Of a stretch of DNA of 64,000 nt, positions 1 to 64,000 are shown piece by piece (positions within the stretch are counted from its first letter, which is position 1; every line of letters begins with the position of its first letter). The position numbers and the translations under genes are program-made. The stretch spans positions 21,934 to 85,933 of the IMG/VR virus record IMGVR_UViG_3300028534_000018, one strand, 5' to 3'. This DNA is from a virus. The notes under the pieces were generated by a model. It had not been told where the DNA came from. It did no database searches and saw only the letters and a program-made list of their open reading frames with translations.

Positions 1-2
1 AA

Positions 3-644
3 AAATCAGATGATCAACTTGAAAACAAAAGAAGATTACTTGAAGCAACAAATCATCTTAGAGCAGAATTCTTATCATCGGTAATTGATAGTGATAAACC
101 AGAAAGAATAACGAGAAAAGAATATGAACTTCGACTAGAAAACATTAAAAGAAACTCCAAAAAACTTACTGAAATGACAGTAAGAGAGTTATCAAATAAA
201 CTAAGCGTGTCACAAGATCCAACAGAGATTATTGCAATTACAATAGTAATGATGGATAAGATACATTCAAGTGATGGATACTATAATAGAAATGGTAGAC
301 CAGCACGTGGTTATACGGCATCAAATGGAAAAGATATAGTTGATTTTGTAAACCCTGGTTCCATATCATGGATTGCAGATTACTGGAATGAGAAACTTGA
401 AAAAGAAGATAAGTTCTATAAACAAAAATACATTAAAGCACTAAAAACAAGATGCAATAATATTATTTTGGATAAAAAATCAATATGGGGTATTAGATTC
501 TTTATTGATTTCTTACTCGAACAGGATGAGACTGAAAAGCAAATAACTAATATGGAACCAGAAGAAGAGCATGGGTATGAAAACAATGTAAACAACAATG
601 TTGGATATGAAATTATTATTGAAGATGAAGAAATACCATTTTAG
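3..644 (+). CDS. Hypothetical protein, 5'-truncated by the window edge; acidic C-terminus ending EEIPF
   Basis: The frame of ORF 174..644 is open back to base 3; SSB-like acidic tail. Confidence 0.6.
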   Translation, partial: KSDDQLENKRRLLEATNHLRAEFLSSVIDSDKPERITRKEYELRLENIKRNSKKLTEMTVRELSNKLSVSQDPTEIIAITIVMMDKIHSSDGYYNRNGRPARGYTASNGKDIVDFVNPGSISWIADYWNEKLEKEDKFYKQKYIKALKTRCNNIILDKKSIWGIRFFIDFLLEQDETEKQITNMEPEEEHGYENNVNNNVGYEIIIEDEEIPF

Positions 645-716
645 AATTAAAAGTAAATGAAAGATTAATGAGATTATAATGACAACTCATATAACAAAAT
701 AAAAAGGATTATTAAT

Positions 717-1856
717 ATGAAAAAGATTTTAGTAACTTTTAGTGCATTTAGTGCACTGTTTACTGGAGTAGTTAATGCTGGTGGGAATTTGTCACCTGTT
801 ATTGATATTCAGGAACCAGAAATTACATGTAATGATTTTTATGGATCTATTGGCGTAGGTGGCATTTACAATGATGCTGGTGCAGCACATACTACATTTG
901 GTGTATTTGGTGTACTGGGTGTAGATAAAGAAGTATTTAATGGACTTAGAATTGGAGCAGAAGTGCAAGGTGCTTCATATGGTTTCAATGATGCATCTGG
1001 TTCCACAAGAACAGATAAGCGAGGAAATACACTTGAGCAAGCGGCATTGACTCAACTGAATGTGACCTATCAATTTGAGAATACGGCACTTAAGATAGGT
1101 AGATTTGCGCTTCCATATCGTATTTCTGCGTTGTATGGAACAGGTGGTAGTTATTTCGATATGAAGACACGTACATTTGAAGGAGCGATGTTTTCAAATA
1201 CAGACATTGCAGACACTGTTGTGTGGGGAGCATATCTGTATAACCAAATTGACCACAAGACATCTGGATGGAATGGATTCAATAACATGAATACGCCATC
1301 TATTGGAACCAGTGTGAAGACGAGATCAAATATTGTTGCACTTGGTATCAAGAATAGATCATTTGCAGATACAGTGATCAACCTATCTGGATACTATGGT
1401 ATTGATAGTAAAGATTATAAAGTTGGATTTGATGCAGATACAGCATTTGATGATACAAAAATCAGTTATGGTGGAGCATATAAGCATGTTGGTCTGAGTG
1501 GATTGAATTACAGTATTGTAGGTTTTACTGCAAAACAAGAATTTGAATCTGCTTTCATCAAAGTCGGAATGACATATGGTGATACAGAATATAAAAAATA
1601 TACCGATTTTACGGCACATAATGGCTATAAATTTGACGGAAAATCAACTGGGAAGACTTGGGCATTAGGTGCCAAAATTGGAGCCGATTTTGATGGATAT
1701 AAGCCATATATTGCTGGAAACTATCAACAAGGAAATACTTGGGAAGTATCTGTTGGAACCAGTAAGAAAATTGGTGATATTGAATTCAATATTGACTATA
1801 GACGCAATAGTGCTAAAGCAAATAGATTTAGAGCAAAGGCTGTATATAAGTTCTAA
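717..1856 (+). CDS. Outer-membrane beta-barrel porin-like protein (Campylobacterota MOMP/OprD-like)
   Basis: Sec signal peptide MKKILVTF...VNA, mature start GGNLSPV, amphipathic beta-strands, C-terminal YKF; RBS AAGGA upstream. Confidence 0.8.
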   Translation: MKKILVTFSAFSALFTGVVNAGGNLSPVIDIQEPEITCNDFYGSIGVGGIYNDAGAAHTTFGVFGVLGVDKEVFNGLRIGAEVQGASYGFNDASGSTRTDKRGNTLEQAALTQLNVTYQFENTALKIGRFALPYRISALYGTGGSYFDMKTRTFEGAMFSNTDIADTVVWGAYLYNQIDHKTSGWNGFNNMNTPSIGTSVKTRSNIVALGIKNRSFADTVINLSGYYGIDSKDYKVGFDADTAFDDTKISYGGAYKHVGLSGLNYSIVGFTAKQEFESAFIKVGMTYGDTEYKKYTDFTAHNGYKFDGKSTGKTWALGAKIGADFDGYKPYIAGNYQQGNTWEVSVGTSKKIGDIEFNIDYRRNSAKANRFRAKAVYKF

Positions 1857-1880
1857 ATCATAAACAATAAGGAACAAAAA

Positions 1881-2522
1881 ATGCAGAATGATTTAGACAA
1901 AGAGTATAAAAAAAAAATTCAAAAAATTAAAGAACTAAATACTACACAGCTTCGTGAAAATAATTACGAAGCTATCTTAAAAATTCACTTCGAAAACAAT
2001 GTAACACTCAAAAAATTATCTAAAGATTGCGATATCTCATATGAAGCACTTACATATGCAAAACGCAAAGCAAGAAAAGATGTAACTGGATTCTTCTTTG
2101 GAAAAAGCATTCGATATGATGTTCGATCAAAAGTACTAGCCGTAAAGGAAGTACAAGCTGGAGCATTGCCACAAGATATTGCACAAAAATATAATGTATC
2201 AGTAGCAACAATTTATAACTGGATGAGAAAATACTCAAAGAACCAGGAAGAACTGCTTGATATGCCAGATGGAGTACCATTTATAGTTGATACAGAAAAT
2301 CATATTTATGGATTACGAAATATCGTAGATGCAATTGAACAACTTGAAGAGTCTATTCGACATCTTGAATTGATTGAGACATTGGCTGAAGAAGAGAAAA
2401 TTGATCTTGGAAAAATGACAAAGGCAAAAATTAAGAAGCAAAAGAAAATGAGTGAAGATAAACGAAATACACTCAAAGAGGCAATGGATATTGTGAAAGA
2501 AAATAAGAGCTTTAAGGCATAG
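1881..2522 (+). CDS. Helix-turn-helix DNA-binding protein with C-terminal coiled coil
   Basis: Two HTH-like segments: TLKKLSKDCDISYEAL and PQDIAQKYNVSVATIYNWMRKY. Confidence 0.65.
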   Translation: MQNDLDKEYKKKIQKIKELNTTQLRENNYEAILKIHFENNVTLKKLSKDCDISYEALTYAKRKARKDVTGFFFGKSIRYDVRSKVLAVKEVQAGALPQDIAQKYNVSVATIYNWMRKYSKNQEELLDMPDGVPFIVDTENHIYGLRNIVDAIEQLEESIRHLELIETLAEEEKIDLGKMTKAKIKKQKKMSEDKRNTLKEAMDIVKENKSFKA

Positions 2523-2578
2523 ACCCTTATCATGGTATTAAGAAAGTATTTTGAACGAAATTTGGTACCATAGCGTTC

Positions 2579-2768
2579 GATTCTGAGCGATTGTAACCAA
2601 ACATGTTAGTCACTCCAATAAAAGGTCGGCGTGGAGCGAGGCAGAACCGAAGCGCAGAACGACTGAGTGAGGTGAGGCGAAGCCGAACCTCACGATGGAG
2701 TTCGAGCATCGGAAGTCTGCCGACGCTTCTAAGCCGACATGATTTATTGTTAGCGTCCGCTCAGGATT
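2579..2768. other. GC-rich long imperfect hairpin (ssi/sso-like priming signal or structured RNA)
   Basis: Nested inverted repeats ctgagcg/cgctcag, caataaa..gtcggc/gccgac..tttattg, ggcaga/tctgcc, gtgagg/cctcac in a non-coding GC island. Confidence 0.55.
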
Positions 2769-2769
2769 C

Positions 2770-2796
2770 AAAAGTTTAAGGCTATATAATACTTAT
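2770..2796 (+). promoter_or_regulatory. 27-bp promoter-like box aaaagtttaaggctatataatacttat, copy 1
   Basis: Exact repeat at 3427-3453; contains TATAAT. Confidence 0.6.
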
Positions 2797-2869
2797 AAGC
2801 ATTAGAAAACCTCACAAACAACGATATAGCTTCAAATGATATGTTTTTTTGACTGTTTTAGGTATATTC

Positions 2870-2903
2870 GGAATATACTTATTGAAATACATAAGTATAT
2901 TCC
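2870..2903. promoter_or_regulatory. Palindromic operator upstream of RepL-like gene 1
   Basis: ggaatatacttat-N8-ataagtatattcc with perfect 13-bp arms. Confidence 0.55.
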
Positions 2904-2947
2904 CGCTATACTTAACTTGACAAGAAAAAGATATAGCAGGAAAGATT

Positions 2948-3412
2948 TTGGAAGAAAGTAATAAAACTATAGCAAATATACCGTTAAATGTGCCTGAAGG
3001 TATGAGTGTAGAATCCAAGCTTGTAAAAATAGAACAAATACCAAGATACTACAAATTAGGGAACGGAGTAAAAAATACATTCATGAAAAATCATACACCA
3101 ATTGATGCAATAACAGAAATGTCAAATATGTCACCACAAGAATTATGGACATTAAAGAAGATAAGAGATAATTTAAAATTAATTGAAGATAAAATTCATG
3201 AACAAGTAAAATATAGAACAAGTTGCAAAGCAGTAGTAATAAATTCAGAAATGACAAATGCAGAAAAGCAAAAATTTAAAACAGGATATAAAAGATTACA
3301 TGAAAAAAATATCTTGAAAAGAATTAAAAGGCAACACTATATGTTAAATCCAGATTTCCTGGTTCCATATTATTACAAACAAGAGAAAGAAGAATTCGAT
3401 AAATTAAACTAA
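2948..3412 (+). CDS. RepL-like winged-helix protein, paralog 1
   Basis: C-terminal GYKRLHEKNILKRIKRQHYMLNPDF wHTH wing motif; close paralog of 3585..4064. Confidence 0.6.
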   Translation: MEESNKTIANIPLNVPEGMSVESKLVKIEQIPRYYKLGNGVKNTFMKNHTPIDAITEMSNMSPQELWTLKKIRDNLKLIEDKIHEQVKYRTSCKAVVINSEMTNAEKQKFKTGYKRLHEKNILKRIKRQHYMLNPDFLVPYYYKQEKEEFDKLN

Positions 3413-3426
3413 TAATCTAAAAAATA

Positions 3427-3453
3427 AAAAGTTTAAGGCTATATAATACTTAT
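3427..3453 (+). promoter_or_regulatory. 27-bp promoter-like box, copy 2
   Basis: Identical to 2770-2796. Confidence 0.6.
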
Positions 3454-3545
3454 TATAAAGGAAGGTATTTTGCAAAGTACCATTTTATGGAACTTTGATA
3501 CAAATTTTTCTTATAGTTAATTATTGTTTTTGGAAAGTTAAGCTA

Positions 3546-3575
3546 TAGATAATTAACTCCTGGTATAATTATCTA
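3546..3575 (+). promoter_or_regulatory. Extended -10 (TGGTATAAT) overlapped by an inverted repeat
   Basis: tagataatta-N10-taattatcta around ctggtataat; ccattttatgg box upstream at 3480. Confidence 0.55.
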
Positions 3576-3584
3576 ACAAGCATT

Positions 3585-4064
3585 TTGATAAAAATCCAGG
3601 AGAGTATTATGAAGACTGAACGTATTATAGTGCAACAGAACATAGAGATACCTAAAAATAAAAAACTAGAAACAAAGATAATAAACAAAAAAGAAATACC
3701 AAGGTTTTACATGATTGGGTCTGGAATTAAAAATGAAAATATCGACAATCATCATCCAATAAGTATGTTTGATATACTGAAAGACATAACACAACCAGAA
3801 CAATATGTAATGGAGGTAATTGGGAAGAGCTTGGAACCAGCATATGATGAGATGAATAAGAAATACTATACAACATGTAAAATAAATATATCTGATATAA
3901 AAATGACACCATCAAATAGAGTGAAATTTTCAAAAGGATATAAAAGATTACATAGTAGAAATATTCTGAAAAAAATTAAGAGACAACATTATATGCTTAA
4001 TCCAGACTTTTTAATACCAACATACTATGAACAAGAGAAAAAAGAATTTGATAAATTAGACTAG
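3585..4064 (+). CDS. RepL-like winged-helix protein, paralog 2 (likely start ATG 3609)
   Basis: GYKRLHSRNILKKIKRQHYMLNPDF; AGGAG precedes ATG 3609. Confidence 0.6.
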   Translation: MIKIQESIMKTERIIVQQNIEIPKNKKLETKIINKKEIPRFYMIGSGIKNENIDNHHPISMFDILKDITQPEQYVMEVIGKSLEPAYDEMNKKYYTTCKINISDIKMTPSNRVKFSKGYKRLHSRNILKKIKRQHYMLNPDFLIPTYYEQEKKEFDKLD

Positions 4065-4151
4065 TCTTCCTTGTTCCATAAGAATTATAAGTATTACGGA
4101 ACCAGGAAGTATTGGTAAGGGTTAGGAGAGGTTTTCACACGTTGCACGGGG

Positions 4152-4268
4152 CTAAAAATCTTTTTGGTAAACCTATGGTGCTTTCACACTTCTTGTTTCT
4201 GAACCCCACCCTGGCGGGTGGGATTCAGAAAAAGAGGCATGACACCATCAGTTCACCAAAAAGATTAG
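4152..4268. other. Long imperfect hairpin in intergenic DNA
   Basis: aatctttttggt/accaaaaagatt, atggtg/caccat, tttctgaa-ccccaccc/gggtggga-ttcagaaa. Confidence 0.55.
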
Positions 4269-4330
4269 CATAGCAATTTTATTTGGTTGATATATATAAT
4301 AGTCATTTTTTAAAAATAACTACGAAATAT

Positions 4331-4406
4331 CCATTTTATGGTACATATCCCTATATTAAAGTGTCTTCTGGTATAATACAAAGTGTCCTGGGATAGAGGA
4401 CACTTT
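4331..4406 (+). promoter_or_regulatory. Promoter/operator module: ccattttatgg box, ctggtataat, palindrome aaagtgtcct-N7-aggacacttt
   Basis: Same geometry as 4942-5017. Confidence 0.6.
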
Positions 4407-4432
4407 TACGATATTTTGGATTGGATTAACAA

Positions 4433-4894
4433 ATGAAGATTACAACTAAAGAGACAGTGGTAACACTTGAAACATATTCACCAATAACTGGAGAAGTTAT
4501 TCCTGTTGAAGGTAGAAAAGTCAAAAGTGATAAATATTATAGCATACAAAAAATAACAACGAGGATAAATGCAATGACTTTTTTAGAAGTATTGACAAAG
4601 ACATGCAAATCATCTAAAGATATTGAAATAGTAAATTTTATTCTTGATAAACAAAAAAGTGATGGTAATATATATATACCAAACATAACAAAAGAAGCAG
4701 AAAATATGGATATAAGCAGATCAAAATTAAATAAAATATTAAAAGAATTATTAAATAATAATTTACTGTATAAAAAAGAAAAAGGTATATATCTAGTAAA
4801 TCCATTTATTTTTATAGGAAAAAAAGTAAGAAGCAACGAAGCAAGAGAAAAACTTCAACAAGAATGGACTGGTTTAGATATTGAAAATAAATGA
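4433..4894 (+). CDS. RepL-like replication/maintenance wHTH protein, paralog 3
   Basis: ISRSKLNKILKELLNNNLLYKKEKGIYLVNPFIF motif; LQQEW end. Confidence 0.7.
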   Translation: MKITTKETVVTLETYSPITGEVIPVEGRKVKSDKYYSIQKITTRINAMTFLEVLTKTCKSSKDIEIVNFILDKQKSDGNIYIPNITKEAENMDISRSKLNKILKELLNNNLLYKKEKGIYLVNPFIFIGKKVRSNEAREKLQQEWTGLDIENK

Positions 4895-4941
4895 TTTTAT
4901 TTATTATATATAAGCGATTTTCGGGAATGTTTAGAGAAGTA

Positions 4942-5017
4942 CCATTTTATGGAAATTAAGAGGAGATTTAGAAGGTAGCTGGTATAATCCAAAAAGGTAG
5001 TTGTGAGCTACCTTTTT
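4942..5017 (+). promoter_or_regulatory. Promoter/operator module: ccattttatgg box, ctggtataat, palindrome aaaaaggtag-N7-ctaccttttt
   Basis: Same spacing as 4331-4406 but a different palindrome sequence. Confidence 0.6.
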
Positions 5018-5052
5018 ATAAGATATTTCAAAAAGCAAAAAGCGAGAATAGT

Positions 5053-5502
5053 ATGGATTATGTAACCAGACATAAAATTATATCACATAAAGTATTAAAT
5101 GAAAATACTGGAGAGCTTGAAAGTAAAAATTTCACAGAGGAAAAGAGATTAAAAAAAATAAGAGGTGGTTTCAATATGATTTATCATAAAAATTATGAAG
5201 ATGTTATGGTTGAAGTAATAAATTCAAATAAAGAATTAAGATTATTTAATTGGATAACGAATCAATTCACATATGATAAAAAAGAAGCATCAATAAGCTA
5301 TCCAGGAAAAGATTTTATAAGCAAACCACAATATTTAAAAATGATAAAAAAATTAATAGAAATTGGATATTTATACAAAGTAAAAAGAGGAACATATATG
5401 TTAAATCCATATATATTTTTACCATATAGAGCAGATGCAGAAAAGCTTCAAAAGGAATGGAGTGAATTAATGTCAACAAAAGGAACTAATGATGAAAAAT
5501 GA
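5053..5502 (+). CDS. RepL-like replication/maintenance wHTH protein, paralog 4
   Basis: NENTGEL N-terminal motif; IKKLIEIGYLYKVKRGTYMLNPYIF; LQKEW. Confidence 0.7.
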   Translation: MDYVTRHKIISHKVLNENTGELESKNFTEEKRLKKIRGGFNMIYHKNYEDVMVEVINSNKELRLFNWITNQFTYDKKEASISYPGKDFISKPQYLKMIKKLIEIGYLYKVKRGTYMLNPYIFLPYRADAEKLQKEWSELMSTKGTNDEK

Positions 5503-5740
5503 TATATATGTTCTCGTTTATGAAATAAATGAATACAATCAAGAAGGTGCATATTTTGAACATGCATGGTGCAAAAAACCAACGAAAGAAGATGTAAGAA
5601 AACTGAACATAAATTTATCAGATGAAGAACTTGATATTATTATGAAATCGATTGACAATAAGAATATAAATACAAGAATTAATAACGGATACATATGGTA
5701 TCGCTTCATTGTGCTGAATGGAGATAATAATGAAAAATAA
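5489..5740 (+). CDS. Small hypothetical early protein
   Basis: RBS and translational coupling to neighbours. Confidence 0.55.
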   Translation: MMKNDIYVLVYEINEYNQEGAYFEHAWCKKPTKEDVRKLNINLSDEELDIIMKSIDNKNINTRINNGYIWYRFIVLNGDNNEK

Positions 5741-5915
5741 TATTGAAATTGATAAAGACGAAAATGTAGAAATTATTGAAAACATTATTAGCATTGTCTT
5801 TGAAGAGCTCACAAGTGGTAAAACAATCGAGGAAGTGAAGAGAAAAATTTCAAGACAAGTGAATAATGAACAGTGGGATACCATAGAAGGCATTATTGAT
5901 AGTATGGGAGTATAA
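5718..5915 (+). CDS. Small hypothetical early protein (likely start 5730)
   Basis: GGAG RBS; tightly packed ORFs. Confidence 0.5.
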   Translation: MEIIMKNNIEIDKDENVEIIENIISIVFEELTSGKTIEEVKRKISRQVNNEQWDTIEGIIDSMGV

Positions 5916-6132
5916 AGGTATGGAAATAACATTAAAGCTGTCAGAACGCGAATATTGCATGATTATTGATGCAATGGAGGAAGGTATGTATTCTGCTGAA
6001 GCAGAAGCGAAGTGGAAAAAATATAAAGAAGAAGAACTGAATGAGTGGGCAGATAGTGTATATAAGCTCATTGAAAAATTAGTAAATAGCGTAGATTACG
6101 ATATTAGAAATTGTGAGTATGAAAGAGGATAG
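5896..6132 (+). CDS. Small hypothetical early protein (likely start 5920)
   Basis: AAGG RBS before ATG 5920. Confidence 0.5.
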   Translation: MIVWEYKGMEITLKLSEREYCMIIDAMEEGMYSAEAEAKWKKYKEEELNEWADSVYKLIEKLVNSVDYDIRNCEYERG

Positions 6133-6134
6133 AA

Positions 6135-6380
6135 ATGGTACATGAAGATCTACTTTACGACTGGTTAGAAGATGCAGACAATCAAAGTAATTATATTGAA
6201 TGGGTAATTCAAACAAAACCAGATTTAGTATTTGATGTTATGTATGATCATCTAATAGGGAACCAGAAAATATTCCCAGAAGATTATGTTGAATTTACTG
6301 AAAATCAAATACTGCAAGAAAGTATTGATGCACAAGAAGCAAGATACGATAGAGATAGAGAAGATAAATTTAGTGAATAA
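6135..6380 (+). CDS. Small acidic hypothetical protein
   Basis: GAGGA RBS. Confidence 0.55.
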   Translation: MVHEDLLYDWLEDADNQSNYIEWVIQTKPDLVFDVMYDHLIGNQKIFPEDYVEFTENQILQESIDAQEARYDRDREDKFSE

Positions 6381-6430
6381 GACATTATATAGTATAATCT
6401 AACAAACAAATAATATATAGGATTATACTT

Positions 6431-6694
6431 ATGACAACTTATACAGCAGATGTTGATCACACTATAGCTTTAGATACTGCATTAAATTTAGTAAATGGAG
6501 TAAAATATTTTCAAAATACTAGCAAGATGAGTCTATTTTATTCAATCAATGAAATAGGAGTAGATGGAAATAAAGGTGCTATTATAGAACCAGGTGAATG
6601 GGTAGGATACCAAGCTCCACAAAATGTATATATCTACAACCCTGGTTCCAAAAATATAAAAGCAACTATACAAGTGCACAATGCAGACATGTAA
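6431..6694 (+). CDS. Small beta-rich hypothetical protein, possibly a virion accessory
   Basis: Own TATAAT at about 6393 and AGGA RBS. Confidence 0.5.
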   Translation: MTTYTADVDHTIALDTALNLVNGVKYFQNTSKMSLFYSINEIGVDGNKGAIIEPGEWVGYQAPQNVYIYNPGSKNIKATIQVHNADM

Positions 6695-6703
6695 GGATGT
6701 ATC

Positions 6704-7939
6704 ATGAAATTTTCACATGGTATATACTTTGGACAGGATGGTAGCAATAGTTCCCCTGGTTCAGCAAACGATTCAAATAGTGGGTCAGTAAGCGAATCAG
6801 TTAGCATATCAAATAGTAATTTAATACCGTACGATACACCAAATGAAGCAAAATATTATGCACAAAGAGATCCAGGATGGATAGATATTGATTCTATGAT
6901 ATCAGAAAATGATCGTACAGACGGTAAAGTAGTTATGTTATCTCTGGTTCCTCCACAAGGAATACTGTATGACATTAAGGTAAAAGGAGTAATATCATCA
7001 AGCACTGGATCGTCTGGAAATGGAAAATTCAAGAAATTTATAAAATATGATGATGTTGATCCAGCTACAACATTAGCATCTGGAGAGAGACAAATAGTTC
7101 TTACTATTACAAGAAATAGTAACAATGATTATATAAAAAACTTGAAAATAAATGAAGGATTCGCAACAAATAATATTGTTGAATTGATCACAATTGGTGC
7201 ACTTGGTGGCTCACTTGGTTTGAGAGATGTTTATCAATTGGATAGATTAAAAATTATCGGTGATAACACAATAACAAGTCTAACAGTAAATGATTCATTG
7301 AAATATTTATCAGCAGATTTAAACAATATAGAAATGATGAATTTTACTTTTAGCAATCTGTATGCTGATATAAATGATTTTGATTTAAAAATAAATTTAA
7401 ATAAACTGAGATCAATGACATATTTCATACAGTATGCAAAAAATACAAAAGAGATTAAATCAGATATGTTCTATGGAACACCAACAAAAAAAATATCAGC
7501 AGGAAAGGCTTTTAGAGGAACGAGAATAGAGAAGATGGAGTTGCCGTTTACTCATAAAATATCAAAATATCATGAATTTGTAAAAGATGTAAAAACAATT
7601 TATGAATTACCAGAAATGGATATGAGTTCTGCGGAGGAATCACCAATATCACTTGATACATATGCATATGTTACACACGTAAAAAATTGTAATAATGATA
7701 TAATTATTTCAGGAAAAAATATATTTTTAACCGAAATAATTCGTACAGGATTGTACGGTATAGTTGATAGAACAGGTGAATCAGAATCTAGAAAACTTAC
7801 AATTGGATACAGTAAAGCAAATTTTGAATATAACAACATGACAGATACAGACATATATCCATTTGAAGGCACAGATTACACCAAACAAGACATTGAAGAC
7901 ATATTTACAAACAAGAATTGGGTACTAGAAGCTGAATAA
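6704..7939 (+). CDS. Hypothetical protein with Gly/Ser-rich N-terminus and LRR/solenoid-like C-terminal half
   Basis: 411-aa ORF; Leu/Ile-periodic segments. Confidence 0.5.
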   Translation: MKFSHGIYFGQDGSNSSPGSANDSNSGSVSESVSISNSNLIPYDTPNEAKYYAQRDPGWIDIDSMISENDRTDGKVVMLSLVPPQGILYDIKVKGVISSSTGSSGNGKFKKFIKYDDVDPATTLASGERQIVLTITRNSNNDYIKNLKINEGFATNNIVELITIGALGGSLGLRDVYQLDRLKIIGDNTITSLTVNDSLKYLSADLNNIEMMNFTFSNLYADINDFDLKINLNKLRSMTYFIQYAKNTKEIKSDMFYGTPTKKISAGKAFRGTRIEKMELPFTHKISKYHEFVKDVKTIYELPEMDMSSAEESPISLDTYAYVTHVKNCNNDIIISGKNIFLTEIIRTGLYGIVDRTGESESRKLTIGYSKANFEYNNMTDTDIYPFEGTDYTKQDIEDIFTNKNWVLEAE

Positions 7940-7949
7940 AGGAACCAGG

Positions 7950-8153
7950 ATGATTAAGACATATTTTGTACATGCAGAAGAAAAAGTAACTATGGTGCGA
8001 ACTACAATATTTTCAGTTGATGCGGAAAGCGAAGAAGAAGCAAAAGAACTTATTCTTGATGGATATGATGCTGATGTAATTGAAGTAGAAGAAGTTGATT
8101 CTGGAGAACCAGAATTTATAAATGAAGATATATGGGAAGTAGAGGAACGATAA
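7950..8153 (+). CDS. Small acidic phage protein (VDAESEEEAKE type)
   Basis: Common small phage protein motif; RBS overlaps a GGAACCAG site. Confidence 0.55.
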   Translation: MIKTYFVHAEEKVTMVRTTIFSVDAESEEEAKELILDGYDADVIEVEEVDSGEPEFINEDIWEVEER

Positions 8154-8404
8154 TTATGCCTAAAAAAAATAAAAAAAAGAAAAAGTTTCTTGAATTATAT
8201 GAATCAAAGGGTAATCAATATTTTAACGGAAACTGTAAAAGAAAAAAAAGATTTGATTTAGGAAGAAGAGTATTTAAAGGCACAGAAGAATGTATTGTTT
8301 GTGGATTTAATTCTGATTGCACATATGATATTTTTAGCTGGGAAACAAAAACTGTTCAAACAGTAACAAAGGATGAGATTTCAAATAAACCATTTGACAG
8401 CTGA
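8132..8404 (+). CDS. Small basic Cys-containing hypothetical protein (likely start 8156)
   Basis: CxxC...C motif. Confidence 0.45.
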   Translation: MGSRGTIIMPKKNKKKKKFLELYESKGNQYFNGNCKRKKRFDLGRRVFKGTEECIVCGFNSDCTYDIFSWETKTVQTVTKDEISNKPFDS

Positions 8405-8426
8405 TCCTTCTTAGAAAAGGATAAAA

Positions 8427-10511
8427 ATGCAGATAGATGAAATGTTAGACCAACTAGAAACAGTTGGTAGAAGAAAAACAGATAGGGTTATATGGGAATC
8501 TGTATTATATTATTATGGATCAATATTACTAAATAAGTATGCATACAGAAAAGATCTTGGATCAAAAAGAAATATAAAATTTTATAGTATTGTGTTTGCA
8601 AACTCTGGTCAGGGAAAGAGTTTTGTATTATCAACTGTGGAAAAATTATTTAAACTTGACAATTATGGTCAAGCAATGCTTGCATATTATAATAATTCAT
8701 TAAATTTATTACCAGATACACCAGAAGAAGCAGATGAAATAAAACGATACATGCCAAAATCTGTAACAATAGGTGTTGAAGGAACCAGCGAAGGACTATT
8801 TCAGGTAATTAAATCACAAAATGCATCTGGATTTGGATCATTAAATTTGTTAACAGATGAATTTGGTGAAACAATTGGTACATCGTCAGGATTATTATCA
8901 AAGCTGAAAGAACTTTATGATGGAACATTTAAAGCTAAAATCATCAAAGGTGATGTATCAAGTGGAGAAATGAAAAAAGACATATCGAATGTAATATGTA
9001 ATTTCATTGGAATGGGATCACGCAAAGGTGTGACACAGGACAATGCAAGAGAACTAAAACGCATTGCAACATCAGGTATGTACAGACGAACTTTCATTGT
9101 TGAGTCAATGAAATATGTAGAAAAAAATACACAAGAAGACAATATAAATGAGCTTGAAGAATATATAGATGCATTGAATGATCAATTAAAAAGAGACTTT
9201 ATAAATAGAAATACTGAATATATGATTGAGGATGTATTTTTTAAATACACAAATGAGTTTAATACGCGAGTAGAAGAAATTGATGATGACTTAATCTATA
9301 GGGCACAAAATGATAAATTAAATGAATTTGCCCAATATAACACTGGTTCATTGGAAATGGTAATTGACCTTGCTCATATCATCGCTTTTTTACAATGGGA
9401 TTTCACTGTTGATAAGGAGCATCTTGATAGAGCATATGATTTTATGATAAGAACCAGGGATAGTGTGGAAGATACATTTAAATCAATACATGCATACAAA
9501 CTAATGTATGATTTATTGATGTTAAAAGATAATATGACAATATCTGAAATGGCAGAATATGAAGGAAGTATTCCAATCAGTGCTGCAAAGATTAAAGATA
9601 ATGTTGCACTACTTGAGGAATTTTGTTATAGAAAAGATAAAGTGCTCATAAAACAACATGGAAAGGTTATTAGATATAGAATTGAAGATCTCCCAGTAAC
9701 GAATCTTAAAAAACTTATTATATCAACGACTGATGACAAGAAAATGAAAATGGCAATTAACTTTACACCTGGGGAATTATCATGGGATCTTTTTCCAAAA
9801 CTAGTCACATCAAAAAACGTTGATAGCTTTACGACATGTCATTATGAGCCGTCACCAAAGGCTCCAGAAGGGCATAGAAGAGCAGAAAGCTTTATAGAGG
9901 GGCAGAACCTCATATCGTTTGATATTGATGAAGGAATGACGATTGAAGAAGCAAAAGAGGTATTAAAAGAATATACATATCTTATCTATACAACAAAATC
10001 TCATCAAAAAGAAAAAAACGGAACAGTGACAGATAGATTTAGGATATTATTGCCAACAAAAACAATGTTCTATGTAACACCAGAACAACATAAGAAAATG
10101 TATGAAAATCTTGAAACAACAATGGGAATAACGTCAAATGATCCACAGACAAGAAATGTATCAAGATTATTTTATACAAATCCAGATGCAGAAGTTATTG
10201 TTCATGATGGGAAATTGGTTGATGTATCTTGCTGTATTCCATCTACTGAGAAATCAGACAAGATTATGCCAATCATGGAAAATATTGAAGAGCAACGAGA
10301 GTCTGGAAGATTAAGCAAAAGAGAAGCAGGAATGATTAAATGGTTCATTATGAATACAAGTGAAGGGAATAGACATGAAAATTTAACAAGAATAGCATAT
10401 TTCTTTAAAGATCTCGGAATGAATTGGAAACAGAAGGTGCATGAACTAAATGCAATGCTCGATAAACCAATGACAGAAAAAGAATTGAAATATATATATA
10501 GTATAAAGTAA
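8427..10511 (+). CDS. DNA primase/helicase (N-terminal P-loop domain, C-terminal AEP primase plus PriCT-like domain), N4 gp43-like
   Basis: Walker A NSGQGKS, Walker B LLTDE; SFDID, YTTKSH and RFRILLP AEP motifs; EGNRHENL. Confidence 0.8.
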   Translation: MQIDEMLDQLETVGRRKTDRVIWESVLYYYGSILLNKYAYRKDLGSKRNIKFYSIVFANSGQGKSFVLSTVEKLFKLDNYGQAMLAYYNNSLNLLPDTPEEADEIKRYMPKSVTIGVEGTSEGLFQVIKSQNASGFGSLNLLTDEFGETIGTSSGLLSKLKELYDGTFKAKIIKGDVSSGEMKKDISNVICNFIGMGSRKGVTQDNARELKRIATSGMYRRTFIVESMKYVEKNTQEDNINELEEYIDALNDQLKRDFINRNTEYMIEDVFFKYTNEFNTRVEEIDDDLIYRAQNDKLNEFAQYNTGSLEMVIDLAHIIAFLQWDFTVDKEHLDRAYDFMIRTRDSVEDTFKSIHAYKLMYDLLMLKDNMTISEMAEYEGSIPISAAKIKDNVALLEEFCYRKDKVLIKQHGKVIRYRIEDLPVTNLKKLIISTTDDKKMKMAINFTPGELSWDLFPKLVTSKNVDSFTTCHYEPSPKAPEGHRRAESFIEGQNLISFDIDEGMTIEEAKEVLKEYTYLIYTTKSHQKEKNGTVTDRFRILLPTKTMFYVTPEQHKKMYENLETTMGITSNDPQTRNVSRLFYTNPDAEVIVHDGKLVDVSCCIPSTEKSDKIMPIMENIEEQRESGRLSKREAGMIKWFIMNTSEGNRHENLTRIAYFFKDLGMNWKQKVHELNAMLDKPMTEKELKYIYSIK

Positions 10512-10551
10512 CCAATATAGATAAAAAATAAAATAAAAAAAGGAAAACAGA

Positions 10552-10734
10552 ATGGTAACACTTACACATAAAACAAAGAATATTAAAGTTAAAGCAGAAA
10601 CAAAAGGAAATAAGATTATCACAAAAAAAGGATTTGTAGTTCTTGTTGGTAGTGAGTATTTTGGATCACGAAGAGTAAATAGTGATATAATTGAAAGAGA
10701 TTTTTTTATCCCTAAAAACTATACACTAGGATAA
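10552..10734 (+). CDS. Small hypothetical protein
   Basis: AAGGA RBS. Confidence 0.45.
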   Translation: MVTLTHKTKNIKVKAETKGNKIITKKGFVVLVGSEYFGSRRVNSDIIERDFFIPKNYTLG

Positions 10735-10738
10735 AGCA

Positions 10739-11023
10739 ATGAATTATTTTTCAACAAAAGAGTTTATTCAATTAACATTATTTGAAAAAATTATTGTATT
10801 GTTTTTCTCGATCTTGCTTGGAGTTGGATTTGTATTCCTATTGGCGATGCTAATAAATAAAGCATTCTGTGCATTATTTGATTTTGAATATAATGTGTAC
10901 AACAACATATGGATTATGTTGGCCTGGTTCCTGCTTATGAGAACAATAAAAACAATCAAAGATAAGAAAAATGAAAAACATATCAGACGATACTATCAAG
11001 AAGATATTGAAATCAAACCGTGA
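10739..11023 (+). CDS. Small membrane protein (two predicted TM helices)
   Basis: Two hydrophobic stretches. Confidence 0.5.
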   Translation: MNYFSTKEFIQLTLFEKIIVLFFSILLGVGFVFLLAMLINKAFCALFDFEYNVYNNIWIMLAWFLLMRTIKTIKDKKNEKHIRRYYQEDIEIKP

Positions 11024-11213
11024 TTGGATTAATGAAGAAGATTATTGGATAGAAGCAAATATTAACGGAACCAGGGTGGATATAAATACAACAACATTGG
11101 ATGGAAACATATATTATGTTGTTGTGTATCCAACATATATTGATAAAAATGGAAATAGAAATACGAATACACAAGAAATATTAAAATCATTTTCATTTGT
11201 GTATAAAAAATAG
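10971..11213 (+). CDS. Small hypothetical protein
   Basis: ORF in tightly packed + strand operon. Confidence 0.5.
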   Translation: MKNISDDTIKKILKSNRDWINEEDYWIEANINGTRVDINTTTLDGNIYYVVVYPTYIDKNGNRNTNTQEILKSFSFVYKK

Positions 11214-11230
11214 AACAAAAAGGATAAGAA

Positions 11231-11845
11231 ATGAGTGGGAAATTTATAGTATTTGAGGGAATTGATGGTGCAGGAAAAGATGCACAAGCAATTAGTCTCT
11301 TTGGGTACTTAAAAGAAAAAAAAATAGATGTTGAATTAACAAGAGAACCATCTGATGGTATTATTGGAAAATTTATACGAGAAAACGCAAAAGAAATTAG
11401 TGAAAACGATGTCTTTTTAAATTACAAACTTGGTTTATTATTTGCAGCAGATAGATTTGATCATATATTTGGAAGAGGAAGAATTGCAGATAAATTATAC
11501 AATGATAAAAAAACAATTATATCAACAAGGTATAAATTTTCAAACATTGCATACAATTCAAATTTTGCAGAAGAAGAAAAATTTATTAAATATATCAACA
11601 AGGAATTTATAGAACCAGATCTTGTAATTTATTTAGATATTGATATCAATACAGCGTTTGAAAGAATCAATAAAAGAGGAGGAGTTGACTATTTTGAAAC
11701 AACAAAACAGTTAATAAGTGCAAAAGAAAAATATGACAAAATATTTAAAAAAAAGAAAAACAAAACAGTTGTTGTTATTGATGGAACAAAGAGTATTGAA
11801 GAAATTCAGATAGAAATTAGACACATAGTAAATAAAATGTTTTAG
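11231..11845 (+). CDS. tmk: Thymidylate kinase
   Basis: FIVFEGIDGAGK P-loop, TREP, LLFAADR, PDLVIYLD. Confidence 0.92.
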   Translation: MSGKFIVFEGIDGAGKDAQAISLFGYLKEKKIDVELTREPSDGIIGKFIRENAKEISENDVFLNYKLGLLFAADRFDHIFGRGRIADKLYNDKKTIISTRYKFSNIAYNSNFAEEEKFIKYINKEFIEPDLVIYLDIDINTAFERINKRGGVDYFETTKQLISAKEKYDKIFKKKKNKTVVVIDGTKSIEEIQIEIRHIVNKMF

Positions 11846-11854
11846 GGCTATAGT

Positions 11855-12532
11855 ATGGAATATCATAAAATACATGGACTATTTAAAAGATACACAAAAG
11901 ACGACAAAGATGCAGGAATTATTCCAGATGGGAAAAAAGTTGGTGATTTTATCACTGGAGAATTTGCAAAAGAAGAATTTAAAATCTTATTCCATAATCA
12001 ATGGATCTGGACAGAAAAACTTGATGGAATGAATATTAGAATTTATCTATATAGAGAAGAGGAGAATGATAATTTTACAATCATAGTAAAGGGGCGAACA
12101 GATAAGGCAGATATTTCAGATGATTTATTGAACTCTATCTACACCTGGTTCCATGAGAATGAGGAAAAAATAAACAATACATTTACCAAAACAAATAATT
12201 TAATTTTATATGGAGAGGGCGTAGGAAAAAAGATTCAAAAAGGATCTATTTTTGGAGAACAGCATTTTAAATTATTTGATGTAAAAATTGGAAAATTTTG
12301 GCTAAAGAGAGATGATGTAATTAATATTGCAAATAAAATAAGCCTATCAACACCACTATATTGGATGGGCACAATTACTGATGCTGTAGGCAGAGCGATA
12401 ACAGAACCAAAATCAGAATTTGGCAATTTCACAATAGAGGGATATGTGGGCGTACCAGTAGGTGATTTTCTTGACAGATCTGGAAACAGAATTATCACAA
12501 AAATCAAAGTAAAAGATTTTGTAAAAGGATAA
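11855..12532 (+). CDS. RNA ligase (Rnl2-like adenylation domain)
   Basis: Motif I TEKLDGMN, LYGE, FKLFDV, EGYVG, C-terminal KIK. Confidence 0.8.
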   Translation: MEYHKIHGLFKRYTKDDKDAGIIPDGKKVGDFITGEFAKEEFKILFHNQWIWTEKLDGMNIRIYLYREEENDNFTIIVKGRTDKADISDDLLNSIYTWFHENEEKINNTFTKTNNLILYGEGVGKKIQKGSIFGEQHFKLFDVKIGKFWLKRDDVINIANKISLSTPLYWMGTITDAVGRAITEPKSEFGNFTIEGYVGVPVGDFLDRSGNRIITKIKVKDFVKG

Positions 12533-12536
12533 GAAG

Positions 12537-12872
12537 ATGATTATTGCAGAATATGATAGTTATGATGCATATACTGATGACGGAGAATATGATGAGTTTC
12601 AAGATGAAATGAATTTTAATTTTTTCAAGGAAGAAGTCAAGGAAAGATTATCCAAGAGAAAATTTCCAGTTAAATTAATTGCAAGATCAAGTAATTGGAT
12701 GGGACAAGACGGATATACAGAAGCAGACAATGTTGACGAGATAATCAGTAAAATATTTTCATTTGGAAATCATTGGGCTAGAATGGAAAGCACACGTGGT
12801 GGTGGAATAGAATTTAGAACCGCATCACATGATGTTCCAACAGGCTTTACAATCGAAGTAAGGGCGAAATAA
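12537..12872 (+). CDS. Hypothetical protein
   Basis: RBS AAGGA; coupled to the next ORF. Confidence 0.55.
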   Translation: MIIAEYDSYDAYTDDGEYDEFQDEMNFNFFKEEVKERLSKRKFPVKLIARSSNWMGQDGYTEADNVDEIISKIFSFGNHWARMESTRGGGIEFRTASHDVPTGFTIEVRAK

Positions 12873-13168
12873 TGAAAACAATGTATTTAATAAAGTTATA
12901 TCAATCATTGTTGGTAGACAAAAATAATAAAATTATTGTTGATAAGGTTGAAGTAGAAGACGAGACTAGTCATTTTGTTATATTGAGAGGTGGAACCAGG
13001 AAGAAAAAAAAATCACAATATGAAAACTTTTTTGATACACGTGAAGAAGCAATAGAGGCTGGATTAGAATACATAAAAGATGTAATTAAAAGAACAGAAT
13101 CAAAAATAGAATTTCATAAATATCAAATGGAAATTTTAAAAGAAATTTTAGAAAAAAACAAAGGATAG
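12872..13168 (+). CDS. Hypothetical protein
   Basis: FFDTREEA motif common in small phage proteins. Confidence 0.55.
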   Translation: MKTMYLIKLYQSLLVDKNNKIIVDKVEVEDETSHFVILRGGTRKKKKSQYENFFDTREEAIEAGLEYIKDVIKRTESKIEFHKYQMEILKEILEKNKG

Positions 13169-13172
13169 AAAA

Positions 13173-13985
13173 ATGGCAGATTTAATTATATCTGCAAATA
13201 ATGCAGAAGTAAGACAAGATATTATTCAGCAAAATGAGGCATATGGTAATGTATCAGAAAGATATATTCCAATTGCAACAAAAGACGTGCTTAACGTGAT
13301 GAGAGAAAAAGCTGGCGATATTAAAATCATTGGATTTAATAATGCAAATGTAAGAAGTATTGAAAAAGATGGATTCCAGAAGCATGCAGTAATGATACAA
13401 TTTAATGATGCAGAAATGCTTGATGGAACCAGAATGAATATGGTCCTTTTTAACTCAAATGATAGAAGTACAGCACTGAAGATTTATATGGGATCTTTAA
13501 GAGCAGTATGTTCAAATCAAATTGTATGGGGTGATCTTGTTAGTGAACCAGTATCAATTAGGCACACAAATAAAAATTGGAAAAATTCAATTTATCAATT
13601 GATGGACGAGTACAAAAAACAACAAGAAGATACTCAAAGAATTATCAATAAAATGATGAAGAAATATGTATCATATGGAGACATTGGCAGACTTAATGAA
13701 AGAGTAGCAGAAGAACTTATTAATCCTATCATTACTGGTTCCGTATTAGATCCATTACAGTTAAATTCTGCACATAGAAAAGAAGATCTTGGCAAAGATC
13801 TATGGCATACATTTCAGCGACTACAATATAATCTCGTTAATGGCGGAATTGATAGGATAATCGAAACAGAAAATGAAAATGAAAAATTAATACATAAAAT
13901 CTCAAAAACGCACAAAATTACAGATACAAAAAAACAGATCGAAGTAAATAGAAAATTATCAGACATTGTAATGGAAGTATTATAA
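13173..13985 (+). CDS. DUF932/DUF945-family protein
   Basis: SERYIPI, LFNSNDRS, RAVCSNQ, DLWHTFQRLQ motifs. Confidence 0.75.
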   Translation: MADLIISANNAEVRQDIIQQNEAYGNVSERYIPIATKDVLNVMREKAGDIKIIGFNNANVRSIEKDGFQKHAVMIQFNDAEMLDGTRMNMVLFNSNDRSTALKIYMGSLRAVCSNQIVWGDLVSEPVSIRHTNKNWKNSIYQLMDEYKKQQEDTQRIINKMMKKYVSYGDIGRLNERVAEELINPIITGSVLDPLQLNSAHRKEDLGKDLWHTFQRLQYNLVNGGIDRIIETENENEKLIHKISKTHKITDTKKQIEVNRKLSDIVMEVL

Positions 13986-14012
13986 TTATAAAAAATTCAG
14001 CATAAAGGAAGC

Positions 14013-14552
14013 ATGACCATGGGAGCGTACTATGAGGCGGTAATTAACACAGAAATAATTGAAAATAAAAGGATCAATACACACATATTTGGTGCTGGAC
14101 TTAAATTGATGGAGCATTCATATGTAGGAAACGAATATGTTGAATCAATAATGTCAGCATTTTTAAATACAAAAGGAACACTTCAGTGGTTATGTGATTA
14201 CCACGAAGAAGAAGGAAATGAGTGGAGTGATATTGATGAAATAAGAAAAGAAGATGAAATTGATGATACTGGATTGTATGAATTGCTTCCATTTTACTTT
14301 ATAGTGAATCATTCAAAAAAAATATATATTGATATGAAAAAATACATTTGCATGAATAAAGATAGAATGTTTTTAATTCATCCAGCACCAATACTTTTCA
14401 ATTCAGAAGAAAGATCAGCGGGAGGAGGCGATTATCATGTAGAAGATAGTAGACGTGGATCATGGAACAAAGATGAATTAGAAGTCACATACGACATCAA
14501 AAGATATGAGAAATATAAAGATGTTACATCTGATTCTATTTTTTATGAATAA
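14013..14552 (+). CDS. Conserved-looking hypothetical phage protein
   Basis: GLKLMEHSY, IVNHSKKIYID, HPAPIL, GGGDY, GSW. Confidence 0.6.
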   Translation: MTMGAYYEAVINTEIIENKRINTHIFGAGLKLMEHSYVGNEYVESIMSAFLNTKGTLQWLCDYHEEEGNEWSDIDEIRKEDEIDDTGLYELLPFYFIVNHSKKIYIDMKKYICMNKDRMFLIHPAPILFNSEERSAGGGDYHVEDSRRGSWNKDELEVTYDIKRYEKYKDVTSDSIFYE

Positions 14553-14569
14553 ACAATAAAGGAATAAAT

Positions 14570-14878
14570 ATGGCAGAAGCAATATTGATTTTAGCAAAAT
14601 CTGGAATGGGAAAAACAACAAGTTTAAGAAATCTGGAACCAGAAAAAACAATGGTTGTGCAGGTAAAAAAGAAACGATTACCATTCCCACATAGTAATTG
14701 GAAATATTGGGATAAAGATAAATCCGCTGGTTCTATTTTCCATGTAAACACATTTGAAGGAATGCGTGCAGTACTTAAGAAGATGGAACAAGTTGGCAAA
14801 AAAATTGTTGTTATTGACGATCTTGTGTATGCTATTTCTAAAAAAGTAATGGATGATATTGATGTCAAGGGATTCGAT
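14570..14878 (+). CDS. Sak4-like/AAA_24 ATPase (N4 gp44-like), exon 1
   Basis: Walker A AKSGMGKT, Walker B VVIDD; ends ...VKGFD at the intron 5' splice site. Confidence 0.85.
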
Positions 14879-15203
14879 TATAGATTAGTCGCCTAATGTA
14901 GTGATATATTATGGAAAAACTTATTGAATTGCTGGGAAGCCCTTAGAGCTAAATAAACTACAAAGTAAGGATGAAATAAGCCTAGGCTTGAATGTTTTAA
15001 AATTATTTAGATTGGGTAATCAGCAGCCAAGATCCGAATAGGATAAGGTTCAACGACTATCCCGCATGGGAGTACATCCAAGTGGATGGAAGCAGTAAGC
15101 TTCTTTTATAAAAAAAAGAAGATGATATAGTCTGCTCTTATTGGAAACAATAAGCTGGATATAATTCCGCATATGAATTAACGAATCATATGGAACACAA
15201 AGG
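14879..15203 (+). ncRNA. Group I self-splicing intron, 325 nt, without homing endonuclease ORF
   Basis: Core elements aattgctgggaa, aatcagcag, ttcaacgacta, gatatagtc; P1 cgaT|ta..taGtcg with U-G wobble; terminal G15203; removal restores the reading frame. Confidence 0.9.
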
Positions 15204-15548
15204 AAGTGGACCGAATTAGCCGCAGAGTTTAACAATTTGTTATCATTTATTGAAGACTTAGATGATAATATGAGAGTATATATCATGACACATACAGATG
15301 TGGATGATAATGGTTTCGTAAAGATGAAAACAGCTGGAAAGCTTATCGATAATCTCCTGGTTCCAGAAGGGATGTTTACAATCGTTCTAGGAATGACAAA
15401 AAATGATACAGGACATTACTTTGTAACGAATGGAAGTACTATGGACCCATATAAATCTCCTATGGGAATGTGGGATGACAAGTTGATCCCTAACGATTTA
15501 AAGCTAGTAGATGATAGAATCTGCGAGTTTTGGGATATTGAAAAATAA
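15204..15548 (+). CDS. Sak4-like/AAA_24 ATPase, exon 2 (spliced product 217 aa)
   Basis: KWTELAAEF...MTH...KTAGKLID...PEGMFTIVL...KSPMGM...IPNDL. Confidence 0.85.
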   Translation, partial: KWTELAAEFNNLLSFIEDLDDNMRVYIMTHTDVDDNGFVKMKTAGKLIDNLLVPEGMFTIVLGMTKNDTGHYFVTNGSTMDPYKSPMGMWDDKLIPNDLKLVDDRICEFWDIEK

Positions 15549-15625
15549 ATGAGTTGCCTGAGATGGTAAGCAGAAAATGGAAAATGAACCATTGTCAAAA
15601 ATTCAACTAAACAAAGGATACAAAT

Positions 15626-16243
15626 ATGAATATTTTCGAAGAGCTCGATCTTGATAAAGAAACAGTAGAAAGTGCAGAGGAGCAAACAATTCGTCCAGCA
15701 TTTGAATTGCTTCCATCTGGAGCATACAAGGCTGAAATTAAAGAACTTGCAACATTCACTACAGACAGTGGTGCTGTTCAGTTGAAAGCTGTTGTATATA
15801 TTCCATCAGAAGATCGTGAGATTACAATTTACCAAAACGTAAAAAAGAAAAATGGTGAGCCAAACGCAATTGGTCAAGCAACGTTTAAACACATTGTTGA
15901 GGCGACCAATACGTCAATGGATGACCTTACAGCCAAGACTGAAACAATTGAGGCTTATGGTAAAAAAGTCGAAGGCAAGGTGGTAAAAGGTCTTTCTGGG
16001 AAACCACTGATTGCGCTAGTTCGAGAAGTGTTTGAAGAGGGTGCCAAGTACGATAAATACAATGATATTGAGGGATATGCCCGCACAGATGGCACAAATG
16101 CCAAAGGTGAAAATATCGTTGAAGTATTTAACGAGAAGATCGCAAAGAATCCAATCCTTACACGCAAAGCAAAGAATACACAGGCGAAAACTAATGGAAG
16201 TTCAGATGCTGGAACAGCAGGAAAAGTAGCAGATATGCTTTAA
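15626..16243 (+). CDS. Single-stranded DNA-binding protein (N4 gp45-like)
   Basis: LLPSGAYKAEI N-terminal motif, flexible tail, position right after the AAA ATPase. Confidence 0.7.
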   Translation: MNIFEELDLDKETVESAEEQTIRPAFELLPSGAYKAEIKELATFTTDSGAVQLKAVVYIPSEDREITIYQNVKKKNGEPNAIGQATFKHIVEATNTSMDDLTAKTETIEAYGKKVEGKVVKGLSGKPLIALVREVFEEGAKYDKYNDIEGYARTDGTNAKGENIVEVFNEKIAKNPILTRKAKNTQAKTNGSSDAGTAGKVADML

Positions 16244-16248
16244 TTGCT

Positions 16249-16291
16249 TGGTAGTGTATATGTATATTTAATATATATATGCTACCATTTC
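16249..16291 (+). terminator. Hairpin after SSB
   Basis: tggtagtgtatatgtatatt/aatatatatatgctacca followed by ttt. Confidence 0.5.
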
Positions 16292-16317
16292 ACATCTAAA
16301 TAATAAGGAAGAATAAA

Positions 16318-16506
16318 ATGTATAAACTTGAAGAACTAAAAAAGGTAATGGCTGATCTCGAAAAAGAGTTAAATGAAACAGCAGTATTTTCAGAAAATGG
16401 AAGTCATAACAAATCAGCCTCAGCGAGAGCAAGAAAAATTCTCAATGAGTTGAAGAAAAGTATTACAAGTATGAAAGAGGACTTGATGACTCTTGACAGA
16501 GGATAA
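16318..16506 (+). CDS. Histone H1-like (Hc1-type) small DNA-binding protein
   Basis: NKSASARARK motif within a helical hairpin. Confidence 0.65.
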   Translation: MYKLEELKKVMADLEKELNETAVFSENGSHNKSASARARKILNELKKSITSMKEDLMTLDRG

Positions 16507-16921
16507 TGTAATACTAAATAGGAAACTGGATCTGCCTAAATTTAAAAAGAGATCCAAGACTACAAAAAAATATTCTGAAGTATTGTGTACACTAAATAAT
16601 ATTTCTGCATGGTATCGCTACAAAAAAACAGAAATAAAAAACACATATAAGCAACTACTAAAAGAATATTTTATCCCACAACCAAAACAAAAATATAAAT
16701 CTCTCACAATTCAATATAGAATCATTAGGCATAACAAGAAAAATATAGATAAAGATAATGTTGTGTTTGCTTTAAAATGGATAGCAGACACATTAGAAGA
16801 ACTTGGTTATGTTGACAATGATAATGTAGTTAATTTTGAGAGCTTTGATACAATATACGATACATCTTTGCCAGAAACAATGCTTGAAATTAGAATAATT
16901 GACAGCGAAAGGATTTGGTGA
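16493..16921 (+). CDS. RusA-like Holliday junction resolvase
   Basis: DKDN...KWIADTL..G.V.ND motif. Confidence 0.65.
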   Translation: MTEDNVILNRKLDLPKFKKRSKTTKKYSEVLCTLNNISAWYRYKKTEIKNTYKQLLKEYFIPQPKQKYKSLTIQYRIIRHNKKNIDKDNVVFALKWIADTLEELGYVDNDNVVNFESFDTIYDTSLPETMLEIRIIDSERIW

Positions 16922-18377
16922 GAAGGATAAAATAAAAATGCAATATACAGAAGAGCAACAAGCTATTCTAGATACAATAGTACAGGATTCATGTGATTTT
17001 ATTAAAGTAAACTCAGTTGCTGGCAGTGGTAAAACAACATTGCTAATTGGTATATCAAAAATATTAAAACCAAAAAATGGATTATATATAGCATATAATA
17101 AAGCTATAGCAGATGAGGCGAAAACAAAATTCGATAAAAATGTAATATGCCAAACAACACATTCACTTGCATACCAAAATACAATTAAACATTTCAATTT
17201 AAATGTTGGAGTTTTCAATTACAAAGTTATAAAAGAGAGAATTAAATTTGAATTAAAATTAATTATCATTGATCTTGTAAATGATTTCTTTCTATCTAAA
17301 TATGTAAAAATAGATGATTACATAAAAAGCAATAAGGAACAATTTGAGAAATTAGAAAAAGCAAATAAAAATATAGTTGACCTGGTTCCAAAATATATAC
17401 GTAAAATGATAAGTGGACAAATAGATATTACACATGCTGGGTATTTAAAATTCTATCACATCTTGCTAGCAAACAATAAGATAAAGCACGATGAATTTGA
17501 TGTTTTAATGCTTGATGAAGCAGGAGATATTAATCCAGTAACACTTGAAATATTTAAACTATTACCAGCAAAAAAGAAAGTAATGGTTGGTGACGAAAAT
17601 CAAAATATCTATACTTTTAACAAGACAATAAATGGCTTTGTAGAAATGAAGGATGTTGGGATACAAATGAATATGACACAATCATTTAGATGCTCACCAG
17701 AAATTGCAGATCGTATAGATACTTTCATTAAAAGATATATAGATATAAATATGGAGTTTAAAGGAACCAGGGACGAAACATGTGATATGAGCATCAAATC
17801 GTCAGCTATCATATCAAGAACAAATTCTGGACTAATTGGAGAAATAATTGCATTAGCTGAAAATGATATAAAGTTTTCTCTAACCAGAAAAGCATCACAG
17901 ATTTTTGAATTAGTATTGATTCTAGCAAATCTCAAACCTGGTGGAAAAATATTTTCACGTGAATGGAGTTTTCTACAAGACGAAGTTGATGAATGGAACA
18001 TGAACCCATTTTTATTATCTGAATATAAAAGTGCTTTTGCGTATATAGCAGATAAATATAGTGAAGATATTCAAATAAAAACAGCAACGAAAATTATAGG
18101 CAAATACGGAACCAGGAGTGTATATTCAGCATACAATGCAGCAAAAGAAAGTGAAAAACGTAAAACAAAAGGTATAGTTCTTTGCACAGCACATAGTTCA
18201 AAAGGTCTTGAATTTGATAAAGTAAAAATAGCAGATGATTTGAATAATTCTTTAAGTAAAATTTTCGAAGAAAGATCAATTGCTGAATTTACAGAAAAAG
18301 ACATTGAAGAGTTTAGATTATATTATGTTGCATGTTCTCGTGCAAAAAAAGAATTAATTAATGCAGAATGGCTATAA
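16899..18377 (+). CDS. Superfamily 1 (UvrD-like) DNA helicase (likely start ATG 16938)
   Basis: TEEQ, AGSGKT, LDEAGD, VGDENQNIY, QSFRC, TAHSSKGLEF, YVACSRAK. Confidence 0.9.
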   Translation: MTAKGFGEKDKIKMQYTEEQQAILDTIVQDSCDFIKVNSVAGSGKTTLLIGISKILKPKNGLYIAYNKAIADEAKTKFDKNVICQTTHSLAYQNTIKHFNLNVGVFNYKVIKERIKFELKLIIIDLVNDFFLSKYVKIDDYIKSNKEQFEKLEKANKNIVDLVPKYIRKMISGQIDITHAGYLKFYHILLANNKIKHDEFDVLMLDEAGDINPVTLEIFKLLPAKKKVMVGDENQNIYTFNKTINGFVEMKDVGIQMNMTQSFRCSPEIADRIDTFIKRYIDINMEFKGTRDETCDMSIKSSAIISRTNSGLIGEIIALAENDIKFSLTRKASQIFELVLILANLKPGGKIFSREWSFLQDEVDEWNMNPFLLSEYKSAFAYIADKYSEDIQIKTATKIIGKYGTRSVYSAYNAAKESEKRKTKGIVLCTAHSSKGLEFDKVKIADDLNNSLSKIFEERSIAEFTEKDIEEFRLYYVACSRAKKELINAEWL

Positions 18378-18456
18378 TACATATGTATTTTAACCTGACC
18401 TGGGATGTCATAAAACTCATACAGGGTGATAATTTTTTCTCATTTTTTATCCTTTG

Positions 18457-18500
18457 GACGATCATGGTTTTTTGATAGGTTCTTCCATGATCGTCTTTTA
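18457..18500 (+). terminator. Rho-independent terminator-like hairpin
   Basis: gacgatcatgg/ccatgatcgtc (11 bp) followed by a T run. Confidence 0.6.
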
Positions 18501-18562
18501 ATTTTATTGTTTTATGATATATGTTAGCATGTATGACAAAAAAAATAAAAAAAGGATAAAGA

Positions 18563-19312
18563 GTGACACATTTTGTGTATCCATATATAAAAACAGAAAA
18601 TGATTATGATTTAAAAAAATCACTAAGATCGATATACAAAAACTATATAGGTAATTTTGATATAACAATAATAGGTGAAATCCCAAATTGGATAAATACA
18701 CGAAAAATTGTATCTATTAAATTTATGAACAACCTGGTTCCACGAGTACAGAATGCAACACTTGAGAAGATGATTTTAGCAAACAGTTTATACGATTCTT
18801 TTGTGCGTATGGATGATGATCAATTTTTTATTAAAAAAACATCACTAAATGATTTAAAAAAAATAAGATTTCTTGAATACTATGGTTATGATGAATCATT
18901 GCGGAACCAGAGAGTGCAAGGAAATAACTATATCCAAGCACTAAAGCGTACATATTTTGAATTAAAAGATAGTGGAATTGATGAAAGTAAAATAAAGAAT
19001 TTTGCCAATCATGCTCCATATTATTTTGAAAAAAATAAATTCAATAAAATAGTAAAAATGTTTGATTTAAAAAATGAGATAGATAGCAATAAATTTGCAC
19101 TTATATTTGAAAACCTATATTACAATATATTCAACAATAATGACAGCATATTGTTAAATAATTTTAGAGCTGGATTTTATGGAGATAGGCATAATGATAT
19201 AACAAATGAAACACACATACTAAACTACAATGATATTGGATATAAAAAATACAATAAAAAAATAGAAAGAGAATTGAATATGTTTAACGACAAATGTGAT
19301 GCAGAATTGTAA
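18563..19312 (+). CDS. Stealth-like / glycosyl-phosphotransferase-like protein
   Basis: LKKSLRSIYKN, GEIPNWIN, FVRMDDDQFF, HAPY motifs; GTG start with AAGGA RBS. Confidence 0.55.
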   Translation: MTHFVYPYIKTENDYDLKKSLRSIYKNYIGNFDITIIGEIPNWINTRKIVSIKFMNNLVPRVQNATLEKMILANSLYDSFVRMDDDQFFIKKTSLNDLKKIRFLEYYGYDESLRNQRVQGNNYIQALKRTYFELKDSGIDESKIKNFANHAPYYFEKNKFNKIVKMFDLKNEIDSNKFALIFENLYYNIFNNNDSILLNNFRAGFYGDRHNDITNETHILNYNDIGYKKYNKKIERELNMFNDKCDAEL

Positions 19313-19371
19313 GTACATATATAGTATATATAATATATAATACGGCATAAAAAATAATAAAAAGGAAACAT

Positions 19372-19848
19372 GTGAAAAAGTTTGATCTTTTAGTTCGAGA
19401 AATATGCTCAATAAATGAAGATAAATGGGGAAATAAGCGAGGATCTTATAAAGATGAAGTTGAGTGCGCATTTCCTATTGAAGAAGCTTTAGAGGGCTTT
19501 TCTGGGCTTAAGGAACTAGCAAGAACAATTGGAACCAGCGAAATAGATCCAAAATATATTTCAAGACTTATTGTTAGTCTAGCAAATAATGAAGATGAAT
19601 TGTCTACAGTTGACAGAATAGATAAGCATATTGATATCTTATATTACACAATTGGATCATTACATAAGATTGGATTGTCGCCAAAAGATATCAATAAAGC
19701 ACTCGATATTGTTCATCAAGCTAATTCTCAAAAATCGGGTAAGAAAGATTCATCTGGAAAAGTAATTAAATTATCTAATTTTATGGAACCAGAAAAAGAA
19801 CTTCAAAAAATTGCAGACAAAGTAGATAAAGCAAATAGAGAAAGATAA
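19372..19848 (+). CDS. MazG-like all-alpha NTP pyrophosphohydrolase
   Basis: IEEALE, DKHIDILYY, VHQANSQK...DSSGKVIK...F.EPE. Confidence 0.7.
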   Translation: MKKFDLLVREICSINEDKWGNKRGSYKDEVECAFPIEEALEGFSGLKELARTIGTSEIDPKYISRLIVSLANNEDELSTVDRIDKHIDILYYTIGSLHKIGLSPKDINKALDIVHQANSQKSGKKDSSGKVIKLSNFMEPEKELQKIADKVDKANRER

Positions 19849-19854
19849 TATATT

Positions 19855-19879
19855 GATGACGTAATAAAATTACGTCATC
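19855..19879. terminator. Perfect hairpin at the convergence of the two transcription blocks
   Basis: gatgacgtaat-aaa-attacgtcatc. Confidence 0.6.
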
Positions 19880-22800
19880 TCTTTAAATATCTTAAACAGT
19901 GCTGGTTCCTCAAATGTCTGTTCAATCATAGTCTCCATAACATTAACTGGTGAATGTATTCTTGCATCAAAATTAGCACTAATAGCACTATCACCAAACG
20001 GACTATCTTCATATAAAGATCCACCCATTGCAAGAACAATGGCAACGTTTAGTGGATTTTCAAGTGTTGTGTTTTTAATTACTCTCTGAATACCTTCAAG
20101 AAATTTAGAGAACATAATGAATCCTCTAGCATTTAACCACTGAAGAAACTTGCCATGATTAAAGTTGTAGTTTATCTGGTTATCAAGTACTCTTTTGATT
20201 GCTTGTTCTTTAGTTGCTCCAAGCTTTTTCATTCTATTGTATGTTGAATATCTTGCAGCAAAATCACTATATTGCATTGTCAATAACAACGCTCTAAACC
20301 CAACAGTTTCCTTTGTTAAATATACAACATCTAGTGGTTTTTTGATATAAGAAGGAAGCTTCTCCATTGTTTCATTTATTTTTTCATCAAAATAACCTTC
20401 CTTATGTAAATCTTTATTTGTAAGATCTTCTGTTGCGGATGAAAATAATCCAGCCTCAACAAGTTCTCTTACTGGATTTTTGTTCATCTTATTTACTACT
20501 AATTTTAATTGATCTTGATCAGCCTGAGTTGCATTTCCAGCTTTTATTTTAAGTATTAATTCATGTTTCTCTCTTTGAAGCAATCTATATTTATGAAGAT
20601 ATATCATACCTCTTATTTCTTCTGTTACTTCTTTTATTGGATTTTGACCTTGAATTATTGCAAGTAACACATTTGATAATATATTTGCTTTTAGTACAAT
20701 AAGATCTCTTACAACAATATTCACTTTTTCTATTTTAACCAAGTGTCGCCAGAACGAATCAAGATATGTTAAAAATTTTGTAAATGAATTATAGTATTTA
20801 CTATTTTTCTTTGGAAGAAAAGATGCTTCTCTGTTTCCAAAATAATGATAAACTAGATTTCGCCTAACATGAATCGCTGGTGGAACATCTAATATTTCTT
20901 TTGCTCTACTAGCAAAATATTCTTCATTTTGATTTTTTTTCTTTTTACTATCAAGTGGTTGAACTTCTTTCATAAAATTATCATAATATTTTTTGAATAT
21001 TTCACTTTGTAATTTTACTATTTCTTCTGTTGTAGCACCTTCATCATCTTTTATATTGTCAAACTCCTTTTCCAATTCTTTTATGGCTTTTGTAAAAATT
21101 TTGTCATAATTTTTATCAATCAATCCATACTCTTGTGCAAGATCGGATATAAGCTTCATCTTCATCTTGAAGCCAGATTTCATCATTTCGATCTTCATGT
21201 ATCTTGGCAATACTGGCCAAATCTCTTTATTTAAATCATTATTTTCAGATGGACCGATTGAAACATAACTCATTGCATTTTTTGTTCCATAATTTGTTTC
21301 ACCAGAATAGTTCTCAAACATATCTTTTTCTATTTCGTGCAATATATTCATATTATTGTCTTTTGCTTTATTCAAAAGAACTATTTTAGATGTTGTTTTA
21401 CCAAGAACAGTGTCAATAGAATTTTTTGTTTTTGTGGATTGTTCAAGTATTTCTTTATTGACTGATATGTCAAGATCAGTTACAAATACTTTTCCTTTTT
21501 TATCAATAGAAAATAAAGGTCTTACACCGATATCAGATCCATCTTTATTATCTTCTTCTATATTTAAATTATCAGTCATATACATTGCAGAAAGATAATA
21601 TTCAACATCATCTTCTATTGTTTTTTTCTCTTTTTTAATCTCTTCTCTAAGCTTTTCCTGCTTCTCTATATCAAACATATCTTCTGGAGCGATCAAACCT
21701 TGTTTATATACATTAAAGTATGAATTTATCTTAACACCATCATTGGCCATTATCATACCTTCACTTACCCACCCTGGTTCCGAAAAATCATCATTGATAT
21801 ATAAACCAAACTTTGAATTAAACGTTCCACCACTTGTATGGTTAAAGTAGTCTGATTCATTCTTTTCTTTGTTTGAATTATAATCAACCATAAAATTTAT
21901 ATAACTTGATGATATTTTTTCATGATATCCCTTTACATGATTAAATTCAAAATTGTATGAATTGTAACGCTCTTTTTCTTTTAATATTTTTTTATCATAT
22001 TTTAATATTGAGAGGATTGCATCAGGATTATTCTTCATCATATTAAGTGTATTTTTATTGTGCACTTCGTTAGTGTGAAGTAGCGCATTAAGCGTAGCCA
22101 ACTTATCGATTTCCTGTAATACGATTTGTCCAGTAGCCGTTGAGTTACGCTGGCTAATACCATGTGCATGCCTGGTTCCATCAGCCATTCCATGAATTAG
22201 ACTGCTGTTTGGCAACATACCTTTATTTGCCATGCCAGTGACCATATACTTGCCAAGATATCGTGTTTGATTAACTATGAAGTTATATTCACTATCAGAA
22301 TTAGTCATTTCTTTTATTTTGGCTTTTGTTTTTATTATTTCTTTTTCTACTTCTTTTTTGTTTTCAAGTAATTTTTGTATTTTTTGCAATTTTTCTTTTT
22401 CTGTTCCTGCAGAATAATCATCTATAAGTGATTGTAAATCTATATCAAGAAGTATTTTTGTCATACTGTGACTTTCTTCTTTTGTTGGTTGATTATCACC
22501 AAACAATGCTCTGATTAGTTCTGCTTGACCAGAAAGAACCATCTCTGTTTCATATTCTATTTTATTTGATTGCAATCCAAGTTTTTCTACGCGCTCTTCA
22601 AGATCATCACTGTTTCTAAATATGCGAATAAGTTGCTGTACTGTTCCTTCTGGTTTCATTCCAAGTAATTCAAGATATGATTCGAAACCACCAATTGTTG
22701 GCATATCATCAGAAGATACCCACTTTGCAAATATCTTACCAAGCATCTTTACTTTATCTATTGCTGTTTTATCTTCTTTGTTGTCTAAAAAATCTTGAAG

Positions 22801-24237
22801 TTCTTTTTCAAAATTTTTGCCAGCAGCTGTTCCAGCCTTCTTCTGAGCTTTTCCTATCCATTTTTTTAGTATTCCACTTAGTTTTTTATTTGCATGATTT
22901 AGAAAACCACCAATAGCATTTACTGCTTTATTTGATTCCTCTATTTCATGTATAGCCTTGTTGTTGATCCTGCTTATTCTCCCTATATATTTCTGCATTG
23001 CAGTTAAGCCATCTAGGTTTACATCAGAATCTGATACGTATTTTTTTAATTCTTTATATATATTTTGAATAAAGTATAAAACTTTTTCAAATGCGTTTTT
23101 ACCTTCTTTATAGTCATATTTAACTGTTATTTTGTCTTCAAGTATTTTACGTACAGTAGCATTTGTTTCAGCCATTACTATAAATTCATTAATGCCAACA
23201 TCATGTCGCTTTAGATATGCTATCTGATCTTTTGCTATTTTGCGTTCAAGTTCACGATCAATAGACTCATTAAGTGGTGGCATAAAGTCTTCTTCTGTAA
23301 CAACTTCAAGAAACTGTTCGTATATCCTTGTTATTGCATCCATATCATCTGCAATAACATCTGGAAAGTTTGCTTGAGCAAATTCCAATGAAGCATGTTT
23401 TAATTCGTGAACATATACTTCTATTGCACTCATCTGGTTCCTTGCAAGTTGTGGACCATGATTGATATTGATATATATCCCCTTATTGTCACCTTCCATT
23501 ACAAGCTTACCAGTAGTTTTTTTTGCGTGCTCATTTATGACCTGAACAAGATGCGGTATAGTTTCTCTCATCGCATCAGTTATATTTGCGAGAACATCTC
23601 TTAATGTTTGTCGATACTCATCAGAAACTTCAACACTATCTATTTCGGCAAGATGGTCAAAAATCTCAAGAAGTTTGGTTGTATCATTTATTGCTTCAGC
23701 TTCAATAATCGTTGCATTTTCTTTTGAATAGTCTATGTCACCGACGGAGGACCCAAAAGTTTTTGGCCTTGGAATATCATATATTTTATTTTTTGTCTTA
23801 GTTGATAACTCTTCATGTGCTTTTTTTATTTCATCAATATCAAATTTTATATTTTTAGTCTTTTCGACAGGTTTCCCACTGTTATCAATTGTAATACCAT
23901 CTTCGGATACATGTATGATTTTTGCTTTCTTGTCTTTATCTGATATATATAATATCCTATATCCATGTTTTGTTTTTTCTGTGCTATACACCTTCATTGA
24001 CTTGGCACTAGAGGAACCAGATCTGTGATGAACAATTACAGGCTTTACAGTTTCATCAATAAGTGATGGAATATTATATTCATCTAGTGCTGTTTTAACA
24101 AGTTCTTTTATCTTTTCCTGACTCTTGATACCGCTTTTTTTAATATCAGATACGAGCTGATATATAAAATCAACAACATTGTTGTGTGTTTCTCTTTTGC
24201 TAAAAATATTATTTTTATTTATTGCACATGTAGACAT
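19870..24237 (-). CDS. Large virion protein, probably equivalent to the C-terminal part of N4-type vRNAP; zincin HExxH motif
   Basis: EVYVHELKHA ... NEF; ATG 24237 overlaps the upstream stop (TAATG); single Cys seen, at position 4. Confidence 0.65.
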   Translation of the reverse strand: MSTCAINKNNIFSKRETHNNVVDFIYQLVSDIKKSGIKSQEKIKELVKTALDEYNIPSLIDETVKPVIVHHRSGSSSAKSMKVYSTEKTKHGYRILYISDKDKKAKIIHVSEDGITIDNSGKPVEKTKNIKFDIDEIKKAHEELSTKTKNKIYDIPRPKTFGSSVGDIDYSKENATIIEAEAINDTTKLLEIFDHLAEIDSVEVSDEYRQTLRDVLANITDAMRETIPHLVQVINEHAKKTTGKLVMEGDNKGIYININHGPQLARNQMSAIEVYVHELKHASLEFAQANFPDVIADDMDAITRIYEQFLEVVTEEDFMPPLNESIDRELERKIAKDQIAYLKRHDVGINEFIVMAETNATVRKILEDKITVKYDYKEGKNAFEKVLYFIQNIYKELKKYVSDSDVNLDGLTAMQKYIGRISRINNKAIHEIEESNKAVNAIGGFLNHANKKLSGILKKWIGKAQKKAGTAAGKNFEKELQDFLDNKEDKTAIDKVKMLGKIFAKWVSSDDMPTIGGFESYLELLGMKPEGTVQQLIRIFRNSDDLEERVEKLGLQSNKIEYETEMVLSGQAELIRALFGDNQPTKEESHSMTKILLDIDLQSLIDDYSAGTEKEKLQKIQKLLENKKEVEKEIIKTKAKIKEMTNSDSEYNFIVNQTRYLGKYMVTGMANKGMLPNSSLIHGMADGTRHAHGISQRNSTATGQIVLQEIDKLATLNALLHTNEVHNKNTLNMMKNNPDAILSILKYDKKILKEKERYNSYNFEFNHVKGYHEKISSSYINFMVDYNSNKEKNESDYFNHTSGGTFNSKFGLYINDDFSEPGWVSEGMIMANDGVKINSYFNVYKQGLIAPEDMFDIEKQEKLREEIKKEKKTIEDDVEYYLSAMYMTDNLNIEEDNKDGSDIGVRPLFSIDKKGKVFVTDLDISVNKEILEQSTKTKNSIDTVLGKTTSKIVLLNKAKDNNMNILHEIEKDMFENYSGETNYGTKNAMSYVSIGPSENNDLNKEIWPVLPRYMKIEMMKSGFKMKMKLISDLAQEYGLIDKNYDKIFTKAIKELEKEFDNIKDDEGATTEEIVKLQSEIFKKYYDNFMKEVQPLDSKKKKNQNEEYFASRAKEILDVPPAIHVRRNLVYHYFGNREASFLPKKNSKYYNSFTKFLTYLDSFWRHLVKIEKVNIVVRDLIVLKANILSNVLLAIIQGQNPIKEVTEEIRGMIYLHKYRLLQREKHELILKIKAGNATQADQDQLKLVVNKMNKNPVRELVEAGLFSSATEDLTNKDLHKEGYFDEKINETMEKLPSYIKKPLDVVYLTKETVGFRALLLTMQYSDFAARYSTYNRMKKLGATKEQAIKRVLDNQINYNFNHGKFLQWLNARGFIMFSKFLEGIQRVIKNTTLENPLNVAIVLAMGGSLYEDSPFGDSAISANFDARIHSPVNVMETMIEQTFEEPALFKIFKEMT

Positions 24238-27200
24238 TAGCACTTGTCCTTAACTTTTGATAACAATTCTTTTGTTTTGCTAGATAATTGTATTGTATCA
24301 TCTTTATGTTGTATTGACTCAGTATTATTTTTAGTATTTGATTCTTGACTAACATCTTCTTCTAGAATAATATCTGCAACAAATTGAAGAGATTTGAGTT
24401 TTATAACATTTTGTTTATTTTTTATAATATTGTAATATTTTTCTATACTTTTTCTTATTTGACTAACACTCTTATCTGTATTGGAATACCTATTTATTGT
24501 TGTTGGATCTTTTTGGAATAAAAATATATCTGCTATATCGTATAATTTCTTGTACTTGCTATCAATGAGTACAGTCTTGCCACTATTATTAAGTTCCGAT
24601 ATTCTTTCTTTTACTTTATCTAATATGTTCTTGTTTTTCAAACTCTTTTCATTGTTCTCGATTGAGGAACCAGATATGTCAGAGATGATTGTGTCGACAT
24701 CAACAACATCTTTATTTAGTTTTGATGTAAGTGTTTTACCAGTTCCCTCATGAGAAACAATAGTTTTACCTATAAATTCTTTTTTTACTTCATTGTATTT
24801 TTTATTATTGTTTGTTGAATAAAAATCATTTACATCGAATACATCTTTAGTTCTTGGCGTAATGGTAGATATTGCATTCTTTGCTCTAAAAATTGCATAT
24901 GGAACAGATATATATATTTCATTTCCTTTTGGTGTAGTCCATGTTGTTTTATGCTCTTTTTCGAAATATTTTTTATTTTCAAGAAGGTCGAGAAGTATTG
25001 CCTTTTCGCCTGTATATTCCTCTTTTGTTATTTCAGTTTTAAATGCATTAAGGGCTCTATATTCAGCTCTATACGTTCCTACAATTTCTTTCTTGCTTGT
25101 GTCATATAGATCATAACTGTATACACGCCCAATTATTCCATTTGTTCTTTCAATGTTTATAACTTCTACATTTTTTGGTGTAACAATATATGTTGAGAAT
25201 CTATTTGATTTTATAAGTTTTAAATCAACAGCTTTCATTACTATTTTTGCAAATCTTGTTATGTGAAATGCATTATCAGATAATGATTCAGCTATTTTTA
25301 CAAGCTTTTCATTTACTGGAACACCAAAATCATATATTCTGTTAACATTGTATTCCTTTCTCAGCTCTTCAAGTAATTTTCCTTTTTTTCTCATTCCTTC
25401 TTCTGAGATCTCAACATCAACATCGTGCAGATCTGTTCCTTTTTCTCCTTGTTTTCTATAGATATCTCCAGCAATAGCAAGTACTTCGGAACCAGTGAAA
25501 ACAGCATCATCATTCATTACTCTTGAAACTATTCCAAGAAGGTTATCAACTTCTGGTTGATTTGAGAAATCATACCACGGATCAACTTTTTTTGTTCCAG
25601 GTTTATGATCAAAAAGAATAGCATCTGATAGTATTTGATTTTCTATATTTAGTGCTATCATGTCTACATCTTTTTCTGGAATTATTTTGAAAATTGATCT
25701 AAGTGTTTTTACAATCTTTTCATATAATCTAATTATAAAACTTTCATCATGAAGTATGATATTTTTATTCATTATTGAAGCAACCTCTGATGCAAGTAAT
25801 TTTTTAGCATCATTGTGTCCAATTTTTTCTTTTTTCATTCTTTTTTCTATTGCATTCTGCACATAAGATGTTTCAGCAAGAAGTTCTATATATATAGTTG
25901 CTATGTTTTCATTAACGAGTGGTGTGCCGTTTTTTAGCTGCTCGATAGCAGTAAATATATTTTCTTTCCCATATGTTGTAACTATATTATTGAAATCAAC
26001 ATTTTTAAGAATACTATTCTTTAATCTCTTTTCATATTCAGTGAGTGTTTCATCAATATTTACATTTTCATTGCTATCATTGTTATTTTCTTCAGTTTTT
26101 ATTTTTATATCAATCTTCTCCCTGGTTCCAGGATTCTTTGCTTCAAGGAAATATCTTGTAATTTCGTTTTTGAGTTCCTCTTTTGTCTTATTGTCTATGT
26201 TTTTATTGAATATGTTTCTAAGCCATTGAGTAAACTTTTCCCACCATCTATAAGCCTTTCCTTTTCTATTAACAACCTCTTCACCTATTGCCTGAACAAG
26301 TGCTTCTTCTGATCCATACGATTTTATTGCATTTTTAACTACAGGCTCATTGCGGAACCAGTGAATATAATGGTGTGCATACTCATGTGGTAGAGTATCT
26401 GTTTTTGCAAGCATTGTATTTATAAGTACAACACCAGCACCAAGATCTGCTGATCCGCGCCTATTAAGTTGTTTATCCCTTTCGTATTTCAATATTATGT
26501 TTGGATATAGTTCAATAAGAAGTCGTTTTATTTTTTTATTCAATCTGCGATCAAAACTGTTTTCTTTGCTCTGATTAGTGCTTTGATTTTTGATATTATC
26601 ATTATCTTCAAGTGCATACTCAAGCATAACATCAAGCATTGATGCAATTTCTTTATTTTTTGATTTGTTGACTAAATTATATAATGTATCAATCTTTTCT
26701 TTTGTGTATTTACTGTATTCATCTTTATACTTATTAGCAATATTAGATAGAATCTCATCAATAATATTTCTTTCATATTCATTTATGTCATGACTATAGT
26801 TTGCAATAGTTTCAATAATATCATTTGCATCATCTATTGTTTCTATGTCATCTTTACCAGATTCTATTTCTCTAAAGAACTTATCAGAGGATGTTTCTTC
26901 TTCTGCTGATTCATCTACGCCATATTTTTCTTCATTGCTCTGCTTAGTATTTGTCTCTTTATTGCTATTGTCTATATTTGGAATCTTATCTTTAGGAATG
27001 AAACCGTCGTCTATCATTTTCTTGATTGTTGAAAATAATAGATTAACAATCGGCTTACCTGCTGATTCATAAATCAATGCATCAAACTTGTAATTTACTT
27101 TTTCATTTTGCTTTTCATTATTTATTGCTATTTTAATTTTTCCAATCTCACCACTATTTTTCTTAAATTCTATTGATAATATTCCATTCTCATAATCGTA

Positions 27201-30200
27201 TTTTATAATGCTATCTGGTTTTGTACCAGCTTTATAACGTGTGAATAGTGTTTTGACATCATCTTCGCTTAGTGAAAGGATGTCATCTAAGAATTCTTTA
27301 TTTTTATTGTCTTCATTTGTATTATTCTCGTCTGTATTGCTTTCTGGTTCCTGCTCTTGTTCTATATTGTTGTCTGTATTATCTGTAGTATCTTCTTTGA
27401 TATTATCTTCTGTAATATCAGTATTTTCTTTGATATCGTCATCTTGTTCTTCTGCTTTTTCTATTGTATTGATTTCTTTTTGTGATGTATTTTCTTCTGC
27501 TTCTTTGTTTTCTTTTTGTTCTTTCTTTGCATTATTTATGAACTCATGATATTCATTTGAATTCTTTAGATTATTTTTGATAAAGAATCCAATTATTGAT
27601 CTGTGCTCAAGATCATTTCGTGTTGCATCTTCTGTGGATGGTGCATCATTTAAATCATATATGTAATGCTCAAGCTCGCCATCTTTATTTTTCAGCACAA
27701 TACTTGCAGTATCATTCATTAGCATTACACTTTGTATTGTCTTTCCATCATCATGCAATTCTTCTATTGTGTTTTGAATGCCAACTGGCGTTTCACCATA
27801 TGGATTTAAATCGATTGAATTATTGTTTGCATCAGTAGTATTTTTTTGTGTCTCTGGTTCCTTGTTTCGCTCGTTGTTAGCGTTATTGCCTGAGTCTTCT
27901 TCATCATGTATTTTTGCAGAAAAGTCTAATATATCATCAAGTATTGTTTTATTTTCTTTTTCTGTTTCTTGATTTGTTTCTAACTTTTTGCCATGCTTTG
28001 ATTCTTGGCTATTATTGGTATTATTATCTTTAAGTAAATCATCTCTTAATTTATTCAATACTTTTGCAACAAGTCCATAATGACCTTCAATTGGAGTATT
28101 GTTTTTTAACTCTATTTTTTTACCATTTTCTATTGTCTCTTTTGTAAGCAATTTGCGGACTGCTTTGCTTTTTTTATCGGAACCAGTCATGTAATTTTTA
28201 TATAAAAGGTACATGACTTTTGCAGCATGATTATCATTAAATTCCTTAGCTGAACCAGGAATGAGTCTGAATTGTAATTGTGATCCAATGAAGTGAGCAT
28301 ATTCGCCAGTATGCTTTATATTATTGTTTCTTGCATCTTGCTGCTTGCTAACAAAATCTTTTGTAATGTTTTCAAGAAAAGCAAATATTTTTCTTGCACT
28401 TTCGTAAGCTATTTTTGCATTTTCTTTAGCCTCTTCTGTTGCTTCTGGATCATTAAATACCTCTTTAGCTTTCATTGCAAGGTATGCAGCTTTCTTTGCT
28501 TGGAATGCTGCTTCAAGTGTATCAAATTTATATACCCTGCTTCCACCATTCCCATCAGGAAAGCTAACAGATAATGGACCAGCGCCAAAAGGACTGAGAC
28601 CTCTTAGCGGACTATTTGTGTCATAAAATGTAAAATTCACCTCGTCTTGTTGTTGCTGATTTTCTTGCTGATTTTCTTGCTGATTAATGGAACCAGGTCT
28701 GAGATCATGCCTTATTTCCATTAAGATTCTTGGGAACTCTTCTTTCCACTTATTCTTTGCATTATGCGTTATCTTTTTCATTCCCGTGCTAAGTAGTAAA
28801 TCTCTTGCATTACTATTGTTATAATAATGATTACGCATAACTACTTCAAGTCTATTTGATGAAATCTTATCCCAAGTCTCTTTTGCCCCATTTAGCTTGT
28901 CAAGAGGTATGCTTTTTCCAATTTTCCATGCAGCATAGCCAGTTTTTGATTTCTCAAGCTCTACTATTTTTTTGTTGGCTTCAGATACGATGTCATTAAA
29001 TTCTTTATCGTTTATTATTCCTTTCTTTTTTGCAGCCTTTGCAACAGCTATTAATGATTCAGCCTTTTTAGCGTGGAAGGCTGCTTCGATGGTGTTAAAC
29101 TTCACGTCATACGTATTATCATTCTCATCGCGTAATTGAATTGTCACTGGTCCAGCATTGAAATTACTTAGCCCATTGTATTTATTTTTGGCATTTGACC
29201 ATACTTCTACTGTTCCTTCTTTTTCATCATATAGGTTTTTAATATCGTCTTTTGTGCTATTTGTGCTTTTTGTATCTTGTTGTGCACCTGGTTCCTGCTG
29301 TTGTTGATTATTAGAACCAGGAGTGCTATCCTGTTGACTATTGTTACTTTGATTTGTTTGTTTACTGCTTGTCTGCTGATCGCCACTATTTGGTATTATT
29401 TGTGGTATAGCGCCGAGTATAAATAGTTTCTTCTTTGCCCTACTCATTGCCGTGTACATTGATTGAGCATTGCTAAGTTTTCCTCTTGGGGTATTTGTCT
29501 TTGACCCCATTGATGCTGTTGGATCAAAATATACGTTTTCTATTGTTTGACCCTGTGATTTATATGACGTTATTGCATACGAATAATAGAATGGTACAAG
29601 TTCTGGTATTTTTGTTTTTTCTTCTTGTGGAATACGAGATAGGCTATCTTTGATGTATTTTCTATTATCAGGAACATTGCCTTCTATGGCAACATATCTA
29701 TTAAGTACATCTAGGTATGCACTTTCAAGATTTGTATTAGACGAAGCTCCAGTTAATTCTTTATTCAGTTCTGTAAAAAAACCTTTTGGCAATCTGACAA
29801 TAAAGTAATCATGTCCTCCATCAAGTGGTTTAAAGTAATATTCTTCAAGTTCTACACCATCTTTATAGATAATGGATATATTGAAATTATTTTTTCCATG
29901 CGGTATTTTTATATTTCTTGCAATTGCCCTATCTCTATTGCTGTTTGGTTCAACGATTTTTTCTATTTCATATTGTCTTCCATTCGTATGTTTAGTGTCT
30001 AATTCTTGCAGAGTATCGTAAAGAATTATTGTATCAGACACAGAGCCTTCATCACCAAATATAAATGGAAACTTGGCTGCATTTTCTTGTCCAAAAATTA
30101 GATCACGTACAACATTCGCATACTTTACAACATTCTTATTGTTATATGTTATTATTTTTGTTTGAGCAGGGTTTGATTTAAAATCGCCTCTTGCACGTTC

Positions 30201-33200
30201 AAGGAAATCAATTTCATTTTCGATTATACCTACTGTTTCATCATTAGACATCGTTGGAAGAGATGGATCAAATGAGCTGTCACTTGTTGGTACAATTCCA
30301 TTTTCTCTCATCATATCCTCAACATGCTTTGCTGCATTGTTTATGTATGAGAATAATAATGTTCCATCTTTTTGTCTTTCTTGTTTATTTAGCTCGAATG
30401 TGTTTTTTATATTATCAAAATGTTGCCCAGCAGCATCATTATCATTAAACGCTTTTATTTTTGATACATTTCTACCATCTGTATATTTAAGCAATGGTGC
30501 CATTGCTTTTCCAATTGGAAGTTTATTGTTTTTGTCATTAACAGGTGGGAGTTGATGATAGTCACCAAGCATAAATACTTTAAGTATTTTCCCATTCTTT
30601 TTTGCATATAGCTGTGCAGCCATAATAAATTTAATATCATCAGAAGATAGCATACTAACTTCATCGATCACAAATATAATTTTTCTTGACATGCTATTAT
30701 CTATTTGTTTTACAATATTTGAGAATGGTCCTAGCTGCACACCCATTTCATCAACAAAAGTCCTTCTAGATTTATCAGAGTTGAATGTTGGCTTATTTGA
30801 TATTTTAGATCCGTAGAACAAAGACGCAAGAGTATAAATACTGGATCCAGAGATGTTTTTCTTGTTCATGCTCTCTGTCATATCTTTTAATACATCTTTG
30901 GCTACATGCATAAATGCAGCACCAATCATTTTTGGTCTATCGAAGTACGAATCACCTTTTGCTTCTTCTGCTTTTTTTACAGCTTCTTCTGCGTAAAGAT
31001 CAATTATTCTACCAATTGTAGTTGATTTACCAGTACCACCTTTTCCTTGGACAATAAAGATATTGTCGCTAATCTCATCAGAGTCATTTTCAAGAAATTC
31101 AACACCAAGATCTATTAACTTCTTCTGATCTTCATTTGCGGTAAACTTTCCACCCTGTAGTGCATATCTATCATTATTGTTATTGCTATCCTCATTAAAT
31201 CCGTTTTCATATATTTTATTTATTTTGTCTGACAACGTAGATATAAGTCTTTCAATTTTATTAGCAATATCTTGTGCGTGTGGATCACTTATGGTTTCTG
31301 CGGTATTGCTAATGACAAGTCCAAAGCCAGCGAGATCAAGTATTGAACTTACTATCATTCCTTTTTCATAATCATCAGACATGTCACTACTAATAATTTT
31401 TTTCATATTGCTAAAAAAATCATAAAAAGTATTTTTTGATAGTTGATTGGTAGTATCTTCTGGAGACATCTCAAGCACTACTGTGTTTTCATCTGACAAT
31501 ATTTTATCGAGAGTCTCAATGGCAAGATCTCTTATTTTCTCTATTTTTTCGTCTGTTGTTTTTTTGTTACTGGAACCAGTTGTGCTATCTTGTTCGCCTG
31601 TATTGTTATTTTTATATTTATCATCAATATTGTTATTTACATAATCAAAGAACTTGTCTTCAAATACAATATTTTCTGGATATGATCCATGAATTTTTAT
31701 TGCCTTAGCAAACATGTCTGCTATTTCTTTCGGCTTGAATCCACTAAGAAGTGATTTATTTTTATTGTCTGTTGGAATAGAGTACGCTATTAAGAAATCT
31801 TTATCTTTATTTTTGTCGGCATATTCGTATAACTTAACAATACTATTTACTATATCTTGCTTGCTTCTTGATTTACCAGCAGCTTTTACTTTTGTTGGCA
31901 ATGCGTAGGATGCACCACTGGTTCCCTCCTGATATCCTTCTCCAATACCTTTTACGTTCCATTTGCCTTTCCAGCCATTTTCTTTTGATGAGTACCCAAA
32001 TTCTTTATGTTTATTTCCTGAAACACCAAATGACGCAAATCCTGCGGAACCAGCACCATGAAAGCCATCTTCATTGCTTCCAAATACAAATACTTCATTG
32101 TCTTTTAACGCATTTATGTTTCCATGATATTTTTTTCTTCCACTATTTCTGTCTATTTCCTTTTTGACTGGAATATTTACATCATCAATATTATCAAGCT
32201 TATCAACTATATCATCAAAGAATTCAGCAACGTTTGCTAACACTTTTGCATGATTAAATTTATCGTCAGCACCAGTACCGTTATATTTTAATGATTTATA
32301 CTTTTTAATTAAGCCAATATTTTCAAGTATAAACTTTCTTCGCTTTCTAAGATTTTCTTTAAGCATGCCAGAAAGCTTTTTGCCGTTTATCTCTTGTGGC
32401 AATTTACCAGTGAGTAACCATTCAAGGAATTGCTTTGATGCTTCTTCATTTGTTTTTGCAGAAAAATATCCAACAGTTGTTGGTTTGGAATATTTATTAT
32501 TTTCGGCTTCCACATTAAATGGATTACCAAAATTTTCCTTAGCGTTTAACTCAGCATTGCCTATTGTTTCTTTCTTTCCTGAACCAAGTTGTTGAACATT
32601 TATTGTTCCATTTGCATCTATGCTGTATTTAGATGGAATATTTGTTATATCAAAAGTTCCGTTGATCTCAGAATTCGTATTTTCATTATTATCTTGATTG
32701 TTTGATGTATTGTTGTTATTGTTATTGCTTGTTGATGGTTCTTTGCCCTGTGCTTTGTTTATTTCTTTTTGTGTGGAATCAATTATCTCATTGATTTCGG
32801 AAAGAATTGTTCTTATTTCATTTGCTTTTTCGTCATTATTCTTATTTTTGTCAAATTCCTTTTTTAGATCAGAAATAATACTGTCAAGAGCGAGCATTGC
32901 AAATTCGACAGTCGCTTTTTTGTAATTATCTATGTTTATTTTTTTATTTATATCAAGAATAAGATCTTCTATAGTTATGAGATCCTCGTCAAAACTTGAT
33001 GGGTACTTACTAGCAAGTGTTGTGAGGTTAAAAGATGAATTCATGCGATCAAACAACAACTGAGCCTCAACCTTTGAAACAAGTTCGCCAGCATCAACAC
33101 TGTATGCCTCACCAGGACCTTCAACGGTTGTATCTTCACTGAATATTTCATTGTTGTCTTTTTTTGAAATAACTGATGAAATATATTTTTTTGCCTTATC

Positions 33201-35759
33201 ATATATTTTATTTATAAATAATTCATTCCTATTATCTGCTGAATGGTTATTGTCATTGCTTGCTTTATCTTGAGTGTCATTATTATTATCGCTAATGTTA
33301 TTGTTATTATTATTGTTATTCTTTTTTACATGGATTGCGGCATCAACAAGTGCTTTGCTATCTGAATATTTTGCATCTTTTGTAGTAGTTCTTGAATAAA
33401 CAATATCTGCATTTAATATGTCATCAATATGATCAAGTATATATATTCTTCTTTTTTGTAATTTATCTTTATCGCCAGTATATCCTTCTGGAACTTTTCC
33501 GCTAACAATCCATTCTCTGAAGGCAACACTTGCATCATCGTATGTTTTGATACTTTTTACTACTTGATCAATATCTTTGTTTATTACTTTCTTTTTTGAA
33601 TTTTTTGGTAAGAACGGATTAGCAAATATCTCAATCTTATCTTTTTCATTTGCTACATATATTGGATTGTCATATGCTTTTTCTATCGTTGATTTTGCCT
33701 TTCTTCCAGCATCAGTTTCTGGTTCCTTAATCTCTACACCATTTGCCTCGTGATCATTGATCTTACTATTGGAACCAGGTCCCTGTTTGCTATTAGTGTC
33801 ATTTTGTTTTTCCTCATGCTCTTTTTCTTTTTCTAGTTCTTTTCTTTTTTCCTCTTCTTTTCTTTTCATGTCTTTATTGAATTCTTCCATCCACGAATCA
33901 CGATATGCATGAGATTTCCCTGGATCACCTGGAAAATTCTTTTCTAAGTTTTTGACAATATCATAAAACTCACGCATCAATACACGACCTCTTCCTTCTT
34001 GACCATGTGTTCCGTGATAATCAGCTTTTGCTTTTTCTATTATTTTTTTATACTTTTCATCATTTTTATCATATGTAGTATTATTATCTTGTACGGAACC
34101 AGGTTGACTATATCGCTCATTGTCTGCTTTTTGTTCTTCTTTTTGGTCTTGATCTACTGATTGTTCTTGCGATTGTTTTTCTGCTCTAAATGGTTGTCTC
34201 TTATTGTTATCATCGTAGAATGGTTTATCATTTACTTCTACTTCACTTCTGGTTCCACCATGCTGTTTAATGACATTGCCTGGAACATGTCTAAAGGTTA
34301 TACTGTATCTTCCACCTTTATCAGCATGGCCAACGGAGTGATACGTATTTCCTGTTGACATAACTGAAAAGGAATTGTCAAGAACCTTTGCATTTACTTT
34401 GTCATCATTATTGCCAAATGAATGATTTGTTTTTGTTTTTCCAATAGAGAATATAGAAACAGATCCATATGATCCATTTTCATCTTTGTATATGCTCTCA
34501 GCATCAGTATGGTTTCCTATGCCATTACCTTCGGCAAAATAATTTATGAGAACATGATTGTAATATCCATTTGGTTTCCCATCCAATTCTTCTGCAAGTC
34601 TTGCAAGATCTTTCAATTCTTGTGGCATTTCTTTCGGGTTATGTGATGTTCCAGCATATTTATAAGGAACCTTGTCAGCGCCATTTTCGCCAAAAACAAT
34701 TGATCTTTGTCTGTCTTTTGCTTTACTTCCTTTTAAATTTGTTCTAAGTTCATCTGCATATTCGCTGTCTTTTTGGTCAAGAAGATTTGCAACAAATGCT
34801 TTAATGCGCATGTATTGATCATTGTTAAATATATCTTTTACTATTTTTACAGTTGCATCTTTTCCGTTAGCATCTTTTACTTTTGTTAATGGTTCTTCTT
34901 TCCTGGTTCCTCTGCGGTTAGCCCTACTCTCTTCATCGAATCCACCAGTATTTTTCCCACTCAATACTGAATTAAGCTTTTCTCTCCAATTTGGATCAGC
35001 CATATTAATTACAGGTATTCCAAGCGCAGCAGCAAGTGCTATTGCTTGACCAGTACCACCAGTGCTTCTTGGATCATCTTTACCACCATGGAATCTTCCA
35101 TCAGCATCAACAACAACTTCACCTTTGTCATTTAGTGGTGCCCATGCTATTAAAAAATCAACAGGGCTATCGAGGTTTGGCCCTAGAACTTGAAAAGCAT
35201 TTCTTGCCATAAGTTCTTCTTGATATTTTGTAAGCTTGTCTGGAGATGGATGAACAGCTTTCATTATTTCAATTGCAAGCTTTGTTATATCTTCTCCAAA
35301 TGTCTTATTGGCAATATGTTCTCTTGTAAATATTTCTTTTTTAGCTCCAGCTGTTTCTTCAAATGCTTTATCTGCACCGTCTGCTTTACCGCTAAGTAAT
35401 GTATATCCTTCTTCAGCAAGCTCTCCACCAAGTTTCTTCATTTCGTTAATGATGTTTTCAGGCGTGCGTCTACTTCCAACACCAGCGTAGCGTAATGATT
35501 TATGACCCTTAACCTTGAATGGCAATCCTTTGTCAAGCACAAAGCGTTGAATCTTATCGGACTCAGTAAGCTTTCCTTCTCCAATCGTAACACCAAACGA
35601 TGCTTCAAGTTTTTCTCGCTGGATCCTCATTTCAACATTTTTCCACCTGGTTCCACCAAGAACAATTGTTTCTATACCTTTTCTAATACCAGGTTTATTT
35701 TTAACAAGATCACCGATATTCAGCTTTTCAATTATAGTATCAATAATACAACTTGCCAT
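24237..35759 (-). CDS. Giant 3840-aa polyvalent (multi-enzyme) protein, probably packaged and ejected
   Basis: DprA/SLOG-like, 2OG-Fe(II) AlkB-like, two GNPF/ANPF (DUF4326-like) domains, VFVFGSN domain, RecD/Dda-like helicase, two NADAR-like domains, HEYAH zincin, NTase-like GS..DxD; Asn/Gln-rich linkers. Confidence 0.8.
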   Translation of the reverse strand: MASCIIDTIIEKLNIGDLVKNKPGIRKGIETIVLGGTRWKNVEMRIQREKLEASFGVTIGEGKLTESDKIQRFVLDKGLPFKVKGHKSLRYAGVGSRRTPENIINEMKKLGGELAEEGYTLLSGKADGADKAFEETAGAKKEIFTREHIANKTFGEDITKLAIEIMKAVHPSPDKLTKYQEELMARNAFQVLGPNLDSPVDFLIAWAPLNDKGEVVVDADGRFHGGKDDPRSTGGTGQAIALAAALGIPVINMADPNWREKLNSVLSGKNTGGFDEESRANRRGTRKEEPLTKVKDANGKDATVKIVKDIFNNDQYMRIKAFVANLLDQKDSEYADELRTNLKGSKAKDRQRSIVFGENGADKVPYKYAGTSHNPKEMPQELKDLARLAEELDGKPNGYYNHVLINYFAEGNGIGNHTDAESIYKDENGSYGSVSIFSIGKTKTNHSFGNNDDKVNAKVLDNSFSVMSTGNTYHSVGHADKGGRYSITFRHVPGNVIKQHGGTRSEVEVNDKPFYDDNNKRQPFRAEKQSQEQSVDQDQKEEQKADNERYSQPGSVQDNNTTYDKNDEKYKKIIEKAKADYHGTHGQEGRGRVLMREFYDIVKNLEKNFPGDPGKSHAYRDSWMEEFNKDMKRKEEEKRKELEKEKEHEEKQNDTNSKQGPGSNSKINDHEANGVEIKEPETDAGRKAKSTIEKAYDNPIYVANEKDKIEIFANPFLPKNSKKKVINKDIDQVVKSIKTYDDASVAFREWIVSGKVPEGYTGDKDKLQKRRIYILDHIDDILNADIVYSRTTTKDAKYSDSKALVDAAIHVKKNNNNNNNNISDNNNDTQDKASNDNNHSADNRNELFINKIYDKAKKYISSVISKKDNNEIFSEDTTVEGPGEAYSVDAGELVSKVEAQLLFDRMNSSFNLTTLASKYPSSFDEDLITIEDLILDINKKINIDNYKKATVEFAMLALDSIISDLKKEFDKNKNNDEKANEIRTILSEINEIIDSTQKEINKAQGKEPSTSNNNNNNTSNNQDNNENTNSEINGTFDITNIPSKYSIDANGTINVQQLGSGKKETIGNAELNAKENFGNPFNVEAENNKYSKPTTVGYFSAKTNEEASKQFLEWLLTGKLPQEINGKKLSGMLKENLRKRRKFILENIGLIKKYKSLKYNGTGADDKFNHAKVLANVAEFFDDIVDKLDNIDDVNIPVKKEIDRNSGRKKYHGNINALKDNEVFVFGSNEDGFHGAGSAGFASFGVSGNKHKEFGYSSKENGWKGKWNVKGIGEGYQEGTSGASYALPTKVKAAGKSRSKQDIVNSIVKLYEYADKNKDKDFLIAYSIPTDNKNKSLLSGFKPKEIADMFAKAIKIHGSYPENIVFEDKFFDYVNNNIDDKYKNNNTGEQDSTTGSSNKKTTDEKIEKIRDLAIETLDKILSDENTVVLEMSPEDTTNQLSKNTFYDFFSNMKKIISSDMSDDYEKGMIVSSILDLAGFGLVISNTAETISDPHAQDIANKIERLISTLSDKINKIYENGFNEDSNNNNDRYALQGGKFTANEDQKKLIDLGVEFLENDSDEISDNIFIVQGKGGTGKSTTIGRIIDLYAEEAVKKAEEAKGDSYFDRPKMIGAAFMHVAKDVLKDMTESMNKKNISGSSIYTLASLFYGSKISNKPTFNSDKSRRTFVDEMGVQLGPFSNIVKQIDNSMSRKIIFVIDEVSMLSSDDIKFIMAAQLYAKKNGKILKVFMLGDYHQLPPVNDKNNKLPIGKAMAPLLKYTDGRNVSKIKAFNDNDAAGQHFDNIKNTFELNKQERQKDGTLLFSYINNAAKHVEDMMRENGIVPTSDSSFDPSLPTMSNDETVGIIENEIDFLERARGDFKSNPAQTKIITYNNKNVVKYANVVRDLIFGQENAAKFPFIFGDEGSVSDTIILYDTLQELDTKHTNGRQYEIEKIVEPNSNRDRAIARNIKIPHGKNNFNISIIYKDGVELEEYYFKPLDGGHDYFIVRLPKGFFTELNKELTGASSNTNLESAYLDVLNRYVAIEGNVPDNRKYIKDSLSRIPQEEKTKIPELVPFYYSYAITSYKSQGQTIENVYFDPTASMGSKTNTPRGKLSNAQSMYTAMSRAKKKLFILGAIPQIIPNSGDQQTSSKQTNQSNNSQQDSTPGSNNQQQQEPGAQQDTKSTNSTKDDIKNLYDEKEGTVEVWSNAKNKYNGLSNFNAGPVTIQLRDENDNTYDVKFNTIEAAFHAKKAESLIAVAKAAKKKGIINDKEFNDIVSEANKKIVELEKSKTGYAAWKIGKSIPLDKLNGAKETWDKISSNRLEVVMRNHYYNNSNARDLLLSTGMKKITHNAKNKWKEEFPRILMEIRHDLRPGSINQQENQQENQQQQDEVNFTFYDTNSPLRGLSPFGAGPLSVSFPDGNGGSRVYKFDTLEAAFQAKKAAYLAMKAKEVFNDPEATEEAKENAKIAYESARKIFAFLENITKDFVSKQQDARNNNIKHTGEYAHFIGSQLQFRLIPGSAKEFNDNHAAKVMYLLYKNYMTGSDKKSKAVRKLLTKETIENGKKIELKNNTPIEGHYGLVAKVLNKLRDDLLKDNNTNNSQESKHGKKLETNQETEKENKTILDDILDFSAKIHDEEDSGNNANNERNKEPETQKNTTDANNNSIDLNPYGETPVGIQNTIEELHDDGKTIQSVMLMNDTASIVLKNKDGELEHYIYDLNDAPSTEDATRNDLEHRSIIGFFIKNNLKNSNEYHEFINNAKKEQKENKEAEENTSQKEINTIEKAEEQDDDIKENTDITEDNIKEDTTDNTDNNIEQEQEPESNTDENNTNEDNKNKEFLDDILSLSEDDVKTLFTRYKAGTKPDSIIKYDYENGILSIEFKKNSGEIGKIKIAINNEKQNEKVNYKFDALIYESAGKPIVNLLFSTIKKMIDDGFIPKDKIPNIDNSNKETNTKQSNEEKYGVDESAEEETSSDKFFREIESGKDDIETIDDANDIIETIANYSHDINEYERNIIDEILSNIANKYKDEYSKYTKEKIDTLYNLVNKSKNKEIASMLDVMLEYALEDNDNIKNQSTNQSKENSFDRRLNKKIKRLLIELYPNIILKYERDKQLNRRGSADLGAGVVLINTMLAKTDTLPHEYAHHYIHWFRNEPVVKNAIKSYGSEEALVQAIGEEVVNRKGKAYRWWEKFTQWLRNIFNKNIDNKTKEELKNEITRYFLEAKNPGTREKIDIKIKTEENNNDSNENVNIDETLTEYEKRLKNSILKNVDFNNIVTTYGKENIFTAIEQLKNGTPLVNENIATIYIELLAETSYVQNAIEKRMKKEKIGHNDAKKLLASEVASIMNKNIILHDESFIIRLYEKIVKTLRSIFKIIPEKDVDMIALNIENQILSDAILFDHKPGTKKVDPWYDFSNQPEVDNLLGIVSRVMNDDAVFTGSEVLAIAGDIYRKQGEKGTDLHDVDVEISEEGMRKKGKLLEELRKEYNVNRIYDFGVPVNEKLVKIAESLSDNAFHITRFAKIVMKAVDLKLIKSNRFSTYIVTPKNVEVINIERTNGIIGRVYSYDLYDTSKKEIVGTYRAEYRALNAFKTEITKEEYTGEKAILLDLLENKKYFEKEHKTTWTTPKGNEIYISVPYAIFRAKNAISTITPRTKDVFDVNDFYSTNNNKKYNEVKKEFIGKTIVSHEGTGKTLTSKLNKDVVDVDTIISDISGSSIENNEKSLKNKNILDKVKERISELNNSGKTVLIDSKYKKLYDIADIFLFQKDPTTINRYSNTDKSVSQIRKSIEKYYNIIKNKQNVIKLKSLQFVADIILEEDVSQESNTKNNTESIQHKDDTIQLSSKTKELLSKVKDKC

Positions 35760-35762
35760 AGC

Positions 35763-38700
35763 TTAGCACCCTTCAAGTATGTTTTGAGAATCAACATCAG
35801 ATATATTAGAATTAAAGTCACCACTAATCACAGTGGTAAAAAGTCTTATTGCATCTAACGCTTTAAGTATTTTATCTGTTTCATTATTTTCTTTGCCTGT
35901 GACATGATCTAAAATTTCAATGAACCAAGATATATTTGTGCTTATCTTGTCTTCACCATATTCATTTAAAAATATATTTCTAGATCTTACACGCTTCATT
36001 GCTTCTCGCACAAACTTCTTTCTATCATATTTTGCCTTCTCCTCATACATGCTTTTTGGGCCAGGCATTTGATCTGCCTTAATGTCATGGGCAAAGAATT
36101 CTTGTCTATTCTCCCAAATAGTCTCAGAACTATTTAGCAGATCCATTATATCGTTTAGGAATTTTGCTGGAACATGGTCAGGCCCAGCTTTTCTTTTTTC
36201 AGCTTTTGTACTAAGATCATCTAATTCAAGTTTTTCTTCGTGCGATTCATTGTATTTTTGTGCCTCAACATATACTGATTCCATTGCATCATATATTGAG
36301 TTAAGCAAATCATAGCTTTTTGATGTTTGTATAATTGTTTTATTCATGAACCTAAGCTGTGTACCGTTATTGTATCCAGACAATACGATAGCATCGTGGA
36401 CATGGGTTACACCATATTGTTCCATTGCAAAGTTAATAAATCTACTCATGTCTATTGCATCTTCTGTATGTGTTGGAATAACACCAGCAGCGGCATGGGC
36501 TTCACTTATTTTTTTGACAAAGATACGTGAATTCATTGACTTTGTTTTTCTGTTTCCAGATTCGTCAACTACGCTCCATCTGATTTTTGGACGCTTTGAG
36601 TACTGAAGCTCACCATCATTAAGAACAGACGATGTGAAGATTGCTATACCATCAATCATCCTATCTACGGAACCAGGACCCATAAAGACTGGTAGAAATC
36701 TTTTATTTTCTTCAACAAAATCTTTCATTTTTTCTGGAGAAATCGTTACATTTTTTATTCCAGCTTTTTTTTGTTCATCAATGTATTTTTTGATTGTATA
36801 ATTTAATGCTTGGGCGAATATTCTAAATGAATGCCGTGATGCATTGTTTATCTCTTCTGTTACAGCTATCTGTGCACCAAAAGTTTTTTCTATTGCTTCT
36901 GCAACGGCATCGCCTATTGCTGGCTCAAATACTGGGAATATATTATCAATGATAGAATAGAATCTTTTTGTGCCATCACTAAAGGTTATTTCCTTTCCAA
37001 TCTTATCAAGATCATTAACCTTCATTTCATCTATCAGTTGAATAATAATTGTAAACTCTCTCCCAGGAGGTGTTTTGCCATATACCTTTTGGGCAATACC
37101 GTATAAGAATTCACCAGCAGCATTTGCTTTTTTCTTGGCAGCTTCAATCTCTTCTGGTGACATCTTTTTGGCTTCTTCACTATTTTCGTTGAAGTTGTAT
37201 GCAATGATTGCGTTTGTTATTGATGAATAGATTGTTTGTGTTGTGACATTACGGATAACTGTTGTGAGTGCAGAACCATAGTTTACTGTCATTGTTGGAT
37301 TCTTGAAGAGGTCTCGAATCTCTTTATTGATTTCAGTAGAGTCTGGTATAAAATTAAATATTGGACTATCTGCACCTTTTTCAAATATTCCAAATTGGTC
37401 TTTTTTCTTTAGTTTCTTGGCGATCTCTTCTTCAGTGTCTCCACTGCTTTTAATTTTTGAAATAATTCTACTCATTATGGCAGCAGGTGATAATATTGTT
37501 GAAAGTGCTTGTGTTAGATATACGTCAAGTACGCTTCCATTGTCTCTATCTTTTGCGCTTTTTCCTAACTCATCTGACATACTTTCAAAAGTTTCATACT
37601 CTATACCACCATGATACTTATCACCCCTGGTTCCTGATTTGGCTTTATTTGATACGCCCTTGGCAACAATACCACCCTTTGATACAAGCGTTGCGGCATT
37701 ATTTCCAATAAACATTTGTAGCGTCTTAAGGATAACACCGTTTGTTACACCATCATATTCTGTTGATATTACTGTTGTGAATTCATTTCTATTATTCTTG
37801 ACTGCATTCTGATACTCTCGTATTGCATTAAAGCCCTGGATTGCATGACCGAGGTGATCAAAGTCTTTGTTTTTAATCATCTCAACTAATTCTTTTTCAG
37901 ACTTTGCAAGTAATTCATCTGCAAAAGATATCGTATCAGTCAACTCCATTTTATCAATATCGAAGCCAAATGCTTGTGCTATACCAACCTTGAAGCCAAT
38001 GTATTTCTCATCATTATCATTTATCTTAGACACATCATATTTAACAAGAAATTTCTGCGGAACAACAAGCCAGCGGTGTAGTTCTTTTTCTGTTTGTGGA
38101 TTGATTGTAGAGCTATCAAGATAAAGTCTGTTATTTGGTGCCGTAAAGAATTGAAAATACAATGTATTTTCAAAATCATCATCAAGCATTATCTTTTCAT
38201 AGAGTGTTCTTAATTCCCTTACAGCGGCTTCTTTTTCGATGTTTGCTGCAATCTTTGCAGCTTTATCATATTGCAGTGGAATACCATCATCCTCCTCTAT
38301 CTCTTCATCAGGTCTCCAACCGATCAATCGAAGTATTTCATCATTTGTAAGTATTGCATCACCACTAAATAATAGCTTTAATGTTTTTACGAATCCCATA
38401 TATCTCTGTTGTTCTGATTCTGTTAGTGCACGATGAAGTTCCTCACTTGGATCGAAGTAATTGTTTCTTCTTATTCCTCGCTTTCTTGCAGTTGTTTTTC
38501 TCAATGGTTTATTGTGATATGTCTTTTCTCGCTCAGGAAGACCAAGGGACTCCTCAAGAACTTCTACTTCATTTTTATTTGTTTCTATCTCTTTTTCAGT
38601 TAGCTTTTGGGGTCTACCATTAACCTTTCTTGTTGTAACAAAATTAACTTTTGCAGAACCGCTTACATTTCCTTGCGTGAATGTTTTTTCAAGCAACTCA

Positions 38701-41700
38701 GAGTACTCATCCATTGTCATACTCTCTTCTTCAAGTATGCCTTCGTCTATGAGATACTTCAGCCCGACAAGACCAGCTGTTGCTTTTAATCTAGCAAATG
38801 ATTCTTCATCTCCATCTTTTTTTTGCTTTATATCGAGAAGATTTAATATGTTTTTACCAATCTCATTCGCAAGCATTGATCTACTTGTTTTATGCATGAA
38901 GGCCTTATGTATTTCGTCAGTAACTTCATATTCCTCGATGCCAAGCATTCTTGCTACTTCAGATTTGGTTTTCATATACAATGTGTTACCATTGTCTCTA
39001 AGCACTTGTTTTGCAGCTATAACAATTGATGCTGCGACATTCTCATCAAGCTTTCCATCCTTATTGATAAGTAGTGACAAGAATGGTGCTTCGGCAAGTA
39101 TTCCGTATTTTATTTTTTCATGCACAATATCTATAAAGCCACTATTTAGTATAAAGTTTACACCATCTTTTACCTGCTTTTGGAGTAAATCATTTTTGAT
39201 TTTTCTTACAGGAACCAGGGAGAGAATAGACTGAGCAAATCCACTAATTGTTGCAAAGCTTGATATTTTGTATGGAGCACCTTCTATTGCATTTATATCT
39301 TTATTGGCTGGATTAGACTCATCACGATTGATAACATGATCTGTTTCCAAATCACCATCTTCTATTGCCCTATCAACCAGATCTGATTGAGCTTCAAGCA
39401 ATGATCTTGTATTATATGGAATGCGTATCTTATCTTTTAGCATTTCCATTTTTTCTCTAAGATTGTTTATCTTGTCATACAGTTTTTTCTTTTCTTCTTG
39501 AGATAATCGTTCTTCTTCGTATAATAAATCGGTAGCTTCTTCTACTTGGTATCGTTCATTATTTAATTTATTTTCTATTTTTCTCTTTTCGCTAATAAAT
39601 GATTTTATTTTTGTATTTACATTTTTCAATCTATTTTGAATTGATGTTCTTTGATTTTTGTATTCATTATATTGTTCTTGCAAATCAATTATTTGTTCTG
39701 CTGCTTTTTGAATATCACCAAAAGTATCTTGTAACTCTTCAAACAGTTTACCATCTGCAATCTTGTTTATAAGGTCGTTGACATTAATGTTATTTTTCTT
39801 TGCATATGCAAATACATTTATATGTGCACCATTTGAATCAAGTATAGTTGTCTCAGCCATAAGTATATTATGTGATAAATACTCAATCCTATCCTTTATC
39901 ATTTCAAGTTTTATCTTTATTGAACCAAGCTCTTTGATTAATTTATGTTTTTTGCCTAGCTCTTTTGCTATTTTATTTTTTAGTTGGAATATTCTTAATA
40001 ATAATGATTTGACTTTTGCAGTCATCTTCTGTGTCATTAGTTTGAATTTAGACAATAATGATGCTTGAAGATCAGTTACACCATCTATATTTTCTATATT
40101 TAGATTGTCTATTTCATCATATGTTTGTTTTATTTCCTTTTCTAATTCTTTTATTTCTTCTCTTGTTTTTTCAATATTAATATTATCATCAAGAGTTTGT
40201 CTAAATCTCTCTTCTGCTATCCTATCTTGTTCTGCAATTTTTGCCTGACGCTCTTGCTCTATTTTTTCTATTTCTGCTTGCTTCTCAGCTTCAATCTGCG
40301 CCTTTTCTTCGTTTATTCTGGCTTCAATCTCTGCGATATCTTCTTCTGTTAGTGCATCGCTTTCAAATTCAGCCTGAGCATCAGCTTCTATTTGTGCTTG
40401 CTTTTCTGCATACTCTTGTTCGATTTGATTTATTTCAGCTTCAGCTACATCGTCTATATGCTCTTTAGCATCTTCAATATCATCATATTCAACTTGCGCA
40501 CCTTTGCGCTTTTCTGCTTCTTTTCTTTCCAATTCAAATTCATAATCTGCAAGAGACTTAAAGTGTTCATCAAGAAGATTTATTTCACCAGTTTCTGGAT
40601 TAATGTCTATATTGTCGAGAGTGCTGATTTCAGATTCCATGCTTTCTATAAGTTTTGCAGCACCACGTCTTTGTTTCTTCTCGGAGCTATCAAACATCAT
40701 ATCAATGACATCTGCCATATTTATTTTAAATTTGCCTCTAGCCCATCCAGTTTCAGCAGTTGTTGATCCATACTTATTGCGTAGGAATTTTATTGCTTCT
40801 TCTCTTGTTAAAGGCTTGTTTTTGACACTGGAACCAGGTTGACTACCATCATCATTTTGCTTAGATGGATCTGCAAAAATATCGTCTATACTTGTTTCTT
40901 TTGATGGCAAACCAACGGTGGTTAGCTTTCTGTATTCTTCACTAATATCGTTTACATACTTAGAAAGAATCTCTTTGTATGCTGAAATCTTATCTTGTTT
41001 AAATTGTTTTTTATGATTTATTTTGTCATATAATTTTACAACGTCATCAAAATGTTTTTGTTTCTTGCGAACAAGATCAGCATATGATGTTCTTCCATCT
41101 TGCTTGATCTGATTATAGTATTCACGCTTGTTGAATGATGTATCACTATTTATGTCATTTTCTTTTGACAGGAACCAGTGAACATCATCGTCAGTTATCT
41201 CATCTGCTGATTGTATTGTTCCATCTTTACCACGATAACCATGATCGAACATCCACTGCTTTGTTGCAGTTTTTTCTTTTTCTATTTCTTGATCAAGCTC
41301 TGGTAGCTTTTCTCTTTGGCGTTGTAATTCTATTGCGCTATAAACTATTCCAGAATCTTTACCATAAAGATCTTTATTCTTGATCTCCTCAATAGTTAGT
41401 TTTTTTATCTTCTTTTTTCTTGCTTTCTTTTTGTATTTTTGAGCCTTTGCCTTGTTTCCTGCTTTGCCATGAGCATATGCAAGCTTTTCATCATTATCAA
41501 TTTCTTCAGCTGTTGGTACTGAAGCTTCACCATCTTCAACAAGATTATCAAAATCAGGAAATTCAAAATCATCAGATACTGAACTCTCTGTCCCACTGGT
41601 TCCATGAGAGCCAAATTCTTTTACAGCTTGATCTGTATCCATAGCACGAAGTTCGTCCCATGACATGCCTTTTACTTTCTGTTCGAAAGCAGATCCAACT

Positions 41701-44177
41701 TCATTTTCAAATGCTTGTAGTTCCTGTTCTGCCGAAGCAATTGTCTTCAGATCTTCTTCTGTGAGATTGTTTGCTTTTTTGGCTTTATTGATTGCATTTC
41801 TTGTGCGCTCGATCAATGCATAACTGGTTCCAAATTTAATCTTTGATGCATCAGCACCATCTGCTATTAGTTGAGATATTCTTTCTCTCAATGGAACGAT
41901 TGCTTCATTGTATATTGTGCCAAGCTCCTCTACTACATCTTCTCTATTATATGATCCATCTTCATTTGGTTGAGCTACTGGCATAATCTCATCGAGATGT
42001 CTATGAAATTCTCCAGTAAAATCGCTTGATTGGTGCAACTCTATTACTTTATCATTACCAAGAAATCCAGCAGCTGGTTCCTGTGACTCTATGGCTTTTG
42101 TTAATGCTTTTTCTTGTACTTTTTTATTGAGTGCATCTCTACTTTTTGTCAGCATTGGTCCAACAGTTGCACCAACAGTTGATGGTGCAATACCAGCACC
42201 AAAACCAGCAACAGAGGCAAGTTCTGCTTCATATTGTGATTCTGGGTCTTTTAGCACATCAAGTATTGTTTTTCCACCGACACCCATTTTAGCAGAAAGC
42301 AATTCTCCCCATGTTTGTAAGTATTCTTGACCAGCTTCTTCTGCGCCACCAGCCATGAGCTTTGCACCAGTATCAATAACCTTTTTGCCTATTGCAAGCT
42401 TGCCAGCATCAGGAACCAGGTCTAAACCTTTTTTCATCGCTTTAATGGCACCTTTGCCAACAACGGTGTGCTCAAAAGCAATCTTATCAAGCAATGTAAA
42501 AGGGAGATTAAAGGCAAACAGTCCTAATGCTTCAGCAGCAGTAACATCTGGCTCCTCACCAGCAGCTGCTTTTGCTTTTATTCTTTCATCTATTGCATTG
42601 TTTGTTTGTGATGCATTTATTGCAAGAACACCATAATTTTTTGACACTGCTCTTAATTGGTTAAAAATATGCGGTGCATTTTCAAATGACTTGTATTTTT
42701 CCATTGCATCTTTGCCAACAATTTTTGATGCACGTCTTGTAAGTTTAGCAATATGCTCTGCACTTTTACCAAGTTTTTTTGCTTTATTAATTGCTCTATA
42801 TATACTAGCAACACGCGCCATGCCAGCCGCTTGGCCAACACCAAAAGGCATTGTTGCCATGTATGGAAGAGACTCAATAAAAACATCCATTCCATAATCT
42901 TTTACGCGAGACAGTGCATCCACATAATTGCCATTTTTTATATCATATAAGGCTTCGTTTTGTCCCTGTGTGGATTCTCTTCTGTCGTATCCAAAAAATT
43001 TATCTGCCCATTTCTGATCTTTGTATTTATTTAGCCATGTATTATCTCCAATCCACGCTGCATCAAGTATTGCGTCACCAATACCAGCAAGCATTGTCGT
43101 TGCTCCAGATTGAAATGCATCAATTAAATTTGATCCCTTAACGTCTTGCTTGTGATAAAATTCAGATCGAAGCTCTGATAGTTTTTTATTTTTATCTAAT
43201 TCTTCCTGTGTTTGATTGTCAAGATTCAAAAAGTCTTTATAATATAGTTCAGTATATCCAGAACCAAAGTTTACGCCAGATGCTTTGTCAGTTGTAGTCC
43301 ATTTGCCATCTGGACCCTTTACCATACCGTAGTCAAGTACTCTTGAATTTAATGCCTCTTGTGACGCATGTAATTGATTTTCAAGTTTTTCAGCACCAAG
43401 CATTCTTTTTTCAAGAAGGACTTCAAATCCATCTTTTACATGTTGGTCCCTATATCTATCAGCAACAGCAACATTAGCTGTGCCATATTTATAAATGTAT
43501 CGCTTACTACCATCATCGTTTAGTCCATCAAATTTTCTCAATGCATAGAATACTTTATCTGCATTTTGATTTTCTGGGGCTGCCAATATTTCAGTAGTTA
43601 TATCACTGAATCTTTTTTCTCTTACGCCAATGAAATCCTTGTTGCTTAGATTGTATCTTTTTCCATTAATAATACCATCAATGTTGGCATGGTCCATCCA
43701 TTTACCTTGACCAACATCAACTAAGCCTTCTGATTTTTCAAGTAGCCAATCTACACCAGACGAGAGTGCATTGACTGCTTTCTTTGCATATATTTCTAAA
43801 TCAGAATCTGTCTCAAGCGTTCCGTCTGAGTTTCTTTCAAGTGGCTCAGTAGTTTTTCTATACAGTTCTTTTTCTTTTAATTCTTCTGCCCGCTTAAGTT
43901 CCTCTTCTTTTTTTGTAGCAAGTTCTGTCTCTTGATATATTCTATTTAATTCTGCCTCGTATGCATTTGTTGTTTCTTGTGTATCACCAGGCGCAATAGA
44001 CACAAGTGATGGTGTTAGGTTATCTGGTATTGCATATATGTCATCAAAAATGGAACCAGTGTTGTAAGAATTGTCTGTGGAATAATTATCAGAATTACCT
44101 ACCTGATACGAATCTCCAAGATCGTCAGTATCATAGTAATATTGTTCCCCGTTTTCATCATATGCTTCTTTATACAC
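35763..44177 (-). CDS. Virion-associated single-subunit RNA polymerase (N4 vRNAP-like)
   Basis: Motif A EYDGVTNG (about 37750), motif B RDLFKNPTMTVNYG (about 37295), motif C HVHDA (about 36397), NNRLY/INPQ. Confidence 0.88.
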   Translation of the reverse strand: MYKEAYDENGEQYYYDTDDLGDSYQVGNSDNYSTDNSYNTGSIFDDIYAIPDNLTPSLVSIAPGDTQETTNAYEAELNRIYQETELATKKEEELKRAEELKEKELYRKTTEPLERNSDGTLETDSDLEIYAKKAVNALSSGVDWLLEKSEGLVDVGQGKWMDHANIDGIINGKRYNLSNKDFIGVREKRFSDITTEILAAPENQNADKVFYALRKFDGLNDDGSKRYIYKYGTANVAVADRYRDQHVKDGFEVLLEKRMLGAEKLENQLHASQEALNSRVLDYGMVKGPDGKWTTTDKASGVNFGSGYTELYYKDFLNLDNQTQEELDKNKKLSELRSEFYHKQDVKGSNLIDAFQSGATTMLAGIGDAILDAAWIGDNTWLNKYKDQKWADKFFGYDRRESTQGQNEALYDIKNGNYVDALSRVKDYGMDVFIESLPYMATMPFGVGQAAGMARVASIYRAINKAKKLGKSAEHIAKLTRRASKIVGKDAMEKYKSFENAPHIFNQLRAVSKNYGVLAINASQTNNAIDERIKAKAAAGEEPDVTAAEALGLFAFNLPFTLLDKIAFEHTVVGKGAIKAMKKGLDLVPDAGKLAIGKKVIDTGAKLMAGGAEEAGQEYLQTWGELLSAKMGVGGKTILDVLKDPESQYEAELASVAGFGAGIAPSTVGATVGPMLTKSRDALNKKVQEKALTKAIESQEPAAGFLGNDKVIELHQSSDFTGEFHRHLDEIMPVAQPNEDGSYNREDVVEELGTIYNEAIVPLRERISQLIADGADASKIKFGTSYALIERTRNAINKAKKANNLTEEDLKTIASAEQELQAFENEVGSAFEQKVKGMSWDELRAMDTDQAVKEFGSHGTSGTESSVSDDFEFPDFDNLVEDGEASVPTAEEIDNDEKLAYAHGKAGNKAKAQKYKKKARKKKIKKLTIEEIKNKDLYGKDSGIVYSAIELQRQREKLPELDQEIEKEKTATKQWMFDHGYRGKDGTIQSADEITDDDVHWFLSKENDINSDTSFNKREYYNQIKQDGRTSYADLVRKKQKHFDDVVKLYDKINHKKQFKQDKISAYKEILSKYVNDISEEYRKLTTVGLPSKETSIDDIFADPSKQNDDGSQPGSSVKNKPLTREEAIKFLRNKYGSTTAETGWARGKFKINMADVIDMMFDSSEKKQRRGAAKLIESMESEISTLDNIDINPETGEINLLDEHFKSLADYEFELERKEAEKRKGAQVEYDDIEDAKEHIDDVAEAEINQIEQEYAEKQAQIEADAQAEFESDALTEEDIAEIEARINEEKAQIEAEKQAEIEKIEQERQAKIAEQDRIAEERFRQTLDDNINIEKTREEIKELEKEIKQTYDEIDNLNIENIDGVTDLQASLLSKFKLMTQKMTAKVKSLLLRIFQLKNKIAKELGKKHKLIKELGSIKIKLEMIKDRIEYLSHNILMAETTILDSNGAHINVFAYAKKNNINVNDLINKIADGKLFEELQDTFGDIQKAAEQIIDLQEQYNEYKNQRTSIQNRLKNVNTKIKSFISEKRKIENKLNNERYQVEEATDLLYEEERLSQEEKKKLYDKINNLREKMEMLKDKIRIPYNTRSLLEAQSDLVDRAIEDGDLETDHVINRDESNPANKDINAIEGAPYKISSFATISGFAQSILSLVPVRKIKNDLLQKQVKDGVNFILNSGFIDIVHEKIKYGILAEAPFLSLLINKDGKLDENVAASIVIAAKQVLRDNGNTLYMKTKSEVARMLGIEEYEVTDEIHKAFMHKTSRSMLANEIGKNILNLLDIKQKKDGDEESFARLKATAGLVGLKYLIDEGILEEESMTMDEYSELLEKTFTQGNVSGSAKVNFVTTRKVNGRPQKLTEKEIETNKNEVEVLEESLGLPEREKTYHNKPLRKTTARKRGIRRNNYFDPSEELHRALTESEQQRYMGFVKTLKLLFSGDAILTNDEILRLIGWRPDEEIEEDDGIPLQYDKAAKIAANIEKEAAVRELRTLYEKIMLDDDFENTLYFQFFTAPNNRLYLDSSTINPQTEKELHRWLVVPQKFLVKYDVSKINDNDEKYIGFKVGIAQAFGFDIDKMELTDTISFADELLAKSEKELVEMIKNKDFDHLGHAIQGFNAIREYQNAVKNNRNEFTTVISTEYDGVTNGVILKTLQMFIGNNAATLVSKGGIVAKGVSNKAKSGTRGDKYHGGIEYETFESMSDELGKSAKDRDNGSVLDVYLTQALSTILSPAAIMSRIISKIKSSGDTEEEIAKKLKKKDQFGIFEKGADSPIFNFIPDSTEINKEIRDLFKNPTMTVNYGSALTTVIRNVTTQTIYSSITNAIIAYNFNENSEEAKKMSPEEIEAAKKKANAAGEFLYGIAQKVYGKTPPGREFTIIIQLIDEMKVNDLDKIGKEITFSDGTKRFYSIIDNIFPVFEPAIGDAVAEAIEKTFGAQIAVTEEINNASRHSFRIFAQALNYTIKKYIDEQKKAGIKNVTISPEKMKDFVEENKRFLPVFMGPGSVDRMIDGIAIFTSSVLNDGELQYSKRPKIRWSVVDESGNRKTKSMNSRIFVKKISEAHAAAGVIPTHTEDAIDMSRFINFAMEQYGVTHVHDAIVLSGYNNGTQLRFMNKTIIQTSKSYDLLNSIYDAMESVYVEAQKYNESHEEKLELDDLSTKAEKRKAGPDHVPAKFLNDIMDLLNSSETIWENRQEFFAHDIKADQMPGPKSMYEEKAKYDRKKFVREAMKRVRSRNIFLNEYGEDKISTNISWFIEILDHVTGKENNETDKILKALDAIRLFTTVISGDFNSNISDVDSQNILEGC

Positions 44178-44197
44178 ACTGGTTCCTTTGCTTGTTG

Positions 44198-46576
44198 CTA
44201 TTTATCTTTATTCTTTTTCATGGCTGCACGTATTTTTGCAGTTTCCGCTATTGTTTTATCAAGTTGTGCTTTTTTGCGATCATATTCAAGTCGTGCTTCT
44301 TTTGTATTTGATCTTGCTATTTCTTGTGCAGCAGCAATAAGTGCCTCTTGTTGTTTTTTTTCTATTTCAAGTTGTTTTTTTAGTCTCTCTTTCCATTCAA
44401 ACTCTCGCAATTTCCTATTTCTTCCTGCTGCATCTTTTTGTGCGGCTTGTATTGCTTTTTGTCTTTGTTCTATAACTTTATTATACTTGTTTAGTAATTG
44501 AGTTACAGCTTTTTTTGTTGCAAATCTAGCTCTCCTACTTAGTGTTTTGTCATTGTTTATGGCTTCATATGCTTTAATCGCAGCACTATATAGTGCTTTA
44601 CGCTGTTCTTCTGGTGTTTTTCGTACTTTTATTTTTTTCTTTTTGTCTGTTTTATACATGAACTTACCAGCAGTAAGTTCATGTATTTTTTTTGCAAGAT
44701 TAGCTCTACGTTCTTCTATTTTTTCATTATTCACATCTTCAACTATAGATGAGTCGTTCGCTTTTTTTGCTCTTTGATTTATATACGTTCTTATATCTTT
44801 TATTTGTGTAACTGGATCAAAATTGTTGCCTGATTCTTGTTGTTGTAGCCTATTTCCTCTTTTTTCAAGTTCTAATTCTATCTTTGCCCTTGTCATAGGC
44901 GAAGACATTTTTTCATCAATTCCAAGAGCATCTCTTACTGCTTTTGGTGCTTTTACATATATTTGACCAACATATTTTCCATATCCATCTTTAATTTTTT
45001 CATATGGAATTTCATTTCCATGTTCATCCATGAACTTTATATTATTATGCAGATAGAGATCATCTTCAGAATTGGATAGCCACTTTTGACCATCAAGTTT
45101 CATGTTATTCTTTTTTGCTTTTTCTATTGCGTCTATAAATACTTTTATGCCAGTGTCAGTTAATCTGCTTCCGCCGTATACACCTCTCTCTATTACATGT
45201 GTTAGGCCATCATTCATTGATGACAAAAACGAAATAATCGGATTCTTGTCTTCAGATATTTTTATTCTCTTTCCATCTTCGTCAATCCAAAAATTATCTT
45301 TTTTCTCTATTCTTACGCCATATTGTTTACCAAGTTCGAGTGTCTTTATTTTATATTCTGCTTCACTGATGTCTCCACTTTTAAGTTGTGCATCGAGGCT
45401 ATCAACTTTTTTTGCAAACTCTAATTCTTTTTTAGACGGAGCAAAAAACTTTACACCATTTTTGTCTTCCAACAATGTTCTATCAGAACCAGGAGTAAAG
45501 CCTGTATCTTGATACAGATCTTCCTTCACCGCTGGTTCCTGAGCGCCATTTTGATTGCCAGGTTGTGCTATCCTGCCAGTTGTGTCAAACTTGCTTCTTA
45601 GTGCTTGAGCTATAGTGTGTGAGTTGAAACTGCTTGATACTTCTGGATCCTGCACTACATCTTGTGGAGCATTAGTGTTTATGGTTTGTGTCTGGGCATC
45701 ATCTATGTTTTTGAGAAGTGCTGGTATTGACGGCTGCTCTACAGATTGTTCCTGCGTATTATCTGTCAATATGCTATCTGATCCATTTACTGAATCATTA
45801 AGTGCTATTCCAAGATTTGCAACCCTATCTGATGCACTTGTAGTGTTGATGCTTGTTGTCTCATCGGAACCAGGGGTAGTGGTGGCTTCAGATTGACCAA
45901 TTGGTGTACTAGCTACACTGGTTCCTGTAGTATTATTAAATTCTTCAGTGGTTACTGCTGTGTCTTCAGCAGATGCATCAACGCCAGCTTCACCCTTTAG
46001 TTGATCCCAGCTTGTGTTTGCAATATGATCTATTACTGCCTGAGAATCCTTTTCACTCATTTTTTGTTCGCCAGCAAGATTTAGTCCAATTTTATCAGCA
46101 TACTCTTCTGCCATACGTGCTGCTGCTGGATTTAGGCTTTGCTCTTCTTGCTTATATACATCTACTTCTTTTTCTTTTGTACCAGAGGTTGCTTCAGCGA
46201 AAGTCTTATCAAGATCCATTGCAAGATCCATAGCTTTTTCTTGTGCAGCCATTTTTTGAGCGGCAGATGATCTTGATCTTCTTGAACTCCTTCTTGCTGC
46301 TGCTCTAGCTCTTGCAGCTTGAGCCTTCTTGAATGCCATTTCTTGTGCAAACTTTTCTTTGTCAAATGCAAGACGATCTGCTGCATTAGCAATATCAGCA
46401 TCAATCTTTTTTTCTTTCAGTGCAAGATCGTCTTTTGCTATTAGGTTTTTTGCTATACCATCATACGATCTTTCTATGAGGCTAAAAGCATTATGTATTG
46501 CTTTTGTATCAAGTTGTGGTGCACTTAATGGAGTATTGCCTTGGTATTTACTATAATCTATGCCTCTGTGTGCCAT
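44198..46576 (-). CDS. Internal virion/ejection protein (N4 gp51-position)
   Basis: Cys-free, helical, Ala/Lys-rich; directly upstream of vRNAP. Confidence 0.55.
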   Translation of the reverse strand: MAHRGIDYSKYQGNTPLSAPQLDTKAIHNAFSLIERSYDGIAKNLIAKDDLALKEKKIDADIANAADRLAFDKEKFAQEMAFKKAQAARARAAARRSSRRSRSSAAQKMAAQEKAMDLAMDLDKTFAEATSGTKEKEVDVYKQEEQSLNPAAARMAEEYADKIGLNLAGEQKMSEKDSQAVIDHIANTSWDQLKGEAGVDASAEDTAVTTEEFNNTTGTSVASTPIGQSEATTTPGSDETTSINTTSASDRVANLGIALNDSVNGSDSILTDNTQEQSVEQPSIPALLKNIDDAQTQTINTNAPQDVVQDPEVSSSFNSHTIAQALRSKFDTTGRIAQPGNQNGAQEPAVKEDLYQDTGFTPGSDRTLLEDKNGVKFFAPSKKELEFAKKVDSLDAQLKSGDISEAEYKIKTLELGKQYGVRIEKKDNFWIDEDGKRIKISEDKNPIISFLSSMNDGLTHVIERGVYGGSRLTDTGIKVFIDAIEKAKKNNMKLDGQKWLSNSEDDLYLHNNIKFMDEHGNEIPYEKIKDGYGKYVGQIYVKAPKAVRDALGIDEKMSSPMTRAKIELELEKRGNRLQQQESGNNFDPVTQIKDIRTYINQRAKKANDSSIVEDVNNEKIEERRANLAKKIHELTAGKFMYKTDKKKKIKVRKTPEEQRKALYSAAIKAYEAINNDKTLSRRARFATKKAVTQLLNKYNKVIEQRQKAIQAAQKDAAGRNRKLREFEWKERLKKQLEIEKKQQEALIAAAQEIARSNTKEARLEYDRKKAQLDKTIAETAKIRAAMKKNKDK

Positions 46577-46612
46577 GTTGTATTCTTTTCTTTTTGTTTA
46601 TTTATTGTTTTA

Positions 46613-46930
46613 TTATACGCTGTATAGTTTTGGCTTGTATGCTTTTTCCTCGTAGTAACCATTTTCCTCAACATCTTTTTTGATTTCATCAACTTTTTCT
46701 TCGTTTCCTCCAAGATGAGCCATCAATGCAGTTGCATTCGTCCTCCTGTTCTTCTCTTGACCAATTGCATTTTGATCGGCTTGATACGCACGAGATAAGA
46801 TATTATTTTGATTTTGCTTTTGAAGTTTTAGATTTTCATTCATTCCCCACCATTGCATACCGAGATTCAAAATAGGTGTTATTGCATTAACTGCGTTAGC
46901 TAGACCAGACAAGTTAGACCCAAGTGCCAT
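46613..46930 (-). CDS. Small internal virion/ejection protein (N4 gp52-position)
   Basis: Hydrophobic Gly/Ala-rich N-terminus followed by a Gln/Asn helix. Confidence 0.55.
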   Translation of the reverse strand: MALGSNLSGLANAVNAITPILNLGMQWWGMNENLKLQKQNQNNILSRAYQADQNAIGQEKNRRTNATALMAHLGGNEEKVDEIKKDVEENGYYEEKAYKPKLYSV

Positions 46931-47004
46931 ATTAAATCCTTTTTTTATATATGTTATATTTTTTTATATTTACACTATTATATCATTATATTATTACGTT
47001 ATAT

Positions 47005-49311
<2,307 letters not shown>

Positions 49312-49315
49312 ATAC

Positions 49316-49810
49316 TCATCCGCCTCTACATATTTTTTCTATTCTTTCCCTGGTTCCAGCATTTAATATATATATATTGAAATTACTTTCAATATTATAT
49401 AGTAGTTTACCAAATCCAGACACAACATTGCTTTCAACTTTTATTTTATAATATTTAAATTTTATATTTAATATATAGTTGCCAATAAATGCTAATGCTT
49501 TAGTTTTTCTGTATTTTTTTACTATATAAATATGATCAGGTGATAAAATTTTTAAATCATCATTTTGCTCTTCATTATTAATCGATATGAATCCAACATA
49601 TTCATCCTTATTTTTTGTGCGTAAAATATATGTAGAGATAGACGAATTATTGTATAAAAATTTAGTCTTTTGCTTATAGTGGTCTCTTAATTCATATTCT
49701 TTGAATGGATGGAATCTTCTACCAGAAACATATTCATCTATAAAACTACCATATATATCTTTTCTATCAATATTTCTGTCTATTTTTCTTATATAGTAGT
49801 TGCATGTCAT
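49316..49810 (-). CDS. GNAT-like acetyltransferase-fold protein
   Basis: EYVGFI...HIYIVKKYRK motif A-like. Confidence 0.45.
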   Translation of the reverse strand: MTCNYYIRKIDRNIDRKDIYGSFIDEYVSGRRFHPFKEYELRDHYKQKTKFLYNNSSISTYILRTKNKDEYVGFISINNEEQNDDLKILSPDHIYIVKKYRKTKALAFIGNYILNIKFKYYKIKVESNVVSGFGKLLYNIESNFNIYILNAGTRERIEKICRGG

Positions 49811-50322
49811 ATTCCACTCTCTACAGCATCATACACAATATCTGTTCTTATTATTTTTCCAGTTGATAGTAGTATATTATCTGTTACCTCTCCAGGATTA
49901 TTTGATGTGCGCTCATAGTCAACAGGAGGTTCGTTTAGTGAACAATATAAGAAATATTTACTACAGCTATAACCATTCTCGTGATATGAGAAAATATTCT
50001 CTCTATCGACAAAAGGCAATACAAATTTAACAATTGTATCTGGAGTATCTGTTTCAACTACAGAACCAGTGATGTAGGTTTCTGGCAATCCTTTCTCATT
50101 TCCTTTACCTGGAACTAGTGCCATATAAAAATTCTTACAGAAATTTGATGCAGGAACGTTGTTTATCATTAAGTTGAATGAGAATATTCCAGAATTTTCA
50201 CCCCGATCCATATATAAATTTGTATCATCACTGGATGTGATTCCAGATAACAATATGTCTTTTATTGTTACATCTTGTTTGCTTGATGAAGCTTTTTTTA
50301 TTATTGGTGTTTTATCGTTCAT
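49807..50322 (-). CDS. Hypothetical structural protein
   Basis: Beta-rich ORF in the virion operon. Confidence 0.5.
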   Translation of the reverse strand: MNDKTPIIKKASSSKQDVTIKDILLSGITSSDDTNLYMDRGENSGIFSFNLMINNVPASNFCKNFYMALVPGKGNEKGLPETYITGSVVETDTPDTIVKFVLPFVDRENIFSYHENGYSCSKYFLYCSLNEPPVDYERTSNNPGEVTDNILLSTGKIIRTDIVYDAVESGI

Positions 50323-50936
50323 CTTGTAAGTTCTCCTGCATATACTGATATCTGCATGTCTTCTACTATTCTATTTATGAATAAATCTACTCCACTTACA
50401 TATGGATCAATTATTAACTGATTTGCATTAATGGTTATTCTTGCGTGTTGAATAATAGATGAGTTAGCTATTTTTGACATACTTATCATATCGCAATTTG
50501 CAGATATGAATATTGGGTTAATTATATTAATTAGTGTGCCAGAAAAGTCGTCTTCAACTGGTAAAGCATTTAGATTAGATGACGGTGAAATGACTACTTG
50601 ACCAGAGTTTATTTTTTTTGTTTCTAGTGCGTTTAGTGATAAGATTGCGATAGGGCTAATCATAGTCTTATCTATTACTATCTCAAGAGATGATGAAAAC
50701 GATAAATCGGCAAGTGTTGTTATTTGAATAGAAGGACTATTTATATATGTTCCAGCATCTATACTTAAATTTATATGATTTATCAGGCCAACATACTCTG
50801 GTCTTGTACTTAATGCAGAGACTACAAAAGACGCAGTTTGAATTACATCTGGATATGCAGAGTAGTCGCCAACGCAATCAATAATAGACAGTGTTGATTC
50901 TGCTGTTAAGTTAACGCTAGCGTCTGCATATGCCAT
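50319..50936 (-). CDS. Hypothetical structural protein, Ser/Ile-rich
   Basis: ORF in the virion operon. Confidence 0.5.
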   Translation of the reverse strand: MAYADASVNLTAESTLSIIDCVGDYSAYPDVIQTASFVVSALSTRPEYVGLINHINLSIDAGTYINSPSIQITTLADLSFSSSLEIVIDKTMISPIAILSLNALETKKINSGQVVISPSSNLNALPVEDDFSGTLINIINPIFISANCDMISMSKIANSSIIQHARITINANQLIIDPYVSGVDLFINRIVEDMQISVYAGELTR

Positions 50937-50960
50937 AGGTTATTCCAAGTTTGTATATAA

Positions 50961-51347
50961 TTAGTCGAAACCAATTGTTAGGTTGCCAGCAGGAACTCTA
51001 AAGTTATTTCCATTACTAACAGTTACTGATGCGGACAGTGGAGCATAGAATAACAAATGACCACCAGTAGATGAATCCATAATTCCTATATGAGTAACGG
51101 TATCCCAATCTGCTGTTGCTGTATCGAATATAATATCAGAATCGTTTGTTGATACGCCATTTGATGGTGCGGACAGTGAGAAATCCTTCCTGCTATATCC
51201 ATCTCCATATAATTCTGTTCCCGAATTGTCTTCGCCTGGATCAGAACTATATAATGCTAAATAAACAGTACCTGGCGCACTATATGGTATATTTCTCAAA
51301 ACATGATTTACAAGTTTTTCTTCTAGGTAATCTGAAATAAAAGACAT
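50961..51347 (-). CDS. Conserved small phage tail/fibre-associated protein
   Basis: SDYLEEKL, YLALYSSDP, GYSR, ATADW.TVTHIGI.D..TGG.LL motifs. Confidence 0.7.
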   Translation of the reverse strand: MSFISDYLEEKLVNHVLRNIPYSAPGTVYLALYSSDPGEDNSGTELYGDGYSRKDFSLSAPSNGVSTNDSDIIFDTATADWDTVTHIGIMDSSTGGHLLFYAPLSASVTVSNGNNFRVPAGNLTIGFD

Positions 51348-51400
51348 TACTAATTCCTTTTTTTTATTATTTTAATTATACACTATTTAAAGTTTATGTG

Positions 51401-52645
51401 TCATTTTTGACTGATAGAATCATCTGTTGGGCACGATGATGGGCACATCTTTGGACAGTCAAATTCACATGATTTAAATTTGGCTTCTTTCGCCAATATC
51501 GCACCCTCTACACCAGTAAATGATTCTTCGATTTTAGCCCTAGTTATTAGATCTGGTGTGAAGTCAGTCATGCTATCAATATCATTCAATGTTGTTGGGT
51601 CTATGTCTTGATAAACCATTGACCATGCTTGTAGTTGCGTTTCGAATAGTTTTTGTCTAGCATTTATCGCAAACCCATCCGTTTGTGCCCTATATAGTGC
51701 TGCTTGCTGATTGGTAACGTTTTTGTTGTTTTCACAATCGCATTTCATTTTCTCTGCTTGTGCTTTGTTTAATTCGACCTTACTATCAGTAGATATTTTT
51801 GCAATATTTGTTTCATCTGACATTTTCTTTATTTGAGCCTTATCAACAGATATTTTGCTATCGTTAATTGCTTTTTCATTTTTCGCATCAGATTCAAGTT
51901 TTGATTTTTGTTGCTTCTTTAATGAAACATCAACTTTTCTCAGTTCTGTTTGATTCAGTATATCTGATTCATTTTTCTCTATTGCAGATTTATCTAAACT
52001 CAATTTACTAATAGTTGCTTTTGTTGCATTATCGCATTCGCAATCTATTTTTTCTATCTGTTTATCGTTTAGTTTTATGGCTGCTATTCTTTGCTCAGTG
52101 CTGTTTGACATATCAACTTCATTTTTTTCTATTGCTGATTTATCTAGATTTATTTTACTATCTGTTGTTCTCGTTTCATTATCGCATGAGCATTTCATTT
52201 TTTCAATTTCTTGCTTATCAAGTAGTAATTTACTGTCTGCTAGTCGTGTTGAGTTATTACACTCACATTCAATTTTATTTATTTCTGCTACAGATTGTCT
52301 TTCCTGTATTGCAGTAGCCCTTTCTTCAAGATCCATCTTTAACAACTCATGTTGTCTTTGAACCTCAGCAAGTGCTATTTCTTTTTGGATTTTTCCCTTA
52401 GACAATGCATACTGGAATGACTCTTTCATTGCTTCAACAAGAAAGCTTGCAAATACTGTACCAGATTCTGACTCTGTTAATTCGCCACGCTTCTTAGCAT
52501 CTTCAATATGTTTACGTGATAACGTGACAATATCACCAAACAACCCACCATCATTGAGTGTTTTGGCTCCTATTATCTCTGATACTTTTATCTCTTGGCA
52601 GTCACCATATATATCTTCGCAGTTATTATCTTTATCGCTCATCAC
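51401..52645 (-). CDS. Coiled-coil structural protein (N4 gp54-like) with CxC repeats
   Basis: GGLFG N-terminal motif, LYRAQTDGF..NARQK C-terminal motif; about 25-aa internal repeats. Confidence 0.6.
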   Translation of the reverse strand: MMSDKDNNCEDIYGDCQEIKVSEIIGAKTLNDGGLFGDIVTLSRKHIEDAKKRGELTESESGTVFASFLVEAMKESFQYALSKGKIQKEIALAEVQRQHELLKMDLEERATAIQERQSVAEINKIECECNNSTRLADSKLLLDKQEIEKMKCSCDNETRTTDSKINLDKSAIEKNEVDMSNSTEQRIAAIKLNDKQIEKIDCECDNATKATISKLSLDKSAIEKNESDILNQTELRKVDVSLKKQQKSKLESDAKNEKAINDSKISVDKAQIKKMSDETNIAKISTDSKVELNKAQAEKMKCDCENNKNVTNQQAALYRAQTDGFAINARQKLFETQLQAWSMVYQDIDPTTLNDIDSMTDFTPDLITRAKIEESFTGVEGAILAKEAKFKSCEFDCPKMCPSSCPTDDSISQK

Positions 52646-52719
52646 CTGGTTCCTGTAATTATTATAATGTATTATCGAACCAGGAAGAGTTCCTGGCTCT
52701 GTAATAGATTATACTATTA

Positions 52720-53361
52720 CTATTCTTCTTTTCCAAGCGCAGCATCACGAGCACGTTGACGCTTTGCAATTTGATTAAGTTCTTCCTTGGTTAAATCTGG
52801 AAGACGCTTAATTGTGTATGCTGGAACGGTTTCAAAACGAACAGTATTTCCTTCATCGTCCTGAATTGATTTTGAAATTGTCATATTTTCAAGATTGCGA
52901 AGTGCTCCTTCACGCAGATGCCAAGGTTTATTAAGCACAAAAATATCGGTATGATGCCCTACAAGCCTATTGCCCCATGTACAGTAGTGAGCTTGAGTAT
53001 TAATACCAGTTTGATTGTGATCATTAGAAATAATCATTACACGATTGAGCTTCATTAATTCTTTTCTGAGGCGTTTTCGTTTTTGTTCACGTGTTTCTTT
53101 TTGTTTTCCATTCTTTTTAGCTTTCTTCGCCTTGGGTTCTTCGTATGATGTATCAAGAAATTCATCAACATCGTCGAGCTCTGCTTCTGGGTCAACATCA
53201 ACTCCTGCATCATCTTGTTTTGAACTATTGAAGTCTTCAATTGCTTTAAGCAATTCTTTAACAGTTGGTCTTTGTTTTGCAGATTGAACTTCAATATTGT
53301 TATCATCACAATAATCTTGAAGCTCTTGATGCGTCATACTTTTAAAATCTTTTGTTTCCAT
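52720..53361 (-). CDS. N4 gp55-like protein
   Basis: N-terminal HeH-like motif; LPDLTKEEL..IAKRQ; follows the major capsid gene. Confidence 0.65.
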   Translation of the reverse strand: METKDFKSMTHQELQDYCDDNNIEVQSAKQRPTVKELLKAIEDFNSSKQDDAGVDVDPEAELDDVDEFLDTSYEEPKAKKAKKNGKQKETREQKRKRLRKELMKLNRVMIISNDHNQTGINTQAHYCTWGNRLVGHHTDIFVLNKPWHLREGALRNLENMTISKSIQDDEGNTVRFETVPAYTIKRLPDLTKEELNQIAKRQRARDAALGKEE

Positions 53362-53538
53362 ATTTGTATATTCCTTGTACTATAGATGGTTTTGTTTCTG
53401 GTTCCACTAAGGTGAAAACTTTGTTTTCAAATTGCCATACACGTATTATGGAACCAGGGTGAAAATACATTACAAACCTGGTTCCAGCAGCTATCTATTT
53501 ACCTCTTTTACCTTTACCTTTTTTCTTGCAGGCCATGA

Positions 53539-54873
53539 TTATGCTACTTTGAGACTACAAGCGATCTGACGAATCCACTCTGGGCGAAGATACATAATAC
53601 CATAATACCAAGAGATAGATACAGCACCTTTTTTGCCGTATACGTCATTGTACGCATCAGCTTTAGGCATGATAGTTTTAACCCGCGCACTATCACCTTC
53701 GAATCCAACAGTCACAAATGATTCAGATCCAACAAAAAGAATTGGGAATACATCGTAACGTTCTTTACCATCGGCACCGAGAGAGGTATATCTGTTGCCA
53801 ACATCTGCATCATCGACATTATCGGTAGCATCTGCCCCTTGACCCATGTAGGCAGGCATATCTTCTACTTCGATAAATCTGAATGCTCCAATACGACCAA
53901 TTTCATCTTGAGCAATTGTTCCAGCGGCTGCATATTCTTCAACAGGTGTCCATACGCTATTGCCGTTGTGCTCCATATCTTCAAGAGTAGGAAGTGCTTC
54001 TTGACCAACATAAACATAGCGAGCTTTTCCAACAACACTGGTTCCGTACTTAGTAGAGCCATCAATCAGTTTAGTTGTTTTGGGGCAACGAGCATCCTTA
54101 AGTGCCTTATCCATCATACGAAGATCGGAGAATGAAAGGATATCGCCAGATCCAATCTCGTCAATAGTTGTAGCATCACCTGCAAATACACGGTTTTGCT
54201 CAGACTGACCAATAAGTGAGTTACGAATTTGTGCTTCACGGAGATCACCTTGGGTCTCACCAATAGCACGAGAATATCGAGCAAGGAGACCTTTTTCAGT
54301 ATCCATATCAAGAGACTTTTTGGTAAAGCTCATGTAGAAGCCATATTCAGCAATTTCAGCTTCGATGAGCTTACGCTTCATTCCAACCTGGTTAACCATT
54401 CCACCTTCTTCAGTGAGTAGAGGGAATGCACCATTCTGAACAAGAATATCTTTGCTTCCACCGAAAAGGTTTCCGTTACCAGACTTGATTGTTCCGCCCT
54501 GTGCTTGAGCTTCAGTGAGTGCTTTTTCACGAGTAGAATAACCTTGACCGTTATCAGCATCTGTATTAGTAGTGATGCGAGCACCAGCTGCATCATATGC
54601 ATACCATACACCAGGAATAACTTTTACACCATTGGCATCAATACCTTGATCATTAATATTACGCTCATCCAAAATAGGAAGTTCATGATATTTTACGATC
54701 TTTTCACCATAATGTTTTGGCTGATTTTCTTTCTGTCCAAGTTGTGAAAAGACATGCTTTCTCTTTGCCTCTTTGACAGCTACACGTGACCAAAATTTAT
54801 CATTAATCTGTACGCCAATTGTAGAGTTGTCTACCGATGGATCAAATCCACCCTTATTAAACTTCTGTGCCAT
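53539..54873 (-). CDS. Major capsid protein (N4 gp56-like)
   Basis: PKHYGEKI, PILDERNINDQGIDANG, GNLFGGSKD, P.LTEEGG.VN.VG, LRPEWI. Confidence 0.92.
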   Translation of the reverse strand: MAQKFNKGGFDPSVDNSTIGVQINDKFWSRVAVKEAKRKHVFSQLGQKENQPKHYGEKIVKYHELPILDERNINDQGIDANGVKVIPGVWYAYDAAGARITTNTDADNGQGYSTREKALTEAQAQGGTIKSGNGNLFGGSKDILVQNGAFPLLTEEGGMVNQVGMKRKLIEAEIAEYGFYMSFTKKSLDMDTEKGLLARYSRAIGETQGDLREAQIRNSLIGQSEQNRVFAGDATTIDEIGSGDILSFSDLRMMDKALKDARCPKTTKLIDGSTKYGTSVVGKARYVYVGQEALPTLEDMEHNGNSVWTPVEEYAAAGTIAQDEIGRIGAFRFIEVEDMPAYMGQGADATDNVDDADVGNRYTSLGADGKERYDVFPILFVGSESFVTVGFEGDSARVKTIMPKADAYNDVYGKKGAVSISWYYGIMYLRPEWIRQIACSLKVA

Positions 54874-54917
54874 AATAGTTACCTTTGTTATTTTTAAAAA
54901 TTAATAATAGCATCAAG

Positions 54918-56195
54918 TTAATTAAATAAAAAACTATCTACTATTTTATCGAATTCTTCATCTGACAATTCAGATACGTCATATACTTTTTTTGTTTTTC
55001 TTTTACTGGCTGGTTTTTTCTTACTGACGCTTGCGGCACGTTTTCTATTGCGATCTACTTCGTTATTTTTTTCTTCTACTTTTTTTCGGTATTCCTGCTC
55101 AAGTCTGATTTTTTCCATTTCAGCTTGAATTTCTGCTTCAGAGAATTGTTGTGCATTTTGACTATATGGAGTCTGCTGATTTGCCTGGAGTTCACCCTGC
55201 TGGTTCTCCAAGAAGTTCAGGTACTCATTTTCAAGTTCATTTGCGGCTTCCCTGTATTGCTCAATAGCAGGCTTTTTTGAGAAGATACCATAAGGATCAG
55301 TAATTTTTTTCTCAGCAATGCGGTCCATAACAAGATCATAAACACCTGTTGACAGGTGGTTAACAAGGTCTACAGAGTTTTGTGGATCACTAAGCAATTC
55401 ATATACACTAGTGTCGTCCCATTCTTCTGCAATAACTTTTTCTACCTGATCACGTACACCATATTGTTCGGCATTGTCGATGACTTCATCGAGTGCCAAT
55501 TCAATATCCGACGCAATAACATTTTTAGGCGTATAATTATCTTGATCTTCTAAATCTATTTCGAGCGGATCAATTTCTGCCTGTTTTAAAATTTGCGTGA
55601 TAGCTCCACGATCACCATTCATTGCATTAATAATCAAATTGAATTTATCTGGATTTTCTAGGACACCACTTTCTTTTAACGGTTTTAAGAATGGTTTGTA
55701 TTCCTTAATTGACCGCATCTTTTGTGAGAACCCAGCAGCCATTTGTTGTGCTTGAATGATCTTTTTTGGATCATCAAAACCACGCATTGGCTTACCGTTT
55801 GCAATAAACTCAGATGTTGCTTCTTCATAGAACTTTCTATATCTTTCTGATTCATCCAGGAGCTTTTGATATTCATTTTTATAATCAATGTCCTGCTGAT
55901 CTTCGGAACCAGGATCTGTGTCGGTATCTATATTATCACTATTGTTCTCATCGTTTTCATCTGCCTCATCTGCCTCATCAGATTCGTCAGATTCACTATC
56001 CTCATCATCATATTCATTGTCATCATCTTGTTCATCATCATCAACTTCATTATTTTCTTGCTCATCATTATCCTCTTCGGAACCAGGATGAGAGTCGTCA
56101 CCAGTGGATGATTCGATTTCTTCAAGAATACGATCAAGATCTTCGTCTGTTATGTTGTCAACTTCTTCAATTGCCATAATGTCATACCTCCACAA
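54918..56195 (-). CDS. N4 gp57-like protein (scaffold, often annotated tape measure)
   Basis: Acidic N-terminus, FIANGK, AGFSQKM, LSDEEF C-terminus; upstream of the capsid gene. Confidence 0.7.
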   Translation of the reverse strand: MWRYDIMAIEEVDNITDEDLDRILEEIESSTGDDSHPGSEEDNDEQENNEVDDDEQDDDNEYDDEDSESDESDEADEADENDENNSDNIDTDTDPGSEDQQDIDYKNEYQKLLDESERYRKFYEEATSEFIANGKPMRGFDDPKKIIQAQQMAAGFSQKMRSIKEYKPFLKPLKESGVLENPDKFNLIINAMNGDRGAITQILKQAEIDPLEIDLEDQDNYTPKNVIASDIELALDEVIDNAEQYGVRDQVEKVIAEEWDDTSVYELLSDPQNSVDLVNHLSTGVYDLVMDRIAEKKITDPYGIFSKKPAIEQYREAANELENEYLNFLENQQGELQANQQTPYSQNAQQFSEAEIQAEMEKIRLEQEYRKKVEEKNNEVDRNRKRAASVSKKKPASKRKTKKVYDVSELSDEEFDKIVDSFLFN

Positions 56196-56571
56196 AAGCT
56201 TCGTCAGGTCTTGCGACTACTTCACTTCTATATTGCTTCTCTTCTGCAATAATATCTGGTGCCATATGAGCATTAGTTGCAATAGTCAGGAAATATTGTT
56301 TGAGGTTTCTAATAGAGAGGAGCTTATCATTGATATTCTCAATAACGTCTCGTTTAAGATGAGATGGCTCAGTAAGAAGTCCATATAGCCTCATTCCTTC
56401 TTTTTCAAAGTATCCAGAGAGAATGATTTTTTGGAAATCTTCATTTTCATGAAGTCTTTCTGTTGCTTCTTTGAGTTCAATAAATTCTTCTTGTTGCTTG
56501 ATCCTATCTTCAATAGCTTCAAGCTCTTTAGCTTTAGCCTCTTTTGCTTTGTCTAAGTTGGGTGTACCCAT
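56182..56571 (-). CDS. N4 gp58-like protein
   Basis: ERLHENEDFQKIILSGYF motif and synteny. Confidence 0.65.
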   Translation of the reverse strand: MGTPNLDKAKEAKAKELEAIEDRIKQQEEFIELKEATERLHENEDFQKIILSGYFEKEGMRLYGLLTEPSHLKRDVIENINDKLLSIRNLKQYFLTIATNAHMAPDIIAEEKQYRSEVVARPDEAFVEV

Positions 56572-56659
56572 TGCTTAATTTCCTTTTTGTATTTTTTTTA
56601 TATTGTTGATATAACATATATATCATCAATATAGTATATCATATATACTTAATTAAAAC

Positions 56660-57220
56660 TTACTGTTGTTGACCACTAACTGTTTGATTAAGTATGTCTT
56701 GTGCTGCCATCGTTATTGGTGATTGTCTCTTTTGAACAGAATCAACTGGTTTAACTTGCTGTTGTTGGTCAAGTAATTGTTGCTTTTGAGCATTTTTCAT
56801 GCTCTGCTCCATGATGACAGAAGCAGCATCTCTTGCTTCTTCTTTCGCTTTCTTTGCTCTTGCTACTTCAACCTGAACCTGTGGTGGTAGTTTCTTAAAT
56901 TGGTTTGCAATATCTCTTGGGTCTGCGCCTTGCTCTTCAAGATCATCGAAGAGACTTAAATACTGTAATGCTTTTTTTGATAAAACTTCATCACCCATGG
57001 AAGCAGAGGCGTGACCAGACATGCCTAGGCTACCAGTTGGTTCAGGAGAATATGCTGGCATTCGTCTACTAACCTCTCTGAGTGCTTTAACTGCACCAGC
57101 CTCTTGCCCTGATAAGAATGATGCTTTTGCAACATCTTTCATTTCAGCATCTTTTTTTTGCAATTCCTGTTCAAGCATGCTCTTGTCTCTATTATTTCTT
57201 ATTCTATCAAATAAGTGCAT
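56660..57220 (-). CDS. Hypothetical helical protein downstream of portal
   Basis: 186-aa ORF overlapping the portal stop. Confidence 0.55.
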   Translation of the reverse strand: MHLFDRIRNNRDKSMLEQELQKKDAEMKDVAKASFLSGQEAGAVKALREVSRRMPAYSPEPTGSLGMSGHASASMGDEVLSKKALQYLSLFDDLEEQGADPRDIANQFKKLPPQVQVEVARAKKAKEEARDAASVIMEQSMKNAQKQQLLDQQQQVKPVDSVQKRQSPITMAAQDILNQTVSGQQQ

Positions 57221-59618
57221 TTGGATGTCCTTTAATATCTTCTATATGTTTTATTGTATCTAAATTTGTTTTATGCTGCATACTTTCTGCTACGCTTTGC
57301 TCTTTTGCTTCAATATTGTTCATGTGCTGAGAAACTTTTATGTCTGCTTCAAGTTCTTTTATTTTTAATTTAGCCATTTCTATTTCAGCTTTAAGCATTG
57401 CAAGTTCTTTATCATGCTGTTGTTTTAATTTAAGCTCTTCATGCTTTGCAAGGAATGATGCTTCTATTTCTTCCTCTTTCTCATCTCTATCAATTCCGTT
57501 TATTTTTCTTACATAGTCAAGGCGAACAGCGTCTGCTTCCTCTTCTAATTTTTTAGCTTGTGCAAGCTTGAGTCTTGCAGTTGCTTTATTCTCTTCTGTT
57601 TCGGAGTTAAGATTCTGTGCAGTTCTACTTTCTCTTTCTTCGATTTTACTGTCTTCTGATTCAATAAGTTTTGCGGTTTTTGCAATTTCCATTTTTAATT
57701 TCTGGTTCTCAAGCATTGCATTTTCAAGCTGAAGTTGTGCTATTTGTTGTTGCATAGGATCTGGCTCTGGCTCGTAGGATTCAACTTGCTCTGCAAGATC
57801 TGGTTCCTTCCATAGTCGTGCAATTTTTGCATAAATTATTTTTTGCAATCCAGGAGGCATATTTGCAGCGTTTGTCTGCATGAGCATATTTAATTTTTCT
57901 GCTTTTTCATTATCCTTTTCTGGGGTTGATACCTCAACCGTCAAATCAAAATCACCCTGTATATCTTCGCGCTTTATTGTTACAAATTCACTGTTTGTTA
58001 TCCTAACAACTTCTGTTTCACTAAGGAATGCCTGGTTCATTTTAATGGTCTTGGTGGCAATATCCTTGAAGATATCATCAGCAAGCCTACGAAGCAAAGA
58101 CAGTTCACGCTTACTTGTAGCATCAAGAGCAGAACGTATTCCAGTTGCTACAGAGCCAAGTGACTGTGATCCAATACCGTTTGAGAATGACTTAGTGCCT
58201 GACATCGCTTCTGCATCATTTTGATGATACTGAATCATGTCAAATACAGCAGGAGGTACTGGATCGACTGACTTTTTATATATTGCTTGTCTTGGGTCCA
58301 TCTTTGTTCTAAAATAAACAGTTTTACCAGTCTTGTAATTATCTTTTTGCAATGGACCAGCAAAGAACTGTTCATCGATAAACTCTTGACCAACGGCATG
58401 TGTTGCAGTAATGTCGTGTGCTGCACGCATCATTTTGCCAATTGATTCCTGATTCTCTATGAGTAATTCACCATCTGGTTCACCGTACATTTCATTCTTG
58501 ATGGGCATATATCTTGCTATAGAGAATGGTAACTCATTGAATGGAAATGGACTTTCTTCTAGTCGTATAAGTGTCTTGTTAACCCATGTTGCAATAATTT
58601 GTACGACTTCTCCATCACCATGAATATCCCAGTATCCCCAATACTCATATGCTTCTATTTTTTTTCTTGGCTTGTCCTTGAATTTAAAATTTGTTCCGCT
58701 TCTTGGAACAACACTGCGTTCTCTCTCATATTCTTCATAATACTCATCTGGTCTTATTGTGTCATCAAGTTCTTTTTCTACCTTATCAAGGTTTTTGTAG
58801 ATTCCAACCTGCTCGATTGTTCCGTCTTCATGTTCTATTTCAGTATATTTTTGTCTTTTTAGTGTTGCAAGATCTGTTTCATATTTGTGTATTACAAAGT
58901 TGGCATCACGAATACTGCCATTTGCAGTTGGATCAATGATTACGTTTCTGATATCGCATACTTCATACGTTGGCTGATTCTTAACAAGAATTGTTTCTTC
59001 TTTTGTACCTTTCCTGGTTCCTATTTGAATTGCTTTTCCTGCTTGCATATTTGCAGCCATTTCTTCTTGTGACATTTGACCACGACTAACAAGAGACTGC
59101 ATTATTTGCAGTGATTGCTCTGGTGTTGCATAAACAGGAATATCCGTTTCAACCTCAATGATATCTTCTTCAACTTCCCATCCAGTCTTAACAATGACTG
59201 TTCCTTCGTCATAGAATCCACGAACAACGGCATTAACTAATTCAACCTTATTTACTTTTGTTGTCCATTGATAGTTGAGAACTAGCTGGTTCTGCCTTGC
59301 AGCTTCTGTATCCTCAAAAGTTCTTGGAGCGACCTTGAACATGTCTTTTGTATTTAAGAACGGTTCTTCTAGTGCAGGATACTTCCATTCTGCTTGTTTT
59401 CTTATGAGTTTTGGACGAACTTTGCTTTTTCCTGGTTCCGCCTTGATCGGCTTTCCACCATCCATATTTTCAGCCCATTCATCAAGCTTATTTATAAGTA
59501 AGCCATGATCTTGCATTGCCTCTTTATAGTCTGAATACAAATTATCAAATGATGGTTCATTCTTCCAGTTAGTTATTTTGTTATTTTTTCCTGGAATTTC
59601 TTCTATGTTATCACTCAT
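57207..59618 (-). CDS. Portal protein (N4 gp59-like)
   Basis: WKNEPS, PKLIRKQAEWKYPALEEPFL, SGTKSFSNGI, RSALDATSKRE. Confidence 0.92.
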   Translation of the reverse strand: MSDNIEEIPGKNNKITNWKNEPSFDNLYSDYKEAMQDHGLLINKLDEWAENMDGGKPIKAEPGKSKVRPKLIRKQAEWKYPALEEPFLNTKDMFKVAPRTFEDTEAARQNQLVLNYQWTTKVNKVELVNAVVRGFYDEGTVIVKTGWEVEEDIIEVETDIPVYATPEQSLQIMQSLVSRGQMSQEEMAANMQAGKAIQIGTRKGTKEETILVKNQPTYEVCDIRNVIIDPTANGSIRDANFVIHKYETDLATLKRQKYTEIEHEDGTIEQVGIYKNLDKVEKELDDTIRPDEYYEEYERERSVVPRSGTNFKFKDKPRKKIEAYEYWGYWDIHGDGEVVQIIATWVNKTLIRLEESPFPFNELPFSIARYMPIKNEMYGEPDGELLIENQESIGKMMRAAHDITATHAVGQEFIDEQFFAGPLQKDNYKTGKTVYFRTKMDPRQAIYKKSVDPVPPAVFDMIQYHQNDAEAMSGTKSFSNGIGSQSLGSVATGIRSALDATSKRELSLLRRLADDIFKDIATKTIKMNQAFLSETEVVRITNSEFVTIKREDIQGDFDLTVEVSTPEKDNEKAEKLNMLMQTNAANMPPGLQKIIYAKIARLWKEPDLAEQVESYEPEPDPMQQQIAQLQLENAMLENQKLKMEIAKTAKLIESEDSKIEERESRTAQNLNSETEENKATARLKLAQAKKLEEEADAVRLDYVRKINGIDRDEKEEEIEASFLAKHEELKLKQQHDKELAMLKAEIEMAKLKIKELEADIKVSQHMNNIEAKEQSVAESMQHKTNLDTIKHIEDIKGHPNALI

Positions 59619-59935
59619 CTTTTTGCCTTTGGCTTGTGATATTTTTTATTTATAAGTATGTTAACTTTTTTATACTTATTGTTAGTTGCTCTGAGTATTC
59701 TAACTGTTTTTATGCATGAATCAAAATCTGTCTTGCTTATGGTATATGTGTTTTTATTTATTCTTTTTAGTGATGTTATTTTTTTAATCGGAGGATTCTT
59801 GTATATTGGTAATTTTGGACAACTGTTTTGTTGTTGGGGAACCAGGGTGATTATAGGTTCAGGTTGTTTTGGTGCACAACCGCTAGTAATAAATGTCGCT
59901 ATAATCAGAAATAGTAGTGTTAATATCTTCTTCAT
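59615..59935 (-). CDS. o-spanin-like lipoprotein (Rz1-like)
   Basis: Signal peptide with lipobox TSGC, Pro-rich; overlaps the upstream TM gene. Confidence 0.6.
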   Translation of the reverse strand: MKKILTLLFLIIATFITSGCAPKQPEPIITLVPQQQNSCPKLPIYKNPPIKKITSLKRINKNTYTISKTDFDSCIKTVRILRATNNKYKKVNILINKKYHKPKAKR

Positions 59936-60194
59936 GCTCGATCTCCTTTATTTCTTTTTCTATTGTAGCATTCTTTAAATCTATCATACATTTATTATAT
60001 TTTATAGATTCAGTAGCAAGAGTTGACATTGTTGCTTTTTTTTCAGCATTACATTTCTTTATTCTATCCTTATATGATCCTATTATTGAATTCATAATAA
60101 AAGAACCTATTAGTGTACCAATAATAATTGCAGGAATCATATATAGCATACTCTTGGTTTTCCCAGCTAGCAATGAAAATATATACTTTAACAT
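59883..60194 (-). CDS. i-spanin-like protein (Rz-like)
   Basis: N-terminal TM helix followed by coiled coil. Confidence 0.55.
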   Translation of the reverse strand: MLKYIFSLLAGKTKSMLYMIPAIIIGTLIGSFIMNSIIGSYKDRIKKCNAEKKATMSTLATESIKYNKCMIDLKNATIEKEIKEIEHEEDINTTISDYSDIYY

Positions 60195-60215
60195 AAAAAC
60201 ATCCTCATTTGAATA

Positions 60216-62246
60216 CTATTCATTAGATAGTCTAATAATTTCTTTATCATTTAGTTTTCTAGTATAGAATCGTAAATTTTTTATATATCCATTAAAGTGC
60301 GTGGATTCATCCTTGTCTATACCTGCTCCAATTACAGTTTTGCTATTTACGACAGTATATGAGGAACCAGGATTGAAAGATAATGCCTCTGTTCCATTGA
60401 TGTATATAATACATTTATCAAATGTACCAAATTTTGGCGTAAACGTTATCGTAGACAATTCGCCAGGTGCAATATCAATAATATTATTTTTTTCTATTAA
60501 TACATTATTATCGTCATCCTGAAGTATACAGAATAATTTATAATTACTATCAATTCCAACTGTTACACCATTATATTTATCACCTATTTTTGCATCACCA
60601 TTACTAAACAATATTTGGTCATGATTAATTCCAGTGTCTGGAACTATTTGCATTGATATGTATTTGACATCATTATATGAACTACCAAAAAATATTCCGT
60701 TGCTAAATTCTAAATATTTACTAGTAGATGAGCTAAAATTCATTCCGTTATTATTATCAAAATGAATACTGCTTTGATCATATGCAAGTACAGTATTTTC
60801 TTTCCAGCTTGATTCGGTATTTTTCTTTAATGGATAAAAATACTTTAGTCCTATTCTTACTGGGATATCTTCGTGTCCAAAGCTGTAATCATATATTATT
60901 GATACCTCTTTTTCTGATAATTCTCTATCAAACAAAATAACATCCCATATAACGCCATCGAAATACGAACCACCAGAGTAATCATTATCATTTCCAATAT
61001 AAATACTATTCGACGAATTTTTTACATAGAATGGTGGTGAAAGAAGATCGATATATTTTCCGTTTATATATATACTTTTTTCATATCCTTCGTTTACGCT
61101 AATTACTATATTGTATGGTATATCATATTCTATATTGTAATATACAACACCTTCATCAACTTCACCATCACGTGCTGATGTGATACACACAACTTTTTCA
61201 TATTGACCCGTTGTGTCACCTCTTATAAAAAGATTGAATTGAGAATCATCTGCATTTGTTGACTTTGAAAGAATAGCAATTTCGCCAGTTCCAGATGATA
61301 CCATAAAGTTTACAGAAACTGAAAAATCAGTGGTAAGTTGCATGCTATCAGATCCTGGCATTTGAAGAAACGTGTCATTACCATTAAAATGTTTAGCAAT
61401 ATCTGGAGCATTATTTGCATACGAATCAGAGCCAGACAAAATAAGTTTATTTGATGTGATTGTGTCTAAAGTGTTGCCATTAAATTTTATATAATTTATC
61501 GGTGCCAAATCGATTATTGGGTTATTAACATAGTCAATACCATTACTAATTACACCGATTTCTTGTGTTGACAATTCTTTATTAATGATTTTAAAATTTT
61601 CTATTACACCATTCTCTGGCGATATAGATGCATAACTTATTTGATTACCATCACCATCAAGTATTTTTTTAGCTTCATCAATTCCTAACCATGAAAACAT
61701 AAAAACTGGAACATTATTTACATACAACAATATTCCATTTGATGCTGTTACTAATCCAAATACATATGAAATATTATCTTCTGTAACAAAATTGGAATAT
61801 TTTACCTCTTTGTTGCTACCGTCATCTGATGTACTATATTTTATTGCGAACTTATTTTCACTACCATATGACGGGTAAATTGATATACATTTATTATTAA
61901 AATATTTTATGGCAAGCTGGTCTCCTCCGTTTCCAGTCCATGTGAAAAATATTTGTGGTATGTTTCCATACTCTACAAAATAACTAGAGATACTTACCTC
62001 ACCACCAGATAATCCTTTTCCATATCTACCTTTTGAGAATTGTATTGTTGAATCACCAACATTAAATGGTGCACCAATCTTGTTTATTGATCCATTCAGT
62101 CTATATACCGCATCGGCACTGCCGTCACCAAGTGGATCTTCGGAGTCTAACAGTATTTTATTACGATACGTTTTATTATCAAACCCAAGAATTTTTTTTG
62201 TATATCCGAGTCCAGAGGCTCCAAGACCTATTGGTGATAAAAACAT
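60216..62246 (-). CDS. LamG/concanavalin A-like repeat tail fibre or receptor-binding protein
   Basis: About three LamG-like units (IYINGK, YFDGVIWDVILFDRELS, FNGYIKNLRFYTRKL). Confidence 0.75.
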   Translation of the reverse strand: MFLSPIGLGASGLGYTKKILGFDNKTYRNKILLDSEDPLGDGSADAVYRLNGSINKIGAPFNVGDSTIQFSKGRYGKGLSGGEVSISSYFVEYGNIPQIFFTWTGNGGDQLAIKYFNNKCISIYPSYGSENKFAIKYSTSDDGSNKEVKYSNFVTEDNISYVFGLVTASNGILLYVNNVPVFMFSWLGIDEAKKILDGDGNQISYASISPENGVIENFKIINKELSTQEIGVISNGIDYVNNPIIDLAPINYIKFNGNTLDTITSNKLILSGSDSYANNAPDIAKHFNGNDTFLQMPGSDSMQLTTDFSVSVNFMVSSGTGEIAILSKSTNADDSQFNLFIRGDTTGQYEKVVCITSARDGEVDEGVVYYNIEYDIPYNIVISVNEGYEKSIYINGKYIDLLSPPFYVKNSSNSIYIGNDNDYSGGSYFDGVIWDVILFDRELSEKEVSIIYDYSFGHEDIPVRIGLKYFYPLKKNTESSWKENTVLAYDQSSIHFDNNNGMNFSSSTSKYLEFSNGIFFGSSYNDVKYISMQIVPDTGINHDQILFSNGDAKIGDKYNGVTVGIDSNYKLFCILQDDDNNVLIEKNNIIDIAPGELSTITFTPKFGTFDKCIIYINGTEALSFNPGSSYTVVNSKTVIGAGIDKDESTHFNGYIKNLRFYTRKLNDKEIIRLSNE

Positions 62247-62247
62247 A

Positions 62248-63999
62248 TTAGTTTATCCTTCCCATTACAATTGTATTTTCATCTTCTATGAAGTATGGAA
62301 ATCTTTCTGTGCCATTTAAATCTAATGGCTCATCTTTCCATACAAACTTAGCATCCCATCCAGTAATGTGCTCTGCATTATCGACACGAATAACCCCACT
62401 TTGCCCAATACAAGCACTGGTTCCATCAGCAACAACACCAATATCAGAATCAGTAGTAAGTGTCACTTTATAATTGTTTGTAACTCTAAAGTCGAAGTTA
62501 ACAGTATCATCTGCCATCTCTGTTATTGCGGATCGTTGTGGTGCAGTAAATGTATTTGCTTCATCTTTTTTAGCATAGTCATTTAAATCAGTAGTTTTAG
62601 CATAGTCATTAAGATCAGTAGTTTTTGCATAATCGTTAAGATCTGTGGTTTTTGCATAATCGTTAAGATCTGTGGTTTTAGCATATATTGATAAATCAAC
62701 AGCTCCTACATTCCCAAATGGTCTCCACCCACTAGACGATCCAGCAGAACCAGATTCATCTCCACTGGCATCATTATTAATTGTTACTTTATTGTTAGCG
62801 ATATCGATGCTTGTTATTTTTGATCCAACAGGAACAGAGGATCCAGAAACTATATCACCGATAAGAAGTGATTCAATTCCAGCTATATTCACCAGATCGC
62901 TTGAGCCACTAACTGCATCATATGTAAAAGAAATTGAATCAACATACACATAGCCAATTGGATCATTTACTGAGTATGTTTTCATTAATACAATATCGCC
63001 ATTTGCTTCAGAGCCAGTATTTAATGGCGCAGAACCTTCTGTCCACACAACACTTTTATTATTAATTGTCCATCGTTTTCCAGCTGTTATTTTTGTTACG
63101 GTGGAACCAGAAAGACCAACCTCAACTGCCGAGGAATTTTCGTTTGTTACATTAACTAATAGTGCTGCTCCATCATTTGAGTGTGTTAATTCAAGGGCAC
63201 TTAATGACTGATCACTAACAACAAGTTCATTTTGAATAACAGTTGATAACGCAACCTCAGCATCTGGAGAGAATAGCTGTAACGATTTTCTATTGTAATT
63301 TGTTGAGTACTGATCAGCAGTAGATGATAAATTAATATGATCTCTATATATTGATTTTTCAGTACCAAAATCAAACTCAATATGATCATGCATAATTTCA
63401 GCAGTATCAGAACCACTAAACAAGAATACTCCAGATGAATCTACAGTATTTATAACTGATCCGTTTTCAAAATGTAGACTTCCAGCACCAAGTTCAGAGT
63501 AGATACTTGTTCCATTTTCACTAATTCGAAAATATGAATTTGTATATTTTGATGTCATATTTCCATCAGAATATTCTGTAAAATCTCTATTGATATTTAA
63601 TTGAGTATCTCCAGATACAGTACTCGTTATATTTATTGATGTTGCGTTTAGTTCATTCTTGTAGTTTCCAGACTCATATTTTCCATAATTTTGGTTTGTA
63701 TAGTATATGCTGGAATTAGATTGATCATCTATTTTGACTGAATTTTTTGTAATAGTTGACTTTATATTCGCACTTGGTTCTTCTACAACAATATATTCTT
63801 TTGTGATTCTTACGTTATTTCCATTACCAAAGATTCCAAAGCTACCACTATCTGCAACCATGCTATCAAGTCCACTACTCATAGAGAATGATGAATTTGT
63901 CATTGTTATGCCATCGTCAATACCATCCATTATTTTTAAATAGTTATATGACAATGTAGATGATAGATTGTTGTTTATAAAATTTATATACTTATCTGC
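62248..63999 (-). CDS. Tail fibre protein, 5'-truncated by the window edge
   Basis: Frame open to the window end; Ser/Thr/Asn beta-rich; ANTFTAPQ motif; DYAKTTDLN repeats. Confidence 0.7.
   Translation of the reverse strand, partial: ADKYINFINNNLSSTLSYNYLKIMDGIDDGITMTNSSFSMSSGLDSMVADSGSFGIFGNGNNVRITKEYIVVEEPSANIKSTITKNSVKIDDQSNSSIYYTNQNYGKYESGNYKNELNATSINITSTVSGDTQLNINRDFTEYSDGNMTSKYTNSYFRISENGTSIYSELGAGSLHFENGSVINTVDSSGVFLFSGSDTAEIMHDHIEFDFGTEKSIYRDHINLSSTADQYSTNYNRKSLQLFSPDAEVALSTVIQNELVVSDQSLSALELTHSNDGAALLVNVTNENSSAVEVGLSGSTVTKITAGKRWTINNKSVVWTEGSAPLNTGSEANGDIVLMKTYSVNDPIGYVYVDSISFTYDAVSGSSDLVNIAGIESLLIGDIVSGSSVPVGSKITSIDIANNKVTINNDASGDESGSAGSSSGWRPFGNVGAVDLSIYAKTTDLNDYAKTTDLNDYAKTTDLNDYAKTTDLNDYAKKDEANTFTAPQRSAITEMADDTVNFDFRVTNNYKVTLTTDSDIGVVADGTSACIGQSGVIRVDNAEHITGWDAKFVWKDEPLDLNGTERFPYFIEDENTIVMGRIN
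62570..62685 (-). repeat. 27-bp tandem repeats encoding (DYAKTTDLN) x about 4
   Basis: Direct repeats visible at both DNA and protein level. Confidence 0.85.
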
Positions 64000-64000
64000 A

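Follow-up and report, generated by a model that had tools for sequence, protein, structure and literature searches.

The virion RNA polymerases (vRNAPs) of phage N4 (gp50) and of other Schitoviridae (DEV gp71, LUZ7) have the same domain order: an N-terminal region, a single-subunit polymerase, and an HExxH motif with a large C-terminal domain. Two flexible linkers are described in gp50 (PMC13434306), and the Cys content of 191 vRNAP homologues is given as 0.00075% (PMC11445570). A two-piece vRNAP was reported for Alteromonas phages vB_AmaP_AD45-P1 to P4 (PMC3821669). Its authors concluded from the Cys that the polymerase is not injected, and the passages on this protein in PMC3821669 do not remark on the terminal positions. 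ORF127 is credited there with two Cys, versus one in each piece in our translation of KF005317, in which the sole Cys of piece 1 lies 2 residues from the end and that of piece 2 is residue 4.

In the pre-ejectosome of cyanophage A4 (A-4L), cryo-EM resolved a disulfide between gp27 Cys1715 and gp26 Cys5, with a C-terminal helix docked into the next protein (PMC12002296). Each Cys is the only one of its protein, 2 residues from the end in gp27 and at residue 5 in gp26. The polyvalent proteins of Iyer et al. (2017) are giant multi-enzyme polypeptides that include a zincin-like HExxH domain, are connected with N4-type polymerase and were proposed to be delivered at infection (PMC5512222); the words cysteine and disulfide are absent from the main text of that paper. 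The AD45 split and the A4 bond were thus already known. In the literature searched, mostly open-access main texts, we found no paper stating a terminal-Cys rule for split N4-like vRNAPs.

A divided vRNAP locus with four terminal cysteines

The window, a 64,000-nucleotide stretch of viral DNA, carries three giant ORFs on its (-) strand, as are all features described below. Piece 1 (35763..44177, 2804 aa) contains the vRNAP N-terminal region and an N4-type single-subunit RNA polymerase. Piece 2 (24237..35759, 3840 aa) is a polyvalent cargo protein, and piece 3 (19870..24237) corresponds to the vRNAP C-terminal domain, with 1455 aa counted from its ATG; the start chosen by the ORF tool is a GTG two codons earlier, within the upstream gene. 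Residues 1700-2727 of piece 1 match phrog_2206 (E 1.8e-69, profile 1016-1993), and the catalytic motifs of the polymerase core (35997..39080) are intact (ExDGxxNG at 2140, RxxxKxP..YG at 2288, HDA at 2594). Piece 3, which an initial annotation had proposed to be related to the vRNAP C-terminus, indeed matches the same profile (E 2.4e-94, best stretch 2252-3044) and has an HExxH at residue 277. These matches identify gene 1 as the polymerase part and gene 3 as the C-terminal part of an N4-type vRNAP. With N4-type vRNAPs the locus shares the catalytic motifs, the position beside two Cys-free genes and a structural module, and the purge of internal Cys. The polymerase core with ExDGxxxG and the C-terminal HExxH domain are both present, the latter in the separate third gene. 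Compared with gp50, there are three genes instead of one, 8,099 aa instead of about 3,500, four terminal Cys instead of none, and 3,840 aa of cargo between the polymerase and the C-terminal domain.

Exact counting bore out what the initial annotation had seen by eye, three ORFs separated by a 3-nt gap and a TAATG overlap with Cys only at their inner ends. The counts are 1, 2 and 1: residue 2804, the last, in piece 1; residues 4 and 3840, again the last, in piece 2; and residue 4 in piece 3. No other Cys occurs in the 8,099 aa, and the outer ends of the set have none. About 67 would be expected from the 0.82% Cys of the other 88 ORFs (at least 100 aa) of the 112-kb genome and, given four Cys, the probability that one falls in each inner-end interval is about 9e-12. 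At junction 1 (35748..35768) the Cys2804 codon (35766-35768) is followed by the stop, the 3-nt gap, the next start and the Cys4 codon (35748-35750), genes 1 and 2 being in the same frame. At junction 2 (24226..24242) the Cys3840 codon (24240-24242) and the Cys4 codon (24226-24228) flank the TAATG stop/start overlap. Independent contigs from another study's run bridge junction 1 (35366-36060, 0 differences) and junction 2 (23957-24515, 2 substitutions, both away from the junction). Because the stop and Cys codons are unchanged in these contigs, the stops of the window are not assembly errors.

A Cys-free protein of 792 aa (44198..46576), outside the Cys pattern, and a Cys-free protein of 105 aa (46613..46930) are likely, by position only in an N4-like gene order, the counterparts of N4 gp51 (tunnel) and gp52; family searches with both gave no match. 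Homology, gene position and the purge of Cys suggest that the three-piece vRNAP is packaged and ejected. Among the seven Schitoviridae hallmark genes (PMC10654107), the major capsid protein (phrog_1357), portal (phrog_1216) and large terminase (phrog_38) are present. No DNA polymerase match was obtained among the ORFs scanned of the 112-kb contig, which is possibly incomplete, no ORF was assigned to the small terminase or the gp67-type tail gene, and in place of the full-length vRNAP gene there is the split one. We treat the phage as representing an N4-like sister group of the Schitoviridae and do not file it as a member.

The middle gene and its cargo

Several unrelated enzyme domains are joined in the one giant polypeptide of piece 2, as in polyvalent proteins. 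They are a DprA-like (SLOG) domain (34956..35501; phrog_768, E 8e-44), a 2OG-Fe(II) oxygenase (AlkB-like) domain (34290..34694; PF13532, E 1.6e-7, above the cut-off), a phrog_2072 domain of unknown function (31629..32111; E 1.8e-16), a Dda/RecD-like superfamily 1 helicase (29409..31166; phrog_325, E 2.5e-40, with PF13604, PF13245 and PF13538) and a NADAR-like domain (28758..29201; PF08719, E 3.5e-7, below the curated cut-off). An HExxH motif at residue 3125 (26373..26387) points to a putative zincin-like domain, for which a piecewise Pfam scan gave no family match. Much of piece 2 had no domain match in piecewise Pfam scans and Atlas. A suspected nucleotidyltransferase motif was dropped after a pattern search found no match.

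In relatives, the middle gene has conserved head and tail segments and usually a vRNAP-like HExxH domain (weak match to the vRNAP HExxH region, E 5e-5), with the cargo inserted within. A wholly foreign plug-in is not supported, and the earlier idea of a plug-in slot for cargo needs correcting on this point. Whereas the domains of polyvalent proteins are fused in one polypeptide, with proteolytic release proposed (PMC5512222), the cargo of this phage has a Cys-tipped gene to itself. At locus L002, two separate Cys-tipped genes correspond to piece 2, with an extra Cys pair.

Terminal cysteines in related phages

Facing Cys were found at all 29 observable junctions of 16 phages, the window included, and the split-chain pieces of this set contain 2 non-terminal Cys in 62,447 aa. 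Three loci with frameshift-like breaks and no facing pair (L060, L086 and L118) were left out of the junction count. None of 24 C-terminal pieces ends in Cys, and none of 10 complete first pieces starts with one. The exact positions given in the initial annotation, residue 4 and the last residue, are those of the window but not a fixed rule: among relatives the acceptor varies from residue 3 to 5, and the donor is followed by 0-6 residues. Across 8 loci the motifs of junctions 1 and 2 are conserved within each type (mean BLOSUM 25-33) and unlike between types (-4 to -6). In two-piece phages the polymerase piece adjoins the C-terminal piece directly, again with facing Cys; AD45, divided between the polymerase and the C-terminal domain like the window, differs from it in having no middle cargo gene.

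A polymerase-core profile search provided a larger sample. The C-terminal domain is missing from 145 of its 150 best representatives (50% clusters), and 143 of these remained once 2 identical to profile inputs had been dropped. Cys occurs within the last six residues in 137 of the 143, so that the conservation of terminal Cys in homologues, expected from the start, is borne out here as at the junctions. In the same best-150 set, pieces whose profile match stops short of the terminus end in Cys in 110 of 114 cases, and polymerase pieces with long fused tails in 24 of 24. Sixteen pieces of the set also start with Cys, and all 16 end with it. The 6 of 143 pieces that have no terminal Cys resemble fragments.

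One-piece vRNAPs have no Cys in any of 10 cultured phages or in any of the 5 representatives from the profile search, and 55 distinct one-piece ORFs (189,855 aa) contain 9 Cys, none of them C-terminal. Accidental breaks in As2 and pSb-1, the latter taken up on a hint in PMC10654107, lack Cys at all four junctions. At L050, conversely, there is a new Cys pair at a different split site. Terminal Cys are conserved, gained at new split sites and lost at fusions.

The only cultured split phages among the listed matches were AD45 and the error-like As2. Searches for loci in viral contigs returned none with single protein queries, and alignment queries were needed; of two scans of genome contigs for split loci, the first found none and the second one partial contig. 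Six loci had no HMM match among those listed: in five of them a single long Cys-free ORF extends beyond the locus, and the sixth (L086) looks like a frameshift.

Splits and fusions

In a tree of the C-terminal domain (quick LG+G4, SH-aLRT support only, drawn with midpoint rooting but unrooted), split and one-piece forms lie on two sides, with AD45 on the side of the window and the N4-type one-piece vRNAPs on the other. Four Cys-free one-piece proteins are nested among the split forms as re-fusions. This topology lends no support to the earlier proposal that a one-piece ancestor was split. The split sites coincide with the two flexible linkers of N4 gp50 as placed in PMC13434306.

Where the polymerase and middle genes are fused, exactly that Cys pair is lost, and the Cys of the middle tail is kept in 24 of 24 long-tailed pieces. 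In a natural fusion from a related clade, P0031, both terminal segments are kept and the polymerase tail adjoins the middle head. Aligned to it, the donor Cys (8 rows) and the acceptor Cys (8 rows) each fall on one same Gly; donors and acceptors come from separate alignments, and of a mixed alignment that misplaced the acceptors the donor rows alone were used. A structure model of modest quality (pLDDT 66.7, pTM 0.48) predicts a four-helix bundle in which this Gly belongs to a turn of 3 residues. A fold search with the junction model retrieved generic four-helix bundles only (best Z 11.4), and no family could be assigned. The fusion and fold evidence belongs to the related clade, and the junctions of the window are more divergent.

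Proposed disulfide linkage and its alternatives

Because the only Cys sit at facing ends, across well over 100 relatives, disulfides likely clip each piece to the end of the next. We consider it quite probable that the facing ends dock and are locked in this way into an ordered chain of polymerase, cargo and C-terminal domain, a chain that would enter and leave the virion in the same way as the undivided N4 enzyme. Short terminal helices of neighboring pieces would form a junction-specific helical bundle that sets the order and keeps the pieces together while assembly proceeds in the reducing cytoplasm. The thiols, brought side by side, would oxidize after lysis, and with covalent links in place about 8,100 aa of unfolded chain could be drawn through the narrow tail. 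Host thiols would later break the links by reduction, releasing the cargo enzymes. Purging the remaining Cys would prevent wrong pairs. In modular polyketide synthases, docking domains made of short terminal helices of consecutive genes set the order of the assembly line non-covalently; this is an analogy only, as there is no Cys lock and the proteins are unrelated.

The junctions of the window likely work in the manner of A4 gp27-gp26, although they are not homologous (no BLASTP match to gp26 or gp27 at E < 0.1). Both systems have adjacent ejection-type genes with their sole Cys at facing ends; terminal-helix docking is here a prediction for the related-clade fusion. A4 has one junction, which PMC12002296 describes as a stabilizing contact and not as a general rule, an ordered chain or a cargo slot. 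Family searches of the Pfam/PHROG type found no thiol oxidoreductase among the genome ORFs scanned, so oxidation would have to occur by itself or be driven by the host. The sequence occurs mainly in two sources, an epibiont and a hydrothermal-vent metagenome, with no RNA source among those listed; sulfide in such habitats could disfavor disulfides, which counts against the proposed links.

Alternatively, a metal ion (Zn or Fe) could bridge the facing Cys, either together with acidic or His ligands or within a four-Cys site shared by two chains; such a bridge would function in the cytoplasm as well as under sulfidic conditions. It fits the same conservation data, sequence being unable to separate the two, and needs no oxidant. 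No His is conserved near either Cys, however, both Cys collapse on one Gly in P0031, which fits a direct S-S link, and the sole solved case of the signature, in A4, is a disulfide (PMC12002296); we regard a metal bridge as unlikely. The pieces might instead dock non-covalently in the virion, the disulfide forming only later (in the host periplasm, through Dsb enzymes) or in part of the particles, and serving assembly of the ejection channel, not threading of one chain. Conserved docking-like helices could suffice to hold the pieces, and ejected proteins do traverse the oxidizing periplasm (PMC11445570). Since the A4 bond is already in the mature virion (PMC12002296), and pieces unlinked before ejection would gain little from a bond made during it, such a late or partial disulfide seems decidedly unlikely.

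Cys-dependent chemistry for protein ligation exists, and pieces 2 and 3 contain HExxH domains, so one polypeptide might be restored irreversibly through the Cys, by thioester chemistry, trans-splicing or peptidase-driven transpeptidation. The three proteins gave no intein family match, the junction segments are short helices and not Hint-domain halves, and variable extra residues flank both Cys. AD45 keeps the pair without an HExxH, and its polypeptides run separately at 270 and 175 kDa (PMC3821669, whose main text does not give the gel conditions); ligation is thus very improbable. Equally improbable is a pairing other than head to tail, in which the middle protein forms a loop through its own two Cys, which could pair, while the polymerase piece is linked to other copies of itself or, as in two-piece phages, straight to the C-terminal piece. 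P0031 puts the polymerase tail beside the middle head, polymerase-middle fusions lose exactly that pair while keeping the middle tail Cys (24/24), and the junction motifs differ by type. Least credible of all is that the Cys are incidental to sequence errors or to readthrough or frameshifting into one polypeptide: although the window's genes 1 and 2 share a frame across junction 1 and a gene-calling error or readthrough was proposed for AD45 (PMC10654107), junction spacing varies across loci (-1, 1, 2, 3, 4, 6, 7, 9 and 26 nt) with no conserved frame relation, which largely refutes readthrough or frameshifting, independent contigs confirm both stops of the window, the stop in AD45 was checked by resequencing, with two bands observed (PMC3821669), and Cys is absent from the true accidental breaks of As2 and pSb-1.

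The disulfide-linked chain would account in concrete terms for the packaging of several giant proteins at equal copy number and for their ordered passage through a narrow tail, and would explain the avoidance of Cys by ejected proteins everywhere but at one place. This reading reverses both the published conclusion on AD45, in which Cys meant that the polymerase is not injected, and the habit of counting split vRNAPs as annotation errors, which hides a group of well over 100 clusters (50% identity). Redox release of polyvalent cargo would be an alternative to proteolysis, and the junctions may possibly yield orthogonal clip pairs with which proteins could be delivered into bacteria.

More tentatively, and with somewhat more doubt than confidence, we suggest a general post-translational polyprotein system in this large, barely described sister group of the Schitoviridae. 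Any gene with a cognate helical head and tail and one Cys on each could be clipped in fixed order into the ejected polymerase chain and freed by reduction in the host cytoplasm. Cargo could be gained, swapped, split and re-fused freely, and the undivided enzyme of N4 may derive from such a chain by fusion. Loci L107 and L109 contain adjacent giant genes with no Cys at all, a partial polymerase match and no match to the C-terminal domain; these Cys-free neighbors indicate that separate ejection-type genes need not be Cys-linked.

Cysteines occupy only the facing ends of a three-piece vRNAP

The three minus-strand giant ORFs and the terminal Cys residues described in the initial annotation are present. 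Piece 1 (the vRNAP N-terminal region and polymerase) has its Cys at residue 2804 of 2804, piece 2 (the cargo protein) at residues 4 and 3840 of 3840, and piece 3 (the vRNAP C-terminal domain) at residue 4 of 1455. At the rate seen in the genome's other 88 ORFs, about 67 Cys would be expected in the three proteins; four were found, and the chance of their landing one per inner-end window is about 9e-12. Contigs from a second study's run span both junctions, with stops and Cys codons unchanged. Piece 1 matches positions 1016-1993 of the vRNAP profile and keeps the catalytic motifs; the match of piece 3 to this profile runs from position 2252 onward. Piece 2 carries DprA-like, 2OG-Fe(II) oxygenase, phrog_2072, Dda-like helicase and NADAR-like domains, plus an HExxH motif. 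Two Cys-free genes upstream of the trio fall outside the Cys pattern and, by position only, correspond to N4 gp51 and gp52. The surrounding contig (112,185 bp) has N4-like portal, capsid, primase and helicase genes.

Facing Cys are highly conserved where the enzyme is split

Facing Cys were found at 29/29 observable junctions in 16 phages, including the window and the cultured Alteromonas phage AD45-P1 (duplicate contigs entered once; three frameshift-like loci excluded), and the proteins of this set hold only two non-terminal Cys in 62,447 aa. A single Cys lies at the last or next-to-last residue in 5/5 piece 1 homologues and at residue 3 or 4 in 10/12 piece 3 homologues; the remaining two are a 5'-partial sequence and a protein without Cys that groups with one-piece enzymes. 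Among the best 150 of 886 profile matches, the C-terminal domain is absent from 145; excluding two profile inputs, 137 of 143 such pieces have a Cys within the last six residues, and the other six look like fragments. Where the profile match stops short of the terminus, again among the best 150 of 886, the terminal Cys is present in 110/114.

Cys is absent from 10/10 cultured one-piece vRNAPs and from the four junctions created by accidental splits in As2 and pSb-1. The 55 distinct one-piece ORFs from viral contigs contain 9 Cys in 189,855 aa: three internal, none C-terminal, and six among the first 48 residues as called from the longest ORF, a stretch that probably precedes the true start. 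A published figure for 191 vRNAP homologues is 0.00075% Cys (PMC11445570). Readthrough or frameshifting, which would rejoin the pieces during translation, is disfavoured because gene spacing at the junctions varies from -1 to 26 nt across loci.

Cys pairs come and go with the splits. Locus L050 is split elsewhere, between the N-terminal region and the polymerase, and has a Cys pair there as well; in 16 representatives the polymerase piece has Cys at both ends. In L002 two genes correspond to the window's piece 2, and the pair count is one higher. Polymerase pieces with long fused tails keep the terminal Cys and have no internal Cys (24/24). In a quick, unrooted tree of the C-terminal domain, split and one-piece forms lie on two sides of one branch; of five one-piece proteins added, four, all Cys-free, fall within the split forms, where they are the sister group of AD45 (SH-aLRT 98). 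As the tree is unrooted and quick, either form may be ancestral.

A natural fusion aligns both Cys with a single Gly

Across eight related three-piece loci the length of the middle gene varies between 347 and 1,010 aa, yet its head and tail segments are kept; the HExxH motif occurs in 7/8 and a helicase, placed between head and tail, in 6/8. Motifs of junction 1 (pieces 1/2) and junction 2 (pieces 2/3) are similar within a type and dissimilar between types, as ordered assembly would require. P0031, a protein of the same clade in which the polymerase and the middle piece are naturally fused, retains both junction segments, and in two separate alignments the C-terminal donor Cys and the N-terminal acceptor Cys fall on the same Gly. 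An AlphaFold2 model (pLDDT 66.7, pTM 0.48) puts this Gly in the three-residue turn that joins the second and third of four helices, and a fold search superposes the model on four-helix bundles of a generic type. Since both Cys align to one Gly in the modelled turn, they would replace a single backbone position of a two-plus-two bundle, as judged from these relatives rather than from the window's own junctions. Two other fusions, P0035 and P0036, gave no match to the docking helices.

A probable disulfide-locked ejection chain

N4 gp50, a one-piece vRNAP, is described as three folded units joined by two flexible linkers, with a C-terminal domain that dampens the polymerase and, in the authors' model, N-terminus-first ejection (PMC13434306). 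The splits coincide with those two linkers, and the vRNAP C-terminal region is reportedly required for encapsidation (PMC3821669); for these reasons a split enzyme would need a tether. The split itself and the placement, conservation, gain and loss of the Cys are observed. Beyond them, we propose that the pieces dock in the cytoplasm, that the Cys oxidise after lysis, and that the pieces would be ejected together as a single unfolded chain, to be reduced and then released. The pattern is real and highly conserved. Its probable meaning, in our judgement, is an ejection chain whose docked pieces are locked by disulfides and whose cargo piece varies.

Less probably, the Cys pair bridges a metal instead, a reading compatible with the sequence, although no conserved His lies near the Cys. 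Against a disulfide mechanism stand the lack of an oxidase among the genome's ORFs in family scans and a habitat that may be sulfidic. Loci L107 (3687-12046) and L109 also count against it, with adjoining giant genes (1,380 and 1,401 aa) that lack Cys. The second gene of the pair has a partial vRNAP-type polymerase match with no C-terminal domain downstream, a different architecture.

One bond of such a kind is already known: in cyanophage A4, cryo-EM showed a disulfide between gp27 Cys1715 and gp26 Cys5 (PMC12002296). These are likewise the sole Cys of adjacent genes; gp26 and gp27 show no homology to the window's proteins (no BLASTP match at E below 0.1). Disulfides are reported in virion tails of crAss001 (PMC10172136), and polyvalent proteins have been described in the form of fused chains (PMC5512222). 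A published study of AD45 resequenced the split, which gave two bands, and interpreted it as evidence against injection (PMC3821669); a later survey considered the split a possible gene-calling error (PMC10654107). No statement of a general facing-Cys rule was found in the portions of the literature searched, including PMC3715699, PMC10579305 and PMC11654794, within which the family-wide rule, the order specific to each junction and the equivalence of both Cys to one residue of a natural fusion seem not to have been published.

Other features of the genome

Unlike the ejection genes, from which Cys is purged, the structural region encodes Cys-rich proteins (window 51401-52645 and 47005-49311, minus strand; genome 94963-102228), with 14 Cys in 414 aa in CxC and CxxxCxxxCxxxC spacing; three genes beyond the window contain 9-15 Cys. 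A 164-aa ORF (49316-49810, minus) has just two Cys, at residue 3 and at the fourth-last residue, and the adjacent gene 47005-49311 ends in Cys-Gly; in a Cys-containing region this may be chance.

No DNA polymerase match was found among the scanned ORFs of the 112,185-bp contig, an unusual lack in an N4-like phage; part of the sequence may be missing, or the phage may rely on the host enzyme. A 641-aa ORF (L032:12200-14122, plus) shows, end to end, a weak match to an N4 RNAP II-type family (E 1e-5, phrog_2051) and matches to three unknown families. The large terminase (L031:5609-8626; genome 89605-92625, minus) contains a LAGLIDADG insert, probably an intein. A group I intron (14869-15154, plus; RF00028, 85 bits, E 6e-22) splits a Sak4-like annealing protein gene into ORFs 14570-14896 and 15237-15548. 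A small RNA ligase-family gene (11855-12532, plus) adjoins thymidylate kinase, and two pairs of small ORFs (2948-4064 and 4433-5502, plus) are apparently duplicated, with 154/159-aa proteins of similar C-termini and two RepL-like genes. An outer-membrane porin (717-1856, plus) resembles Campylobacterota MOMP/OprD-type porins (high-scoring Atlas match), which suggests the host phylum; it may alter a receptor or exclude superinfection.
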